From Squalus acanthias (taxonomy: Eukaryota): a DNA stretch of 64,000 nucleotides. A program made the position numbers and the translations under genes. This document shows positions 1-64,000 of this stretch, one piece after another (the first letter of the stretch is position 1; each line of letters begins with the position of its first letter). Where the stretch lies: NCBI GenBank assembly GCA_030390025.1, contig CM059438.1:20522001-20586000 (forward strand), given 5' to 3'. Below the pieces are notes generated by a model that worked only from the letters and a program-made list of their open reading frames with translations, ran no database searches and had not been told where the DNA came from.

Positions 1-77
1 GTTGGATTGAAAGTGTCAAAGGCTGGTGTTGTGAGGGACAAGTGGAAGGACAGAGGACAAAAAGGTGATGACCTTAC

Positions 78-240
78 CATTGCTGTCCAGAACGGGGTCG
101 GCGTCTCCAGTGGCGACGGGACCGATCACCCGGCTTACCACAATCCTGTGGACGCGCTCCTCAAGATCGCTGAGGGGTTGCAGCTGAGGCCGCCCTCCAC
201 CTGTCCGTTGCTGCTGTCTCCGATTATGCGCCAGCTTGGC
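78..240 (-). CDS. Myb/SANT-like protein, exon 2
   Basis: Acceptor ttcttacag|GCC, in frame with exon 1: AKLAHNRRQQQRTGGGRPQLQPLSDLEERV..., with the RTGGG motif typical of this family. Donor G|gtaagg. Confidence 0.75.
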
Positions 241-274
241 CTGTAAGAAAAAGGACAGCATCTGAGTAAATATA

Positions 275-438
275 CAGCCACGGTCTTGCCTGATGTGCCT
301 CCCATAGGTGAATAGCCCTTACTGTATGCAGCCATGGTCTTGCCTGATGTGCCTCCCATAGGTGAATAGCCCTTACTGTATGCAGCCATGGTCTTGCCTG
401 ATGTGCCTCCCATAGGTGAATAGCCCTTACTGTATGCA
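275..438. repeat. 54-bp tandem repeat, 3 copies, in the Myb/SANT intron
   Basis: Unit cagccayggtcttgcctgatgtgcctcccataggtgaatagcccttactgtatg starts at 275, 329 and 383. Confidence 0.95.
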
Positions 439-578
439 AAGTGTGGAATGTGTGTGTGTGTTTCATGAAAGGGCCATAGGTGTTGGATGAGTGTTGTGCA
501 TTGGGGTTTTAAGACCCTCTGGCCATAGAGTGAGGTTGAGATGGAGGGATGGAGAGCTATTGAGAAAAAGCCACTCAC

Positions 579-815
579 CCTGACGACCCGAGTGAGGTCG
601 TTGAACTTTTTGCGGCATTGAGTATGGGTCCTGGGCACCATGCTCCTGGAGGAGACGCTCTGAGCCACCTCCCTCCACACTCTTCTGAACTCGCGTGGCA
701 AAGGCCTCCTGCCACTCTCAGGGAAGAGCATACATCTTCTGCGCTCCACCGCGCCAACCAGAGCATCCAAGGCCCGCTCGGTGAAGCGATGAGCGCGTTC
801 TCTCACCCTCTCCAT
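579..815 (-). CDS. Myb/SANT-like DNA-binding protein (Harbinger accessory ORF, MSANTD/NAIF1-like), exon 1
   Basis: MERVRERAHRFTERALDALVGAVERRR...WREVAQSVSSRSMVPRTHTQCRKKFNDLTRVVR is a trihelix Myb/SANT pattern. 79 codons, then donor AGG|gtgagt. Confidence 0.8.
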
Positions 816-2204
816 CCTTGGCAGCAAAATGGATTCACAGGTCTCTCCAGGCCGAGATTCAAGGCTGCAATGAGCAGGGTGTGGCTGGGGAGCAAGTTGG
901 CCCCCCCCGCTTTAAGAAGTGGCCGGCGCCAGTGTGTCTGTGTTCCCTCGCTAACTGGCAGCAGCTGCGCTGCGCTCGCGCGCTGAGTTAGCGCCTCACT
1001 GCTCGGCCTTTGCGCCTTAAGACAGGTGTGCAGCGCCTGATTTAGCGCTCCACTCACCTCCCGGGGCGGTAAAAGTGAAGTTTCCAGTCAGTGCCGATAA
1101 TTAGCGCCAGGCGCTAATATTTGCGTCCAGATGATATTTGCGCCCCAAATGGGGCGCGACCTAATTTTTCCCCCTAAGTCTCTATGGGTATTAATTTCCC
1201 TTAAAATGATCCCTTTTCTTTTCTCTCCCGGGAGAAATAAAAAAGGCATCAAAAGCTCTGCTGTACCTTGCCCAAACAACCAATCTGCATTTGTGATTAC
1301 TGGTGGGTCAGTTAACCAAGAGAACCATCACAGCTTAGCCTAGCAATGTTCTCACCTGATGGCCATTGTTACAAATCTCCGGCCTGCCTTGGATAGTCCG
1401 TTGGACGAGTGTTGCCAGTGACTCTTGTGAGCGGACCTGCATCACCTACGATCAGGAGTTTACTTTTGCTACCCAATATCTAGACCTAGGATAGAGTAAT
1501 TCGGAGGGGTGTAACAATGAGACCACCTTGTTATACGAGCTGGCTAGGGTGATCCTTACATGGTCCTGATTGTTATTTGGCACAGTCATTCGAGCCGGGT
1601 GGGTGGGATGGATTTGGCATTGCACTGAGGAGCAGGCCCCTCATCTTTGCCACCTCTGCTCCTGACCACGCCTCAGCATGTCCTGTGATCAGCATGGAAC
1701 ACACCATTGACAGCAGTGAGGTGGTGTGCAAGCCTGCCTCTAGAGTTCCTCAATCCAATCCCCCTGGCATGTTGAATCCAGATGGGAGACTCCTGTACAG
1801 TAGAGCCCAGCCACAGAACCCATGAGAGAAACTGCAGCGGGCTTCGAACCTTGGCCAATGGGGCGTTCTGCAGTAGATGGTCATGGAGATGCCACAAGTC
1901 CTACACTGGACTGCAGTTCCATTAAGCAGTCATGAACCCCTGCACAGATGCAGCTAGTGGACTCTTCTACAGTTTCCAACAGACATTGCAAGGTGACTGG
2001 TACACCCTTAAACGGCTGAATGAAATGGTTATGCTCAGATGTGAGGCTTCTTTTACCTTCAGGCGATCTGTTCTACCAGATTATTGCCCAGGAGACAAAG
2101 CTGAAAATTTACCCCATGGAATGGTGGGGATAAACGGCTTGTTTTTGGACTTTGAACTAATAATTCATGAACATTAAGGTACAAATGCCCAACGTGTTTG
2201 TCCG

Positions 2205-2510
2205 AAATGAGCTTCTGAGCCAATATCATTCCTCACCACTGCAGTGATCTCATCCATTATTAACAGAGCCACCCCACCTCCTTTTCCTTTCTGCCTATCC
2301 TTCCGAAATGTCAAATACCCCTGAATATTCAGTTCCCAGCCTTGGTCACCTTGCAACCACGCCTCTGTAATGGCTATCAGATCATGCCCATTTATTTCTA
2401 TTTGTGCCGTCAACTCATCTATCTTGTTATGAATGCTGCGTGCATTCAGATAAAGAGCCTTTAATTTTATCTTAAAATTTTTCCTTACTCTGACTCTATT
2501 TTCTGGTGCA
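2205..2510 (-). mobile_element. CR1 LINE fragment, APE endonuclease N-terminus
   Basis: LYLNARSIHNKIDEL...DLIAITEAWL...FRKDRQKGKGGGVALLI. Confidence 0.85.
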
Positions 2511-3229
2511 GATGTCATTCTCCCCACCTGATCTTTATCTCTGTGTTGCAACCAGGAACTAAAGACAAAAGTAATTATCATGAGTGTGGGAAAGACGGAG
2601 AGATTATATGTGAGTGAAAGCCTGTATATAATTGTGGAGAGGGGAATGTGTGATAAGGTGTGATCGAGTCAGATGCTGCATCCCAGTTAAACAAGACTAC
2701 TGCTTCCAAATGATCAATTTTATAATTTGGTGAATTCACAGAATGGGTTTTGTGTTTGTTTGAACAAATACAAACAGATATGGAGAATACACAACACAAT
2801 CAAGATGAAAGTAAATGACTAAATAGCTTGGGAAGAGTGTGGGACTGAATTATGTCATAAACATGTGTGTTTGTAAAAAGTTATAAAAAGGTACAATTAA
2901 ATAGTGTAATAACATTGTGCAGATACAAACACGTGAGGCTATCTTCTTAGGTAACGGCGCTATGTAAAGAGAAAAACGCCACCCCAGTGCTCTCTAAAAA
3001 TACCCTCTCCAACTTCCATCTACCGCTGTTCTGGCTTCTACTTGCCACAACATCGCTGCTGCTATTGACCTGTTCAGCAACTCTTTTGTTCACGTGGAAC
3101 TCTACATTTCACCTCCCCTCACATGCTGCAACGCATGCTAGCCCTCTGAAGGCTTACATCCCATGCTCATGCTCTATTCCTGCTACTATTATTACCCTCC
3201 ATACTGACAGAATGTTATAACAGAAATCT

Positions 3230-3984
3230 GGGCCCCGATATTTACGGGGAGGGTGCGGGTAAGGCGGAGAACGATCGAAGAACCCAGCGAGGCCGGGGAC
3301 GCGGAGGTCCTGCTGAACTTAACGGCGGTACCTCATTAACATATTTAGCTCCATTTCCCGCCCGGCAACCGGCCAAATGGACAGGCTGACCGGTGGCCGA
3401 GAGGGAACACAAGCGGCAGGAGGACGCAGCAGCCGGGGCCCCTTGGGGACGGTCCCTGGCAATCGGGAGAGGGAGGAGAGGCCGGGATCGGGATGGGTGA
3501 GAGTGGTCGGCATTCGGGAGTGGGGAGAGAGGCTGAGATCGGGAGTGGGGAGAGGTGTTGTCAGTCGCGAGGGCTGGGCGGGGGAGGCTGGCGCTCAGGG
3601 CTGGGGAGTCTGAAGACTTCCTTGATAGTCCAAGGGGAGCACTTCTGCTCCTCCAGGCCCACAAGGAGTGCTGAAAAAGGCACTTATCTTGTGGAGCCAG
3701 CAGCTCCCGCCTCCCTTTCACTGCTGGGTTTCCCGATCCCTGGGAAAGCCACGCTGCAATTCAATTTTAAATTCGACTCCCAATTGCACTGTGGGAGCCT
3801 GATTTAAATATGTTCATTAAGTACCCTGCCTCTCCATGGCAGGACACTTGGACACCCAGATATCCACTGCCATAAAAAAGGCGGCGTGCGCTGTGTGGCG
3901 TGTTATGGACGCGTTTCCCGTATTTAACTCCTTAACACCTCCGACCCTTTCCTGCCTGTCATGCGGGAGTTAATATTGAGGCCC
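3230..3984. mobile_element. Harbinger-like non-autonomous element (MITE)
   Basis: Imperfect terminal inverted repeats gggccccgatattta ... taatattgaggccc around a GC-rich interior. TSD not conserved. Confidence 0.55.
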
Positions 3985-4920
3985 TGGGGATTGCTGCAAC
4001 CAATTCACACCATGCATTCCTCCTGTAGGTGGATGAGCCAACTTAACATCAGCAAGATCAAAGTCATGGGCCTGAATTTCCTCTGTTTTAGAACTTAGGC
4101 TGTTATTACACCAGCATTGCACTAAAAAAGATCAAGGAAACTCGCGTTTAGCGCATTACGCGTTTATGCCCCATTGATGTGCCGGATGCGAGTTTCCTCG
4201 ATCCTTTTGGCAGCTTTGATGTTCCAACCGCCCAAGGCCTATGGGGCTCACTTCACTAGGAGCACCTTTCACCCAGTACAGCTGTGGCCAGCATATCCTA
4301 ATCTTACTCCACTACTGCACTGTGGGAAAGTTAGACCCATATAAAACAGGCACAGCTGCTCCCCCAGTCTCCAAACTTTACTTGTTGACTTCTGGCTTCA
4401 TAGACACTTTTTCAACCCATTTTTTCCCCACAGTTTTTCTCACTGAGACTTGCACTTTGACCCCCCCCCCCGCCCCACCACCAGTGCTAAAGTCTCCACC
4501 CCACCTCTACATTTTTTTAACCAACAACTCTCCAACATAATCAGAATTACTTTGGAGTATGGCATTCCCCATGGGCATAGCTCTCTATGCCATCCTTATG
4601 GGGAGGAGGAGGAGGAATAGCAACACATCGGTGCTAGGCGAATAAAGTGCCAAGGCCACTTCTGTTAACCTTTTTTGTTCCCTAGTCTCTCTGGTCTCTC
4701 CTCATAACTAAAGCCTCTCATCCCTGATGTCACCTTAGTGAGTATCTACTGCACTCTCGCCATGGCCTTGACAGCATTCCTAAAGTAGGGGATCCAAAAT
4801 AGACACAATTTCCTCGGGGCGTCTCCTGATCGGCTGCTGTAACTTCGGTAGATGATCGGTTGAAACTCCAGATAAAACGCATGAACTGAACTTATAGCGG
4901 ATAAAATTTCCGCCGAATAT

Positions 4921-5260
4921 TAGAAACATAGAAACATAGAAGATAGGAGCAGGAGTAGGCCATTCGGCCCCTCGAGCCTGCTCCGCCATTTAATGAGATC
5001 ATGGCTGATCATCCAAATTCAGTACCCTGTCCCTGCTTTCTCCCCATACCCCTTGATCCCCTTAGCCTTAAGAAATATATCTAACTCCTTCTTGAATATA
5101 TTTAATGAATTGGCCTCAACTGCCTTCTGTGGTAGAGAATTCCACAGGTTCACCACTCTCTGGGTGAAGAAATTCCTCCTTATCTCAGTCCTAAATGGCT
5201 TACCCCTTATCCTTAGACTGTGACCCCTGGTTCTGGACTCCCCCACCATCGGGAATATTC
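4921..5260 (-). mobile_element. CR1 LINE 3' end
   Basis: RTRGHSLRIRGKPFRTEIRRNFFTQRVVNLWNSLP on the minus strand, with an 8-mer tandem tail (tagaaaca)n. Confidence 0.9.
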
Positions 5261-5397
5261 TAACTTTGACTTAACCAATGATTTGTTTAGGTTTAGTACT
5301 TACCTCATTTATGTTTGTATTCAATACCCCTATTTATAAAACATGTCATATGCTTTTTGTAACACCTTTATCAACTTCTCCTCCACTTTGTTTAATG

Positions 5398-5474
5398 TGA
5401 GAAGTCGCACAACACCAGGTTATAGTCCAACAGCTTTATTTGAAATCACAAGCTTTCGGAGCGCTGCTCCTTCG
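5398..5474 (-). mobile_element. Short Penelope-type insert with a truncated hammerhead motif
   Basis: Flanked by direct repeat TTTGTTTAATG (5387-5397, 5475-5485). Minus strand reads (a)cgaaggagcagcgctccgaaagcttgtg. Confidence 0.6.
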
Positions 5475-6144
5475 TTTGTTTAATGGCCAAGAAATTGGAC
5501 CATGCCTGATCCCGGTGCAGTGCATGCTGCACGTGCCTAATGAGGCTGGTGGACCAAGTTGTCACGGTCCTGCCTCCGGTTCTTTGAACTAGGTCAAATG
5601 AACTGCATTATGATGTTATACACAGCATAGAAGTAGCGTGACATTGTGATGCAGCTTTTTAAGCAAAGTTTAAATAGCAGTACAGCAGAAATTTTGCTGA
5701 CACTATACTGGTCAGCAGAAAATAATATTGCAAATATAATATAGAATAAAAACAAGCTGCATGCTGGAGAGCAGGTGACTTCACTTGATTAAATAAAGTT
5801 AAACTACACATGTTAGCAGGTCTGAGGTCTATTTTGATTAACCAGGACATGCAAGTTTAAAGGGTTAATTGTCTTTTTTTTAAAAAGCAATGACAAGGTG
5901 TTCGTATTCACAGATAATAAAACTAAGCTATCTTGGCCAAAGTCCAATGTGGACATCATCTAAGAATACAATAAAATACCATTTGTGATATTTCCACGGC
6001 TATGTTTGATATTAACAAACATTGCAATTTGCACTATGAGTTTATCAGGTGCTATTTTGAAAGTATATACATTTAACAATGAATAACAAATTATATGACT
6101 TGATTTTATAGAAGCTTATGACACACCCATCCCACCAGTTTGGG

Positions 6145-6150
6145 TATAAA
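6145..6150 (+). promoter_or_regulatory. TATA box of the SMB-CUB-ZP gene
   Basis: TATAAA lies 44 nt upstream of a strong-context ATG (aaaATGG) that opens a signal-peptide exon. CACACCC box at 6122-6128. Confidence 0.6.
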
Positions 6151-6188
6151 TGAAAGGTGTTGTTCATAGCCTAGCACCACATGAGAAA

Positions 6189-6258
6189 ATGGCATCCAAA
6201 GCAAGAGTTCTTTTACATGTCTTTCTCATTACTTTTACTTTCCATGTCAAGAGCTACG
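6189..6258 (+). CDS. Exon 1, signal peptide
   Basis: MASKARVLLHVFLITFTFHVKSY: basic N-terminus plus hydrophobic core. Donor G|gtaagc, phase 1, matching the downstream exons. Confidence 0.8.
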
Positions 6259-9200
6259 GTAAGCGAGGGAGTACTTGTTATTAATATGTTAAATGTCGCA
6301 TTGTTCAAAAGTGATACTGATAAATTACTATCTTAAATGATTGAATTGAAGGAAGGACAGTTCATGTCATTATGAGTTTGGTCATTTGAGCATGTTTAGC
6401 CTCTTAAAAAGTGATAAGTTAAAAGTGAAGAACAAAAAAATATATGGTTTCACACTTTGATTTGCATCAGTGTCGTCATGTTTTTGAGAGATAAAAGTAG
6501 AAATGACATAGAACTGAATAGTAAGAGTGAAGTGGAGAGTTCTGTGTTCAGGCTCTCAGTAAGAAAGCAGCTCTCCAGCTCTTTCGAATTCTCTTTTTAC
6601 GACATTAGAAGATCAAATTAACCAAGCTCTGCTGGCAGCACAAAAGCTGACTGGTGGTGAGCATGGTTCGTACAATCAGGCTCATGTGCCCAAATCACAG
6701 CAAACTCGATTTTCCAAGCTAGGACTTTGGGGTGAGCAAACGAGCCCACCTCAGGTATTTATAAACCTAATTTAAATTTAAATTTTATGTATATTCGGTC
6801 TCACGCAGATTTCACAAATTCCAGCAAGGCACCTCACCCATACAAAAAGGGATGACAACTGATAAATAGGTCTGGCCGACTTTTGAGTGCTTTTTAGAGA
6901 AAGTTTGGTGTTGTTTCAGTTGCTGTTGAAGTCTAGTTTTTTGGCAGTGAGCATTTATCTACTTATGCATTAAACATCCTGCACATTTTATTTCCTTCTG
7001 TATTTCTTCCTTTTTGCTGAAGCCTTCAGTTTGTTAAGCCATACTTTCCTAAATTCTTGCCAATTGCTGCTGAGTACAGTCCTTCTTCCTTCATCCTCAC
7101 TGTGTTGAACTCGAGGACTCCTTGCACATATTCTAATTCATTTTTCCCGGAACCTCAAAACTGTGGCACGCCTAATCTCCTTCAATATTTCCTTCCTTTT
7201 GCAATTTTTAGCATTTTATCACGCAAGCTTGGTAACAGTTGAATCATTACTTCCAGAGATGTTTTCCCTTCTACTCTTTCCAACACTGGCAGCATCCTGT
7301 ATTATAGACGTTGGTGGTTCACCTAGTTTTCACATGGTTAAACTGTGTGCCTTACATCATACAGGATATGGTTTGATGATGATTTAGTAATGATGGTAAG
7401 TATTTTTGTTGTCTGAGATGATTATCAGGCCTGCTCTCCCCGGGCCTGGCAATCATCCACCAACATCTCCGGGATCTTTGCGCGTGCGGTGTGGTGCCGG
7501 GGGTTTGTGCAGCTCCTCTTGCCCACTATCCATGACCCCGTGAACTTTAGCAGAGTCAGCGGCAGATTTCAGTGGTGGGGATGCAATCTCAGCGAAACTG
7601 CAGGATATCCCCTTCTTGAGGGATGTGCCGCCATTGTTTATTCCTTAATGCTTCTCAAAAGGATTATGCAAAGTTTCAGGCTTGAATAGTTATGGGAAAT
7701 ATTAATTATGGATTTGTTTTCATTATTTTGACTGGCTCTACTAGAGCAAATAGACCAACAGGTACTAAAAATGTCTTCAAATTAATGTTAAGTACCTTCC
7801 AGTCTGCCGATTGCATTTTCAGCATTGTTGGTGGGCACAACCCAAGTGGAACAGGCGGTTATCACCGCACCACGACATTTCCTGTTCACTTTTCTTTCTG
7901 TAATGCTGTTCAAAAAGATTGTGCGAAGTTTGAGGCCTGAACAGGTATCAAAAATATTCTGTTTAATAATGCATTTATTTTTTATTATTTTGACAGACAC
8001 TACTGAACCATCACCGGGTACAACAGGTACAGAAAATGTCCTGAAAAATATATTGATCCACATTAGAATGATAAAAGTTCATGACATTTATTTCAGAATT
8101 GAAATCTGCAAAATTGTTTGCAATAAAATGAATTTCAGATCTAACCTAACATTTACTGTATAACAGGATACGGCTCATGCAGATACAACTGTGGGGGATA
8201 TTCATCAGGTTGTTCCTGTGATTACGACTGTGCTTATTATGGCAGCTGTTGCTCTGACTTCTGTGACCACTGTTCTTACATGAATAACGGTAAGAGAACT
8301 TTCAAAAAATAAACTAATATTTAATTGTATTTTAAAGTTAAAACATAAAATGATAAAAAGACTGTCCGAATTACCAATGGGACTTTATTGAAGATTATTG
8401 CTCATATTGAGAATCAGTGTAGCTGAGTCCCGATGATGTGAAATGTTTTTCTGCAGTGTATAATGTAATCCATGAGATTATGGACAGCACCGACCTGACC
8501 TGCACTAATTCGAATGTTAACACAATTCAGTCTGAAATACAGTAACTCAGTTCAATCTTTAGGACATTTGTTTCAACTGCTTTGGAAAGTGTTTGTGTTG
8601 AGGTTAATTCCACAGATAAAGGAGAGAATACCAGTCAGTCCCAGGAGGTAAATGGAGGTCACATATTACTTGGAAAATAAGAATCTAAATTGGATTGTGG
8701 AGCAAAGGGATCTGGCAGTACAAATACACAAATCACTAAAAGTTATGACACACGTCAATAAGGTGTGACATAATGTTACATTCTGAAATATTTATAAAAA
8801 CAGAGCTTTTAAAAATGACCATTGCTGCAATATTTAAGATGATTAATTTTATTCATGTCAATATTCTGCAAAAGTGGGTAAAAGCAAATACATTGTATCT
8901 GGGCAATGGGCAGAGCCGGATTAAGATTCTTGGTGTCCTGGGCATCAAGAACAATCGGAAATCCTCTGCATGTGCCACACAAACCTTCCCTCGCCATCCC
9001 AGCCGATCCATTAAAACACATTTGTGTAGTCAAATAGATGAAAAATTAGGCCCATGGAATGTTTGCACACTGCATTAATAATAAAGCATATAATATTACA
9101 ATATACTACACTTAAATAGAATTACATAGAATATACAGCACAGAAAAAGGCCATTCGGCCCAATCAGTCCATGCCAGGGTTTATACTCCACTTGAGACTC

Positions 9201-12200
9201 CACCCATTCTTCCTCATCTAACTCTATCAGCATAACCCTCGATTCCCGCCTCTCTCATATGCTTATATAGCTTCCACTTAAATGCATCAATACTATTCGC
9301 CTCAACCACTCCCTGTGCTAGCAAGTTCCACATTCTCACCACTCTCTGGGTAAAGACGTTACATCTGAATTCCCTATTTGATTTCTTGGTGACTATCTTA
9401 TATTGATGGCCTCTAGTTTGGCTCTTCCCCACAAGTGGAAACACTCTCTCTGTGTCTACTCTATCAAAACCTTTCTTAATTTAAAAGACCTCTATTAGGT
9501 CACTCCTCAGCCTTCACTTTTCAAGAGAAAAGAGACCCAGCCTGTTCATCCTATCCTGATCGGTATAATCTCACAGTTCTGCTATCATCCTTGTAAATCT
9601 TTTTTGCACCCTCTCCAGTGCCTCCATATCCTTTTTATAATATGGCAACCAGAACTGCACACAGCACTCCGAATGTGGTCTAACCAAGGTTCGATAAAAG
9701 TTTCGCATACTCTCTGTACATTTCAATTCTATCCCTCTAGAAATAAACCCTTGTGGTTGATTTGCTTTTGTTATGACCTTATTAACCTGCGTCACAACTT
9801 CTAGTGATTTGTCTATTTGCACTCCCAGATCCCTTTGCTCCACTCCCCAATTTAGATTCTTATTTTTCATTTAATATGTCACCTCCAATGTTCCCCTTAA
9901 GCTGCAGAGCCGCACAGTTGTCTGGAGGTCCCACGCAGGCCGATCACCGGCTTTTCAACGGGGCATTTCGCGCATGCGTGAAATTTTGAATGGGCCGTAC
10001 AGTCCGTTAAAGGGACCGAGCACGCCCCATTAAAATTAGAGGTAACATTAGTGACCTCCTTATTTTGTTTTTAACTGAAATGTAATAACTCGCACTTACC
10101 TATGTTGAAATTCATTTGCCAATTATATGCCCATTCTTCAAGCTTATTCATGTATTCTTGATATTTATGGCAGTCCTCCTCAGTGTTGACTATCCCTCCC
10201 AATTTGGTGTCGTCTGAAAATTTAGAAATTGTGTTTTTGATTCCGAAGTCTAAATCGTTAATATAAATTGTGAACAACAGTGGTCCCAGCACTGATCCTT
10301 GTGGGACTCCACTTCCCAGCTTCTGCAAGTCTGAATCAAAACTAAGGGACTCACAACTAAATTCTGAATGAAGAATAAGAGCAGAGTTTGGGCTATTAAC
10401 GTAAGGAATAGACTACCACCTAGTTCACTGAATGTGAAGTGTTTCAATCTGAACTGACAGATTCCTGATTTAACAGAGACTGGATAGAGACACGGTTGAG
10501 ATTAAGCAAGGAAGGAGCTGCAACTTGTCCAAACAGATCCTGGGCCCAGACTGAAATGATTCCCTCAAGTTGCTACTTGTTAGTTATGTCATCAAAGATG
10601 AAAGATTTTATCCTAACCATGCTCCAATAAAGATGCTTATTATTCTGCTATAAATAGTAATCAGAAGAATTTTTCCAGCTATTTATTCAATGTCACTAAC
10701 ACATAGACTGGAATTTTCTCTACTTCACCTGCCATCTATTCCATCAACATGGGTACCCCTTATACTGTCTCACCTTGGTCCTCAGAATCCGACCACGATC
10801 AGCCCCAACACCAGGCACACCAGCAGCACAACAACAACACCATCCTTCTCCACAGTCACCTGATGCTGCACAGGATAGAGGGCATCAGCACCAGAGCGCA
10901 TTGCTGCCTGGGTGGCCAGGGATGGCCTCACCATGGCCAGATTTACTTCACTTGATGCTGTACACCCTGGCTGCTACATGATGTGCCAGGTTGGCACCAC
11001 CCCACACCAACACCATAAGTCATCCCTGCAATGCCCAAGCCACTACTTTCACACTCACCACCATTGCGGGGGGTGCCGCTATGTTTCACCATTCACTGCA
11101 ACTCACTAAGCCACTTCCAAAGGTGCACACAAATCTGTCCAAGAACACAAATTGTTGATAATAAAGGTTTCAATGTTTGACAGCACATTAACAGAAACTT
11201 TACATGAACATTGGATAAAAAACCCAAGTGTCTACCCTTGTGTGTTGTTAGTTGGTATGATTGCACTAAGATGAGGGTGCATGTGCGAGGTGGCTAGTGA
11301 GATGGGGATGTGATAATGTAGCTAGAGAGAGAGAGGGATGTTTGGAGGTGCAAGGTAAGTTGGTGTGAGTAAGGATGTGCAGGAGTAGGGTAGGGAAGGC
11401 AGAGTGATGGTGATGTGATGAGTGGCACAGGAGGATGAAGGTTAGTGTGGCTTTGTACTAATGTTTCATGTTCTAATTAGATCATTGAAAGATTTGCGCC
11501 ACTGCACCCAGGTCCTCCGGACGACATTCCTGCTTCTGCCCTCCTGTGCAATGTGCAACTAGGCTGTGTTGATCTCCTGGGGAGGTCTCTTCCACCCATG
11601 GGAAGGGAAGAGGACTTCCCTGTGTGCTGTGACTCCCTCCACAAGCATATGGAGGGAGTCACGGGAGAACCTGGGTGCAGCCGTGCACCTCTGTGCAGTG
11701 ATTGTCAGTGTTTGCAGCACTTCAATGCTGTAGAGCACTGACAGCACAAACGTCAAAAGAAAGTTGGCCCTGGTCCCTTTATGAAACCGGCCAATGATGC
11801 GTCATGATTGACGTCACCAGACCCGCTTCCTCTAATTGGACCGGGAAACGCGCTCAGCGGGCCCAATCAACGTAAGTTCATTTTTGGCAGCAGGATGAAG
11901 ACAGCAGCGAGGCCACGATCCGCCACCAACATCGCCCGCCCTGGACCCGCCGAGTTAAGCGAAATCCTGGCCATAGTGACCAGAGTAAATTTTTGCCTAG
12001 GATGAGTTATTTGGTACAAAAGCCTTTTCTTCTTTACACCATTGTATATTCCAAAACAAATAACTTAGATATGATTTACGTAACCAACAGACAGGTTTGT
12101 GCTACGCAACCTTGGTGCAAAGAAGCAATGGTTTTTATTTTCGTTGCATGAACACTAGATGGAATACTGTGTCCAGTTTTGATCCCCTCACATGATGGGT

Positions 12201-15200
12201 GATATTGAGGCTTTGGAAAGGGGACAGAGGAGGGCCACAGATGAATTCCCAGTTTGAAGCATTTAGTTACTACGAAAAGCTCAAAGAGCTGGGACTCTAC
12301 ACTTCAGAGAAGCTTAGATTTAGGAGTGACTTGATTGAGGTTTATAAGATGATGAAGGGAATAGATTGTGTTTGTGTAATCTGTTTGTTTGAACTAAATA
12401 GGATAGGGAGGACCAGGGCTCACAATCTCAAGTTATGTGAAGGCAGAACTAGGATAGATGTTAGGAGCTAGTTCTTTTCCCAGAGAATTGCGGACCTGTG
12501 GAACAGGCTGCTGGCTCGAGCAGTGAACACTGATTCACTGAATTCCTTCAAACGAGAGTAAGTCCTGTTTCTGGCTGAGGTGGGTACCATATATCATTAA
12601 TCAGGGCCAGAGTAGTCTCCTGGACTCGTTTCGATTGGAGAGGAATTTTGCAGATTTCTTTCCCAAATTTGCCTGGGTTTTTATTCTCTTCACCCAAGAG
12701 ATGACATGGTTTCCGGCAGGGTGGGGTAGGTGTATATATTGTATGTTGTGTGTGACAGGCTGGCTGCACCAGTGGGCCTTTTCCTGTCCGTATGTTCGTA
12801 AATGTCAATCAGAGCTGATGTTAATAATTTCATTTAGTCATGTGTTATACCAATATTTCTATGAGTATGAATGAATGAGGATTGTTCAAAAAACACTTGT
12901 GAAAGCAAATAAACTGATTATGTTCCTCTATAGGATACTGCGGCGTTTATTCAACTGTACCAGGTCGGTAATATTTAAGTTAATTCTTTTTTTTAAATTT
13001 GTTGCTTTATACATTTGCTGACCCTTTATCAATCAACAATTAATCTTAATGGCTGTGCTCAGAGAATCACAGTATAGATTTGGTACAGTCTTTGTATGCT
13101 TCTGTCTAAAGCCTGCATATTATTCACATAGCTAAAGAGTGTGATCTACATTGTGCTATTTTGATGCTGTTTCATTACCATGTTAAGAAGCTCTTACATT
13201 CATATAATGTAATCTGTATTGTTGATTGGAGAATAAAATTCGAGTATTGCATATGAAGGCAAAATGTGAAATCAAACCAGCTACCAGAACGTTCAATTTG
13301 TTAGGTTCCAACACATTCTATCTTGAGCAGAACATGAATAATCTTTATATCATTTTGTGACTACAGACATTGTTGTATTTGATAAGAAATTGTTTTTCTC
13401 ATCGCATTAAATAGAAGAAAATGGCAAAGACTTCTCTTCTTTTAGGTATTTGTGTTGCTGTGTTCTGTCACTGATTGTCAAAATATCCACTGTGTAAACA
13501 CAGAATCATTCAGCTAGTGCAGAAAATGAAAATGAAATTTCCCAAATAACTGAGGAAAAAAATGTCATGTCATTGTATAATTTTCAAGCCCAGTTGAACA
13601 AATATATAATTTCTCCGGTAATTGTTGGTGATACAAGAATAATCACCAGTGCACCATGCCACAGTGTGAGGGGTTGTAGAGCAGTAAAAGAGAAAGGTTA
13701 AAGGGGACATTTTCTGCTTCTGTGGTTCCAGCGCGGAACATTTCCGGGGGCCTGGAGCGACAGCAGCCCAGAATATCTTTGTGAAACCCGGAGAGGCATT
13801 CCAGCTCTCCCCGGGCCTGGCAATCTTCCACCAACATCTCCGGGATCTTTGTGCGTGCGGTGTGGTGCTGGGGGTTTGTGCAGCTCCTCTTGCCCACTAT
13901 CCATGACCCCGTGAACTTTAGCAGAGTCAGCGGCAGATTTCAGTGGTGGGGATGCAATCTCAGCGAAACTGCAGGATATCCCCTTCTTGAGGAATGTGCC
14001 GCCATTGTTTATTCTTTAATGCTTCTCAAAAGGATTATGCAAAGTTTCAGGCTTGAATAGTTATGGGAAATATTAATTATGGATTTATTTTCATTATTTT
14101 GACTGGCACTACTAGAGCAAATAGACCAACAGGTACTAAAAATGTCTTCAAATTAATGTTAAGTACCTTCCAGTCTGCCGATTGCATTTTCAGTATTGTT
14201 GGTGGGCACAACCCAAGCGGAACAGGCGGTTATCACCGCACCACGTAATTTCCTGGTCACTTTTCTTTCTGTAATGCTGTTCAAGCCTCAAACTTCGTTG
14301 AATCTTTTGAACAGGTCTCAAAAATATTCTGTTTAATAATGCGTTTATTTTTATTATTTTGACAGGCCATACTGGACCATCAACGACAACAGGTACAGAA
14401 AATGTCCTGGAAAATATATTGATCCATATTAGAATGATTAAAGTTCATTACATTTATTTTAAAATTGTAATCTACAACTTTGTTTGCAATAAAATTAATT
14501 TCAGATCTAACCTAACATTTACTGTATAACAGGATATGGCTCATGCAGATACAACTGTGGGGGACATTCATCAGGTTGTATTCATGTATTGGCCAGTACC
14601 ACAGAGAATCTTTTCTGCAGCAAGATGTGTCTGGCATCCCTCCGTAGATCCTCTTCTTCTTCCAAACATGTCAGATAGGGGATTTCCTTTGAAGTTTTTT
14701 GGTAGCACTAATGGTGCTGGGGGAAAGGAGAAGTAATTTACAATAGGTGGCACAAAGGCGTATCAGACCCATTTTAAATGGGCATAATTAATGTTTTACA
14801 TCCTGTGGACCAGGACAGTGGGAGATGGTGTAGGATGAGCACATCCCCAAATTAATATTTAAATACGACGTTCACCATTTGGGAACTACATTTGACCATC
14901 TGTCAAAAGGAGGCGGTGGGACATCGCTCTCACCCTTTCTCAGGGTGGGGGAAACCAGCACTCACCTAGACCGACAATCTGCCACCAGCATTTGCAGCAT
15001 CTTTGGTGGCACAATCCAAGTGGAACGGGCAGTTATCACCGCACCACGAAATTTCCTGTTCACTTTTCTTTCTGTAATGCTGTTCAAAATGATTGTGCGA
15101 AGTTTGAGGCCTGAACAGGTATCAAAAATATTCTGTTTAATAATGCATTAATTTTTTATTATTTTGACAGACTCTACTGAAACATCACAGACATCAGGTA

Positions 15201-18200
15201 CAGAAAATGTCCTGAAAAATATATTGATCCACATTAGAATGATAAAAGTTCAAGACATTTATTTCAAAATTGTAATCTGCAACCTTGTTTGCAATAAAAT
15301 TAATTTCAGATCTAACCTAACATTTACTGTATAACAGGATACGGCTCTTGCAGATACAACTGTGGGGGATATTCGTCAGGTTGTTCCTGTGATTACAACT
15401 GTGCTTATTATGGCAACTGTTGCTCTGACTTCTGTGACCACTGTTCTTACATAAATAACGGTAAGAGAACTTACAGAAAATAAACTAATATTTAATTGTA
15501 TTTTAAAGTTAAAACATAAAATGATAAAAAGACTGTCAGAATTACCAATGGGACTTTATTGAAGATTATTACTCATATTGAGAATCAGTGTAGCTGAGTC
15601 CCGATGATGTGAAATGTTTTTCTGCAGTGTATAATGTAATCCATGAGATTATGGACAGCACCGACCTGACCTGCACTAATTCGAATGTTAACACAATTCA
15701 GTCTGAAATACAGTAACTCAGTTCAATCTTTAGGACATTTGTTTCAACTGCTTTGGAAAGTGTTTGTGTTGAGATTAATTCCACAGATAAAGGAAAGAAT
15801 ACCAGTCAGTCCCAGGAGGTAAATGGAGGTCACATATTACTTGGAAAATAAGAATCTAAATTGGATAGTGGAGCAAAGGGATCTGGCAGTACAAATACAC
15901 AAATCACTAAGGCTTTGGAAAGGGGACAGAGGAGGGCCACAGATGAATTCCCAGTTTGAAGCATTTAGTTTCTATGAAAAGCTCAAAGAACTGGGACTCT
16001 ACACTTCAGAGAAGCTTAGATTTAGGAGTGACTTGATTGAGGTTTATAAGATGATGAAGGGAATATATTGTGTTTGTGTAATCTGTTTGTTTGAACTAAA
16101 TAGGATAGGGAGGACCAGGGCTCACAATCTCAAGTTATGTGAAGGCAGAAGTAGGATAGATGTTAGGAGGTAGTTATTTTCCCAGAGAATTGCGGACCTG
16201 TGGAACAGGCTGCTGGTTCGAGCAGTGAACGCTGATTCACTGAATTCCTTCAAACGAGAGCAACTCCTGTTTCTGGCTGAGGTGGGGATCACTTCATACA
16301 AAAGGTGGGTACCATATATCATTAATCAGGGCCAGAGTAGTCTCCTGGACTAGTTTCGATTGGAGAGGAATTTTGCAGATTTCTTTCCCAAATTTGCCTG
16401 GGTTTTTATTCTCTTCGCCCAAGAGATGACATGGTTTCCGGCAGGGTGGGGTAGGTGTATATATTGTATGTTGTGTGTGACAGGCTGGCTGCACCAGTGG
16501 GCCTTTTCCTGTCCGTATGTTCGTAAATGTCAATCATAGCTGATGTTAATAATTTCATTTAGTCATGTGTTATACTAATATTTCTATGAGTCTGAATGAA
16601 TGAGGATTGTTCAAAAACACTTGATAAAGCAAATAAACTGATTATGTTCCTCTATAGGATACTGCGGCGTTTATTCAACTGTACCAGGTCGGTAATATTT
16701 AAGTTCATTCTTTTTTTTTAATTTGTTGCTTTGTACATTTGCTGACCCTTTATCAATCAACAATTAATCTTAATGGCTGTGCTCAGAGAATCACAGTATA
16801 GATTTGATAAAGTCTTTGTATGCTTCTGTCTAAAGCCTGCATATTATTCACATAGCTAAAGAGTGTGATCTACATTATGTTAAGAAGCTCTTACACTCTT
16901 ACATGCTAAAGGTATCAAGGGATATGGGGAGAAGGCAGGTACAGGGTACTGAGTTTGGATGATCAGCCATGATCTCATCGAATGGCGGAGCAGGCTCGAG
17001 GGGCCGAATGGCCTACTCCTGCTCCTATCTTCTATGTCTATGTTACCATGTTATAATGTAATCGGTATTGTTGATTGGAGATTAAAATTCTAGTATTGCA
17101 TATGAAGGCAAAATGTGAAATCAAACTAGGTACTAGAACGTTAAATTTGTTAGGTTCCAACACATTCTATCTTGATCAGAACATGAATAATCTTTATATA
17201 ATTTTGTGACTACAGACATTGTTGTATTTGATAAGAAATAGTTTTTCTCATCGCATTAAATAGAAGAAAATGGCAAAAACTTCTCTTCTTTTAGGTATTT
17301 GTGTTGCTGTGTTCTGTCACTGATTGTCAAAATATCCACTGTGTAAACACAGAATCATTCAGCTAGCGCGGAAAATGAAAATGAAATTTCCCAAATAACT
17401 GAAAAAAAAATGTCATGTCATTGTATAATTTTCAAGCCCAGTTGAACAAATATATAATTTCTCCGGTAATTATTGGTGATACAAGAATAATCACCAGTGC
17501 ACCATGCCACAGTGTGAGGGGTTGTAGAGCAGTAAAAGAGAAAGGTTAAAGGGGACATTTTCTGCTTCTGTGGTTCCAGCACGAAACATTTCCGGGGGCC
17601 TGGAGCGACAGCAGCCCAGAATATCTTTGTGAAACCCGGAGAGGCATTCCAGCTCTCCCCGGGCCTGGCAATCTTCCACCAAAATCTCCGGGATCTTTGA
17701 GTGTGCGGTGTGGTGCCGGGGGTTTGTGCAGCTCCTCTTGCCCACTATCCATGACCCCGTGAACTTTAGCAGAGTCAGCGGCAGATTTCAGTGGTGGGGA
17801 TGCAATCTCAGCGAAACTGCAGGATATCCCCTTCTTGAGGAATGTGCCGCCATTGTTTATTCTTTAATGCTTGTCAAAAGGATTATGCAAAGTTTCAGGC
17901 TTGAATAGTTATGGGAAATATTAATTATGGATTTGTTTTCATTATTTTCACTGGCACTACTGGAGCAAATAGACCAACAGGTACTAAAAATGTCTTCAAA
18001 TTAATGTTAAGTACCTTCCAGTCTGCCGATTGCATTTTCAGTATTGTTGGTGGGCACAATCCAAGCGGAACAGGTGGTTATCACCGCACCGCATAATTTC
18101 CTGGTCACTTTTCTTTCTGTAATGCTGTTGAAAAAGATTGAATGAAGTTTGAGGCTTGAACAGGTTTCAAAAATATTCTGTTTAATAATGCATTTATTTT

Positions 18201-21200
18201 TATTCTTTTGACAGACACTACTGAAACACCAATGACAACAGGTACAGATATGTCCTGGAAAATATATTGATCCACATTAGAATGATTAAAGTTCATTATA
18301 TTTATTTTAAAATTGTAATCTACAACCTTGTTAGCAATAAAATTAATTACCGATCTAAACTAACATTTACTGTATAACAGGATACGGCTCATGCAGATAC
18401 AACTGTGGGGGACATTCATCAGGTTGTTCCTGTAATTACAACTGTGCTTATTATGGCAACTGTTGTCAGGATTTCTGTGACCACTGTTCTTACATTAATA
18501 ACGGTAAGAGAACATTCAGAAAATAAACCAATATTTAAATGTATGTTAAAGTTAAAACATAAAATGTGTGTCAGAATTACCAATGGAACTTTATTGAAGA
18601 TTATTGCTCATATTGAGAAACAGTGTAGCTGAGTCCTAATGATGTGTAATGTTTTTCTGCAGTGTAGAGTGTGATCCCTGAGATTACTGTCAGCACCGAC
18701 ATCTCCTCTACTAATTTGAATGTTAACACAATTCAGTCTGAAATACAGTTACTCAGTTCAGTTACTGGTGTCGGTCTTTGGGACATTTGTTTCAACTTGT
18801 TGAGTTTGCTCCCATGCTTCACTTCTTTGGAAAGTGTTTGTGTTGAGGTTAATTCCACATTTAAAGGAGAGAATACCAGTGAGTCCCAGGAGGTAAATGG
18901 AGGTCACATATTACTTGGAAAATAAGAATCTAAATTGGATAGTGGAGCAAAGGGATCTGACAGTACAAATACTCTAATCACTAAAAGTTATGATGCAGAT
19001 CAGTTAGGTGTAGCATAATGTTACATTCTGAAATATTTACAAAAACAGAGCTTTTAAAAATGATCATTGCTGCAATATTTAAGATGATTAATTTTAATCA
19101 TGTCAATATTCTGTAAAAGTGGGTAAAAGCAAATACATTGGCCGCGATTTTGCCGGCGCTCAGAGGGCAGGTTTGGAGGCAGGTCTGAGGTTATAGTCGT
19201 TTTGATTGACGGCGGGTTCCAATCCTGCCATCAACCCGCCTTCAAACAGCTTTCCCAAGTGTTGGGTCACCGATTTGCAAATGGACCCGGCACCTAGCGG
19301 CGGGAAGAGGATTAAAGGCAATTACCTGCCTATTAGCAGGTACTTGCCAGTAGTTATCAGCCTGTTTTTGGATTTTCCCACTTCTGGGTCGGGTTCCCCA
19401 AAGTCGCGACACCACGCCAGGTAAGTGTGGTGTGTTGTGAGTCTGCTGTAATGTTTGTGGAATGATGACAGCTGCAGAACTGATGTGAAAGATCCAATGT
19501 TGCACATGGTGAGTTTCAGAGCAAAGAAAATGTCGGGTACTTCATTTTTAATACATTTACAGATTTCTTTAGCTTACAAGTTTTTAAATCCATGTCCAGT
19601 GCCACCTCATTTGAAGAACCCCTCTCACCAGTGACAGATCGCTTCTGTCACCTGACCTGCAGCTGCCATCTATTCCAGCCTATGGAGGGAGTCATTGGAG
19701 AGCCTGGGTGCAAGAGGCCACCTTTGTGCAGTGATTGTCATTGTTTTCAGCACCTCAATGCTGTCAAACACTGAGAAATCAATTGTCAAAATAAAATTGT
19801 GCGTGGTCCCTTTAAGGAAACCGGCAGATGACGCGTCAGCAAATGACGTCATCAGACCCGCTTCCTATTAATTGGCTGGTAAGTCCACAGGGCGAGCTTA
19901 ATAAGGTCAAGCAAGGCAAAATCACGTCTGTGGAGCGGAAGCAGCTGGGTGCCGTACCAGAACCTGGCAACCAGCTGTCCCAAACTTGACGCGCCTCCAT
20001 TAATAAAATCGTGGCCATTGTAACTGGGCAATGGGCAGAGCCGGATTAAGATTCTTCGTGTCCTGGGCATCAAGAACAATCAGAAACCCTCTGCATGTGC
20101 CACACAATACTTCCCTCGCCCTTCTAGCCGATCCGTTAAAGCACATTTGTGTAGTAAAATAGATGAAAAATTGGGCCCATAAAATGTTTGCACATTGCAT
20201 TAATAATAAAGCATAGAATATTACAATATACTACACTTACATAGAATTACATAGAATATACAGCACAATAAAAGGCCATTCAGCCCATCCAGTTGATGCC
20301 GGCGTTTATGCTCCACTTGAGACTCCACCCATCCTTCCTCATCTAACTCTATCAGCATAACCCTCTATTTCCTTCTCCCTCATATGCTTATAAAGCTTCC
20401 CCTTAAATGCATCTACACTATTTGCCTCAACCACTCCCTGTGGTAGCAAGTTCCACATTCTCACCACTCACTGGGTAAAGAAGTTACTTCTGAATTCCCT
20501 ATTTGATTTCTTGGTGACTATCTGATATTGATGGCCTCTAGATTTGCTCTTCCCCACAAGTGGAAACACTCTCTCTGTGTCTACTCTATCAAAACCTTTC
20601 ATGATTTTAAAGACCTCTATTAGGTCACCCCTCAGCCTTCTCTTTTCAAGAGAAAAGAGACCCAGCCTGTTCATCCTTTCCTGATAGGTATAACCTCGCA
20701 GTTCTGGTATCATCCTTGAAAATCTTTTTTGCACCCTCTCCAGTGCCTCCATATTCTTTTTATAATCTGGCAACCAGAACTGCACACAGCACTCCGAATG
20801 TGGTCTAACCAAGGTTCGATAAAAGTTTCGCATACTCTCTGTACATTTCAATTCTATCCCTCTAAAAATAAACCCTTGTGCTTGATTTGCTTCTGTTATG
20901 GCCTTATTAACCTGCGTCACAACTTCTAGTGATTTGTGTATTTGCACTCCCAGATCCCTTTCCTCCACTCCCCAATTTAGATTCTTATTTTCCATTTAAT
21001 ATGTGACCTCCCTTAAGCTGCACGGCCGCGCAGTTGTCTGGAGGTCCCACGCAGGCCGCTCACCGTCTTTTCAATGGGGCATTTCGCGCATGCGTTAAAT
21101 TTTAAATGGGCCGTGCAGTCCGTTAAAGGGACAGAGCATGCTCAAAAAAAATTAGGGGTAACATTGGTGACCTCCGTATTTTTTTTTTACTAAAGTGTAA

Positions 21201-24200
21201 TAACTCGCACTTACCTATGTTGAAATTCATTTGCCAATTATATGTCAATTTTTCAAGTTTATTCATGTCTTCTTGGTATTTATGGCAATCCTCCTCAGTG
21301 TTTACTATACCCTCCCAATTTGGTGTCTTCCACAAAATTAGATATTGTGTTTTTGATTGCAAAGTCTAAGTCGTTAATATAAATTGTGAACAACAGCGGT
21401 CCCAGCACTTATCCTTGTGGGACTCCACTTCCCACCTTCTGCTACTCTGACTAGTTACCCTTTACCCTACTCTCAGCTTTCAGTCTTTCAGCCAGCAAGC
21501 TATCCATTCTGCTAATTGTCCCATGACTCCGCATGCTCTGACCGTATTCATTAATCTATTATGTGGTACATTATCAAAGGCCTATTGGAAATCTAGATAT
21601 ATTACATTTATTTCATTACCCTTGTCTACTCTCTCTGTTACCTTTTCAAAGAATTCAATGAGGTTGGTCAAGCAAGACTTGCCTTTTGAAATCCATGTTG
21701 ACTATTCATTACTATATTTTTGGTTTCTAGATATTTTTCTATTTTCTCCTTCAGTAGGGATTCCATTATTTTTCCTGCTACCGATGTTAAGCTGACTAGT
21801 CTATAGTTCCCTGGACTTAGCTGAACCTTAAATCCTATCACAATGTACTCAGCAATATGAAGCACATTTGCACGCAGCCTCTGGCAGGGGTCCCATATTT
21901 TGCTGAGGCTCTTGTGCACAGCCCCAGTAGGCCCATGTGTTAATCTACCCCTGGCCATATGTGTTGTGATCACAGTTTTCAAACAAAAGGCCAAATAGTT
22001 TTCTGTCCATGTAGGCCATATTTCAGCATTTTAAAAACTGAGAAGAAATCAGTATAGTGTTTGCGGAATTGTTTTTGTGTTATACCTGGAGAACAGAGCT
22101 AGAGTGCTTGAATCAAAACTAAGGGACTCACGACTAAATTATGAATGAAGGATAACAGCAGAGTTTGGGCTATTAACGTAAGGAATAGACTACCACCTAG
22201 TTCACTGGCTAGAAGTATTCAAAGCTGAACTGGACAGATTACTGATTTAACAGGCACTGGAGAGACACATGGTTGAGATTAAGCAAGGAATGAGGTGCAA
22301 GTTGTCAAAACATGTCCTGGGCCTGGACTGAAATGATAGAAGGGGAAGATTCCTTCAAGTCGCTACTTAATTAGTGATGTCATAAACATGCTGGAAACAT
22401 TTTCTATGCTTGCAATGTGTAGTAAAATGCTAACGATCCTCCAATAAGGTGTTTGTTATTCTGCTATAAATAGTAATCAGAGGAATTTTTCCAGCTATTT
22501 ATTCAATGTCACTAACACTTTAGTCACCAGGAAAATCTTTGCCATGATGAGCTAGATTGACACAAAAGCCTTTTTCTCTTTACGCCATTGTATATTCCAA
22601 AACAAATAACTTAGATATGATTTACGTAAACAAGAGACAGGTTTGTGCTACACAACCTTGGTGCAAAGAAACAATGATTTTTATTTTCGATGCATGAACA
22701 CTAGATGGAATACTGTGTCCAGTTTTGATCCCCTCACATGATGGGTGATATTGAGGCTTTGGAAAGGGGACAGAGGAGGGCCACAGATTAATTCCCAGTT
22801 TGAAGCATTTAGTTACCACGAAAAGCTCAAAGAGCTGGGACTCTACACTTCAGAGAAGCTTAGATTTAGGAGTGACTTGATTGAGGTTTATAAGATGATG
22901 AAGGGAATAGATTGTGTTTGTGTAATCTGTTTGTTTGAACTAAATAGGATAGGGAGGACCAGGGCTCACAATCTCAAGTTATGTGAAGGCAGAACTAGGA
23001 TAGATGTTAGGAGCTAGTTCTTCTCCCAGAGAATTGCGGACCTGTGGAACAGGCTGCTGGTTCGAGCAGTGAACGCTGATTCACTGAATTCCTTCAAACG
23101 AGAGCAAGTCCTGTTTCTGGCTGGGGTGGAGATCACCTCGTACAAAAGGTGGGTACCATATATCATTAATCAGGGCCAGAGTAGTCTCCTGGACTAGTTT
23201 TGATTATTTTTCTTCACCTCGCCCAAGCGATTACATGGTTTCCGGTTGTGGTGGGTTGTATATATTATGTGTTGTGTGTGACAAGCAGGCTGCACCAATG
23301 GGCATTTTCCTGTCCGTCATTGTTTTTAAGTTTGTAAATGTCAATCATAGCTGATGTTAATAATTGCATTGATTCATGTGTTATATTAGTATTTCTATGA
23401 GTATGAATGAAATTGTCTGAAATTGTTCAAAAACACTTGATAAAGCAAACCAACTGAATGTGTTCCTCTATAGGATACTGCAGTGCTTATTCAACTCCAT
23501 CAGGTCAGTAATATTTAAGTAGATTTTTAAAAAAAAAATTGTTGGTTTGTTCATTTGCTAAATCAACAATGAATCTTAATGGCTGTACTCAGCAAATCAT
23601 ATTATTGATTTGGTATAGTCTCTGTATACTGCATATTATTGACATAGCTAAGCAATGTGTTCCACATGTATTATTTTGATGTTCTTTTATTAAAATGTTA
23701 AGTAGCTCTAACATTCTTTTAATTTAATCTGTATTGTTCATCGGAGATTAAAATTACAGCATTGCATATAAAGGCAAAAAGTTATATCAAACAAGGTACC
23801 TGAATGTTCAGTTTGCTATTTGCCAACATATTTTTCCTGGAGCAGAACATGAATAATCTTTTATAAAAACAGAAAATGCTGGAAATACTCAGCAGGTCAG
23901 GTAGCATCTGTGGAGAGAGAAACAGAGTTAACATTTCAGGTCGATGACCCTTCGTCAGAACTGGCAGGCCATCGAGCTGAAACGTTAACTCTGTTTCTCT
24001 CTCTCCACAGATGCTGCCTGACCTGCTGAGTATTTCCAGCATTTTCTGTTTTTATAAAAGATTTCCAGCATGCGCAGTATTTTGCTTATGAATAATCTTT
24101 ATATCATTTTGTGGCTACAGGAATTGCTGTATTTGACGAGAAATTGTTTTTTCTTTGGCCTTCAATAGAAGAAAATAGCAAAGACTTTTCTTCTAGGCAG

Positions 24201-27200
24201 TTGTGTTGCTGTATTCCGTCACTGATTATCAAAATATCCACTGTGAAAACACTGAATCATTCAGCTAGTGCGGAAAATGAAAACGAGATTCTCCAAAAAA
24301 AAGCTGTCATGCCATTGTATAATTCTGTAGCCCAGTTGAACACCAGTGTACCCTGGCACAGTGTGAGGGGTTGTGGAGCAAGGAGAAGAGAAAGATTAAA
24401 AGGGACATTTTCTGCTTCTGTGGTTCCAGCAGGGAACATTTCCAGGGGACCCGGAGTGACAACAAAGTCTCCTCTTGGCTACTATCCCTGACCCCGTGAA
24501 CTTTAACAGGGTTCGTGGCAGATTTCACTGGGGGCGCAGTCCCAGTGAAACTGACGGATATCACCTTCTTGAGGATTTTCCTGGCCATTGCTTTTTCTTG
24601 AATGATTCTCAAAAGGATTGCGCACAGTTTGAGGCTTGAATAGTTATGAAAAATATTAATTATGGCTTTGTTTTTATTATTTTGACAGGCATTCAACCAA
24701 CTACACCAACAGGTACTCAAACATATCCTCAAACTAACCTTAAATCCTCTCCAGACTGCAGATACTGGTGTTCGTGTATTGGCAGGTAGCACAGGGCATC
24801 TTTTCTGCAGCATGAAGTGCTTGGCACCCCTCCGTAGGTCCGCCTCTTCTTCCAAACATGTCTGATAGGGGATTCCCTTTGTTGAAACCTGTTGGTACCA
24901 CTAATGGTGCTGGGGAAAAGGAGAAGTAATTTACAATAGGTGGCACAAAGGCGTATCAGACCCATTCCAAATGGGCATAATTATTGTATTACATCTTGTC
25001 GACGAGGACAGTGGGAGATCTTGTGCACGATGAGCACGTCCCCAAAATAATATTGAAATAAAGCATTTGCCGTTTGGAAACTACAATTGGCCATCTGACA
25101 AAAGGAGCCGGTGGGACCTCCCTCTCACCCTTTCTAGGGGTGAAGGGGGGTGGAAACCGGTACTCACCCAGACTGGCAATCTTCCACCAGCGTCTGAGGC
25201 GGGGTGGGGGTGGTGGGAGTGGTTTGCCTGCTTTTTTCTCTACCCCTTCCTCCACCCCGCGAACTTCAGCAGGGTCAGCGGCAGAACTCAGTGGTGGGCA
25301 CGATGCCAATGCAACAACCGGGTAGCACCTCACTGGGGAATTTCTTGGGCATTTCTCTTTCTTTAATGCTTTTCAAAAAGATTGAACCAAGTTTGAGGCT
25401 CGAACAGTTATGAAAAATATTCTGTTTCTTTATGCCTTGATTTTTATTATTTTGAAAGACGCTACTGTTGTGTTGGGACTGTGATATGTGGGATTTTGTG
25501 AACAGTGAGACACTCCGACACATAAGGGATGGGGAGGGTTTGCTGGACAGTTTTCTCCAGAGTACAGTCACACCTCAGAAGAAAGCACAGGTGCCAGAAG
25601 GGGAGAGTGTGATTGTCAGTCAGCAGGCTAGGAGGAACCGAGGGGGGATAGAGGAGGATTTCCCACAGACTCTGATCCTGTCCAATAGGTACAATGTACT
25701 TGATACATGTGAGGATAAGGAGAAAGACTGTGGGGAAGGACAGCCACAATGCTGACCAAGGCATCGTGGGGCATGAGACTGTCCTAAGGGGGGAGGAGCA
25801 GAATAGAAATGTAGCAGTTATAGGGGATTCAATAATTAGTGGGATCGATAGCATCCTCTGCAGCCACGATCGAAAGTCCCGTAGGGTGTGTTGCCTACCT
25901 GGTGCCAGGGTAAGGGATATCTCTTTTCGGCTGGAAACGAATTTGGAAAGGGAGGGGGAAGATCCAGTTGTCATGGTCCATATCGGGATCAATGAAATAG
26001 AGAAGAAAAGGGAGGAGGTTCTGCCGAGGGCGTATCGGGAGTTAGGAGGTAAATTAAAAAGCAGGACCTCAAGAGTGGTAATCTCAGGATTATTACCCGA
26101 GCCACATGTTAATTGACATAGGGACAAACAGATCCGGAAGGTGAACATGTAGCTAAAGGTGTGGTGTGAGAAGGAGGAGTTCCATTTCATGAGACACTGA
26201 CACCAGTCTGGGTACAAGGTCCGAGCGAAATGTATAACTAGGGTGGGAAAAAGGACTTTAAACTAATAAATGGGGGGAGAGGGCTTAGTCAGAAACAATT
26301 ATAAAAATGATAGTTTAAAGATTTGAAAAAAGGATAAGAGCAGAGATCAGGTCACAAACAGTGATATAGATACTCCAGGTGAAGGGAATACTAAAATAAC
26401 TAAAGTAGTTACAGCAGCAGTGACAAACAAGAAATGTGTTAAGTTAAACGGTGTGAGAAAGGCAGCATCAGGGCAGAAGGACAGGTCCATTGCCCAAATA
26501 GGAGTTTTATAACGCATGGAGTATAAGAAATAAATTGAGTGATTTAGAGGCTAAAATACAGCTTAGAGGGTATGACAGGGTGGCCATTACAGAGACATAG
26601 CTGAAAGCTGGTCATGATTAGGAGTTAAATTTTCCAGGTTATAAGGTCTTTAGAATGGATAGGGAAACTGGAAGAGGAGGAGGTGTAACCTTATTGATTA
26701 AAGATACTATTACAACATTAGTATGAGAGGATACAGGTAACGGAAAGCAATCAGTGGAGACTATGGTTAGAATTGAGGAATAAGAGAGGACTTAAGTCTA
26801 CAGACCTCATGATAGCAGCAGTGAAATGGCAGAATGTATTAATTCAGAGATTCGAGGCTAAGAGAGAGATTTGCCCATCACCCCTGTGCTCGCTGACCTA
26901 CATTGGCTCCTGGTTAAGCAGTGCCTCGATTTCAAAATTCTCATCCTTGTTTTCAAATCCCTCCATGGCCTCGCCCCTCCCTATCTCTGTAATCTCCTCC
27001 AGCCCCACAACCCCCCGAGATATCTGCGCTCCACTAATTTTGCCCTCTTGAGGATCCCTGATTATAATCGCTCAACCTTTGGTGGCCGTGCCTTCTGTTG
27101 CCTAGGCCCTAAGCTCTGGAATTCCCTGCCTAAACCTCTCCGCCTCGCTACCTCACTTTCCTCCTTTAAGACGCTCCTTAAAACCTACCTCTTTGACCAA

Positions 27201-30200
27201 GCTTTTGGTCACCTGCCCTAATTTCTCCTTATGTGGCTCGGTGTCAATTTTTTTGTCTTAAAATACTCCTGTGCAGCGCCTTGGGACGTTTTACTATGTT
27301 AAAGGCGCTATATAAATACAAGTTGTTGTTGTTGTTGTTGCTTGTAGCAAAAGCAAAGTTGTTTTAATGGGAGACTTTAATTTTCATACAGATTGGGAAG
27401 AGCAGAGTAACCCAAGTTAGAAAGGTAGTGGATTTCTTGAGTGCATTCAAGATAGTTTTCTGGAGCAATATGTTCTAGAACCAACAAGAGGGCAGGCCAT
27501 ACCAGATTTAGTAATGAGCCAGACTTGGTTAATAATCTAACAGTAAGGGAACATTTATCTAAAAGTGATCATAATATGATCGAATTCAGTGTTCAGTTTG
27601 AAAAGAAGAAACTTAACACAATTACTAAGATTCTAGATTTTGGTGAAGCGAACTTCAACGGGATGAGACAGAGACTGACGACAGTAAACTGGTTAAAACT
27701 GTTATCGGGTAAAACTACAGATGAGCAGTTGGGGGGGGGGGGGGTTCAAAAAATAATTTAGCTTAATACAGGACCAATATATATTCAATTCCAGAAGAAA
27801 TTCGATAAGGTTCCGCATAAGAGACTGCTAGCTAAACTTAAAGCTCATGGAATTGAAGGCAAATTATTGACTTGGTTAGGAGATTGGTTAGGCGGTAGAA
27901 TACGGAGAGTAGGGATAATGGGTATGTACTCGAATTGAAAGGAAGTGACGAGTGGTGTCCCACAAGGATCTGTGCTGGGGCCACAGCTATTCACTATATT
28001 TATTAATGACGTAGATAACATAATAGACAGCCATATATCATAGTTTGTCGATGACACAAAGATTAGTGGTATAGTAAGTGTAGACGGGAGCATAAAATTA
28101 CAAAGAGACATTGATAGATTAAGTGAGTGGGCGAAACTATGGCAGATGGATTTCAACGCAGGTAAGTGTGAGACCATCCATTTTGGACCAAAAAAGGATA
28201 GATCTGAGTATTATTCAAATGATGAAAAGCTAGGAACAGTGGAAGTCCAAAGAGATTTAGGGGTCCATGTACACAGATCACTAAAATGTAGTAGTTAGGT
28301 ACAGAAAATAATGGAATGTTAGCCTTTATAACTAGAGGGCTAGAATATAAAGGCGAGGAAGTCTTGCTACAGCTGTACAAAGCCCTGGTTAGACCTCATC
28401 TGGAGTACTGTGTACAGTTCTGGGCACCACACCTTAGAAAGGATATATTGGCCTTGGAAGGAGGGCAGTGCAGATTCACCAGAAGGTTACCAGGTCTCCG
28501 AGGGTTAGATTATGAGGAGAGATTACATAAACTAGGCTTGTATTCCCTGGAATATAAAAGATTAAGGGGTGATTTAGTTCAGGTATTTAGGATTTTAAAA
28601 GGAATTGATAGGGTAGGTAGAGAGAAATTTTTTCCGCTGGTGGGGAGTCTAGGACAAGGGGACATAACCTTAAAATCAGAGCCAGGCCATTCAGGAGAGA
28701 AGTTAGGAAACACTTCTTCAAACAAAGGGTGGTAGAAATGTGGAACTCTCTCCCACCAAAAGCAGTAGATGCTAGCTCAATTAATAATTTTAAATCTGAG
28801 ATCGATAGATTTTTGCTAGGCAAGGGTATAAAAAGATATGGAGCCAAGTCAGGTGGATGGAGATAAGACACAGATCAGCCATGATCTCATTGAATGGCGG
28901 AACAGGCTTGAGGGGCTGAATGGCCTACTCCTGTTCCTATCTTCCTATGTACACTAACACAGACAACAGGTACAGAAAATGTCCTCAAGTGAATATATTG
29001 ATCCACTTTAGAATGATAAAAGTTCATTACATTTATTTTAAAATTGTATTATTCAACCCTGTTTGCAATAAAATTAATTTCAGATCTAACCTAACATTTA
29101 CTGTATAACAGGCTCATGCAGATACAACTGTGGGGGATATCCATCAGGTTGTTCCTGTGATTACAACTGTGATTATTATGGCAACTGTTGCCCTGACTTC
29201 TGTGACCACTGTTCTTACATAAATTATGGTAAGAGAACTTTCAGAAAATAAACTAATATTTAAATGTATGTTAAAGTTAACAAATAAAATGATAAAAAGA
29301 CTGTCAGAATTACCAATGGGACTTTATTGAAGAGTATTGCTCATACTGAGTATCAGTGTGGCTGAGTCCTGATGATGTGAGATATTTTTCTGCAGTGTAT
29401 AATGTGATCCCTGAGATTATTGTCAGGACAGGTCTGTTCTGTACTCCTTCAAATGTTAAAACCCAGTCAATCTGAAATACAGTAACTCAGTTCAGTTCCA
29501 GGTGTCCAACCTTTGTGTCATTTCCTTCAACGTGTTGAGTTTGTTCTCATGCTTCACCGCTTTGGACAGTGTTTGTGGTGAGGTTAATCGCAGTAAGAAA
29601 GGAGAGATCACCAGTGAGTGGGAGGAGGTAAATGCTGACAGTTTCACGCAACATTTTGCAGGGATGTGTTATATTCTGAGATATTTACAAAAAATGTGCA
29701 ACTCCCTGATCCATTAAATGTGTAGTAACATGCATGGAAAAATAGCAAATAGAATGTTTCTAGACTGCATTAATAATAAAGCAAATTGTATCACGATATA
29801 GTAAGCTTAAATTAAATTTGATTCATGTCACAAAATACTACAATTAAGTGAAGCATATTTGCATGCGGCCCTCGGCAGGAGCTCCCATATTTGGCTGAGG
29901 CCCTTGGGCACAGACCCTGTGGGCCCGTGTGTTAATCCGCCCCTGGCAATACGTACAGTTTATAATCAAAAGGCCAAATACTTTTTTTCAATGCAGACCA
30001 TATTCCAGCATTTTAAAAATACTAAGGGAATCAATATAGTTGTTGTGGATGCTCTTTATGTGTTATACCTGGAGAATAGAGTTAATGTGCTTGAATCACA
30101 TCTAAGGGACTCACAACTAAACTCTGACTGGATGACAGCAGAGTTTGGGCTGATAACATCTGGAATAGAATACGGCCTAGTTTACTGAATAGTACACTGG

Positions 30201-33200
30201 CTAGAAGTATTCAAAACTGAACTGGACATAGTACTGATTTAACAGGGAGTAAAGAGACACAGGCTTGAGATTAAGCAAGAAGGAGATGCAACTTGTCCAA
30301 ACAGGTCCGCGACTTGTTGATGATGTCATAAACACAATGGAATGATTTTCTATGTTTGCAATTTGTAGTAAAATCCATCCATGTTCCAAAAGATGTTTAT
30401 TATTCTGCTACAAATAGCAATCAGAGGATTTCTTCCACTATGAATGAAATGTCACAAACACATAGTGACCTGAGGAAATCTTTGCCGAGGATGAGCTAGA
30501 TTGAATAACCAAAATGAGATTTCCTTTTATAAAAAAGTCATTTTAATTAAGTGTTAAATTAATATTTCAATGAGAATGAATGTAAGAGAATTCTTCAAAG
30601 CAAATAAACTGAATTTGTTCCTCTACAGGATACTGCGGTGTTACTACTACTATGGGTCAGTAATATTCAAATTCATCCTTTTTAAAAATTTGTTGGTTTG
30701 TACATTTGCTGACCCTTTATAAAGCAACGATTAATCTTAATGGCTGTGCTCAGAGAATCACATTGTTGATTTGATAAAGTCTTTGTATACTTCTGCCTAA
30801 AGTCTACATGTTATTGACATAGCTAAGCAGTGTGTTCTACATTGTACTATTTTGATGCTGTTTTATTGCAATGTTAATTAGCTCTAACATTCTTATAATG
30901 TAATCTGTATTGTTCATCGAAGAATAAGATTCCAGCATTGTATTTACATGGAAAATGTGAAATCAAACAAGATATCTGAACGTTCAGATTGTTATGTTCC
31001 AACACATTGTTCCTTGAGCAGAACATGAATAATCTTTATATCATTTTGTGGCTACAGGGATTGCTGTAATTGATGAGAAATTGTTTTTTCTATGGCCTTC
31101 AATAGAAGAAAATGGCAAAGTTCTCTTCCTTTCAATATTTGTGTTGCTATGTTCTGTCACTGATTATCAAAATATCCACTGTGTAAACACAGAATCATTC
31201 AGCTAGTGCGGAAAATGAAAGCAAGATTCTCCAAGATAACTGAGAAAAAAAATGTCATGTCATTGCGTAATTTTCCAGCCTATAATTTTTCTAATAATTA
31301 TCGGTGATACAAGAATAATCACCAGTGCACCATGGCATTGTGTGAGGGGTTGTGGAGCAGCAGATGAGAAAGGTTAAAGGGGACATTTTCTGCTTCTGTG
31401 GTTCCAGCGCGGAACATTCCCAGGGGCCCCGGAGACGCACTCCAGCTCTCCCCTGGTCTGGCAATCTTCCACCAATGTTTCCAGCATCTTTGCGAGAGGC
31501 AGGCTCCTCTTGCCCACTATCTCTGACCCCGTGAACTTTAGCAGGGTCAGCGGCAGAATTCACTGGTAGGCGCAATTCCAACGTAACTCCCGGATATCAA
31601 GCTCCTGAGCAATTTCCTGGCTGATTTTTCTTTATAGCTTCTCAAAAGGATTGCTCAAAGTTTAAGGCTTTAATAGGTATGACAAATATTCTGTTTATTT
31701 ATGTCTTTATTGTTATTATATTGACAAGACGTTTTTACAACAATACAGAACCAGACAGAGGAAATATTCACAAACTAACACTAAATCGTTGCCAGATTAT
31801 ACTGTGTGGGTCAGAGCTAGAGCTGCTCTCAGCTCCTGTGTTTTATACCCAGAGACTCAGAAGCTGATTCTGGATATAAATAAAATACATCAGACATCTC
31901 ATTAATGTTGTTAAAGTACATATTTTCTGCAACTACTAAATAATTCAAATCTCTTCACAATAGCATGAGCAGTTATAGCAAATAATAAACACGTTGGCGG
32001 TTGTTTACGTCAGACTCACTAACTCAGTGGTTCCTGGTCCCCATGCCTCAGTCAAGACACAGCATAACACCAGCGGAGGGTGGCCTGGTCTCACTACCAT
32101 TTGGCGGAAGTGGTGCCCACTTGGGGGTTTAGGACAGAATCAGGGCCCAGACCACTGAAGATGAAGAGGGACAATTTTTATTTTTAAGAGAACAACAATT
32201 GGCCATCTGACAAAAGGTCCTCCCTCTCACCCTTTCTAGGAGTGAGTGGAAACCAGGACCGGTAACCTTGGGCCAGCATTTGCAGCATCTTTGGCAGGGG
32301 AAGTGGGTGGGGGTGGTGTTTATGCCTGTTCTGTAGGGTCAGCGGAAGAATTCACTGGGGGCACGATCCCAGCGCAACAGCCGGATATTACCTCCCTGGG
32401 GAACTTCCTGGGCACTTTTCTTTCTTTAATGCTTTTCTAAAAGATTGAACAAAATTTGAGTCTTGAACAGTTATGAAGAATACTCTGTTTAACTATACAT
32501 TTGTTTTTATTACTTTGACAGAAGCTACTACAGCAATAGAGACATATCAGCAAATTGCACGTGTGAAAACCCCAATTTTCTGATAGTGGGGCAGGACTCA
32601 GGCCCAAGCGTGCAGACGGGAAATTTTATACCAAAATATTATAGTTAGGAAAAGTAATACTGATGCTCTTGGCAAAAACCATGCTCCATTTCTCCATTTG
32701 GTTCCCTGACGATGACCAGTATTAAGTTTTATTCCACTATGGCTCTCAGCTCATCCAATCTCTGGACACCACTAAGTCCTTTACATTAGAATAGCTTTGG
32801 CAGGCTTAAACAGACTCATCTGAAATTGTGCTATTTGAACCCAATTTCTCTAGGTCAGCATATTAGCATCACTTAAAGTGCAGATTTGGACTGGTCTTGG
32901 GAACACATCAGTGATGGGAACAGGAAGTTGCTTATAAGTAAAACTTAAAGGGGTGGGGACAACTCAAGGAGAGTGTCATGATAGGGTGACAACAATTATG
33001 AAACCCTTTGGAGAGCCACAGAAGGCATCTCAATGCATGAGTAGGCTTTGCCAAGGCTGAAGGGGCAAGAGACTTAAACCAGACAAGCAAAGGTGAAGTG
33101 ATAGGCAACCCACAGGATGAGTCATCCGACAAGAGAGGAACCAGCCCAACATCTGACCCCCTGCTTGACCGCTAAATTAGAGGTGGTGCTAAGTGAGATG

Positions 33201-36200
33201 GTTGCAAGGACTGTGGATCCCTGTGCCAGTCCATGACACTATCCTCATGCATCAGCTTTGCAGCATGTCTGCAAGGACATAGAGCAGTGTTTAAAGCCAT
33301 AGCTGACCATTACTGTCACTGAATGTGACCGCGTTATATGGCTTGGGAGCTGCAGGAGTTTTTGCAGCTGATGACACAGCTCTGCATTTGGCTCTTTGCT
33401 GACCCAGACCTTGAAAAGACAGTTCTCCATGGTCATTGCCAGGTAGGTGTGTCAGGGCCTGCAGAAAAAGTTGCTAACATCTTGGCAGCTGCACACAATC
33501 AAATCATCTTTGACAAAAGGAGGCAGTGGGCCCTGCATCTTACCCTTTCTGGGGGAGTGGGTAAACAAGCATTCACCTGGCTGTGCAACCTTCCACCAGT
33601 CAGATATCACATTGCTGAGGAATTTCATAGCCACTGTTTTTTGTTGAGTGCTTTTCAAAGATATTCAGCAAAGTTTGAGGCTTGAATAATTATGATTAAT
33701 ATTCCATTTAATTATGGCTTTCTTTTTATTATTGTGACAGGTGAAACAACAGCAAACCCAACAGGTACTAAACATGTTCTCAAACTAACATTAGGGCTGG
33801 ATTTTGATACTGGGGCGGGTTGGGGTCGTGTCATCCGCATTTCGTGCATTCCACCCGACTGGAATTGGATGTGGGAGATTGATGGAATTTTCACCTAATT
33901 GGGCAATTGAGTTTCAGCACGTGGGAACCCATGAACCAATTAGTGGTTTCAGTCTGAAAGTTGCTTCTGATGATGTCATCATTGCTGCTGCATTGAAGGT
34001 CAGAGACTGCCTGGCCTTTGCTGTGAGAGGATGCAAAATGAGGAGTCAGAGAGAGAGAATTTTTTTTTTCCATCCAGGTCCTCTCACAACAAAGGCCAGG
34101 CAGTCTTTGAAAACATTCAATGCAGCAGCATCAGAGGCGACTTTCAGACCTAATACTACTACTGCCTTCATCACATCTCCGTTGTAATAGTGGACCTGCA
34201 GCTGATAGTCAGCTATCCAAATGTGCTCCCGCCAGGTTTCACAATCGTGGTTCAGAACAGGCGTGCTTCACGTAGATCAAGGGTTAAAATCACAAAGGCC
34301 TTTCAAAATGGCATTATAGAGCCAATTTAGTGCTTGTTAAGGGCCTTAACAACCTATCCCGTCTCTTAAAGGCGGGACGGAGTCGAGACCAGCAGACACG
34401 ATTTAATGAAAATTGCGTGGAGGCGGGATGGAGGCGGACTTGTGCCCGCCTGCCAGTTTTTGCAATTTTAACCCCCCACACGCCTCCAAACCCGCCTCCA
34501 CGGGTCAATGAAAATCCAGCCCAAAGCCATTCTTAGAGTGCGATAGATGACTCCGTAACACAGATTTTATTGAATATTTTCCTTCCAAAGATCTCAACAT
34601 GACCTCCCATTTCATGAAAACTGTGACTTGTGATTGGGGACAGTTACGTACACAGCAGCCACTCTTCATCTGTGAGCCTGAAGTGTTGGTGGGCTTCTCA
34701 ACAATAGGACCATTATAGTCAACAGTTTGACATGATTGAACAATGAAAATTTGACAATAATGGGGGCAGATTAAATATCCAAAGTCCAAATACTAGTAAT
34801 GTTGCAAATGTTAGTAGGAGAATTATCTTTGAAATTCCCTTTAAAATACAGAAGCTGAATGGTCTGTACAAAAGTAACAAAAAGTAACAAGTCATTGAAG
34901 AATAGGCACAGTAGACTGGATTTGATTAGAAGTGTCACACTGCTGCAAAATTTCAGTTCTTCCAGTGTCAAATATTAACATTCGTACCTAATAATCACAA
35001 AGTTCACTGTTTTATGAACGAGGGCAAAAATTCCAAACATTGATATTTAGAACACTTTCTGCAACCAGCCTCCCAGAATCAAATTCTTATGTAAACTTGT
35101 ATTATTGATTGATACATATGAGAATATATATCTGCCTCCAGCAAAAGATCCGCAAGTTTATTCAGTAAGTAGCTGAGCCTTACAAAGAGGAAATTCCCAG
35201 TTGGGTTAGCGGGTCTCAGCCAGAGCAATGTTAAGGGTGCTACAATTGGCCTCAGTGCCCAGATTAGAAAGGGAGGTAAAGAGCAGGTCCAATCAGGGTT
35301 CCCACTTCTGATTGCAGTCTAGTCACTGCCATTGCTGAAATCCGTATCAGGCTCAGCTGTGATGCCCCAACAGTTAACCTGTGAACATTCACTGTCAAGG
35401 CTCACATAAGACCAACAGTCACTTAAGCAAGGTACTAGAGGGTGGCTGCCAGCTGTGGAACCTTATTCCAACAAGGATTAAATGGGTTCAAGAGAGAAAG
35501 TGAGGGTGAGGAAAGGAAAATTGACAAAGAATATTGGTAGGGGGGAAAGAAAGAAAATGGTTGTTCTTTTGCCATGTATTGCCCCACCTGAACTTATCCA
35601 TGTCCTTACTGTTAATAGGTGGATCTTGTGGAGGGTATCTTGAAGGTTCCCATGGGTCTGTCAGCAGTCCAGGTTATCCATACTCCTATCCAAATAATGC
35701 ACGGTGCACTTGGTACATAAGAGTGGACAGAAATCAAACAATAAAGCTGGAATTTACTGACATTAGGTAGGTAAAAATGTTTCCTCTTTCATATTTTAAT
35801 GTAAATAATGGCAGGAGTATTTGGTGTCAATTAACTATTGCTGATAGATTCACTTAAATTACAACAAGGGCGGGGACCAATAATTTGATGTTGAGTGCCA
35901 GAAGTGCTGGGCTAGGATCACATTATTGGCCCCTCGGCGCATCCTTTTAAACTGAAATATACCCACAGCAAGACAGCAAGGAGGTAGTCTCCATTTTGTC
36001 TACAAAAAACAGTATTATAGAAATCTGTGATGTCAGTTTACACAAGAAACACCACCCAGAGCTAACTGATGCATCTGATGATCTTTCTCTGGCCGGCTGA
36101 TACCCAGCTGAATCGAGATCAGCATGCTTCCTGGTCCCAGATGCCGATTCTGCCACCTGATCACAACTCAAATCTTCAATATCAGTCAAGGTTCAAAAAT

Positions 36201-39200
36201 CAATCCATGTTCAGCTTTTGAGTTTTGTTTTTCATCCAGAGTCGACATTCAGTTAAGAAACGCAGCTCACTGCCCAGCTAAATGATCTTCAACTGGTGAT
36301 GGACAGGAAGATTAACAGTTATTGGTTTAATATGTAATCCTGTAAAGTCAAAACAGTAAAGAGTTTCAACATAATGCCTGATTCAGTCTCCACACCAATT
36401 CTTCCTACTTCATTGAATCTTTGAGTAACCTTTCCAGGGTGAAACGGGGAAATGGTTGGGAGCAATGACCAATGTTTTTGGACGTCAAAACAGAGGTGAC
36501 AATTAGTCTTGGGTCGGTTCACCGTCACAATATTTAATGAGCATTCTTTCCTAAATGTGTTCCCAGAAACTACAGTCATTTTAGAGATTTTTCAGAAGTC
36601 ACTTTCTTACTACAGAATTTTCCACCAGTCCCTCTCATGTTAGATTGTGGAGAAATTGCAAATTATTCCAATCTCGCTATTTCTAACATTCTTACACTGG
36701 TTATATAACATTCAAGGCCATTAAAATCTGTGACCCTTTCAGTGTATTCTTGCGATAACTTCAATGGAAGTCCATTAGAAGGGACAAAATTAAGATCAGG
36801 ACTCGCCACATCAGGACTTCTTGTTTTTCCAGTCCTCAGAGGAACCCGGTATCGATGAGACCTGCATACCTCGATGAACCGGTGGAAATGGGGGAAAATT
36901 GGGGTCCAGCCTGGGATTGTGGGCTGGACCCCTGAAGGAAAAAATATTTTTTGAAGGAATTATTTCAAAGCAGTCCCTTAGGAGCCAGAGAAGAATGGCA
37001 GGACTTATGCTGGGAATTTCCTCAGGGTCTCCCAATTTGCTGCCATAACTGTGATTGAAAACTGTTTGCTCGGTCCTCCCGATGATCCTGCATATCTTCT
37101 GCTGAAGTTACAGGAATTCCTCGCATTAATTCTTAAGTTATGAAGACAACTCACAGAATCAAACTAGGACTTACTCGAGAAAATATCAAAGGGGCACAAT
37201 TCAGGATGTACGGAAGCTATGTAATTTGAATTGGGAGCAGAAGTGCTGAGGAAATGTGTTAAAAATTATTATATATGGGAAGAAAGCATCCAGGGCTGAC
37301 CAATGGAAGTTGAAACTAGATAGATATTCAAGTATATGCTTGCTAACCTTGAAAAGTTGGGAGAGAAATTTTACAAGTAAATTTGTTAGAGTCTGTGCTA
37401 AGGCAAATTATGCTACATCGGTTGAAAGAATGGTGGATGGATTGAGTAGCCTATACTTGTCCAATATTTTCTCATGTTCTTTGTTTAGGTCCTGAAATGC
37501 CTTCTAATGGTGCTTATACATGCAGACATATTTATAATTGTCTGATTTATTAAGTAAGTTGTTAAAAGAAATTGATGACTGTGAAATTAATTTTCAAACT
37601 ATGCTCATTTTCTTGACAGCCTGGAAGTTACATCAACTTGCTCGTATGATTATATTGCAATATACAATGGGCCTTCAACATATTATCCTTTGCTTTCAAA
37701 AATCTGTAATGGAACAAATCAGACATTTACATCATCGTCCAACAGTATGACAATATTTTTTAGCTCTGATTCCAGTGTAACTAGACGTGGATTTACTGCA
37801 AACTACTACTCTCTGCCAATCAATGATGGTGAGCTTTGTTACACTTCTTGTCTCAAAATTGCAATGTACTTTAAACTAGAAGAATTGTAGAGAAATTAGG
37901 AATGGATGCATTTTTCACATTTAAATTGCTATTAAAAAGGCCGTATCATTATGTTTCACTATAAATGTAGCCAAAAAGTTTAAGGAAGATTTTCAACTGA
38001 ACACCCGGGCATAAAAAGGCCTTGTATATTGCTACTCATTACAGAAACCACTTGATTTGCTTTTCCATTGATTTCAGCCAATCGCAATGCCAGTTTAACT
38101 CATTGGCGGCAAGTTGAAAATCTACCCAACGTTTTCAAAGTAGTTGTGGTCACGTTTTATCTTTTCATGTGAACAGTCTTCATGGGGTGGTTCTTGGTTT
38201 ACTCAGGAAGCTAGATTAAGAAGGTATATACTCCAAGTAAAGGCTGACGTACGAACATGAGTTTTTATATTTGAGATTCTCCAAGGTAACTAGGAAAAAA
38301 AGTCATGTCATTGCGTAATTTTTTAGCCTAGCTCAATAATCATGTCATTTTTCCAATAATTATCGGTGATACAAGAATAATCACCAGTGCACCATGGCAT
38401 TGTGTGAGGGGTTGTGGAGCAGAAGATGAGAAAGGTAAAAGGGGACATTTTCTGCTTCCGTGGTTCCAGTGCGGAACATTCCCAGGGGCCCCGGAGACGC
38501 ACTCCAGCTCTCCCCTGGTCTGGCAATCTTCCACCAATGTTTCCAGCATCTTTGCGAGAGGCAGGCTCCTCTTGCCCACTATCTCTGACCCCGTGAACTT
38601 TAGCAGGGTCAGCAGCAGAATTCACTGGTAGGCGCAATTCCAACGTAACTCCCGGATATCAAGCTCCTGAGCAATTTCCTGGCTGTTGTTTTTTCTTTAT
38701 AGATTCTCATGAAGGGCTCTCCCGTTGATGATTTTTTAAGATTTTTTAATTTTTTAACTGCAGAGGTTGAAGAAGAATGCCCATCACTACCTTCTCAAGG
38801 GTGACTAGGGTTGGGCACTAAATGCTGGTCTTGCCAGCAATGTTCACATCTGAAGAATAGATTGAATAAATGTTGCATGTTACTCCTTGCCTGACTGGGG
38901 TAGATATTCCACGCCCCCCCCCCCCCCCCACCCCCCGATCTTCAGGTCCACTGACTTCAATGGAACAGAATATCAGGCGGGGCCTTTAACAAGCAGCCCA
39001 TGTGATACCATCCATTTTGCGATATCCCAAAGGCGAATTCATAACCCACAGTCTCTGCCAACACTACACTTACAGGCTGCTGTGAGTTGTGGGGAAGACT
39101 CCCAGAGTGACCCTCATTCTGATTTTCCATCCTTTCAAGTTGATGCAAATGGTGCCCTCTGCTCTGTGCTTCCCCTGGACTCAGCACCTCCTCACAGATC

Positions 39201-42200
39201 CCAGCTGTGAATTAGTGCCATCCTGGGCAGAAATCTCTGGGCACAAAGTGCTTTATGGAGTGAGGAAATATGACATCACGTGGAACAGTGAACAACAGAT
39301 TTTTGGTTCATAGCGAAACATAAGAATTGAATTTATGAGGTCTGCGTAATTTGGCAGCATTGAACTTTAGACCCTGGTCACAGAGGATGAGCTAAGATGC
39401 AGCGAATATAGTGATCCACTTTAGAATGATAAAAGTAGTTCATATTTATCTCAAGATTGTAATATGCAACTTTGTTTGCAATAAAAATAATTTCAGCTCT
39501 AACCTAACATTTACTGTATAACAGGATACGGCTCATGCAGATACAACTGTGGGGGACATTCATCAGGTTGTTCCTGTGATTACAACTGTGCTTATTATGG
39601 CAACTGTTGTCAGGATTTCTGTGACCACTGTTCTTACATTAATAACGGTAAGAGAACTTTCAGAAAATAAACTAATATTCAAATGTATGTTAAAGTTAAA
39701 AAATCAAATCAAAAGTCTATCAGAATTATCAATGGGACTTTATTGAAGATTATCGCTCATATTGAGAATCAGTGTGGCTCAGTCCTGATGATGTGAGATT
39801 TTTTTCTGCCGTGTATAATGTGATCCATGAGATTATTATTAGGACAGATTTGTCCTGTACGCCTTCAAATGTTAAAACCGGGTCAGTCTGAAAAACAGTA
39901 ACTCAGTTTAGTTACTGGTGTCCGGCCTTTGGGACATTTCCTTCAACTTATTGAGTTTGTTCTCATGCTTCACTGCTTTGGATAGTGTTTGTGGTGAGAT
40001 TAATTCCAGTAAGAAAGCAGAGATCACCAGTGAATGGCAGGAGGTAAATGCTGACAGTTTCATGCAACATTGCGCAGGGGTGCGGCATTATGTTATAGTC
40101 TGAAATATTTACGAAAACTGAACTTTTATAAATGATCATCACTGTAATATTTAAGAGTTTTAAATTTATTCATGTCAAAGTTCTGCAAAAGAGGATAACA
40201 GCAAATACATTGTACCTGGGCAATATCTGTTGTTTAGATGTTTTAATGAAAAGGCTAAATACTTTTTATATGAGCACCATTTTTCAGCATTTTAAAAGCT
40301 GAAAATGGAAAGTATAGCGGTTGTGGAAATATTTTTTATTGTATTATACTTGGAGAACAGAGCCGATGTTCATGAATCAAACCGAAGGAACCAAAAACTC
40401 AATTCTGACTGAACGATAACAGCAGAGTTTGTCCTGCTGACATATGGAATAAACTGCCACCTCGTTAACTGAAAGTAGACTCAGTAGAAGTTTTCAAAAC
40501 TGAACTGGACAGATTACTGACTTAACAGGGAGTAGAGGGACACAGGCTTGAGATTAAGCAAGGAAGGAGATGCAACTTGTCCAAGACAGAAATGATAGAT
40601 GTGGACGATTCCCTCAATTGCTACTTGTTCGTGATGTCATAAACTTGATGGAAAGATTTCCAATGTTTGCAATTTGTAGTAAAATTGTAACAACTTTCCA
40701 AAAGATGTTTATTATTCTGCCAGGAATTGCAATCAAAGGAATTCTTACATTATATATGCAATGTCGCTAATACATAACCAGGGAAAATCTATCCCTAAAC
40801 TGAGCTAGATTAACACAAAAGCCTTTTCATATTGACACCATTTTGTGTTCCTCAACAAATAACTTAATACATGATGAAGCCTAGATGGAAATGTCAATCA
40901 TAGTTGATATTAATAATGTCAAACATAGTTATATTAATTTTATTTTCAATATATATTAAATTAATGTTTCTATGAGTATGAATGTAATACGATTGTTTAA
41001 AAACACCGGGCAAAGCAAAATAATTGTGTTTCTCTACAGGATACTGCGGCACGACTACCCCTACTGAAGGTGAGTAATATTTTTACACTAAATGTAACGC
41101 CTTTCTTCGTGCTTTCGATAAATGCTCCTAGTGGACAAGACTCTGAGAGTGCAGAAGGGAAAGTTCAACCTTTTACCAAAAATTTCCAAATGAGGAAACA
41201 TAATACTGATGCTCTTGGCAAGGAATCGCTCTGCCTTTCTCCATTTGGTTCTTTCCCAATGTGCCTCTTGGATCTTGTAGTATCTGGACTCCACTAAGAC
41301 CTCTGTTCCGGCCGGTATCCCTATCCTCATCCTTAAGATATGTGCCTCTGAACTTACACCTGTCCTTTGCTACATTTTCAGTCTCAGTTATTCTGATTCT
41401 ATGTTTTCCTTTGCTCAGTGATATGCTTCGTTTATGTCGTCCCTAATGAAGTTGACTGCTCTTATTGCTGCAATGACTGTGCTATTGCCTTTACACTGAG
41501 AATTATCAGTGACACAAGAGTAATCGCCAGTGCACCATAGCACTGTGCGTGAGGTTGTGGAGCAGCAAAAAAGAAGAATTAAAGAGTAAATATTCTGCCT
41601 CTGTGGTCCCTGCATAGACGATTTGCATGTCAGTAAATTGCATGAGCAATCCCCGATTTCCGAAAGTGGGGCAGGACTCGGGCCTGATAGTGCAGATGGG
41701 AAACTTTACACCAACATTTTAAAGTTAGTAAAAGTAACATTAGTGCTCTTGGGAAAAACTATGCTCCATTTCTTCATTTGGTTCCCTGATGATGATCAGT
41801 ATTAAGTTTTATTCGCACCATGGCTCTCAGATCCTCCAATCGCTGAACACCACTAAGGCCTTTAGATTAGAATATCTATTGGCAGGCTTTAAACAGACTC
41901 AACTGAAATTGTGCTATTTGAACCTAATTTCTCTACATCAGCATATTAGCATCAGTTAAAGTGCAGATTTGGACTGGTATTAGGAGCGCACCATGGATGG
42001 GAACAGGAAGTTGCTTGTAAGTAAAGTTTAAAGGGGTGGGGACAATTAAAGGAGAGTGTCATGATAGGGGGACAGAAATTCTGTAACCATTTGGAGAGTC
42101 ACAGAAGGCCTCTCAATGTACAGGTACATTGCTCTGTTAATGCTTTATTCCAATGAAAACCAAAAATATTTGTGATTTGCTGTCGTTTGCACTGGGTCAC

Positions 42201-45200
42201 CTGGGCACAGTGAATATCAGAAGACTATGCAGATTCCTTTACGGTCGTGCACTCGGACCCACCAGATGTTCTGATATTCGGTGTGCTCAGGCAATCCTGT
42301 GCGTCTACCCGCAGGCCCAGGAAGAGGTCTCCTACACATCTTTTTATAACATTATTGACTAAAAATAATTTCAGCTGTAACCTAATATTACTGTATAACA
42401 GGATACGGCTCATGCAGATACAACTGTGGGGGACATTCATCAGGTTGTTCCTGTGATTACAACTGTGCTTATAATGGCAGCTGTTGCCATGACTTCTGTG
42501 ACTACTGTTCTTACATCAATAACGGTAAGAGAACTCTTAAAACTGAAACTGGTATGTAGATGCTTGTGAAAGTTAAATAATGAAATGATAAAACACCTTC
42601 CACATTCAGAAAAACATTTTATTATAGACTAGTAGATCACCCATAATGTGGCATGCTCGGGGTTGAGGGCATGGTTTGGGGAGAGGAGCAAGCAGGTGAG
42701 GGATGCAGCTTGAAGACAAGAGCAAAGTGTTGGCACAGGGAATCCAACACCGTGTCAGGGAACAGAACTGGTGCACAAAGTGTAAGAAAAGGGCCAAGTT
42801 GAAGGAGTGATGGACTGGGATTGGTTTCCTGTTATCTGGCAACTGGGAATGGAGAAGTCTGGAACCTGAGGCAAATTGATCTTTCAATGGTATTTTTAAT
42901 TTTGGCGACTGCGTAAAATGGGCGATATCGGATCGTCCGCCCATTATACACAGATTGGGTGTATAATGGGCAGCTGTGAATGTTAAAATTACTCCAATGG
43001 GTCTGAGGCTGAGGGCAGAGACAGTCTGGGGCGGAGGTCAGGAGCAGTGGCATTCCTGAGGCTGAGGCCAGCAGTAGAGGCGTTCCTGAGATTGATGCCA
43101 AGACTGAAGATGCTCCTGAGGTCAATGTCAGCAGCCAAGGTGTTGCTTGGGTCGAAATAATGAGCAAAGGTATTCCTGGGGTAGATGTCAGAGATGAAGG
43201 CACTCCTGGAGTCAAGGCCTGGATTTAAGGTGTTCCTGGAGTCAATGTCAGCATTTTCGATATTCCTGGGTCGAGGTCAGGAGTTAAGGTGTTCCTGGAG
43301 TCAATGTCAGCAGTTACGACGTTCCTGTGGTTGATGGCCAGAGCAAAGGTGTTCCTGGGGTCATGGTCAGGAGTTAAGGTGTTCCTGGGGTCGAGGTCAG
43401 TCATTAAGCTGTTCCTGGGGTCAACATTTGGAGCAAAGGTGTTCCTGGGGTTGATGTCACCAGTTAAGGAATTTCTGGGGTTGATGTCAGGAGCAAAGTT
43501 GTTTCTGGGGCCAGCATCAGGATGGAAGGTATTCCTGGGGTCGAGGGCAGGAGCAATGGCGATCATTCCTGATATTGACTCTAGGAACACCATCGCTTCT
43601 GCCCTCAACCCCAGGAATACCTTCATACCTGATATTGACCCTAGGAAGTTATTCCTGGGGTCGAGTGCAGAAGTGATGATGTTCCTGATGTCAGTATCAG
43701 GAGTGAAGATGTTCCTGGGGTTGATGTCAGTTGTGAAGGAGTTCCTGGGGTCGAAGTCAGGAGCAAAGCTGTTCCTGGGGTCAATATCAGGAGTGAAGGT
43801 ATTCCTGGTATCGAGGGCAGGAGCGATGGTGTTCCTGGGGTCAATTTCAGGAGTGAAGATGTTCCTGGCATTGACGTCAGGAGTGAAGATGTTCCTGGGG
43901 TTGAAGCCAGGAATAAAGATGTTGCTGGGGTGGAGTTCAGGAGCGAATGAGATCCTCCGATGAACTGAAATGGACAGAGAATCACAAGCTGTACACACCT
44001 GAATTTCAGCTGCTGCACAAGCCTCCCTGTCGGTAGCACAAGTTGGAAAAATTACCTCAAATTCTTGGTTTAGTCAGATTAATGTTAATATTGATCTGAG
44101 TATAAATGAGGTACTTTCAAAATCTCTGATATACTAACTTATTGCTTCCAATTATTTTATTTGCAGATCACTGTTATCTTACTGCAAGCCCTACTGGTAA
44201 GTAAATTTGAATATATTTGGTGTTGTGTATATTGGTGGCCGTGTGAGTAGGTATGAAAACTTTCAATGTTGTTGACTTCCAAAATCTACATAGATAGAAC
44301 TGAGAATGAATAATTGAATGGTATTTATTATTGATTACATTTTTATATCCCTAAATTATATCCTTATATTAGATGGAGAAAGCAGAGCTCAGTAATAAGA
44401 CCTCAGTTAGAGTACCTTGTACCACCCCCCCTTGACATTCATTGGTATTACCATCGCCAAATCCCCCACCATGAATATCCTGGGGGTCGCGACTGACCGG
44501 AAAATCAACTGGACCAGCCATATAAATGGCATGGCTACAAGAGTAGGTCAGAGGCTGGGTATTCTGCGGCAAGTGGCTGACCTCCTGACTCCCCACTGCC
44601 TCTCCACCATCTGCAAGGCACAAGTCAGGAGTGTGATGGAACACTCTCCACTTGCCTGGATGGGTGCAGCTCCAACAACACTCAAGAAGCTCAACATCAT
44701 CCAGAACAAAGCAGCCGGCTTGATTGGCAGTCCATCCTTCACTTTAAACATTCACTCCCTCCACCACCAGTGCACCATAGCTGCAGTGTGTACCATGCAC
44801 TGCAGCAACTTGCCAAGGCTTCTTTGACTGCACCTCAGAAACTCGCAACCTCCACCACCTAGAAGGACAAGGGCAGCAAGCGCATGGGAATATCATCACC
44901 TCCAAGTTGCCCTCCAAGTCACACGCCATCCTCACTTGGACATATATCGCCATTCCTCCATCATCACTGGGTCAAAATCCTGGAACTCCCTACTTAACAG
45001 TATTGTGGGAGTACCTTCACCAAATGGACTGCAGCAGTTCAATTATGGGCTCACCACCACCTTCTCGAGGGCAATTAGGGATGGCCAATAAATGCTGGCA
45101 TTGCTAGCGATGCCCATATCCTGAGAATGAATTACAGAATATATCAGGTTCCACACTACAGCAAGTTACTCAGGCTTTGGAGAGGGTACAAGACAGATTC

Positions 45201-48200
45201 ACGCAAATGCTGCCTGGTATAAGGAAGTTCAAATACAAAGAAAGAGTTAAAACTATTGGTTCTTTTTATATTAGAATAATGCAGAGTACAGGGTGATATG
45301 ATAGAAGTGTTTAAAAGGATGAAAGAGGGTAGATAGAAGCAGACTATTTCAACAGTTGAGGGGTCTGGAAGGAGGGACCACAGAAAAAGATGAAATGTGT
45401 GACATTTAGAACAGAGGGCAGGGGACACTTCCGAACACAGAGAGTTGTGAGGAGCTGCAATTCACTTCCAGGGTTAATGATTGAGGCAGTAACTATATCA
45501 ATATTCAACATTAGATTGAATAGGTGGAAAAGGGGTTGCAGGGATATTTCCTAAAGATTACATCAGGGCTGAGTTCTGAGTGAGGTCTGAGCACTTTTGT
45601 GCTTGCTTCAATATTTTCCTTCCAAAGATCTCTACATGACCTCCCATTTCATGAAAACTGTGACTTGTGATTGGGGACAGTTACGTACACACCAACCATT
45701 CTTCATGTGTGAGCCTGAACTGTTGGCTCCTCCACAATTCTTCTTCTTCTTAGGCAGTCCCTCGGAACCGAGGATGACTTGCTTCCACACTAAAAATGAG
45801 TTCTCAGGTGACTGATGAGTCCAATGCGGGACCTACAGTCACTGTCACAGGTGGGGCAGACGGTGGTTGAAGGGGCGGGTGGGTGGGGTGCTTGGGTTGA
45901 CGTGCGCTCCTTCTGCTGTTTGCGCTTCGCTTCCACTTGCTCCCGGCGAAGAGACTCAAGGTCTTCGACGCCTTCCCGGATGCTTCTCCTCCACTTTGTG
46001 CAGTCTTGGGCCAGGGATTCCCAGGTGTCGGTGGGGATGTTGCACTTTTTCAAGAAGGCTTTGAGGGTGTCCTTGAAGCGTTTCCTCTGCCCACCTGGGG
46101 CTCTCTTGGCGTGTTGGAGCTCCGAGTAGAGCGCTTGTTTTGGGAGTCTCGTATCGGGCATGTGGACGATGTGGCCCGTCCATCGGAGCTGATCAAGCAT
46201 GGTCAAAGCTTCGATGCTGGGGTTGTTGGTCTGAGCGAGAACACTGACGTTGGTGCACCTATCCTGCCAATGGATTTGCAGGATCTTGCGGAGGCAGCGT
46301 TGGTGGTACCTCTCCAGTACTTTGAGGTGCCTGCTGTACATGGTCCATGTCTCTGAAGCATAGAGGAGGATGGGTATCTCAGAGATGCCGTAATCGTGAC
46401 CATCTTCAAGAAAGATGACAAGTCCGATTGCGGTAATTACAGAGGAGTCTCCCTGCTGTCTGCCACAGGGAAAGTCATCGCAAGAATCCTCCTCAATTGC
46501 CTTCTCCCAGTGGCTGAAGAGCTCCTCCCAGAGTCGCAATGCAGATTCTGCCCACGAAGGGGCACAATGGACATGATCTTCACCGCACGTCAACTACAAG
46601 AGAAATGCAGGGAACAGCACCAACCGCTGTACATGGCCTTCTTTGACCTCACAAAGGCCTCGAGACCGCCAACCGTGAGGGATTATGGAGTGTCCTCCTC
46701 AAATTCGGTTGCCCTCAAAAGTTTGTCACCATCCTCCGCCTGCTTCCTCCACAATAGGGCCATTATAGTCAACAGTTTGACATAATTGAGCAATGAAAAT
46801 TTAACAATAATGGGGGCAGATTAAATACCCAAACCAAATGCTAGTAATGTTGCAAATGTTAGTAGGAGAATTGTCTTTGAAATTCTGTTTAAAATACAGA
46901 AGTCTAATGGTCTGTACAAAAGTAACAAAAGGAAACAAGTCATTGAAGAATAGGCACAGTGGACTGGATTTGATTAGAAGTGTCACACTGCTGCAGAATT
47001 TCAGTTATTCCATTGTCCAATATTATCATGCACACCTAATAATCACAAAGTTCACCGTTTTATGAACGAGGGCAAAAATTCCAAACATTGATATTTAGAA
47101 CACGTTCTGCAACCAGCCTCCCAAAATCAAATTCTTATGTAACTTGTATTGTTGATTGATACATATATGGGTAGGGGGGAAAGAAAGGAAATGGTTGTTC
47201 TTTTGCCATGTATTGCCCCACCTGAACTTATCCATGTCCTTACTGTTAATAGGTGGATCTTGTGGAGGGTATCTTGAAGGTTCCCATGGGTCTGTCAGCA
47301 GTCCAGGTTATCCATACTCTTATCCAAATAATGCACGGTGCACTTGGTACATAAGAGTGGACAGAAATCAAACAATAAAGCTGGAATTTACTAACATTAG
47401 GTAGGTAAAAATGTTTTCACTTTCATATTTTAATGTAAATAATGGCAGGAGTATTTGGTGTCAATTAACTATTGCTGATAGATTCACTTAAATTACAACA
47501 AGGGGGTGGACCAATAATTTGATGTTGAGTGCCAGAAGTGCTGGGCTAGGATCACATTATTGGCCCCTCGGCGCATCCTTTTAAACTGAAATATACCCAC
47601 AGCAAGACAGCAAGGAGGTAGTCTCCATTTTGTCTACAAAAAACAGTATTATAGAAATCTGTGATGTCAGTTTACACAAGAAAAACCACCCAGAGCTAAC
47701 TGATGCATCAGATGATCTTTCTCTGGCCGGCTGATACCCAGCTGAATCGAGATCAGCATGCTTCCTGATCCCAGATGCCGATTCTGCCACCTGATCACAA
47801 CTCAAATCTTCAGTATCAGTCAAGGTTCAAAAATCAATCCATGTTCAGCTTTTGAGTTTTGTTTTTCATCCAGAGTCGACATTCAGTTAAGAAACGCAGC
47901 TCACTGCCCAGCTAAATGATCTTCAACTGGTGATGGACAGGAAGATTAACATTTATTGGTTTAATATGTAATCCTGTAAAGTCAAAACAGTAAAGAGTTT
48001 CAACATAATGCCTGATTCAGTCTCCACACCAATTCTTCCTACTTCATTGAATCTTTGAGTGACCTTTCCAGGGTGAAACGGGGAAATGGTTGGGAGCAAT
48101 GACCAATGTTTTTGGACGTCAAAACAGAGGTGACAATTAGTCTTGGGTCGGTTAACCATCACAATATTTAATGAGCATTCTTTCCTAAATGTGTTCCCAG

Positions 48201-51200
48201 AAACTACAGTCATTTTAGAGATTTTTCAGAAGTCACTTTCTTACTACAGAATTTTCCACCAGTCCCTCTCATGTTAGATTGTGGAGAAATTGCAAATTAT
48301 TCCAATCTCGCTATTTCTAACATTCTTACACTGGTTATATAACATTCAAGGTCATTAAAATCTGTGACGCTTTCAGTGTATTCTTGCGATAACTTCAATG
48401 GAAGTCCATTAGAAGGGACAAAATTAAGATCAGGACTCGCCACATCAGGACTTCTTGTTTTTCCAGTCCTCAGAGGAACCCGGTATCGATGAGACCTGCA
48501 TACCTCGATGAACCGGTGGAAATGGGGCCTAACTGGGGTCCAGCCTGGGATTGTGGGCTGGACCCCTGAAGGAAAAAATATTTTTTGAAGGAATTATTTC
48601 AAAGCAGTCCCTTAGGAGCCAGAGAAGAATGGCAGGACTTATGCTGGGAATTTCCTCAGGGTCTCCCAATTTGCTGCCATAACTGTGATTGAAAACTGTT
48701 TGCTCGGTCCTCCCGATGTTCCTGCATATCTTCTGCTGAAGTTACAGGAATTCCTCGCATTAATTCTTAAGTTATGAAGACAACTCACAGAATCAAACTA
48801 GGACTTACTCGAGAAAATATCAAAGGGGCACAATTCAGGATGTAAGGAAGCTATTTAATTTGAATTGGGAGCAAAAATGCTGAGGAAATGTGTTAAAAAT
48901 TATTATATATGGGAAGAAAGCATCCAGGGCTGACCAATGGAAGTTGAAACTAGATAGATATTCAAGTATATGCTTGCTAATCTTGAAAAGTTGGGAGAGA
49001 AATTTTACAAGTAAATTTGTTAGAGTATGTGCTAAGGCAAATTATGCTACATCGGTTGAAAGAATGGTGGATGGATTGAGTAGCCTATACTTGTCCAATA
49101 TTTTCTCATGTTCTTTGTTTAGGTCCTGAAATGCCTTCTAATGGTGCTTATACATGCAGACATATTTATAATTGTCTGATTTATTAACTAAGTTGCTAAA
49201 AGAAATGGATTACGGTGAAATTAATTTTCAAACTATGCTCATTTTCTTGACAGCCTGGAAGTTTCATCAACTTGCTCGTATGATTATATTGCAATATACA
49301 ATGGGCCTTCAACATATTATCCTTTGCTTTCAAAAATCTGTAATGGAACAAATCAGACATTTACATCATCGTCCAACAGTATGACAATATTTTTTAGCAC
49401 TGATCACAGTGTAACTAGACGTGGATTTACTGCAAACTACTACTCTCTGCCAATCAATGATGGTGAGCTTTGTTACACTTCTTGTCTCAAAATTGCAATG
49501 TACTTTAAACTAGAAGAATTGTAGAGAAATTAGGAATGGATGCATTTTTCACATTTAAATTGCTATTAAAAAGGCCGTATCATTATGTTTCACTACAAAT
49601 GTAGCCAAAAAGTTTAAGGAAGATTCCACGCCCCCCCCGCCCCCCGCCCCCCGATATTCAGTTCCACTGACTTCAATGGAACAGAATATCAGGCGGGGCC
49701 TTTAACAAGCAGCCCATGTGATACCATCCATTTTGCGATATCCCAAAGGTGAATTCATAACCCACAGTCTCTGCCAACACTACACTTACAGGCTGCTGTG
49801 AGTTGTGGGGAAGACTCCCAGAGTGACCCTCATTCTGATTTTCCATCCTTTCAAGTTGATGCAAATGGTGCCCTCTGCTCTGTGCTTCCCCTGGACTCAG
49901 CACCTCCTCACAGATCCCAGCTGTGAATTAGTGCCATCCTGGGCAGAAATCTCTGGGCACAAAGTGCTTTATGGAGTGAGGAAATATGACATCACGTGGA
50001 ACAGTGAACAACAGATTTTTGGTTCATAGCGAAACATAAGAATTGAATTTATGAGGTCTGTGTAATTTGGCAGCATTGAACTTTAGACCCTGGTCACAGA
50101 GGATGAGCTAAGATGCAGCGAATATAGTGATCCACTTTAGAATGATAAAAGTAGTTCATATTTATCTCAAGATTGTAATCTGCAACTTTGTTTGCAATAA
50201 AAATAATTTCAGCTCTAACCTAACATTTACTGTATAACAGGATACGGCTCATGCAGATACAACTGTGGGGGACATTCATCAGGTTGTTCCTGTGATTACA
50301 ACTGTGCTTATTATGGCAACTGTTGTCAGGATTTCTGTGACCACTGTTCTTACATAAATAACGGTAAGAGAACTTTCAGAAAATAAACCAATATTCAAAT
50401 GTATGTTAAAGTTAAAAAATCAAGTCAAAAGTCTATCAGAATTATCAATGGGACTTTATTGAAGATTATCACTCATATTGAGAATCAGTGTGGCTCAGTC
50501 CTGATGATGTGAGATATTTTTCTGCAGTATATAATGTGATCCATGAGATTATTGTCAGGACTGATTTGTCCTGTACGCCTTCAAATGTTAAAACCGGGTC
50601 AGTCTGAAAAACAGTAACTCAGTTTAGTTACTGGTGTCCGGCCTTTGGGACATTTCCTTCAACTTATTGAGTTTGTTCTCATGCTTCACTGCTTTGGATA
50701 GTGTTTGTGGTGAGATTAATTCCAGTAAGAAAGCAGAGATCACCAGTGAATGGCAGGAGGTAAACGCTGACAGTTTCATGCAACATTGCGCAGGGTTGCG
50801 GCATAATGTTATAGTCTGAAATATTTACGAAAACTGAACTTTTATAAATGATCATCACTGTAATATTTAAGAGTTTTAAATTTATTCATGTCAAAGTTCT
50901 GCAAAAGAGGATAACAGCAAATACATTGTACCTGGGCAATATCTGTTCTTTAGATTTTTTAATCAAAAGGCTAAATACTTTTTATATGAGCACCATTTTT
51001 CAGCATTTTAAAAGCTGAAAATGGAAAGTATAGCGGTTGTGGAAATATTTTTTATTGTATTATACTTGGAGAACAGAGCCGATGTTCATGAATCAAACCG
51101 AAGGAACCGAAAACTCAATTCTGACTGAACGATAACAGCAGAGTTTGTCCTGCTGACATATGGAATAAACTGCCACCTCGTTAACTGAAAGTAGACTCAG

Positions 51201-54200
51201 TAGAAGTTTTCAAAACTGAACTGGACAGATTACTGACTTAACAGGGAGTAGAGGGACACAGGCTTGAGATTAAGCAAGGAAGGAGATGCAACTTGTCCAA
51301 GACAGAAATGATAGATGTGGACGATTCCCTCAATTGCTACTTGTTCGTGATGTCATAAACTTGATGGAAAGATTTCCAATGTTTGCAATTTGTAGTAAAA
51401 TTGTAACAACTTTCCAAAAGATGTTTATTATTCTGCCAGGAATTGCAATCAAAGGAATTCTTACATTATATATGCAATGTCGCTAATACATAACCAGGGA
51501 AAATCTATCCCTAAACTGAGCTAGATTAACACAAAAGCCTTTTCATATTGACACCATTTTGTGTTCCTCAACAAATAACTTAATACATGATGAAGCCTAG
51601 ATGGAAATGTCAATCATAGTTGATATTAATAATGTCAAACATAGTTATATTAATTTTATTTTCAATATATATTAAATTAATGTTTCTATGAGTATGAATG
51701 TAATACGATTGTTTAAAAACACCGGGCAAAGCAAAATAATTGTGTTTCTCTACAGGATACTGCGGCACGACTACCCCTACTGAAGGTGAGTAATATTTTT
51801 ACACTAAATGTAACGCCTTTCTTCGTGCTTTCGATAAATGCTCCTAGTGGACAAGACTCTGAGAGTGCAGAAGGGAAAGTTCAACCTTTTACCAAAAGTT
51901 TCCAAGTGAGGAAACATAATACTGATGCTCTTGGCAAGGAATCGCTCTGCCTTTCTCCATTTGGTTCTTTCCCAATGTGCCTCTTGGATCTTGTAGTATC
52001 TGGACTCCACTAAGACCTCTGTTCCGGCCGGTATCCCTATCCTCATCCTTAAGATATGTGCCTCTGAGCTTACACCTGTCCTTTGCTACATTTTCAGTCT
52101 CAGTTATTCTGATTCTATGTTTTCCTTTGCTCAGTGATATGCTTCGTTTATGTCGTCCCTAATGAAGTTGACTGCTCTTATTGCTGCAATGACTGTGCTA
52201 TTGCCTTTACACTGAGAATTATCAGTGACACAAGAGTAATCGCCAGTGCACCATAGCACTGTGCGTGAGGTTGTGGAGCAGCAAAAAAGAAGAATTAAAG
52301 AGTAAATATTCTGCCTCTGTGGTCCCTGCATAGACGATTTGCATGTCAGTAAATTGCATGAGCAATCCCCGATTTCCGAAAGTGGGGCAGGACTCGGGCC
52401 TGATAGTGCAGATGGGAAACTTTACACCAACATTTTAAAGTTCGTAAAAGTAACATTAGTGCTCTTGGGAAAAACTATGCTCCATTTCTTCATTTGGTTC
52501 CCTGATGATGATCAGTATTAAGTTTTATTCGCACCATGGCTCTCAGATCCTCCAATCTCTGAACACCACTAAGGCCTTTAGATTAGAATATCTATTGGCA
52601 GGCTTTAAACAGACTCAACTGAAATTGTGCTATTTGAACCTAATTTCTCTACATCAGCATATTAGCATCAGTTAAAGTGCAGATTTGGACTGGTATTAGG
52701 AGCGCACCATGGATGGGAACAGGAAGTTGCTTGTAAGTAAAGTTTAAAGGGGTGGGGACAATTAAAGGAGAGTGTCATGATAGGGGGACAGCAATTCTGT
52801 AACCATTTGGAGAGTCACAGAAGGCCTCTCAATGTACAGGTACATTGCTCTGTTAATGCTTTATTCCAATGAAAACCAAAAATATTTGTGATTTGCTGTC
52901 GTTTGCACTGGGTCACCTGGGCACAGTGAATATCAGAAGACTATGCAGATTCCTTTACGGTCGTGCACTCGGACCCACCAGATGTTCTGATATTCGGTGT
53001 GCTCAGGCAATCCTGTGCATCTAGCCGCAGGCCCAGGAAGAGGTCTCCTACACATCTTGTTATGACATTATTGACTAAAAATAATTTCAGCTGTAACCTA
53101 ATATTACTGTATAACAGGATACGGCTCATGCAGATACAACTGTGGGGGACATTCATCAGGTTGTTCCTGTGATTACAACTGTGCTTATAATGGCAGCTGT
53201 TGCCATGACTTCTGTGACTACTGTTCTTACATCAATAACGGTAAGAGAACTCTTAAAACTGAAAATGGTACGTAGATGCTTGTGAAAGTTAAATAATGAA
53301 ATGATAAAACACCTTCCACATTCAGAAAAACATTTTATTATAGACTAGTAGATCACCCATAGTGTGGCATACTCGGGGTTGAGGGCATGGTTTGGGGAGA
53401 GGAGCAAGCAGGTGAGGGATGCAGCTTGAAGACAAGAGCAAAGTGTTGGCACAGGGAATCCAACACCGTGTCAGGGAACAGAACTGGTGCACAAAGTGTA
53501 AGAAAAGGGCCAAGTTGAAGGAGTGATGGACTGGGATTGGTTTCCTGTTATCTGGCAACTGGGAATGGAGAAGTCTGGAACCTGAGGCAAATTGATCTTT
53601 CAATGGTATTTTTAATTTTGGCGACTGCGTAAAATGGGCGATATCGGATCGTCCGCCCATTATACACAGATTGGGTGTATAATGGGCAGCTGTGAATGTT
53701 AAAATTACTCCAATGGGTCTGAGGCTGAGGGCAGAGACAGTCTGGGGCGGAGGTCAGGAGCAGTGGCATTCCTGAGGCTGAGGCCAGCAGTAGAGGCGTT
53801 CCTGAGATTGATGCCAAGACTGAAGATGCTCCTGAGGTCAGTGTCAGCAGCCAAGGTGTTGCTTGGGTCGAAGTAATGAGCAAAGGTATTCCTGGGGTAG
53901 ATGTCAGAGATGAAGGCACTCCTGGAGTCAAGGCCTGGATTTAAGGTGTTCCTGGAGTCGATGTCAGCATTTTCGATATTCCTGGGTCGAGGTCAGGAGT
54001 TAAGGTGTTCCTGTGGTCGAGGTCAGGAGTTAAGGTGTTCCTGGGGTCGAGGTCAGGAGTTAAGTTGTTCCTGGGGTCGATGTTTGGAGCAAAGGTGTTC
54101 CTGGGGTTGATGTCACCAGTTAAGGAGTTTCTGGGGATGAAGTCAGGAGCAAAGTTCCTGGGGTCAGCATCAGGATGGAAGGTATTCCTGAGGTTGAGGG

Positions 54201-57200
54201 CAGGAGCAATGGCATTCATTCCTGATATTGACCCTAGGAACACCATCGCTTCTGCCCTCAACCCCAGGAATACCTTCATTCCTGATATTGAACCTAGGAA
54301 GTTATTCCTGGGGTCGAGGGCAGAAGTGATGGTATTCCTGATGTCAGTATCAGGAGTGAAGATGTTCCTGGGGTTGATGTCAGTTGTGATGATGTTCCTG
54401 ATGTCAGTATCAGGAGTGAAGATGTTCCTGGGGTTGATGTCACCAGTTAAGGAGTTCCTGGGGTCGAAGTCAGGAGCAAAGCTGTTCCTGGGGTCAATAT
54501 CAGGAGTGAAGGTATTCCTGGGATCGAGGGCAGCAGCGATGGTGTTCCTGGGGTCAATTTCAGGAGTGAAGATGTTCCTGGCATTGACGTCAGGAGTGAA
54601 GATGTTCCTGGGGTTGAAGCCAGGAATAAAGATGTTGCTGGGGTGGAGTTCAGGAGCGAATGAGATCCTCCGATGAACTGAAATGGACAGAGAATCAGAA
54701 GCTGTGCACACCTGAATTTCAGCTGCTGCACAAGCCTCCCTGTCGGTAGCACAAGTTGGAAAAATTACCTCAAATTCTTGGTTTAGTCAGATTAATGTTA
54801 ATATGGATCTGAGTATAAATGAGGTACTTTCAAAATATCTGATATACTAACTTACTGCTTCCAATTATTTTATTTGCAGATCACTGTTATCTTACTGCAA
54901 GCCCTACTGGTAAGTAAAATTTGAATATATTTGCTGTTGAGTATATTGGTGCCCGTGTGAGTAGGTATGAAAACTTTCAATGTTGTTGACTTCCAGAATC
55001 TACATAGATAGAACTGAGAATGAATAATTGAATGGTATTTATTATTGATTAAATTTTTATATCCCTAAATTATATCCTTATATTAGGTGGAGAAAGCAGA
55101 GCTCAGTAATAAGACCTCAGTTAGAGTACCTTGTACCACCCCCCCTTGACATTCATTGGTATTACCATCGCCAAATCCCCCACCATGAACATCCTGGGGG
55201 TCGCCACTAACCAGAAACTCAACTGGACCAGCCATATAAATGCCATGGCTACAAGAGTAAGTCAGAGGCTGGGTATTCTGCGGCGAGTGTCTCACCTCCT
55301 GACTCCCCACTGCCTCTCCACCATCTACAAGGCACAAATCAGGAGTGTGATGGAACACTCTCCACTTGCCTGGATGGGTGCAGCTCCAACAACACTCAAG
55401 AAGCTCGACATCATCCAGGACAAAGCAGCTGGCTTGATTGGCAGCCCATCCTTCACTTTAAACATTCACTCCCTCCACCACCAGTGCACCATAGCTGCAG
55501 TGTGTACCATGCACAGGATGCACTGCAGCAACTCGCCAAGGCTTCTTTGACAGCACCTCAGAAACCCGCAACCTCCACCACTTAGAAGGACAAGGGCAGC
55601 AAGCGCATGGGAATATCATCACCTCCAAGTTCCCCTCCAAGTCACACATCATCCTCACTTGGACATATATCGCCATTCCTCCATCATCACTGGGTCAAAA
55701 TCCTGGAACTCCCTACTTAACAGTATTGTGGGAGTACCTTCACCAAATGGACTGCAGCAGTTCAATTATGGGCTCACCACCACCTTCTCGAGGGCAATTA
55801 GGGATGGCCAATAAATGCTGGCATTGCTAGCGATGCCCATATCCTGAGAATGAATTACAGAATATATCAGGTTCCACACTACAGCAAAATACTCAGGCTT
55901 TCGAGAGGGTACAAGTCAGATTCACTCAAATACTGCCTGGTATAAGGAAGTTCAAATACAAAGAAAGAGTTAAAACTATTGTGTCTTTTTATATTAGAAT
56001 AATGCAGATTACAGGGTGATATGATAGAAGTGTTTAAAAGGATGAAAGAGGGTAGATAGAAGCAGACTATTTCAACAGTTGAGGGGTCTGGAAGGAGGGA
56101 CCAGAGAAAAAGATGAAATGTGTGACATTTAGAACAGAGGGCAGGGGACACTTCCGAACACAGAGAGTTGTGAGGAGCTGCAATTCACTTCCAGGGTTAG
56201 TGATTGAGGCAGAAACTATATCAATATTCAACATTAGATTGAATAGGTAGAAAAGGGGTTGCAGGGATATGGGAACAGGATGGGTAAATGTGAATGGAAC
56301 TATTTACTTGAGTGGTGGGTAAATATTGACACAGACTTATTGGGGTCAATGGCCTGTTTCCATGATGTAATTCTATGTTTCGTATCTGTTATCTTATACC
56401 TGTCAAAAATATTTGTATTGCCCCACCTGAACTTATCCATTTCCTTACTGTTAATAGGTGGATCTTGTGGAGGGTATCTTGAAGGTGCCTACGGGTCTGT
56501 TAGCAGTCCAGGTTATCCATACTCCTATCCAAATAATGCACGGTGCACTTGGTACATAAGAGTGGACAGAAATCAAAGAATAAAGCTGGAATTTACTAAC
56601 ATTAGGTAGGTAAAAATGTTTCCTCTTTCATATTTTAATGTAAATAATGGCAGGAGTATTTGGTGTCAATTAACTATTGCTGATAGATTCACTTAAATTA
56701 CAACAAGGTGGGGGGACCAATAATTTGATGTTGAGTGCCAGAAGTGCTGGGCTAGGATCACATTATTGGCCCCTCGGCGCATCCTTTTAAACTGAAATAT
56801 ACCCACAGCAAGACAGCAAGGAGGTATTCTCCATTTTGTCTACAAAAAACAGTATTATAGAAATCTGTGATGTCAGTTTACACAAAACACCACCCAGAGC
56901 TAACTGATGCATCTGATGATCTTTCTCTGGCCGGCTGATACCCAGCTGAATCGAGATCAGCATGCTTCCTGATCCCAGATGCCGATTCTGCCACCTGATC
57001 ACAACTCAAATCTTCAGTATCAGTCAAGGTTCAAAAATCAATCCATGTTGAGCTCTTGAGTTTTGTTTTTCATCCAGAGTCGACATTCAGTTAAGAAACG
57101 CAGCTCACTGCCCAGCTAAATGATCTTCAACTGGTGATGGACAGGAAGATTAACAGTTATTGGTTTAATATGTAATCCTGTAAAGTCAAAACAGTAAAGA

Positions 57201-60200
57201 GTTTCAACATAATGCCTGATTCAGTCTCCACACCAATTCTTCCTACTTCATTGAATCTTGAGTGACCTTTCCAGGGTGAAACGGGGAAATGGTTGGGAGC
57301 AATGACCAATGTTTTTAGACGTCAAAACAGAGGTGACAGTTAGTCTTGGGTCGGTTAACCATCACAATATTTAATGAGCATTCTTTCCTAAATGTGTTCC
57401 CAGAAACTACAGTCATTTTAGAGATTTTTCAGAAGTCACTTTCTTACTACAGAATTTTCCACCAGTCCCTCTCATGTTAGGTTGTGGAGAAATTGCAAAT
57501 TATTCCAATCTTGCTATTTCAAACTTTCTTACACTGGTTATATAACATTCAAGGCCATTAAAATCTGTGACCCTTCCAGTGTATTCCTGCGATAACTTCA
57601 ATGGAAGTCCATTAGAAGGGACAAAATTAAGATCAGGACTCGCCACATCAGGACTTCTTGTTTTTCCAGTCCTCAGAGGAACCCGGTATCGATGAGACCT
57701 GCATACCTCGATGAACCGGTGGAAATGGGGCCTAACTGGGGTCCAGCCTGGGATTGTGGGCTGGACCCCTGAAGGAAAAAAAATTTTTTGAAGGAAATAT
57801 TTCAAAGCAGTCCCTTGGGGAAAGCCATTACTTCTTTCTGGGGGCTGGCATCCACCCTCCTCCAGAATTCAGTCTGCCCTTTTCATACTGCTGGGCCTGT
57901 ATTCCCCATGCACAGAGGAAATTCATGTGAAGATTGTAATGGGTTTGTTACAAATATCACCGAGAGTAATTTCTCCCAAATAATTTTTAATTGTACCTTT
58001 TTAATGCACTTTATTATGTTTCTGGATGCAGAAATTGTTTTTCTGGTTCCCAGAGAGAAATCTGTGGACTGGATCTGCACTGGGAATGCTATAGATTAGA
58101 TTTTACCCATATCTCCTTCTTCTCATAAAGATACAGCAAGACCTCGACCACTATATCATAAAAAGATACAAAGCCTAAAAAGTAATGAAGAGTGGAACCC
58201 ATAGAATCATAGAATGATACAGCATAGAAGGAGGCCATTCAGCCCATCGTGCCTGTGCCGGGTCTTTGGTAGAGCTATCCAATTAATCCCGCTCCCCTGC
58301 TCTTTCCCCATAGCCCTGTAAATGATTCCCTTCAAGTATTTATCCAATTCTCTTTTGAATGTTATTATTAAATCTGCTTCCACCACCCTTTTAGGCAGAG
58401 CATTCCAGATCACAACAACTCACTGTGTAAAAAAATGTTTGCTCATGTCGCCTCTGGTTCTTTTGCCAATCACCCTAAATCTGTGACCTCTTGTTACTGA
58501 TCCTTCTGCCATTGGAAACTGTTTCTCCTTATTTATTCTATCAAAACTCTTCATGATTTTGAACCTGCTCTGCTCTAAGGAGAACAACCCTAGCTTCTCC
58601 AGTCTCTCCACATAACTGAAGTCCCTCATCCCCGGTACCATTCTAGTAAATCTCTGCTGCATCCTTTCCAAGGCCTTGACAACCTTCTTAAAGTGTGGTG
58701 CCCAGAATTGAACACAATAATGCAGCTGAGGCCTAACCAGTGTATTATAAAGGTTTAGCATAACTTCCTGGCTTTTGTATTCTATTAAAAAGCCAAGGGT
58801 CTCTTATAAGTTTTTTTAACAACCTTCTCAACTTGTCCTGCCACCTTCAAAGATTTGTGTATATACACCCAGGTCTCTCTGTTCCTGCACCCCCTTTAAT
58901 ATTGTACCATTTAGTTTATATTGCCTCTTCTCGTTCTTTCTACCAGAATGTATCACTTCACACTTCTCTGCATTAAATTTCATCTGCCATGTGTCTGCCC
59001 ATCTCACTAGGCTGTCTATGTCCTCCTGAATCTGTTACTATCCTCCTCATTGTTTATTACATTCCCAACTTTTGTATCATCTGCAAACTTTGAAATTATG
59101 CCAGGTCATTAATATATATCAAAAAGAGCAGTGGTCCTAATATCGACCCCGAGAAAACACCACTGTATACCTCACTCCAGTTTGAAAAACAACCGTTCAC
59201 CACTACTCTCTGCTTTCTGTCCTGTAGCCAGTAAATTTTCTAACAGTAGAAGTGCCCTTTACACTATCAGTTACGAATAGTGTGAGTAGCAGAGACCCAG
59301 AGCAGACACTTGCAGTACTGCGATAGCAAAATACTGCGGATGCTGGAAAATTGAAACAACAACAGAAAACGCTGGAAAAACTCAGCAGGCCAGGCAACAT
59401 CCGTGGAGAGAGAAACAGAGTTAACGTTTCAGGTCGAAACCCTTCGTCAGAACTCTTGCAGTACTGCGTTGGTCAATGCTCCTGGACAAAGCTTTATTCA
59501 ATGATTATCTACTGTTTACTATTGCTCAGTCAGATTTCACACCGGCTGGGGGAGACAGGAAATTAGAGATTGGGGTAGGAACGCAATGGTGGACCTTGCA
59601 GCATGATTGCCCTGAGAATTTTGCTGCAATATTGCCTGATTTGTGATCAGGTAACAAGTATAAGGGAGACTGGAAATATTCAAAGGGATATGGACCAATT
59701 AATCAGATAGCAGAGAGAAAGACAGACAAATCTTAGTTAGATAAACATAAGCTGATGAATATTGGAACGAGAAAGGTAATCTATGTGCGTACAATGAAGG
59801 ATTGTTTGTTGGAAAAAATGTAAAAGCAAAAAGATTTGTTTGTGATTATTAACCATTCACTGAAAGTGCTCCGTCAATATGAAGTTACTATCTACGAGGA
59901 CAATCAAATACCAAGATACACCTCAAAGACATTTGATTATAAGTCAAAACAAGTTACAATTCTAACTTGTATCAAGGACTGGGTTACATTGTATAGGAGC
60001 CAAAGAAGAATGGTAGGACTTATGCTGGGAATTTCCTCAGGGTCTCCCAATTTGCTGCCATAACTGTGATGGAAAACTGTTTGCTCGGTCCTCCCGATGT
60101 TCCTGCATATCTTCTGCTGAAGTTACAGGAATTCCTCGCATTAATTCTTAAGTTATGAAGAGAACTCACAGAATCAAACTAGGACTTACTCGAGAAAATA

Positions 60201-63200
60201 TCAAAGGGGCACAATTCAGGATGTAAGGAAGCTACTTAATTTGAATTGGGAGCAGAAAAGCTGAGGAAACGTGTTCATAATTATTATATATGGGAAGAAA
60301 GCATCCTGGGTTGACCAATGGAAGTTGAAACTAGATTGATATTCAAGTATATGCTTGCTAACCTTGAAAAGTTGGGAGAGAAATTTTACAACTAAATTTG
60401 TTAGAGTATGTGCTAAGGCAAATTATACTACATCGGTTGAAAGAATGGTGGATGGATTGAGTAGCCTATACTTGTCCAATATTTCCTCATGTTCTTTGTT
60501 TGGGTCCTGAAATGCCTTCTAATGGTGCTTATACATGCAGACATATTTATAATTGTCTGATTTATTAAGCAAGTTGATAAAAAAAAAGTGGATTACTGTG
60601 AAATTCATTTTCAAACTATGATAATTTTCTTGACAGCCTGGAAGTTACATCAACTTGCTCGTGTGATTATATTGCAATATACGATGGGCCTTCAACATAT
60701 TATCCTTTGCTTTCAAAAATCTGTCATGGATCAAATCAGACATTTACATCATCGTCCAACAGTATGACAATATTTTTTAGCTCTGATTCCAGTGTAACTA
60801 GACGTGGATTTTCTGCAAACTACTACTCTCTGCCAATCAATGATGGTGAGCTTTGTTACACTTCTTGTCTCAAAATTGCAATGTGTTTAACGATAAAGAT
60901 TTTCAACTTAACACCCGAGCATAAAACAGGTCTTGCAGATCGCCGCCCATTACAGAAACCGCCTGATTTGCATTTCCATTGATTTCAGCCAATCGCAATG
61001 CCAGTTTTACTCACTGGTGGCAAGTTGAAAATCTACCCCATGTTTTCAAAGTAGTTGTGGTCACGTTTTATCTTTTCATGTGAACAGTCTTCACGGGGAG
61101 GTTCTTGGTTTACTCAGGAAGCTAGTTTAAGAAAGTAAAGGCTGAAGTACGAGCATGAGTTTTTATATTTTAATGGCCCGGATTTTGCGGTGGGTAAGAT
61201 GGCGTACTCTGAGAGTCCGCCGTCATACCGCCTTTGAAATACACTTTGTGTGTTTACATTCAGTGGGGCTGAAATTCCTAACTTTGGTAATTTTAGTGAA
61301 ACATAACACTTCTTACTAAAATGCACTTTTTGCTAAAGTTAGCAAAGGCAGGAATTTTAGCTCCAATATTTCTGTTTTTGCTAATACAAATTCTGTTGAA
61401 AATTGAGCATTAATAGATCTTTTGCTTTTATCCTACATGGAAATATTAAATCAGAGGAGAAGTTTATATTATTGATAATCAACAACTTTATCAATTGTAG
61501 TCTCTGGTTCCCTCGTGTGTAATTGCACTGAAAGACACTAGCTGAGCAACACTACACTGAGTGATGGAATTTCCAGGCATTATAGATCAGCTTCTTTTCA
61601 GCAGTAAAACATTTTTTGTTTTTGAAAGAAGTAAGGCATTCCTCCTCTATGTAAAGTCCATTTAGTTTCAAAGAAAACCGTCACTTCTCAGTGTGGTTCT
61701 ATAAGTGGCAGAACTGACAGCCATTGGCACAGGGCCTGTGGGCCTGCATGATCTTTTGAAATAATGGTTGAACACAGGTCTCTATAACTTGAGTTCCAAT
61801 CTTGTACTGACAAATGGTCCTGCTGATTGATCAAGAGAAAAGCAGTAAAGTGATACTTTTAGATTCTGGGGTCGGTGCAGATTATCTGTTTCTCAAGCAG
61901 TTTTCATTTCTAATATAGGATTCATGAGGTCATGTTCTAATTTATTTTCCAGATGTGTTAACCTGTTCAACATATTATATGGAAGCAAAAATTAGTAGGT
62001 CCTATCTCGACCTTCTGGGTTTTAATCAGCATTATCTTTACCTGAATGATCGAAACTGCAGGCCAATAATAACAGCTGATGACGTGGTGTTCAAAATACC
62101 ACTCAATAGATGTGGTACATTACGACAGGTAAGAGAAACAGTACTGGGAGGGTTGGCTCGCAAAAGAAAAGCAAGTATACTTCCATTCCCCATGATGATA
62201 TAATTGTAAAAATGTTCAAACTGAACCCTCTTACCCTTTCAACTACTGCACTATTGCCCTTGCATAAATACTTTCTAAAGTTACAGATGTTGTTAGCGCT
62301 CGAATTATCTACCACGTATGGTTTTGGCATAACCGTTCTGCTCTCAGACACTTTGGTAAATCATTTGTCATTGTGTTGGATGTCTTCAAAGCCTCTGATA
62401 TGGTTTGGTGTCAAGACCTTCTAAACTATGGCCTCCCACCTATGTTCTTGATTACTTCTTAAATCAATCTATTTTTCTGCCATTAATGGCTCATTCTTTG
62501 ACTTGTTTTCCATTGATCCCTGTGTCCCCATGGTCTGTCCTCCCCTATTCTATTCCTTCTTTATATCAATGAGCTCCTCCACCTTTTTGCTGATGATTCC
62601 ACTCTACATTCATCTATTTCCTCTGGATCACATGCCATCAGTGTATGTAACCTTCACCACTCTCACAATGTATTTTGATATTCTCCATGTCTTTTGCATT
62701 TGTGCAATGAAACAGCTTTTAACTCTCTGAAAAGCCCAAATTTGCCCAAGATTTGAATACTGCAAATATCTGGGCAGGTTTTTCCAGCACCCCTCTCACA
62801 CTCCTGGACAGGATAAATGAAAAAGTGTGATCCCTCCCTCATCCTGAGCCTCCGATATCCTTTTATCGCAAACTGTCTTATATTTTTCTCTTTACCTACT
62901 GTCATTGCCCTTTGAATTTTTTCCCTTGTTCCTCCTAAACTGAAAATATGCTATCCTACACATCTTCCTCCTCCTTAAAGCCTCACTATGTTGAAATCAA
63001 ATGAAGAATTGTAGTTTTTCTCCTGGAACTAATTGTATTTCAGACTGTAAACCACAACTTTGTGATTTTTTTATACTTTGAAAATATTAATTTGTTCAGT
63101 GGTCACTACCATCTACTGTGCATTAAATATTTCATCTTAGAAAGATTTAAATTCTAACGTACATTCTACACTCACAGGGAAACAATGGCAGTATCACATA

Positions 63201-63566
63201 TTCCAACACCATCCGATCTTCAACTTCTGACGCGGTTATAACACGTGAAAGAAACCTACAGATCAATATCGGCTGTGAAATGCAACAGGATACAATGATT
63301 AAAATAATGTATGTGACAAAAGATGACACAAAAGATGACATAACAGAATCTGGCAAGTTTAATGTCAGCATGACAGTCTTCGACTCGTCATCATTCACCA
63401 GGCCGGTGCTAGAATCACCTTACTATGTGGACCTGAGGCAGGACCTGTTCATGCAAGTTAACCTGCACAGTTCTGACACTGACCTTGTAGTATTTGTGGA
63501 CACCTGCACAGCATCCCCTTATAGATTTGACTGGACATCAAAGACCTATGATCTAATCAAGAATGG
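6189..63566 (+). CDS. DMBT1/CUZD1-like secreted protein: SP-(linker-SMB)x4-CUB-(SMB)x2-CUB-(SMB)x2-CUB-ZP; spliced, 3' end outside window
   Basis: 31 GT-AG exons with compatible phases and no stop codon when joined (about 3,080 nt). CUB and ZP motifs are clear. Exact orthology cannot be determined from sequence alone. Confidence 0.85.
7735..7761 (+). pseudogene. Dead linker micro-exon copy (GSTRANRPT)
   Basis: Same context as the intact exons at 24689 and 33741, but the acceptor reads ttttgacTG instead of ttttgacAG. Donor CAG|gtacta retained. Confidence 0.55.
7997..8026 (+). CDS. Linker micro-exon DTTEPSPGTT
   Basis: ttttgacag| 30 nt |gtacag, phase 1-1, Thr/Pro/Ser-rich. Confidence 0.7.
8167..8289 (+). 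CDS. SMB-like exon 1
   Basis: taacag| GYGSCRYNCGGYSSGCSCDYDCAYYGSCCSDFCDHCSYMNN |gtaaga, 123 nt, phase 1-1. The Cx3Cx6CxCx3Cx5CC spacing matches somatomedin B. Confidence 0.9.
9118..10330 (-). mobile_element. CR1 LINE RT and 3' end, interrupted by a MITE
   Basis: SGVPQGSVLGPLLFTIYINDL, FSDDTKLGG, YRTLVRPHSECCVQFW, TRGHQYKI on the minus strand. Confidence 0.9.
9886..10050. mobile_element. hAT-type MITE inside CR1
   Basis: Termini caatgttcccct / agaggtaacatta, with 8-bp TSD gtcacctc / gtgacctc. Confidence 0.75.
10706..11972 (-). mobile_element. Degenerate Harbinger-type element
   Basis: Termini gactggaatttt / gaaatcctggcc and 3-bp TSD ATA. The empty site acatagtgacc is seen near 30460. Decayed Myb/SANT remnant (WVQWRKSFNDL) near 11480-11515. 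Confidence 0.75.
12165..12600 (+). mobile_element. Degenerate CR1 3' fragment; paralogous copies at about 15910-16310 and 22710-23155
   Basis: YYEKLKELGLYTSEKLRFRSDLIEVYKMMKG...RTRAHNLKL. Confidence 0.8.
12934..12963 (+). CDS. Cys micro-exon GYCGVYSTVP
   Basis: ttcctctatag| 30 nt |gtcggt, phase 1-1. Confidence 0.7.
14106..14132 (+). pseudogene. Dead linker micro-exon copy (GTTRANRPT)
   Basis: Acceptor reads ttttgacTG; paralog of 7735-7761. Confidence 0.55.
14366..14392 (+). CDS. Linker micro-exon GHTGPSTTT
   Basis: ttttgacag| 27 nt |gtacag, phase 1-1. Confidence 0.65.
14533..14579 (+). pseudogene. Truncated SMB-like exon (GYGSCRYNCGGHSSGC)
   Basis: Intact acceptor and the first third of the exon, then an abrupt switch to sequence homologous to the intron at about 24770. 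Confidence 0.8.
15171..15197 (+). CDS. Linker micro-exon DSTETSQTS
   Basis: ttttgacag| 27 nt |gtacag, phase 1-1. Confidence 0.7.
15338..15460 (+). CDS. SMB-like exon 2
   Basis: GYGSCRYNCGGYSSGCSCDYNCAYYGNCCSDFCDHCSYINN, ag/gtaaga, 123 nt. Confidence 0.9.
16658..16687 (+). CDS. Cys micro-exon GYCGVYSTVP
   Basis: Identical to 12934-12963, same splice sites. Confidence 0.7.
16905..17045 (+). mobile_element. Short CR1 3' end, specific to this duplicate
   Basis: Nearly the reverse complement of 4925-5070. Absent from the paralogous site near 13190. Confidence 0.85.
17954..17980 (+). pseudogene. Dead linker micro-exon copy (GTTGANRPT)
   Basis: Acceptor reads ttttcacTG; paralog of 7735-7761. Confidence 0.55.
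18215..18241 (+). CDS. Linker micro-exon DTTETPMTT
   Basis: ttttgacag| 27 nt |gtacag, phase 1-1. Confidence 0.7.
18381..18503 (+). CDS. SMB-like exon 3
   Basis: GYGSCRYNCGGHSSGCSCNYNCAYYGNCCQDFCDHCSYINN, ag/gtaaga, 123 nt. Confidence 0.9.
19140..20016. mobile_element. Harbinger-type non-autonomous element
   Basis: Inverted termini ggccgcgatttt / aaaatcgtggcc and 3-bp TSD ATT. The empty site aaatacattgtatct is seen at about 8886-8900. Confidence 0.85.
20240..21820 (-). mobile_element. CR1 LINE RT and 3' end; paralog of 9118-10330, with nested hAT MITE at 21011-21166
   Basis: PGNYRLVSLTSVAGKIMESLLK, YRTLVRPHSECCVQFW, RRLRGDLIEVFKIMKGFD. The MITE has TSD gtgacctc on both sides. Confidence 0.9.
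23474..23503 (+). CDS. Cys micro-exon GYCSAYSTPS
   Basis: ttcctctatag| 30 nt |gtcagt, phase 1-1. Confidence 0.75.
23862..24087. mobile_element. Penelope-type fold-back insert
   Basis: Inverted arms of about 80 bp and a 13-bp TSD ATGAATAATCTTT. Empty sites at about 13334 and 17183. Confidence 0.8.
23926..23962 (-). ncRNA. Minimal hammerhead ribozyme motif, stem III mutated
   Basis: Minus strand: AGTT CTGACGA AGGGTCATCGACCT GAAA TG TT AACT. Confidence 0.55.
24689..24712 (+). CDS. Linker micro-exon GIQPTTPT
   Basis: ttttgacag| 24 nt |gtactc, phase 1-1. Confidence 0.65.
25468..28950 (+). mobile_element. Long degenerate CR1 LINE (ORF1 SGNH esterase, ORF2 APE and RT with internal deletion, 3' tail) inserted into a micro-exon
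   Basis: CWDCDMW; VAVIGDSII...CCLPGARVRDI...VVMVHIG; AITET; FDKVPH; GVPQGSVLGP; LYKALVRPHLEYCVQFWAP; tail cctatcttcctatgt. Many stops and frameshifts. Confidence 0.9.
26860..27340 (+). mobile_element. L2-type LINE 3' end nested in CR1
   Basis: ITPVLADLHWL...FKILILVFKSLHGLAPPYL...GGRAF...LWNSLP...FKTLLKTYLF, with tail (gtt)n. Confidence 0.85.
29112..29228 (+). CDS. SMB-like exon 4, 6 nt shorter at the 5' end
   Basis: GSCRYNCGGYPSGCSCDYNCDYYGNCCPDFCDHCSYINY, 117 nt, ag/gtaaga, frame preserved. Confidence 0.9.
30629..30655 (+). CDS. Cys micro-exon GYCGVTTTM
   Basis: ttcctctacag| 27 nt |gtcagt, phase 1-1. Confidence 0.75.
33741..33764 (+). CDS. Linker micro-exon GETTANPT
   Basis: ttgtgacag| 24 nt |gtacta, phase 1-1. 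Confidence 0.65.
33794..34522. mobile_element. Harbinger-type MITE
   Basis: Inverted termini gggctggatttt / aaaatccagccc. Confidence 0.7.
35619..35766 (+). CDS. CUB domain 1, exon a
   Basis: GGSCGGYLEGSHGSVSSPGYPYSYPNNARCTWYIRVDRNQTIKLEFTDI; ag / AG|gtaggt, phase 1-2. Confidence 0.95.
37620..37828 (+). CDS. CUB domain 1, exon b
   Basis: LEVTSTCSYDYIAIYNGPSTYYPLLSKICNGTNQTFTSSSNSMTIFFSSDSSVTRRGFTANYYSLPIND; phase 2-1, donor gtgagc. Confidence 0.95.
39525..39647 (+). CDS. SMB-like exon 5
   Basis: GYGSCRYNCGGHSSGCSCDYNCAYYGNCCQDFCDHCSYINN, 123 nt. Confidence 0.9.
41040..41069 (+). CDS. Cys micro-exon GYCGTTTPTE
   Basis: tctctacag| 30 nt |gtgagt, consensus donor, phase 1-1. Confidence 0.85.
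42402..42524 (+). CDS. SMB-like exon 6
   Basis: GYGSCRYNCGGHSSGCSCDYNCAYNGSCCHDFCDYCSYINN, 123 nt. Confidence 0.9.
43070..43950. repeat. 30-bp minisatellite with an internal inverted block
   Basis: Unit about gttcctggggtcgakgtcaggagtkaaggt. Units at about 43562-43648 are in the opposite orientation. Confidence 0.9.
44167..44196 (+). CDS. Cys micro-exon DHCYLTASPT
   Basis: tatttgcag| 30 nt |gtaagt, consensus donor, phase 1-1. Confidence 0.85.
44410..45130 (+). mobile_element. Non-LTR retrotransposon 3' fragment (RT C-terminus); paralog at about 55125-55855
   Basis: ILGVATDRKINWTSHI...YKAQVRSVMEHSPLAW...LNIIQNKA-like motifs. Clade not resolved. Confidence 0.8.
45739..46744 (-). mobile_element. 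RTE-clade LINE, 5'-truncated with inverted 5' segment
   Basis: Minus strand: LLYASETW...QLRWTGHIVHMPDTRLPKQALYSEL...CPTCDSDCRSRIGLISH plus (aag)n tail. Plus strand from about 46376: GNYRGVSLLS...QEKCREQ...AFFDLTKA. 11-bp TSD TCCTCCACAAT. Confidence 0.9.
47253..47400 (+). CDS. CUB domain 2, exon a
   Basis: As CUB1a with D>N near the end; same splice sites. Confidence 0.95.
49254..49462 (+). CDS. CUB domain 2, exon b
   Basis: LEVSSTCSYDY...FFSTDHSVTRRGFTANYYSLPIND; same splice sites. Confidence 0.95.
50241..50363 (+). CDS. SMB-like exon 7
   Basis: Same peptide as SMB exon 5; ag/gtaaga. Confidence 0.9.
51756..51785 (+). CDS. Cys micro-exon GYCGTTTPTE
   Basis: Identical to 41040-41069. Confidence 0.85.
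53118..53240 (+). CDS. SMB-like exon 8
   Basis: Same peptide as SMB exon 6; ag/gtaaga. Confidence 0.9.
53790..54660. repeat. 30-bp minisatellite, duplicate copy with a different unit composition
   Basis: Paralog of 43070-43950 with units gained and lost; same internal inversion. Confidence 0.9.
54880..54909 (+). CDS. Cys micro-exon DHCYLTASPT
   Basis: Identical to 44167-44196. Confidence 0.85.
56458..56605 (+). CDS. CUB domain 3, exon a
   Basis: GGSCGGYLEGAYGSVSSPGYPYSYPNNARCTWYIRVDRNQRIKLEFTNI; same splice sites. Confidence 0.95.
58200..59225 (-). mobile_element. CR1 LINE RT and 3' end
   Basis: LYNTLVRPQLHYCVQFWAP...TRGHRFRV; tail atagaatcatagaat. Confidence 0.9.
59323..59454 (-). mobile_element. 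Short Penelope-type insert
   Basis: Same family as 23862-24087. 14-bp TSD CTTGCAGTACTGCG (59309-59322, 59455-59468). Confidence 0.8.
59417..59456 (-). ncRNA. Minimal hammerhead ribozyme motif
   Basis: Minus strand: AGAGTT CTGACGA AGGGTTTCGACCT GAAA CG TT AACTCT. Core CUGAnGA and GAAA, 6-bp stem I, stem II, palindromic ACGU stem III. Confidence 0.7.
60637..60845 (+). CDS. CUB domain 3, exon b
   Basis: LEVTSTCSCDYIAIYDGPSTYYPLLSKICHGSNQTFTSSSNSMTIFFSSDSSVTRRGFSANYYSLPIND; phase 2-1. Confidence 0.95.
61953..62128 (+). CDS. ZP module, exon 1 (ZP-N)
   Basis: ttttccag| VLTCSTYYMEAKISRSYL...LYLNDRNCRP...VVFKIPLNRCGTLRQ |gtaaga, phase 1-0. Confidence 0.95.
63178..63566 (+). CDS. ZP module, exon 2 (end of ZP-N, linker, start of ZP-C)
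   Basis: ctcacag| GNNGSITYSNTI...VITRERNLQINIGCEM...GKFNVSMTVF...SPYYVDLRQDLFMQVNL...LVVFVDTCTASP...YDLIKNG |gtaaga, DMBT1/CUZD1-type ZP sequence. Confidence 0.95.
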
Positions 63567-64000
63567 GTAAGAAATGTTAAATCCTGCATCAAAATTAGAA
63601 GGAATATTCCTAACTGATTGAGAAATATTGCAGTTTATTGAAAATAACTTACATCAGAACTGCAACAGTCGCTGTGCTCACCTCTGTGAGGTGGTATGTC
63701 ATAAAAACAGTTCAAATTGTATCTTTCTCACTCAAATGAATGGATTTTATGATTTCATCATAAGCATTAGCATTTCAAGATGTGAACAAACTTTTTCAAC
63801 CATTTTTTATGCTAATAATGTACTATTTGAAATTTAAGTTTAAAAATGTGCTGTATTTTTCCTTTTGTTGCTCGACATACTAACATTTAAAGGGTCCCAT
63901 ACATGAATTTTAAAAAGTCATGAAATGTGTACACAAGCATAAAATGACTCCTAGTTTGACTCTTAACTCCCCTCTGAAGTGGCCGAGCAAACCATTAACT

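Follow-up and report, generated by a model that had tools for sequence, protein, structure and literature searches.

The window analysed here, 64,000 nt of Squalus acanthias (GCA_030390025.1 CM059438.1:20522001-20586000, with positions counted from its first letter), holds a real gene that combines SMB, CUB and ZP modules. Its 31 exons in the window, spanning 6189 to 63566, were rebuilt independently and matched to Pfam, and the number, phase compatibility and domain order put forward in an initial annotation were recovered; all introns are GT..AG. Together with two exons located just past the window they encode a protein of 1171 aa with zero internal stops and the layout SP-(SMB)4-CUB-(SMB)2-CUB-(SMB)2-CUB-ZP-cleavage site-TM. 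The extent given in that annotation was thus right for the window exons, while the RQKR site and the TM tail, both past the window, had been missed. We assign a probability of about 0.58 to the overall reading that this is the DMBT1/CUZD1-locus gene of the shark, with SMBs in the places of SRCR, and that its product is a glycoprotein likely secreted at mucosal surfaces and likely shed, whose SMB arrays on a ZP scaffold would bind microbes or partners in mucus in a multivalent way.

The features described in this paragraph and the next all lie on the plus strand. A TATA-like box of putative function, recognised from sequence only, is found at 6143-6150, ~40 nt upstream of the ATG. Exon 1 (6189-6258) encodes the signal peptide and shows 71% identity to the N-terminus of the ortholog P0004; its junction is absent among the joints listed, and the same holds for RNA joints of the S/T/P linker micro-exon that follows in the gene model (7997-8026). 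The SMB1 exon (8167-8289; Pfam), with 9 Cys, is joined in run X3 to a tenth-Cys micro-exon; the one assigned to SMB1 in the model (12934-12963) has the same letters as 16658-16687. Two linker micro-exons, 14366-14392 and 15171-15197, are joined to each other in X5, skipping a truncated ninth SMB copy (14533-14579) that consists of the first 47 nt of an SMB with unrelated sequence after it. The SMB2 exon (15338-15460; Pfam) is joined to its tenth-Cys micro-exon (16658-16687) in X3 and X5, and the next linker (18215-18241) is joined in X5 to SMB3 (18381-18503; Pfam), whose tenth-Cys micro-exon (23474-23503) is joined to its neighbours at either end in X3 and X5; RNA-like joints also exist for the linker at 24689-24712. 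The SMB4 exon (29112-29228; Pfam) is 6 nt shorter on the acceptor side, and the tenth-Cys micro-exon and linker after it (30629-30655 and 33741-33764) are predicted, like the TATA-like box, from the bare sequence. Micro-exon look-alikes around 7733, 14104 and 17952 were left out, with TG where the AG acceptor is expected, as were candidates near 25459, 28965, 31638 and 32521, which have poor splice sites or non-linker-like sequence.

The second part of the model starts with the CUB1 exons a and b (35619-35766 and 37620-37828; Pfam), followed by SMB5 (39525-39647; Pfam), a tenth-Cys micro-exon (41040-41069) whose letters are flanked by SMB exons on either side in a contig from X2, SMB6 (42402-42524; Pfam) and its tenth-Cys micro-exon (44167-44196), identical in its letters to 54880-54909. 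The micro-exon letters of the X2 contig fit the 41040 and the 51756 copy alike. Then come the CUB2 exons a (47253-47400; contig pieces in X1 and X5) and b (49254-49462), SMB7 (50241-50363) with its tenth-Cys micro-exon (51756-51785), SMB8 (53118-53240) with its own (54880-54909), and the CUB3 exons a (56458-56605; Pfam) and b (60637-60845; Pfam), the latter joined to ZP-N in 4/4 runs. The first ZP-N exon (61953-62128; Pfam, RNA-like joint) is followed by one covering the end of ZP-N, the interdomain linker and the start of ZP-C (63178-63566; Pfam, RNA-like contig). Past the window, L001:161-432 (Pfam) completes ZP-C with the RQKR cleavage site and a likely hydrophobic patch, and L001:1236-1399 encodes the TM helix, the tail and the stop.

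Splicing was assessed with contigs from among seven runs presumed to be RNA, including X1, X2, X3, X5 and X6, whose tables of joints are listed in part; the comparison covers the window before 25.6 kb and after 44.5 kb. A 1784-nt contig from X1 contains CUB-a, CUB-b, ZP-N and the next ZP exon without gaps, and extends by another 111 letters towards the SMBs. The joint between SMB8 and its micro-exon (53239 to 54879) is present in 4/4 runs from two studies, and in X1 its depth of 13.9 equals that of the 1784-nt contig. For the N-terminal region, six GT..AG joints and one SMB-linker-SMB contig are among the joints listed, where X6 has no joint of this gene. The presumed transcripts link SMB to CUB to ZP.

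In the mechanism that we consider somewhat better than even, the signal peptide and TM helix would route the protein through the secretory path, and a furin-type cut at RQKR would shed the ectodomain and leave the ZP module free to form oligomers or polymers. The S/T/P micro-exon linkers would be O-glycosylated spacers, as the SIDs of DMBT1 are, and each ten-cysteine, tyrosine-rich SMB could behave as a small rigid binding knob, with avidity arising from eight SMBs per chain times the oligomer and with the CUBs contributing protein contacts.

Eight exons in the window match the SMB pattern, against 0 in 200 local shuffles, and all six SMB exons scanned matched Pfam PF01033 with E values from 7e-5 to 4e-4; only one of the six passed the curated cut-off singly, while whole orthologs pass it. 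At the protein level SMB7 equals SMB5 and SMB8 equals SMB6, and pN/pS among the SMB copies is ~0.40. The number of SMBs ranges from 1 to 18 per protein (141 proteins). With 24-30 nt each, most of the linkers between the repeats fall short of the length of DMBT1's SIDs (20-24 aa). The closest matches among solved SMBs are SUSD2 (E 3.6e-6), ENDOU (0.28) and vitronectin (0.75). A Tyr-Tyr pair, present in 94 of 138 SMB modules, aligns in the last of these, weak match with a pair in vitronectin that we take to be a binding hot spot.

Of the ten cysteines in the shark SMB, the tenth is encoded by a separate micro-exon; the eight-cysteine teleost form is 8 residues shorter. A first alternative is a structural apical-matrix protein that takes no part in recognition, in which ZP filaments with cross-linking, Cys- and Tyr-rich SMBs would form a coat or gel, the cross-links being made by dityrosine or by the extra C-x-x-C through disulfide exchange. 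Such a role would suit an N-terminal array that has few charges and, in its 254 aa, 40 Cys and 34 Tyr, the C-x-x-C pair gained by the long SMB form, and the fact that the nearest solved ZP relatives are the filament-forming uromodulin and an egg-coat filament. We regard it as unlikely, however: the two extra cysteines occur together (both in 51 and neither in 732 of 798 SMB modules) and the AlphaFold model of the ortholog P0002 is confident up to the tenth Cys (pLDDT ~70-83 for the SMB modules), which fits a closed fifth disulfide with no free thiols expected, and teleosts, which lack the cysteine pair, keep the protein. The fold matches listed for the P0002 model are CUB- or ZP-bearing chains.

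PF00431 was matched by the four CUB half-exons scanned, of six in the gene. A Glu/Asp/Asp ligand triad defines calcium-binding CUBs, and all three shark CUBs, with P0002 aligned to cubilin, show LE, C-x-x-D-Y and F-S/T-D-type positions, which suggests that they retain this triad. Among the CUB copies the synonymous to non-synonymous counts, all small, were 1:5, 2:9 and 3:12, with no signal of purifying selection. The ZP-N exon matches PF23344 and the ZP-C exon PF00100, and the module has ten Cys, the basic RQKR site, a hydrophobic strand and the TM helix; conserved cysteines, a cleavage site, a hydrophobic patch and a membrane anchor are listed for polymerising ZP modules in PMC7665627. The residue after Cys4 of ZP-N is Met in the shark and Tyr in uromodulin. 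According to the same source, an aromatic residue there is thought to be critical for polymerisation and is also missing in human DMBT1 (PMC7665627). Met at Cys4+2 is found in 119 of 123 ZPs of the SMB+ZP type, and in this gene as well. In line with the initial annotation, a pattern search gave no EGF exon, and Pfam gave no EGF match in three orthologs.

The gene very probably belongs to the DMBT1/CUZD1 locus, to which synteny and the ZP tree both tie it. Upstream, at a distance of 73 kb and in the same orientation, are HTRA1-like exons (81-95% identity in 3 of 5 pieces), and PAAT (C10orf88) lies 390 kb downstream, so that the shark gene is the first after HTRA1, the position and strand that we take DMBT1 to have in human; the synteny check suggested at the outset thus came out in favour of the DMBT1 position. 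Scans with a purpose-built HMM (control P0005, E 2e-32), which finds SRCRs at other loci of the shark genome, gave no SRCR exon in the window and its flanks or across the 564 kb from HTRA1 to PAAT, in agreement with the initial annotation. In a tree of 30 ZP segments, selected for taxonomic breadth out of 122 and including DMBT1 and CUZD1, the shark ZP fell inside the DMBT1/CUZD1 clade (100/100) and apart from two other ZP genes of the same genome. Of the families proposed earlier for such a tree (DMBT1, CUZD1, UMOD, GP2 and tectorins), it covers DMBT1 and CUZD1. The unconstrained topology places the fish ZPs nearer to CUZD1 with weak support (85/91), and AU tests reject neither fish plus DMBT1 (p-AU 0.28) nor DMBT1 plus CUZD1 (p-AU 0.15) as a single clade, so co-orthology with CUZD1 is possible. 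A separate CUB-ZP gene adjoins PAAT, and its grouping with CUZD1 is rejected (p-AU 0.002). The locus appears to have given rise to three CUB-only membrane genes.

These data bear on a second alternative, that of a CUZD1/GP2-like, membrane-anchored secretory-granule or apical receptor that would sort cargo or aid signalling and whose SMBs, like that of vitronectin, would bind a protease, inhibitor or receptor of the host. It would agree with the leaning of the free tree to CUZD1, with the vitronectin-like Tyr-Tyr pair, and with the TM helix and short tail seen here, in P0001, in P0003 and in a bowfin model. Yet this gene comes first after HTRA1, with the separate CUB-ZP gene, which does not group with CUZD1, next to PAAT, a TM is seen in three and lacking in 120 of 123 SMB+ZP models, and a shed multivalent binder is the better fit to tandem arrays of variable number and a cleavage site that is intact; we consider this alternative quite unlikely. 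The TM tail itself, which most teleost models lack, speaks for a membrane-bound form.

The layout had been taken for a hidden protein of cartilaginous fish, a view that did not hold, since it is present in public models from ray-finned and cartilaginous fishes alike. SMB, CUB and ZP occur together in 112 of the best 120 SMB matches, from sharks, sturgeon, gar, bowfin and teleosts, and the matching models are automatically named DMBT1-like or cuzd1.1/1.2; the architecture is already in databases, under misleading names. The sawshark ortholog P0001 reads (SMB)12-CUB-(SMB)2-CUB-ZP-TM. Among the matches listed, tetrapod and coelacanth CUZD1 entries have no SMB, while models from three fishes carry SRCR and SMB together, and the ancestor may therefore have had both. 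It is a tentative and somewhat doubtful extension that the DMBT1 of the jawed-vertebrate ancestor had SRCR and SMB, that coelacanth and tetrapods kept SRCR and most fishes SMB, and that SMB would be an unrecognised innate-immune recognition module, with the part in fish mucus that SRCR plays in mammals. A search of titles and the starts of abstracts, with subscription papers and supplements outside its scope, found no paper on an exchange of SRCR for SMB. According to published reports, fish genes under these names are expressed in the intestine of zebrafish (PMC9600436) and in salmon gill (PMC8129531), show raised levels in a mutant rich in goblet cells (PMC8959185) and are specific to the rectum in yellowtail (PMC6191305); by analogy with like-named proteins of other fishes, they probably encode SMBs. 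A cod 'cuzd1-like' gene (PMC5938384) was set aside, as its N-terminal domain is described there as unknown and it may be another gene.

The CUB-SMB-SMB units are recent tandem copies (35531-60884) with a period of ~11 kb and introns 0.9-2.0% divergent. It is improbable that the eight-SMB/three-CUB layout is partly an assembly artefact, with one unit as a misplaced second haplotype and two CUBs in the real protein: the units are 98-99% identical, introns included, the closest ortholog (sawshark) has two CUBs and no contig across two units is among the joints listed, but the three CUB introns are near-equally divergent (1.6-2.0%), the units differ by insertions, and contigs from both X1 and X2 combine letters of the CUB3 type with letters of the CUB1/2 type, the pattern in one run being the opposite of that in the other, so that two or more types of CUB must be transcribed (CUB1 and CUB2 not being separated).

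Fish 'DMBT1' and 'cuzd1' in gut, gill and infection transcriptomes have been read through the mammalian proteins, although in the place of the ligand-binding SRCRs of DMBT1 the fish models identified here carry SMB. For a similar job at the mucus surface, fish thus likely rely on another, putative binding module, and if most fishes did keep SMB, the many studies that interpret fish 'DMBT1' as a scavenger receptor of the SRCR type would concern a protein without SRCR. The exchange offers a clean test of binding by an SMB array, with zebrafish cuzd1.1/1.2 available for a genetic one, and makes exon-level evolution visible, with phase-1 cassettes duplicating and a domain completed by a micro-exon. 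With this domain layout widespread among fishes and already visible in database annotations, the gene is less surprising than was first assumed.

Several known systems come close. One is DMBT1 (gp340, salivary agglutinin, hensin, CRP-ductin), given for human as (SRCR-SID)8-13, CUB, SRCR, CUB, ZP in PMC3100851, where its features include the binding of bacteria and of mucosal defence proteins. Judged by the layout described there, the shark gene has CUBs followed by a C-terminal ZP and S/T-rich spacers and lacks SRCR, so that the bacteria-binding peptide of the DMBT1 SRCR (PMC3100851) cannot occur in it. Both share an array of repeats and S/T linkers with variable repeat number, CUBs with a repeat between them, the ZP clade, Met at Cys4+2 and the position after HTRA1 on the same strand. 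The shark protein differs in its 40-aa SMBs, which fill the SRCR slots as the initial annotation had proposed, the one between CUBs included, and in its three CUBs and TM tail. CUZD1 has a TM end; the CUB-ZP-cleavage site-TM end and the locus are shared with it, and the shark gene adds eight SMBs and linkers. The fish cuzd1.1/cuzd1.2 and DMBT1-like models have the same Pfam set and are likely orthologs or co-orthologs, although many teleost ones begin with CUB, most lack the TM, and the shark repeats the CUB-SMB-SMB unit. SUSD2, ENDOU and vitronectin share the eight-Cys spacing of their SMBs, to which the shark adds two cysteines and tandem arrays on CUB-ZP. Uromodulin and GP2, which have a cleavage site and a membrane anchor, are, among solved ZP modules, the most similar in both sequence and fold (17-24% identity in fold matches); their N-terminal domains differ, and uromodulin keeps the Tyr after Cys4 of ZP-N where the shark protein has Met.

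On its + strand the window shows, in a six-frame scan, eight exons with the SMB pattern together with CUB exons and a ZP exon; as a control for the eight, the SMB pattern was absent from 200 local shuffles. After boundary fixing the gene has 31 exons within the window and two more in the following 1.4 kb of the same contig, with all introns GT..AG, and the spliced product is an open frame of 1171 aa without a stop. From the signal peptide it runs through four SMBs, then CUB, two SMBs, CUB, two SMBs and a third CUB to a ten-cysteine ZP, followed by RQKR, a hydrophobic strand, a TM helix and a short tail. In Pfam, PF01033 was matched by 6/6 SMB exons scanned (singly, one was above the cut-off) and PF00431 by 4/4 CUB half-exons scanned, while the ZP exons matched ZP-N and ZP-C. 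The SRCR HMM gave no match in the window and flanks, nor in the 564 kb around it; the same HMM does detect SRCRs in P0005, an SRCR-bearing control protein, and at other loci of this genome. The SRCR-free SMB-CUB-ZP architecture of the initial annotation could thus be rebuilt. Very large SRCR exon clusters lie elsewhere in the genome (contigs C17, C26, C18 and C5; 837 candidates, 150 scored). CUB3 (60638-60844) carries an extra, possibly unpaired Cys where CUB1 and CUB2 have Tyr, and cysteines also stand at the equivalent position in several CUBs of ray-finned fishes.

Splicing was followed in contigs from coded runs that we guess to be RNA, compared with 44.5-64 kb and 6-25.6 kb of the window, and here too SMB exons appear joined to CUB/ZP exons. 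The joint of SMB8 to its micro-exon and that of CUB3b to ZP-N were found in all four runs, from two studies. A 1784-nt contig of run X1 has CUB-a, CUB-b and two ZP exons contiguous, the 111 letters left over at its 5' end fitting a 30-nt micro-exon plus part of an SMB, and the depth of the SMB joint equals that of this contig. X3 or X5 showed six GT..AG joints among N-terminal SMB and micro-exons; in X2, one contig places a tenth-Cys micro-exon between two SMBs. Two sequences of linkers (short S/T/P-coding exons) in X5 have no counterpart in the gene model built on this assembly, and the allele or species of that sample may therefore be a different one. The contigs are apparently collapsed mosaics of repeats, and repeat copy number is therefore not readable from them; the signal-peptide joint, the micro-exon at 7997, the exons in 25.6-44.5 kb and the TM exon were taken from genomic sequence, not reads.

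With the SMB exon as query seven proteins were found: models with the full SMB+CUB+ZP set from Pristiophorus, Scyliorhinus and Heterodontus, a fragment with SMB only and, from Heptranchias, three short models in which an SRCR adjoins the SMB. Among the best 120 of 321 matches of a CUB-ZP search, PF01033 occurred in 22, all from fishes, and the tetrapod and coelacanth rows had SRCR, or CUB and ZP only. Among the best 120 of 199 matches of a mixed SMB profile, 112 had SMB+CUB+ZP, the 119 named rows were all fishes, and one (Alosa) had SRCR in addition; a Coilia model carries both SRCR and SMB. These 22 and 112 rows indicate that the layout is the common form in fishes, present in public annotations under automatic names (DMBT1-like, CUZD1, or cuzd1 tandem duplicates 1 and 2), and the idea of a hidden protein of cartilaginous fish was not supported. 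An unnamed metagenome protein, P0211 (539 aa), looks prokaryotic in its N-terminal half and has about seven eight-Cys SMB-like repeats in tandem.

The contig order is HTRA1-like (+), the window gene (+), a CUB-rich cluster, a CUB-ZP gene (+) and PAAT (-); we take the human order to be HTRA1, DMBT1, CUZD1, C10orf88/PAAT. In a ZP tree of 34 rows the gene is sister to Pristiophorus (100/99), inside cartilaginous fishes, and, with two distant ZP genes of the shark genome as outgroup, falls in the DMBT1/CUZD1 clade (100/100). The outgroup genes come from a group of five ZP exon matches that are more remote (C26:31.80-31.93 Mb, loci L051-L054; 28-33% identical in the exon searched). Deep nodes were weakly supported, and AU tests rejected neither a fish+DMBT1 clade (p 0.28) nor a DMBT1+CUZD1 clade (p 0.15). 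What can safely be said is that the gene occupies the DMBT1 position and is a co-ortholog of DMBT1/CUZD1. The divergent CUB-ZP gene adjoining PAAT (C14:20951636-20967461, +) groups with cartilaginous-fish ZPs, not with tetrapod CUZD1, a grouping that the AU test rejected (p 0.002). The intervening cluster (loci L002-L042) holds three likely SP-(CUB)n-TM genes at C14:20602736-20664765 (+), 20678004-20806793 (-) and 20851652-20898186 (+), with 4, 10 and 3 CUB domains and without SMB or ZP. Their signal-peptide and TM exons resemble those of the window gene, and they appear to be derivatives after loss of the SMB array and ZP module; P0009 from a stingray, which has seven CUBs and lacks ZP, looks like them. 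Scattered remains of a second copy of the window gene lie at C14:20823039-20827770 (-) and 20913973-20914562 (-), with an intact SMB exon (95%) and a ZP exon that an insertion and stops have broken; its ZP-C and TM exons (88-91%) are 90 kb off and out of order.

The shark SMB, whose best solved match is SUSD2 (E 3.6e-6), has the eight canonical cysteines and two extra ones, the first within the SMB exon and the second, the tenth overall, on the next micro-exon. Among 798 modules in 141 proteins, counts that reflect few evolutionary events, 51 had both extra cysteines, 732 neither, 11 the first only and 4 the second only; of the 11, ten were inspected, nine being models visibly without the micro-exon and one a filter artefact. 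Sharks, a ray, sturgeons, paddlefish, gar and bowfin have the ten-Cys form, the last two together with the short form within one protein; teleost rows have the short form only. In two teleost models the micro-exon is skipped and the eighth Cys is missing; this suggests that an 8-residue deletion, bringing the micro-exon Cys to the canonical position, gave rise to the short form. AlphaFold, run for the ortholog P0002 on a 35-row alignment (mean pLDDT 67.8), gives each module a confident block that stops at the tenth Cys or within two residues of it, which is consistent with a fifth disulfide.

All SMB exons and micro-exons are phase 1-1 cassettes. DNA similarity among the N-terminal units is about 80-96%; a truncated ninth SMB (14533-14579) and three linker copies, each with a dead acceptor, also lie there. 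Tandem repeats of the CUB-SMB-SMB unit recur at a period of 11 kb, and their introns diverge by 0.9-2.0%. Pooled pN was 0.051 vs pS 0.127 for the SMB copies (28 non-independent pairs), and the CUB copies showed no pN deficit relative to pS, on small counts. A 30-nt minisatellite in the introns after SMB6 and SMB8 (43015-43947 and 53731-54656) was duplicated along with the unit; the - strand open frame in it, about 280 codons long, gave no convincing match in a family search. LINE-type fragments (45793-46782 and many introns, one with a reverse-transcriptase match, PF00078) are not the same in each unit. A 258-codon frame at 138-911 (-), which contains a 54-nt tandem repeat, encodes a Myb/SANT-like DNA-binding domain (PF13873, E 6e-8), a domain typical of Harbinger-type transposons.

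The Heptranchias SRCR beside the SMB has its closest match in mammalian DMBT1 SRCRs, at 64%; the best of 12 sampled SRCRs of the shark genome reaches 51%. It groups with the DMBT1 SRCRs (84/85), together with one long-branched SRCR of the shark genome; the two clupeiform SRCRs fall outside. Short gene models are the source here, and they lend modest support to an ancestor that may have carried both SRCR and SMB cassettes. No description of the SMB-CUB-ZP form was found in the literature searched, subscription journals and supplements being outside its scope. Its visibility in public annotations of many fishes makes the architecture less surprising; the SMB-for-SRCR swap, the split ten-Cys module and the possible two-cassette ancestor look undescribed.

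As to function, the features needed for ZP cleavage and release, on the model in PMC7665627, are present bar the aromatic residue after ZP-N Cys4, which according to the same paper human DMBT1 also lacks. Published studies place like-named fish genes in zebrafish intestine (PMC9600436), a goblet-cell-rich mutant (PMC8959185), yellowtail rectum (PMC6191305) and salmon gill (PMC8129531). The release features, these sites and the DMBT1-like layout lead us to favour, at a probability of roughly 0.58, a protein that would be shed from the cell after ZP cleavage and provide multivalent binding at the mucosa. A purely structural, cross-linked matrix protein seems unlikely to us on the same evidence, and a CUZD1-like membrane receptor slightly more so.

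The layout, allele-variable repeats, glycosylated spacers and SRCR-based binding of DMBT1 are described in PMC3100851. The sawshark ortholog (P0001) has the same layout slot for slot, with SMBs in it; the window gene differs from DMBT1 proper in having no SRCR, though it belongs to the DMBT1/CUZD1 locus lineage, and it likely works in a manner similar to DMBT1.

Follow-up and report, generated by a model that had tools for sequence, protein, structure and literature searches.

Somatomedin-B (SMB) domains hold eight cysteines in four disulfides, as in the modelled protein described in the accessible text of PMC6891707. A locus in Squalus acanthias encodes nine cysteines in each intact SMB exon, which raises the question of how the odd cysteine is paired. 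Here, we analyzed a stretch of 64,000 nucleotides (contig CM059438.1, positions 20,522,001 to 20,586,000), called the window, whose own numbering is used below. The original prediction proposed that a fifth disulfide is completed by a cysteine on a downstream micro-exon, and that skipping this exon would leave a free thiol.

Architecture of the locus

Judged from its sequence, the locus is a shark CUZD1/DMBT1-like gene for a predicted cell-surface CUB/zona pellucida (ZP) protein. The name reflects the architecture and the database names of the matches. The layout runs from a signal peptide through SMB repeats with Thr/Ser/Pro linkers to three CUB domains, a ZP module and a membrane anchor, the signal peptide and anchor being judged from sequence and homologs. 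The features expected of a CUZD1-like protein are all present, with ZP-N/ZP-C making up the ZP module and a basic cleavage site ahead of the anchor.

6189..6258, + strand: first coding exon, signal-peptide-like (MASKARVLLHVFLITFTF...), phase-1 donor; resembles the N-termini of P0002/P0005
35619..37828, + strand: CUB domain 1, two exons (35619-35766, 37620-37828), sequence match
47253..49462, + strand: CUB domain 2, two exons (47253-47400, 49254-49462), sequence match
56458..60845, + strand: CUB domain 3, two exons (56458-56605, 60637-60845), PF00431 match
61953..63566, + strand: ZP module exons (61953-62128, 63178-63566), PF00100 match
7997..8026, + strand: Thr/Pro linker micro-exon, predicted from sequence; a pattern alternative ended at an earlier GT, 8017
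14366..14392, + strand: Thr/Pro linker micro-exon, predicted from sequence pattern
15171..15197, + strand: Thr/Ser linker micro-exon, precedes an SMB exon in contigs of sets X2 and X5
18215..18241, + strand: Thr/Pro linker micro-exon, follows a GYC exon end in a contig of set X5
24689..24712, + strand: Thr/Pro linker micro-exon, predicted from sequence pattern
33741..33764, + strand: Thr/Pro linker micro-exon, predicted from sequence pattern

Just beyond the window are the last ZP exon, which bears an RQKR site, and the exon for the membrane anchor (L015:162-434, 1232-1396). The first coding exon has no contig cover, which counts neither for nor against it. A 31-nt AG..GT exon candidate near 7365 was rejected; it shifts the frame and has an in-frame stop.

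ZP and CUB matches dominate a Foldseek search, the best being uromodulin (E 5.4e-17). No SRCR domain was found in the window by tblastn with three SRCR-bearing proteins, which matched SMB, CUB and ZP exons only, so by architecture the gene is not DMBT1. In mammalian CUZD1/DMBT1, as in the shark, CUB domains precede a ZP module, basic cleavage site and membrane anchor; no SMB domain was seen in the tetrapod matches listed. Part of the array is duplicated, with 38906-45547 and 49623-56270 being 95.7% identical.

SMB exons and cysteine micro-exons

As originally claimed, all eight intact SMB exons encode nine cysteines, and a ninth copy is cut short. The predicted length of 123 nt holds for seven of the eight, the exception being 29112-29228 at 117 nt, and the DFCDHC motif is present in most copies, with two reading DFCDYC instead.

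8167..8289, + strand: SMB exon 1, nine Cys, from sequence
14533..14579, + strand: ninth SMB copy, broken off at about 47 nt and keeping just the acceptor and roughly the first 15 codons, from sequence
15338..15460, + strand: SMB exon 2, nine Cys, PF01033 E 1.7e-4
18381..18503, + strand: SMB exon 3, nine Cys, from sequence
29112..29228, + strand: SMB exon 4, 117 nt, nine Cys, from sequence and PF01033 search
39525..39647, + strand: SMB exon 5, nine Cys, from sequence
42402..42524, + strand: SMB exon 6 (DFCDYC), nine Cys, from sequence and PF01033 search
50241..50363, + strand: SMB exon 7, nine Cys, from sequence and contigs
53118..53240, + strand: SMB exon 8 (DFCDYC), nine Cys, from sequence and contigs

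The canonical SMB spacing C-x3-C...C-x-C-x3-C-x5-CC-x6-C is kept in all eight. Three single exons scored 21.2-22.3 bits against PF01033 (E 1.7e-4 to 3.7e-4; gathering score 23.1 bits), and full-length relatives bear a precomputed PF01033 label. Counted from the CC pair, the two extra cysteines of the spliced repeat stand at +4 and +15, the first of them three residues away from canonical Cys8.

Each intact SMB exon is followed, across a GT..AG intron of 1197-4970 nt, by a phase-1 exon of 27-30 nt with one cysteine at residue 3 (8/8). The predicted register, GYC in six copies and DHC in two, was recovered in full.

12934..12963, + strand: Cys micro-exon GYCGVYSTVP, identical to the 16658 exon; contig loose end behind SMB exons, copy ambiguous
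16658..16687, + strand: Cys micro-exon GYCGVYSTVP, GT..AG joint from SMB exon in X3 and X5
23474..23503, + strand: Cys micro-exon GYCSAYSTPS, predicted; same peptide in P0001
30629..30655, + strand: Cys micro-exon GYCGVTTTM, 27 nt, predicted from sequence
41040..41069, + strand: Cys micro-exon GYCGTTTPTE, identical to the 51756 exon
44167..44196, + strand: Cys micro-exon DHCYLTASPT, identical to the 54880 exon
51756..51785, + strand: Cys micro-exon GYCGTTTPTE, GT..AG joints on the 5' side in X2, X3 and X4 and on the 3' side in X3 and X4
54880..54909, + strand: Cys micro-exon DHCYLTASPT, GT..AG joint from SMB exon, then CUB sequence, in X2, X4 and X5

The eight SMB/micro-exon pairs are not independent, because of the 95.7% duplication and because only five micro-exon sequences are distinct. 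The DHC flanks do look unlike the GYC flanks (local scores 18-33, shuffle maxima 22-34, against 81-380 for GYC copies among themselves). However, DHC is not an independent invention, since the last repeat before CUB in another shark reads GHCNLTAKPT, identical to DHCYLTASPT at 7/10 positions. On these sequences, DHC is a copy of the Cys micro-exon that diverged long ago. As a rough estimate of chance, we counted 73 open AG..GT candidates of 24-30 nt, of which 12 had a cysteine at residue 3; these figures include the real exons and their alternative lengths and are not a clean control. Chance is instead excluded by the spliced contigs and by conservation in other fishes.

Splicing of the micro-exons

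Public contigs contain GT..AG joints from SMB exons into both GYC and DHC micro-exons. These contigs are drawn from two studies, and their runs were taken as RNA from the spliced joints and near-empty introns; the SMB/micro-exon introns have next to no contig cover. Among the exits from an SMB 3' end that were listed, 12 of 12 enter the Cys micro-exon and none skips it, and one further such joint is among the 15 joints listed, of 138, in a second contig survey that was dominated by mobile repeats. Of the five distinct sequences, three are shown in this way to be spliced in, as expected if the micro-exons occur in transcripts; the exons at 23474 and 30629 lie outside that set. A 30-nt tandem array with open frames of 240-280 aa (43015-43947, 53731-54656) might have been a mucin exon, but we rejected this reading, since the array lies inside a skipped intron almost devoid of contig cover.

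Distribution across fishes

We then compared 719 family repeats from 179 proteins. Both extra cysteines are present in 159 repeats, neither in 541, only the first in 19, and only the second in none. Repeats with ten cysteines are present in sharks, a ray, sturgeons, paddlefish, bowfin and gar, while all 533 teleost repeats (98 proteins) have eight cysteines. Gar carries both types within one protein, and one of its ten-Cys cores is 87% identical to a teleost eight-Cys core. This range covers the fishes that word-based searches returned.

The 19 first-only repeats fall in P0005-P0009, P0047, P0119, P0148 and P0150, which are short or single-source models. Fuller models of the same species have the tenth cysteine (P0156 for P0005; P0141/P0144 for P0119). 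P0007-P0009 are short models with a fuller paralog, P0157, that has it as well; these three may be model errors. Models P0047, P0119, P0148 and P0150 break at the same residue, which suggests that the exon split is kept outside this genome. A recurring annotation fault is thereby explained, as gene models that miss the micro-exon display a false free thiol.

Among jawed fishes the ten-Cys form likely goes far back, and its two extra cysteines were likely lost together in an eight-Cys type of repeat, which gar carries and which became fixed in teleosts. The species pattern may reflect a single joint loss; a weak 31-column tree needs three changes of state. The covariation is therefore phylogenetically thin, resting on about one to three evolutionary events.

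A probable fifth disulfide

Secreted domains with an even cysteine count usually pair all of them. A fifth intradomain disulfide probably joins the two extra cysteines of each repeat, because in all but 19 of the 719 family repeats they are either both present or both absent. The original prediction of this bond gains indirect evidence from that joint presence or absence, from a fixed loop and from AlphaFold 2 (AF2) confidence, and from these we infer the bond itself. The loop from canonical Cys8 to the micro-exon cysteine is seven residues long in all 159 ten-Cys repeats. Among 42 distinct ten-Cys tails it reads tyrosine (33/42), hydrophobic, asparagine or aspartate (37/42), glycine (35/42) and tyrosine (38/42), and its Ser/Thr/Pro fraction is 0.17; across 390 eight-Cys tails, the corresponding positions reach 0.59.

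The AF2 read-out consisted of confidence and secondary structure. For P0138, with a 61-sequence alignment, block pLDDT is 74-85 over residues 31-70, residue 70 being the tenth cysteine, and falls below 50 from residue 73. In the second repeat, the tenth cysteine is residue 132 and pLDDT is below 50 from 134. A shallow run with five sequences gave a pLDDT of 40 and was uninformative.

Each repeat is a ten-cysteine SMB domain, its tenth cysteine supplied by the spliced micro-exon, and the cysteine of DFC is the putative partner of that in GYC or DHC. The bond would hold a short C-terminal loop in place, and could stiffen the repeats or protect them from proteases on a ZP-polymerizing protein at an epithelial surface.

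Alternative pairings and a proposed splice switch

Five intradomain disulfides might also form with reshuffled pairing, for instance the DFC cysteine with a canonical partner and canonical Cys8 with the micro-exon cysteine. Covariation shows joint need and says nothing of partners, the first extra cysteine is close to Cys8, and for vitronectin the connectivity of the SMB disulfides has been a matter of debate. We nevertheless regard reshuffling as unlikely, as repeats of the two types have exchangeable eight-Cys cores (87% identity) and the core aligns without gaps to the solved SMB of SUSD2, as would be expected if a bond had been added and the core left as it was. If both cysteines are always present, they could instead bond neighboring repeats or chains and cross-link ZP filaments in the manner of gel-forming mucins. 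The shark protein is predicted to polymerize, because its ZP module is most like uromodulin, and a cross-linking pair would covary too. Linker length varies widely, however, against the constant spacing within the repeat, and the single-repeat proteins P0143 and P0157 retain both cysteines, making such bonds very unlikely. Disulfide isomerases carry a CGHC motif, which the CDHC here resembles, and AF2 puts a short helix at the CxxC residues (CDHC, CDYC, CNYC). A thiol-exchange or metal site resolved by the tenth cysteine is still the least credible reading: the residues between its two cysteines are free to vary (H 17, Y 16, Q 6 of 42), the second CxxC cysteine is a canonical structural SMB cysteine, and Pfam and PDB searches gave no thioredoxin-like match.

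We found no support for the splice switch, in which a tissue or condition would skip the micro-exon under regulation and so produce a free thiol and cross-linked chains. Skipping does leave the frame intact, as predicted, but this is not special to the Cys micro-exon because SMB and linker exons of the array are equally frame-neutral. Four Cys micro-exons have non-consensus donors (GTCGGT, GTCAGT), the 19 database repeats without a tenth cysteine would be compatible with skipping, and contigs drop rare forms and omit joints for two of the exons. Yet a regulated micro-exon has both inclusion and skipping joints, and skipping joints were absent among the 12 listed contig exits. Over the cluster members that were read, ten cysteines are present in 113 of 125 repeats, eight in five and nine in seven, the last confined to two single GenBank models. 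The named isoforms known for catshark (X1-X7), for the P0001 species (X1, X2, X4, X5) and for sterlet (X1, X2) have the tenth cysteine in every repeat and differ by whole repeats or linkers. Were it true, the switch would let splicing set the cross-link density of ZP filaments in a mucus-like mesh, a control lost in teleosts; we consider it quite improbable. The micro-exon is presumably included constitutively in all tissues, and on present evidence no new regulatory mechanism is revealed.

Comparison with known SMB domains

With the fifth intradomain bond as the preferred reading, the repeat can be set beside known SMB domains (PF01033; SUSD2 2cqw, ENDOU 9ftw, vitronectin 1oc0/2jq8, ENPP1/2), whose eight canonical cysteines align with it column by column. 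The nearest solved chain is the SUSD2 SMB (2cqw), at E 4.6e-6 without gaps. Unlike canonical SMB, the shark repeat has two extra cysteines, a conserved seven-residue loop and a domain end on a separate micro-exon. The +4 cysteine is absent from the known SMB stretches in three alignments of the shark exons (2cqw, 9ftw, 2jq8). Canonical SMB has exactly eight cysteines and the spliced shark repeat has ten, so we file it as an SMB variant. Vitronectin Asp22 and Tyr28 are binding residues in the accessible part of PMC8417595, and by alignment their positions appear mostly kept in the shark.

In the literature searched, mainly abstracts and main text with subscription journals thinly covered, we found no description of a ten-Cys SMB; PMC9208542, in its accessible part, places a DNase1L5 SMB alignment in its supplement. 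A ten-cysteine subtype of the eight-cysteine domain, with its boundary reaching onto a separate micro-exon, is thus apparently undescribed. Since both forms sit on near-identical scaffolds in gar, they make a ready natural pair for studying how a small knot gains or loses a disulfide and how the disulfides of SMB are connected.

Fish cuzd1 and "DMBT1-like" proteins have the same layout of SMB, Thr/Ser/Pro linker, CUB and ZP as the shark, and most top family matches among those listed bear PF01033, PF00431 and PF00100. Unlike the shark's, the teleost repeats have eight cysteines and run directly into the linker. In the accessible text of the respective papers, zebrafish cuzd1.1 is among intestine-specific genes (PMC9600436) and is raised with goblet-cell excess (PMC8959185). 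An atlas search returned one SMB cluster at 0.84, which we treat as a lead only.

A CUZD1-like gene with repeated SMB exons

Most of one plus-strand gene lies in the window, in a genome of 3.7 Gb, and a protein search placed its products closest to shark proteins. Behind a signal-peptide-like exon comes a series of phase-1 exons, comprising eight intact somatomedin-B (SMB) exons, one truncated SMB copy, eight Cys micro-exons, and several Thr/Ser/Pro micro-exons.

6189-6258, plus strand: signal-peptide-like exon, start of the gene
14533-14579, plus strand: truncated SMB exon, cut after ~47 nt

The same gene also contains three CUB domains, of two exons each, and zona-pellucida (ZP) exons, in the order SMB x4, CUB, SMB x2, CUB, SMB x2, CUB, ZP. 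Two further exons stand directly outside the window, one ending the ZP module and carrying an RQKR site, the other coding for a membrane anchor. A recent duplication accounts for the last two blocks, which share 95.7% identity over 6.7 kb. Pfam assigns SMB, CUB, and ZP in the gene, and no SRCR domain was found in the window. Judged by architecture, the gene is CUZD1-like, not DMBT1.

Skipping of the 14533 stub fits the contigs of public sequencing runs, in which another linker-type end stands before the linker exon at 15171, an order compatible with it. Linker-type micro-exons 7735-7761 and 14106-14132 have a TG acceptor instead of AG and are probably dead. At 28944-28970, a linker micro-exon is reduced to its 3' end and donor, directly behind a mobile repeat. 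The third CUB (60637-60845) reads TCSCDY vs TCSYDY in the other two copies, giving one extra, apparently unpaired Cys. Among 139 matches in the relatives fetched, the same loop has one Cys in 67, three in 72, and two in none; the extra Cys may reflect a genuine free thiol, an allelic difference, or an error in the sequence.

Ten cysteines split between two exons

As noted originally, all the intact SMB exons carry nine Cys codons. A GT..AG intron of 1197-4970 nt separates each of them from a downstream exon of 27-30 nt, whose single Cys is at residue 3. Some exon details needed correction: one SMB exon is 117 nt, not 123, and two read DFCDYC rather than DFCDHC. Alignment to solved SMB domains identifies the extra Cys as that of DFC, with the next Cys being canonical Cys8. 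The flanks of the DHC micro-exons are indeed unlike those of the GYC type, with alignment scores no better than shuffles. Because P0001, a protein of another shark, reads GHCNLTAKPT at the DHC place, before the last CUB, the DHC exon is an old diverged copy.

The Cys micro-exons (12934-12963 and others) begin G-x-C, in the register of short SMB exons (GSC, 29112), and one catshark micro-exon reads GSC. They may be relics of an SMB exon 5' end; no flank similarity between the two was found.

The shark repeat is SMB-like and has the eight-Cys spacing of the SMB domain, described with four disulfides in PMC6891707, but departs from the canonical "exactly eight Cys" in having ten. Single shark SMB exons score just below the Pfam cut-off. 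Public annotation already contains the ten-Cys sequences; no description of a ten-Cys SMB was found in the literature searched, which covers few subscription journals. The ten-Cys SMB is a real, old variant of a known domain, apparently undescribed.

Splicing of the Cys micro-exons

Contigs of four runs from two studies (X2-X5), whose RNA status was guessed, were aligned to 50200-55000; exons were covered and introns nearly empty. GT..AG joints link SMB 50363 to GYC 51756 (X2, X3, X4), GYC 51785 to SMB 53118 (X3, X4), and SMB 53240 to DHC 54880 (X2, X4, X5), with CUB sequence beyond DHC. Loose contig ends past the SMB exon are GYCGVYSTVP exon sequence (X2, X3, X5). X3 and X5 also carry a joint from 15460 to 16658, in a listing of 15 of the 138 joints. 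Joints and loose ends show splicing for three of the five distinct micro-exon sequences, identical copies being indistinguishable; the 23474 and 30629 exons fall outside these three.

Of the exits listed from an SMB 3' end, 12/12 enter a Cys micro-exon (seven joint contigs and five loose ends), in assembled contigs, which drop rare forms. Named isoform sets vary in repeat or linker number and always keep the tenth Cys. The proposal that skipping creates a free thiol, as a cross-linking switch, is unsupported.

Ten-cysteine repeats in other fishes

Three sequence searches and one cluster look-up gave 179 proteins. A pattern search found 727 SMB repeats, and removal of eight without Cys8 in place left 719. 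Extra Cys were scored at +4 (DFC) and +15 (micro-exon) after the CC pair; a +15 Cys opening the next domain was left uncounted. Both were present in 159 repeats, neither in 541, only +4 in 19, and only +15 in none. We assigned the groups from source names.

SMB repeats in each group of fishes
Sharks and ray: 117 ten-Cys, 5 nine-Cys
Sturgeons and paddlefish: 26 ten-Cys, 11 nine-Cys
Gar and bowfin: 16 ten-Cys, 8 eight-Cys, 3 nine-Cys
Teleosts: 533, all eight-Cys

The nine-Cys repeats come from nine models, each ending at, reading through, or jumping from the SMB exon border, and a fuller model restored the tenth Cys in two species. Those in P0007-P0009, P0047, P0148, and P0150 are likely model errors. 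Since sturgeon and gar models also break at this border, the split between SMB exon and micro-exon is suggested there too. In P0007-P0009 and P0157, from one shark, an SRCR fragment is joined to a ten-Cys-type SMB and the short models stop before the tenth Cys; these are either real short forms or annotation fragments.

Seven residues invariably separate Cys8 from the tenth Cys, in a loop with a conserved S/P-Y-hydrophobic-N/D-x-G-Y. Eight-Cys repeats run directly into a Ser/Thr/Pro linker (Ser/Thr/Pro fraction 0.59, vs 0.17 in ten-Cys repeats). A tree built from 428 distinct cores, with the +4 column removed, is weak and needs three state changes, and the species pattern may reflect a single joint loss; the repeat counts therefore overstate independence.

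Predicted structure and proposed role of the extra cysteines

AF2 gave no confident model on a five-sequence alignment. With 61 sequences, it modelled both repeats of a catshark relative (block pLDDT 74-85), and because pLDDT stayed >50 until two to three residues past the tenth Cys, AF2 treats the micro-exon Cys as belonging to the folded unit. A fold search matched the uromodulin ZP module and CUB domains.

We consider it probable that the micro-exon completes the domain and that the two extra Cys form a predicted fifth intradomain disulfide. The micro-exon would supply the last Cys, and the new bond would clamp a short C-terminal loop with the SMB core unchanged, likely making the repeat stiffer and more protease-resistant. 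Reshuffled pairing among the disulfides is improbable, and regulated skipping of the micro-exon, given the exits in the contigs, slightly more so. We give still less weight to inter-chain links via the extra Cys, and least of all to a redox or metal CxxC.

A ZP-polymerising surface protein would present such repeats on glycosylated linkers. A putative epithelial or gut role is borrowed by analogy from zebrafish cuzd1 (PMC9600436, PMC8959185).

Other elements nearby

About 240 kb away is a decayed partial copy on the minus strand (L017:8039-9309 and L018:2637-2762, loci outside the window; G000:C14, about 20.823-20.828 Mb). It retains a single 9-Cys SMB exon, a micro-exon of 24 nt (GYCGVSIM), and a ZP exon interrupted by stops. 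An intronic 30-nt tandem array with an inverted segment inside (43015-43947 and 53731-54656) has open frames of 240-280 aa on both strands and almost no contig cover. Introns also hold open frames of decayed reverse transcriptase, presumably LINE-type.

45790-46785: reverse-transcriptase fragment
44411-44827: reverse-transcriptase fragment
55125-55550: reverse-transcriptase fragment
20468-20995: reverse-transcriptase fragment
28295-28735: reverse-transcriptase fragment

On the minus strand, 135-911 is a 258-aa open frame holding a 54-nt triple repeat and what we take to be a Myb/SANT-like stretch, as in Harbinger-type transposons; a similar piece lies at L017:1520-1855.
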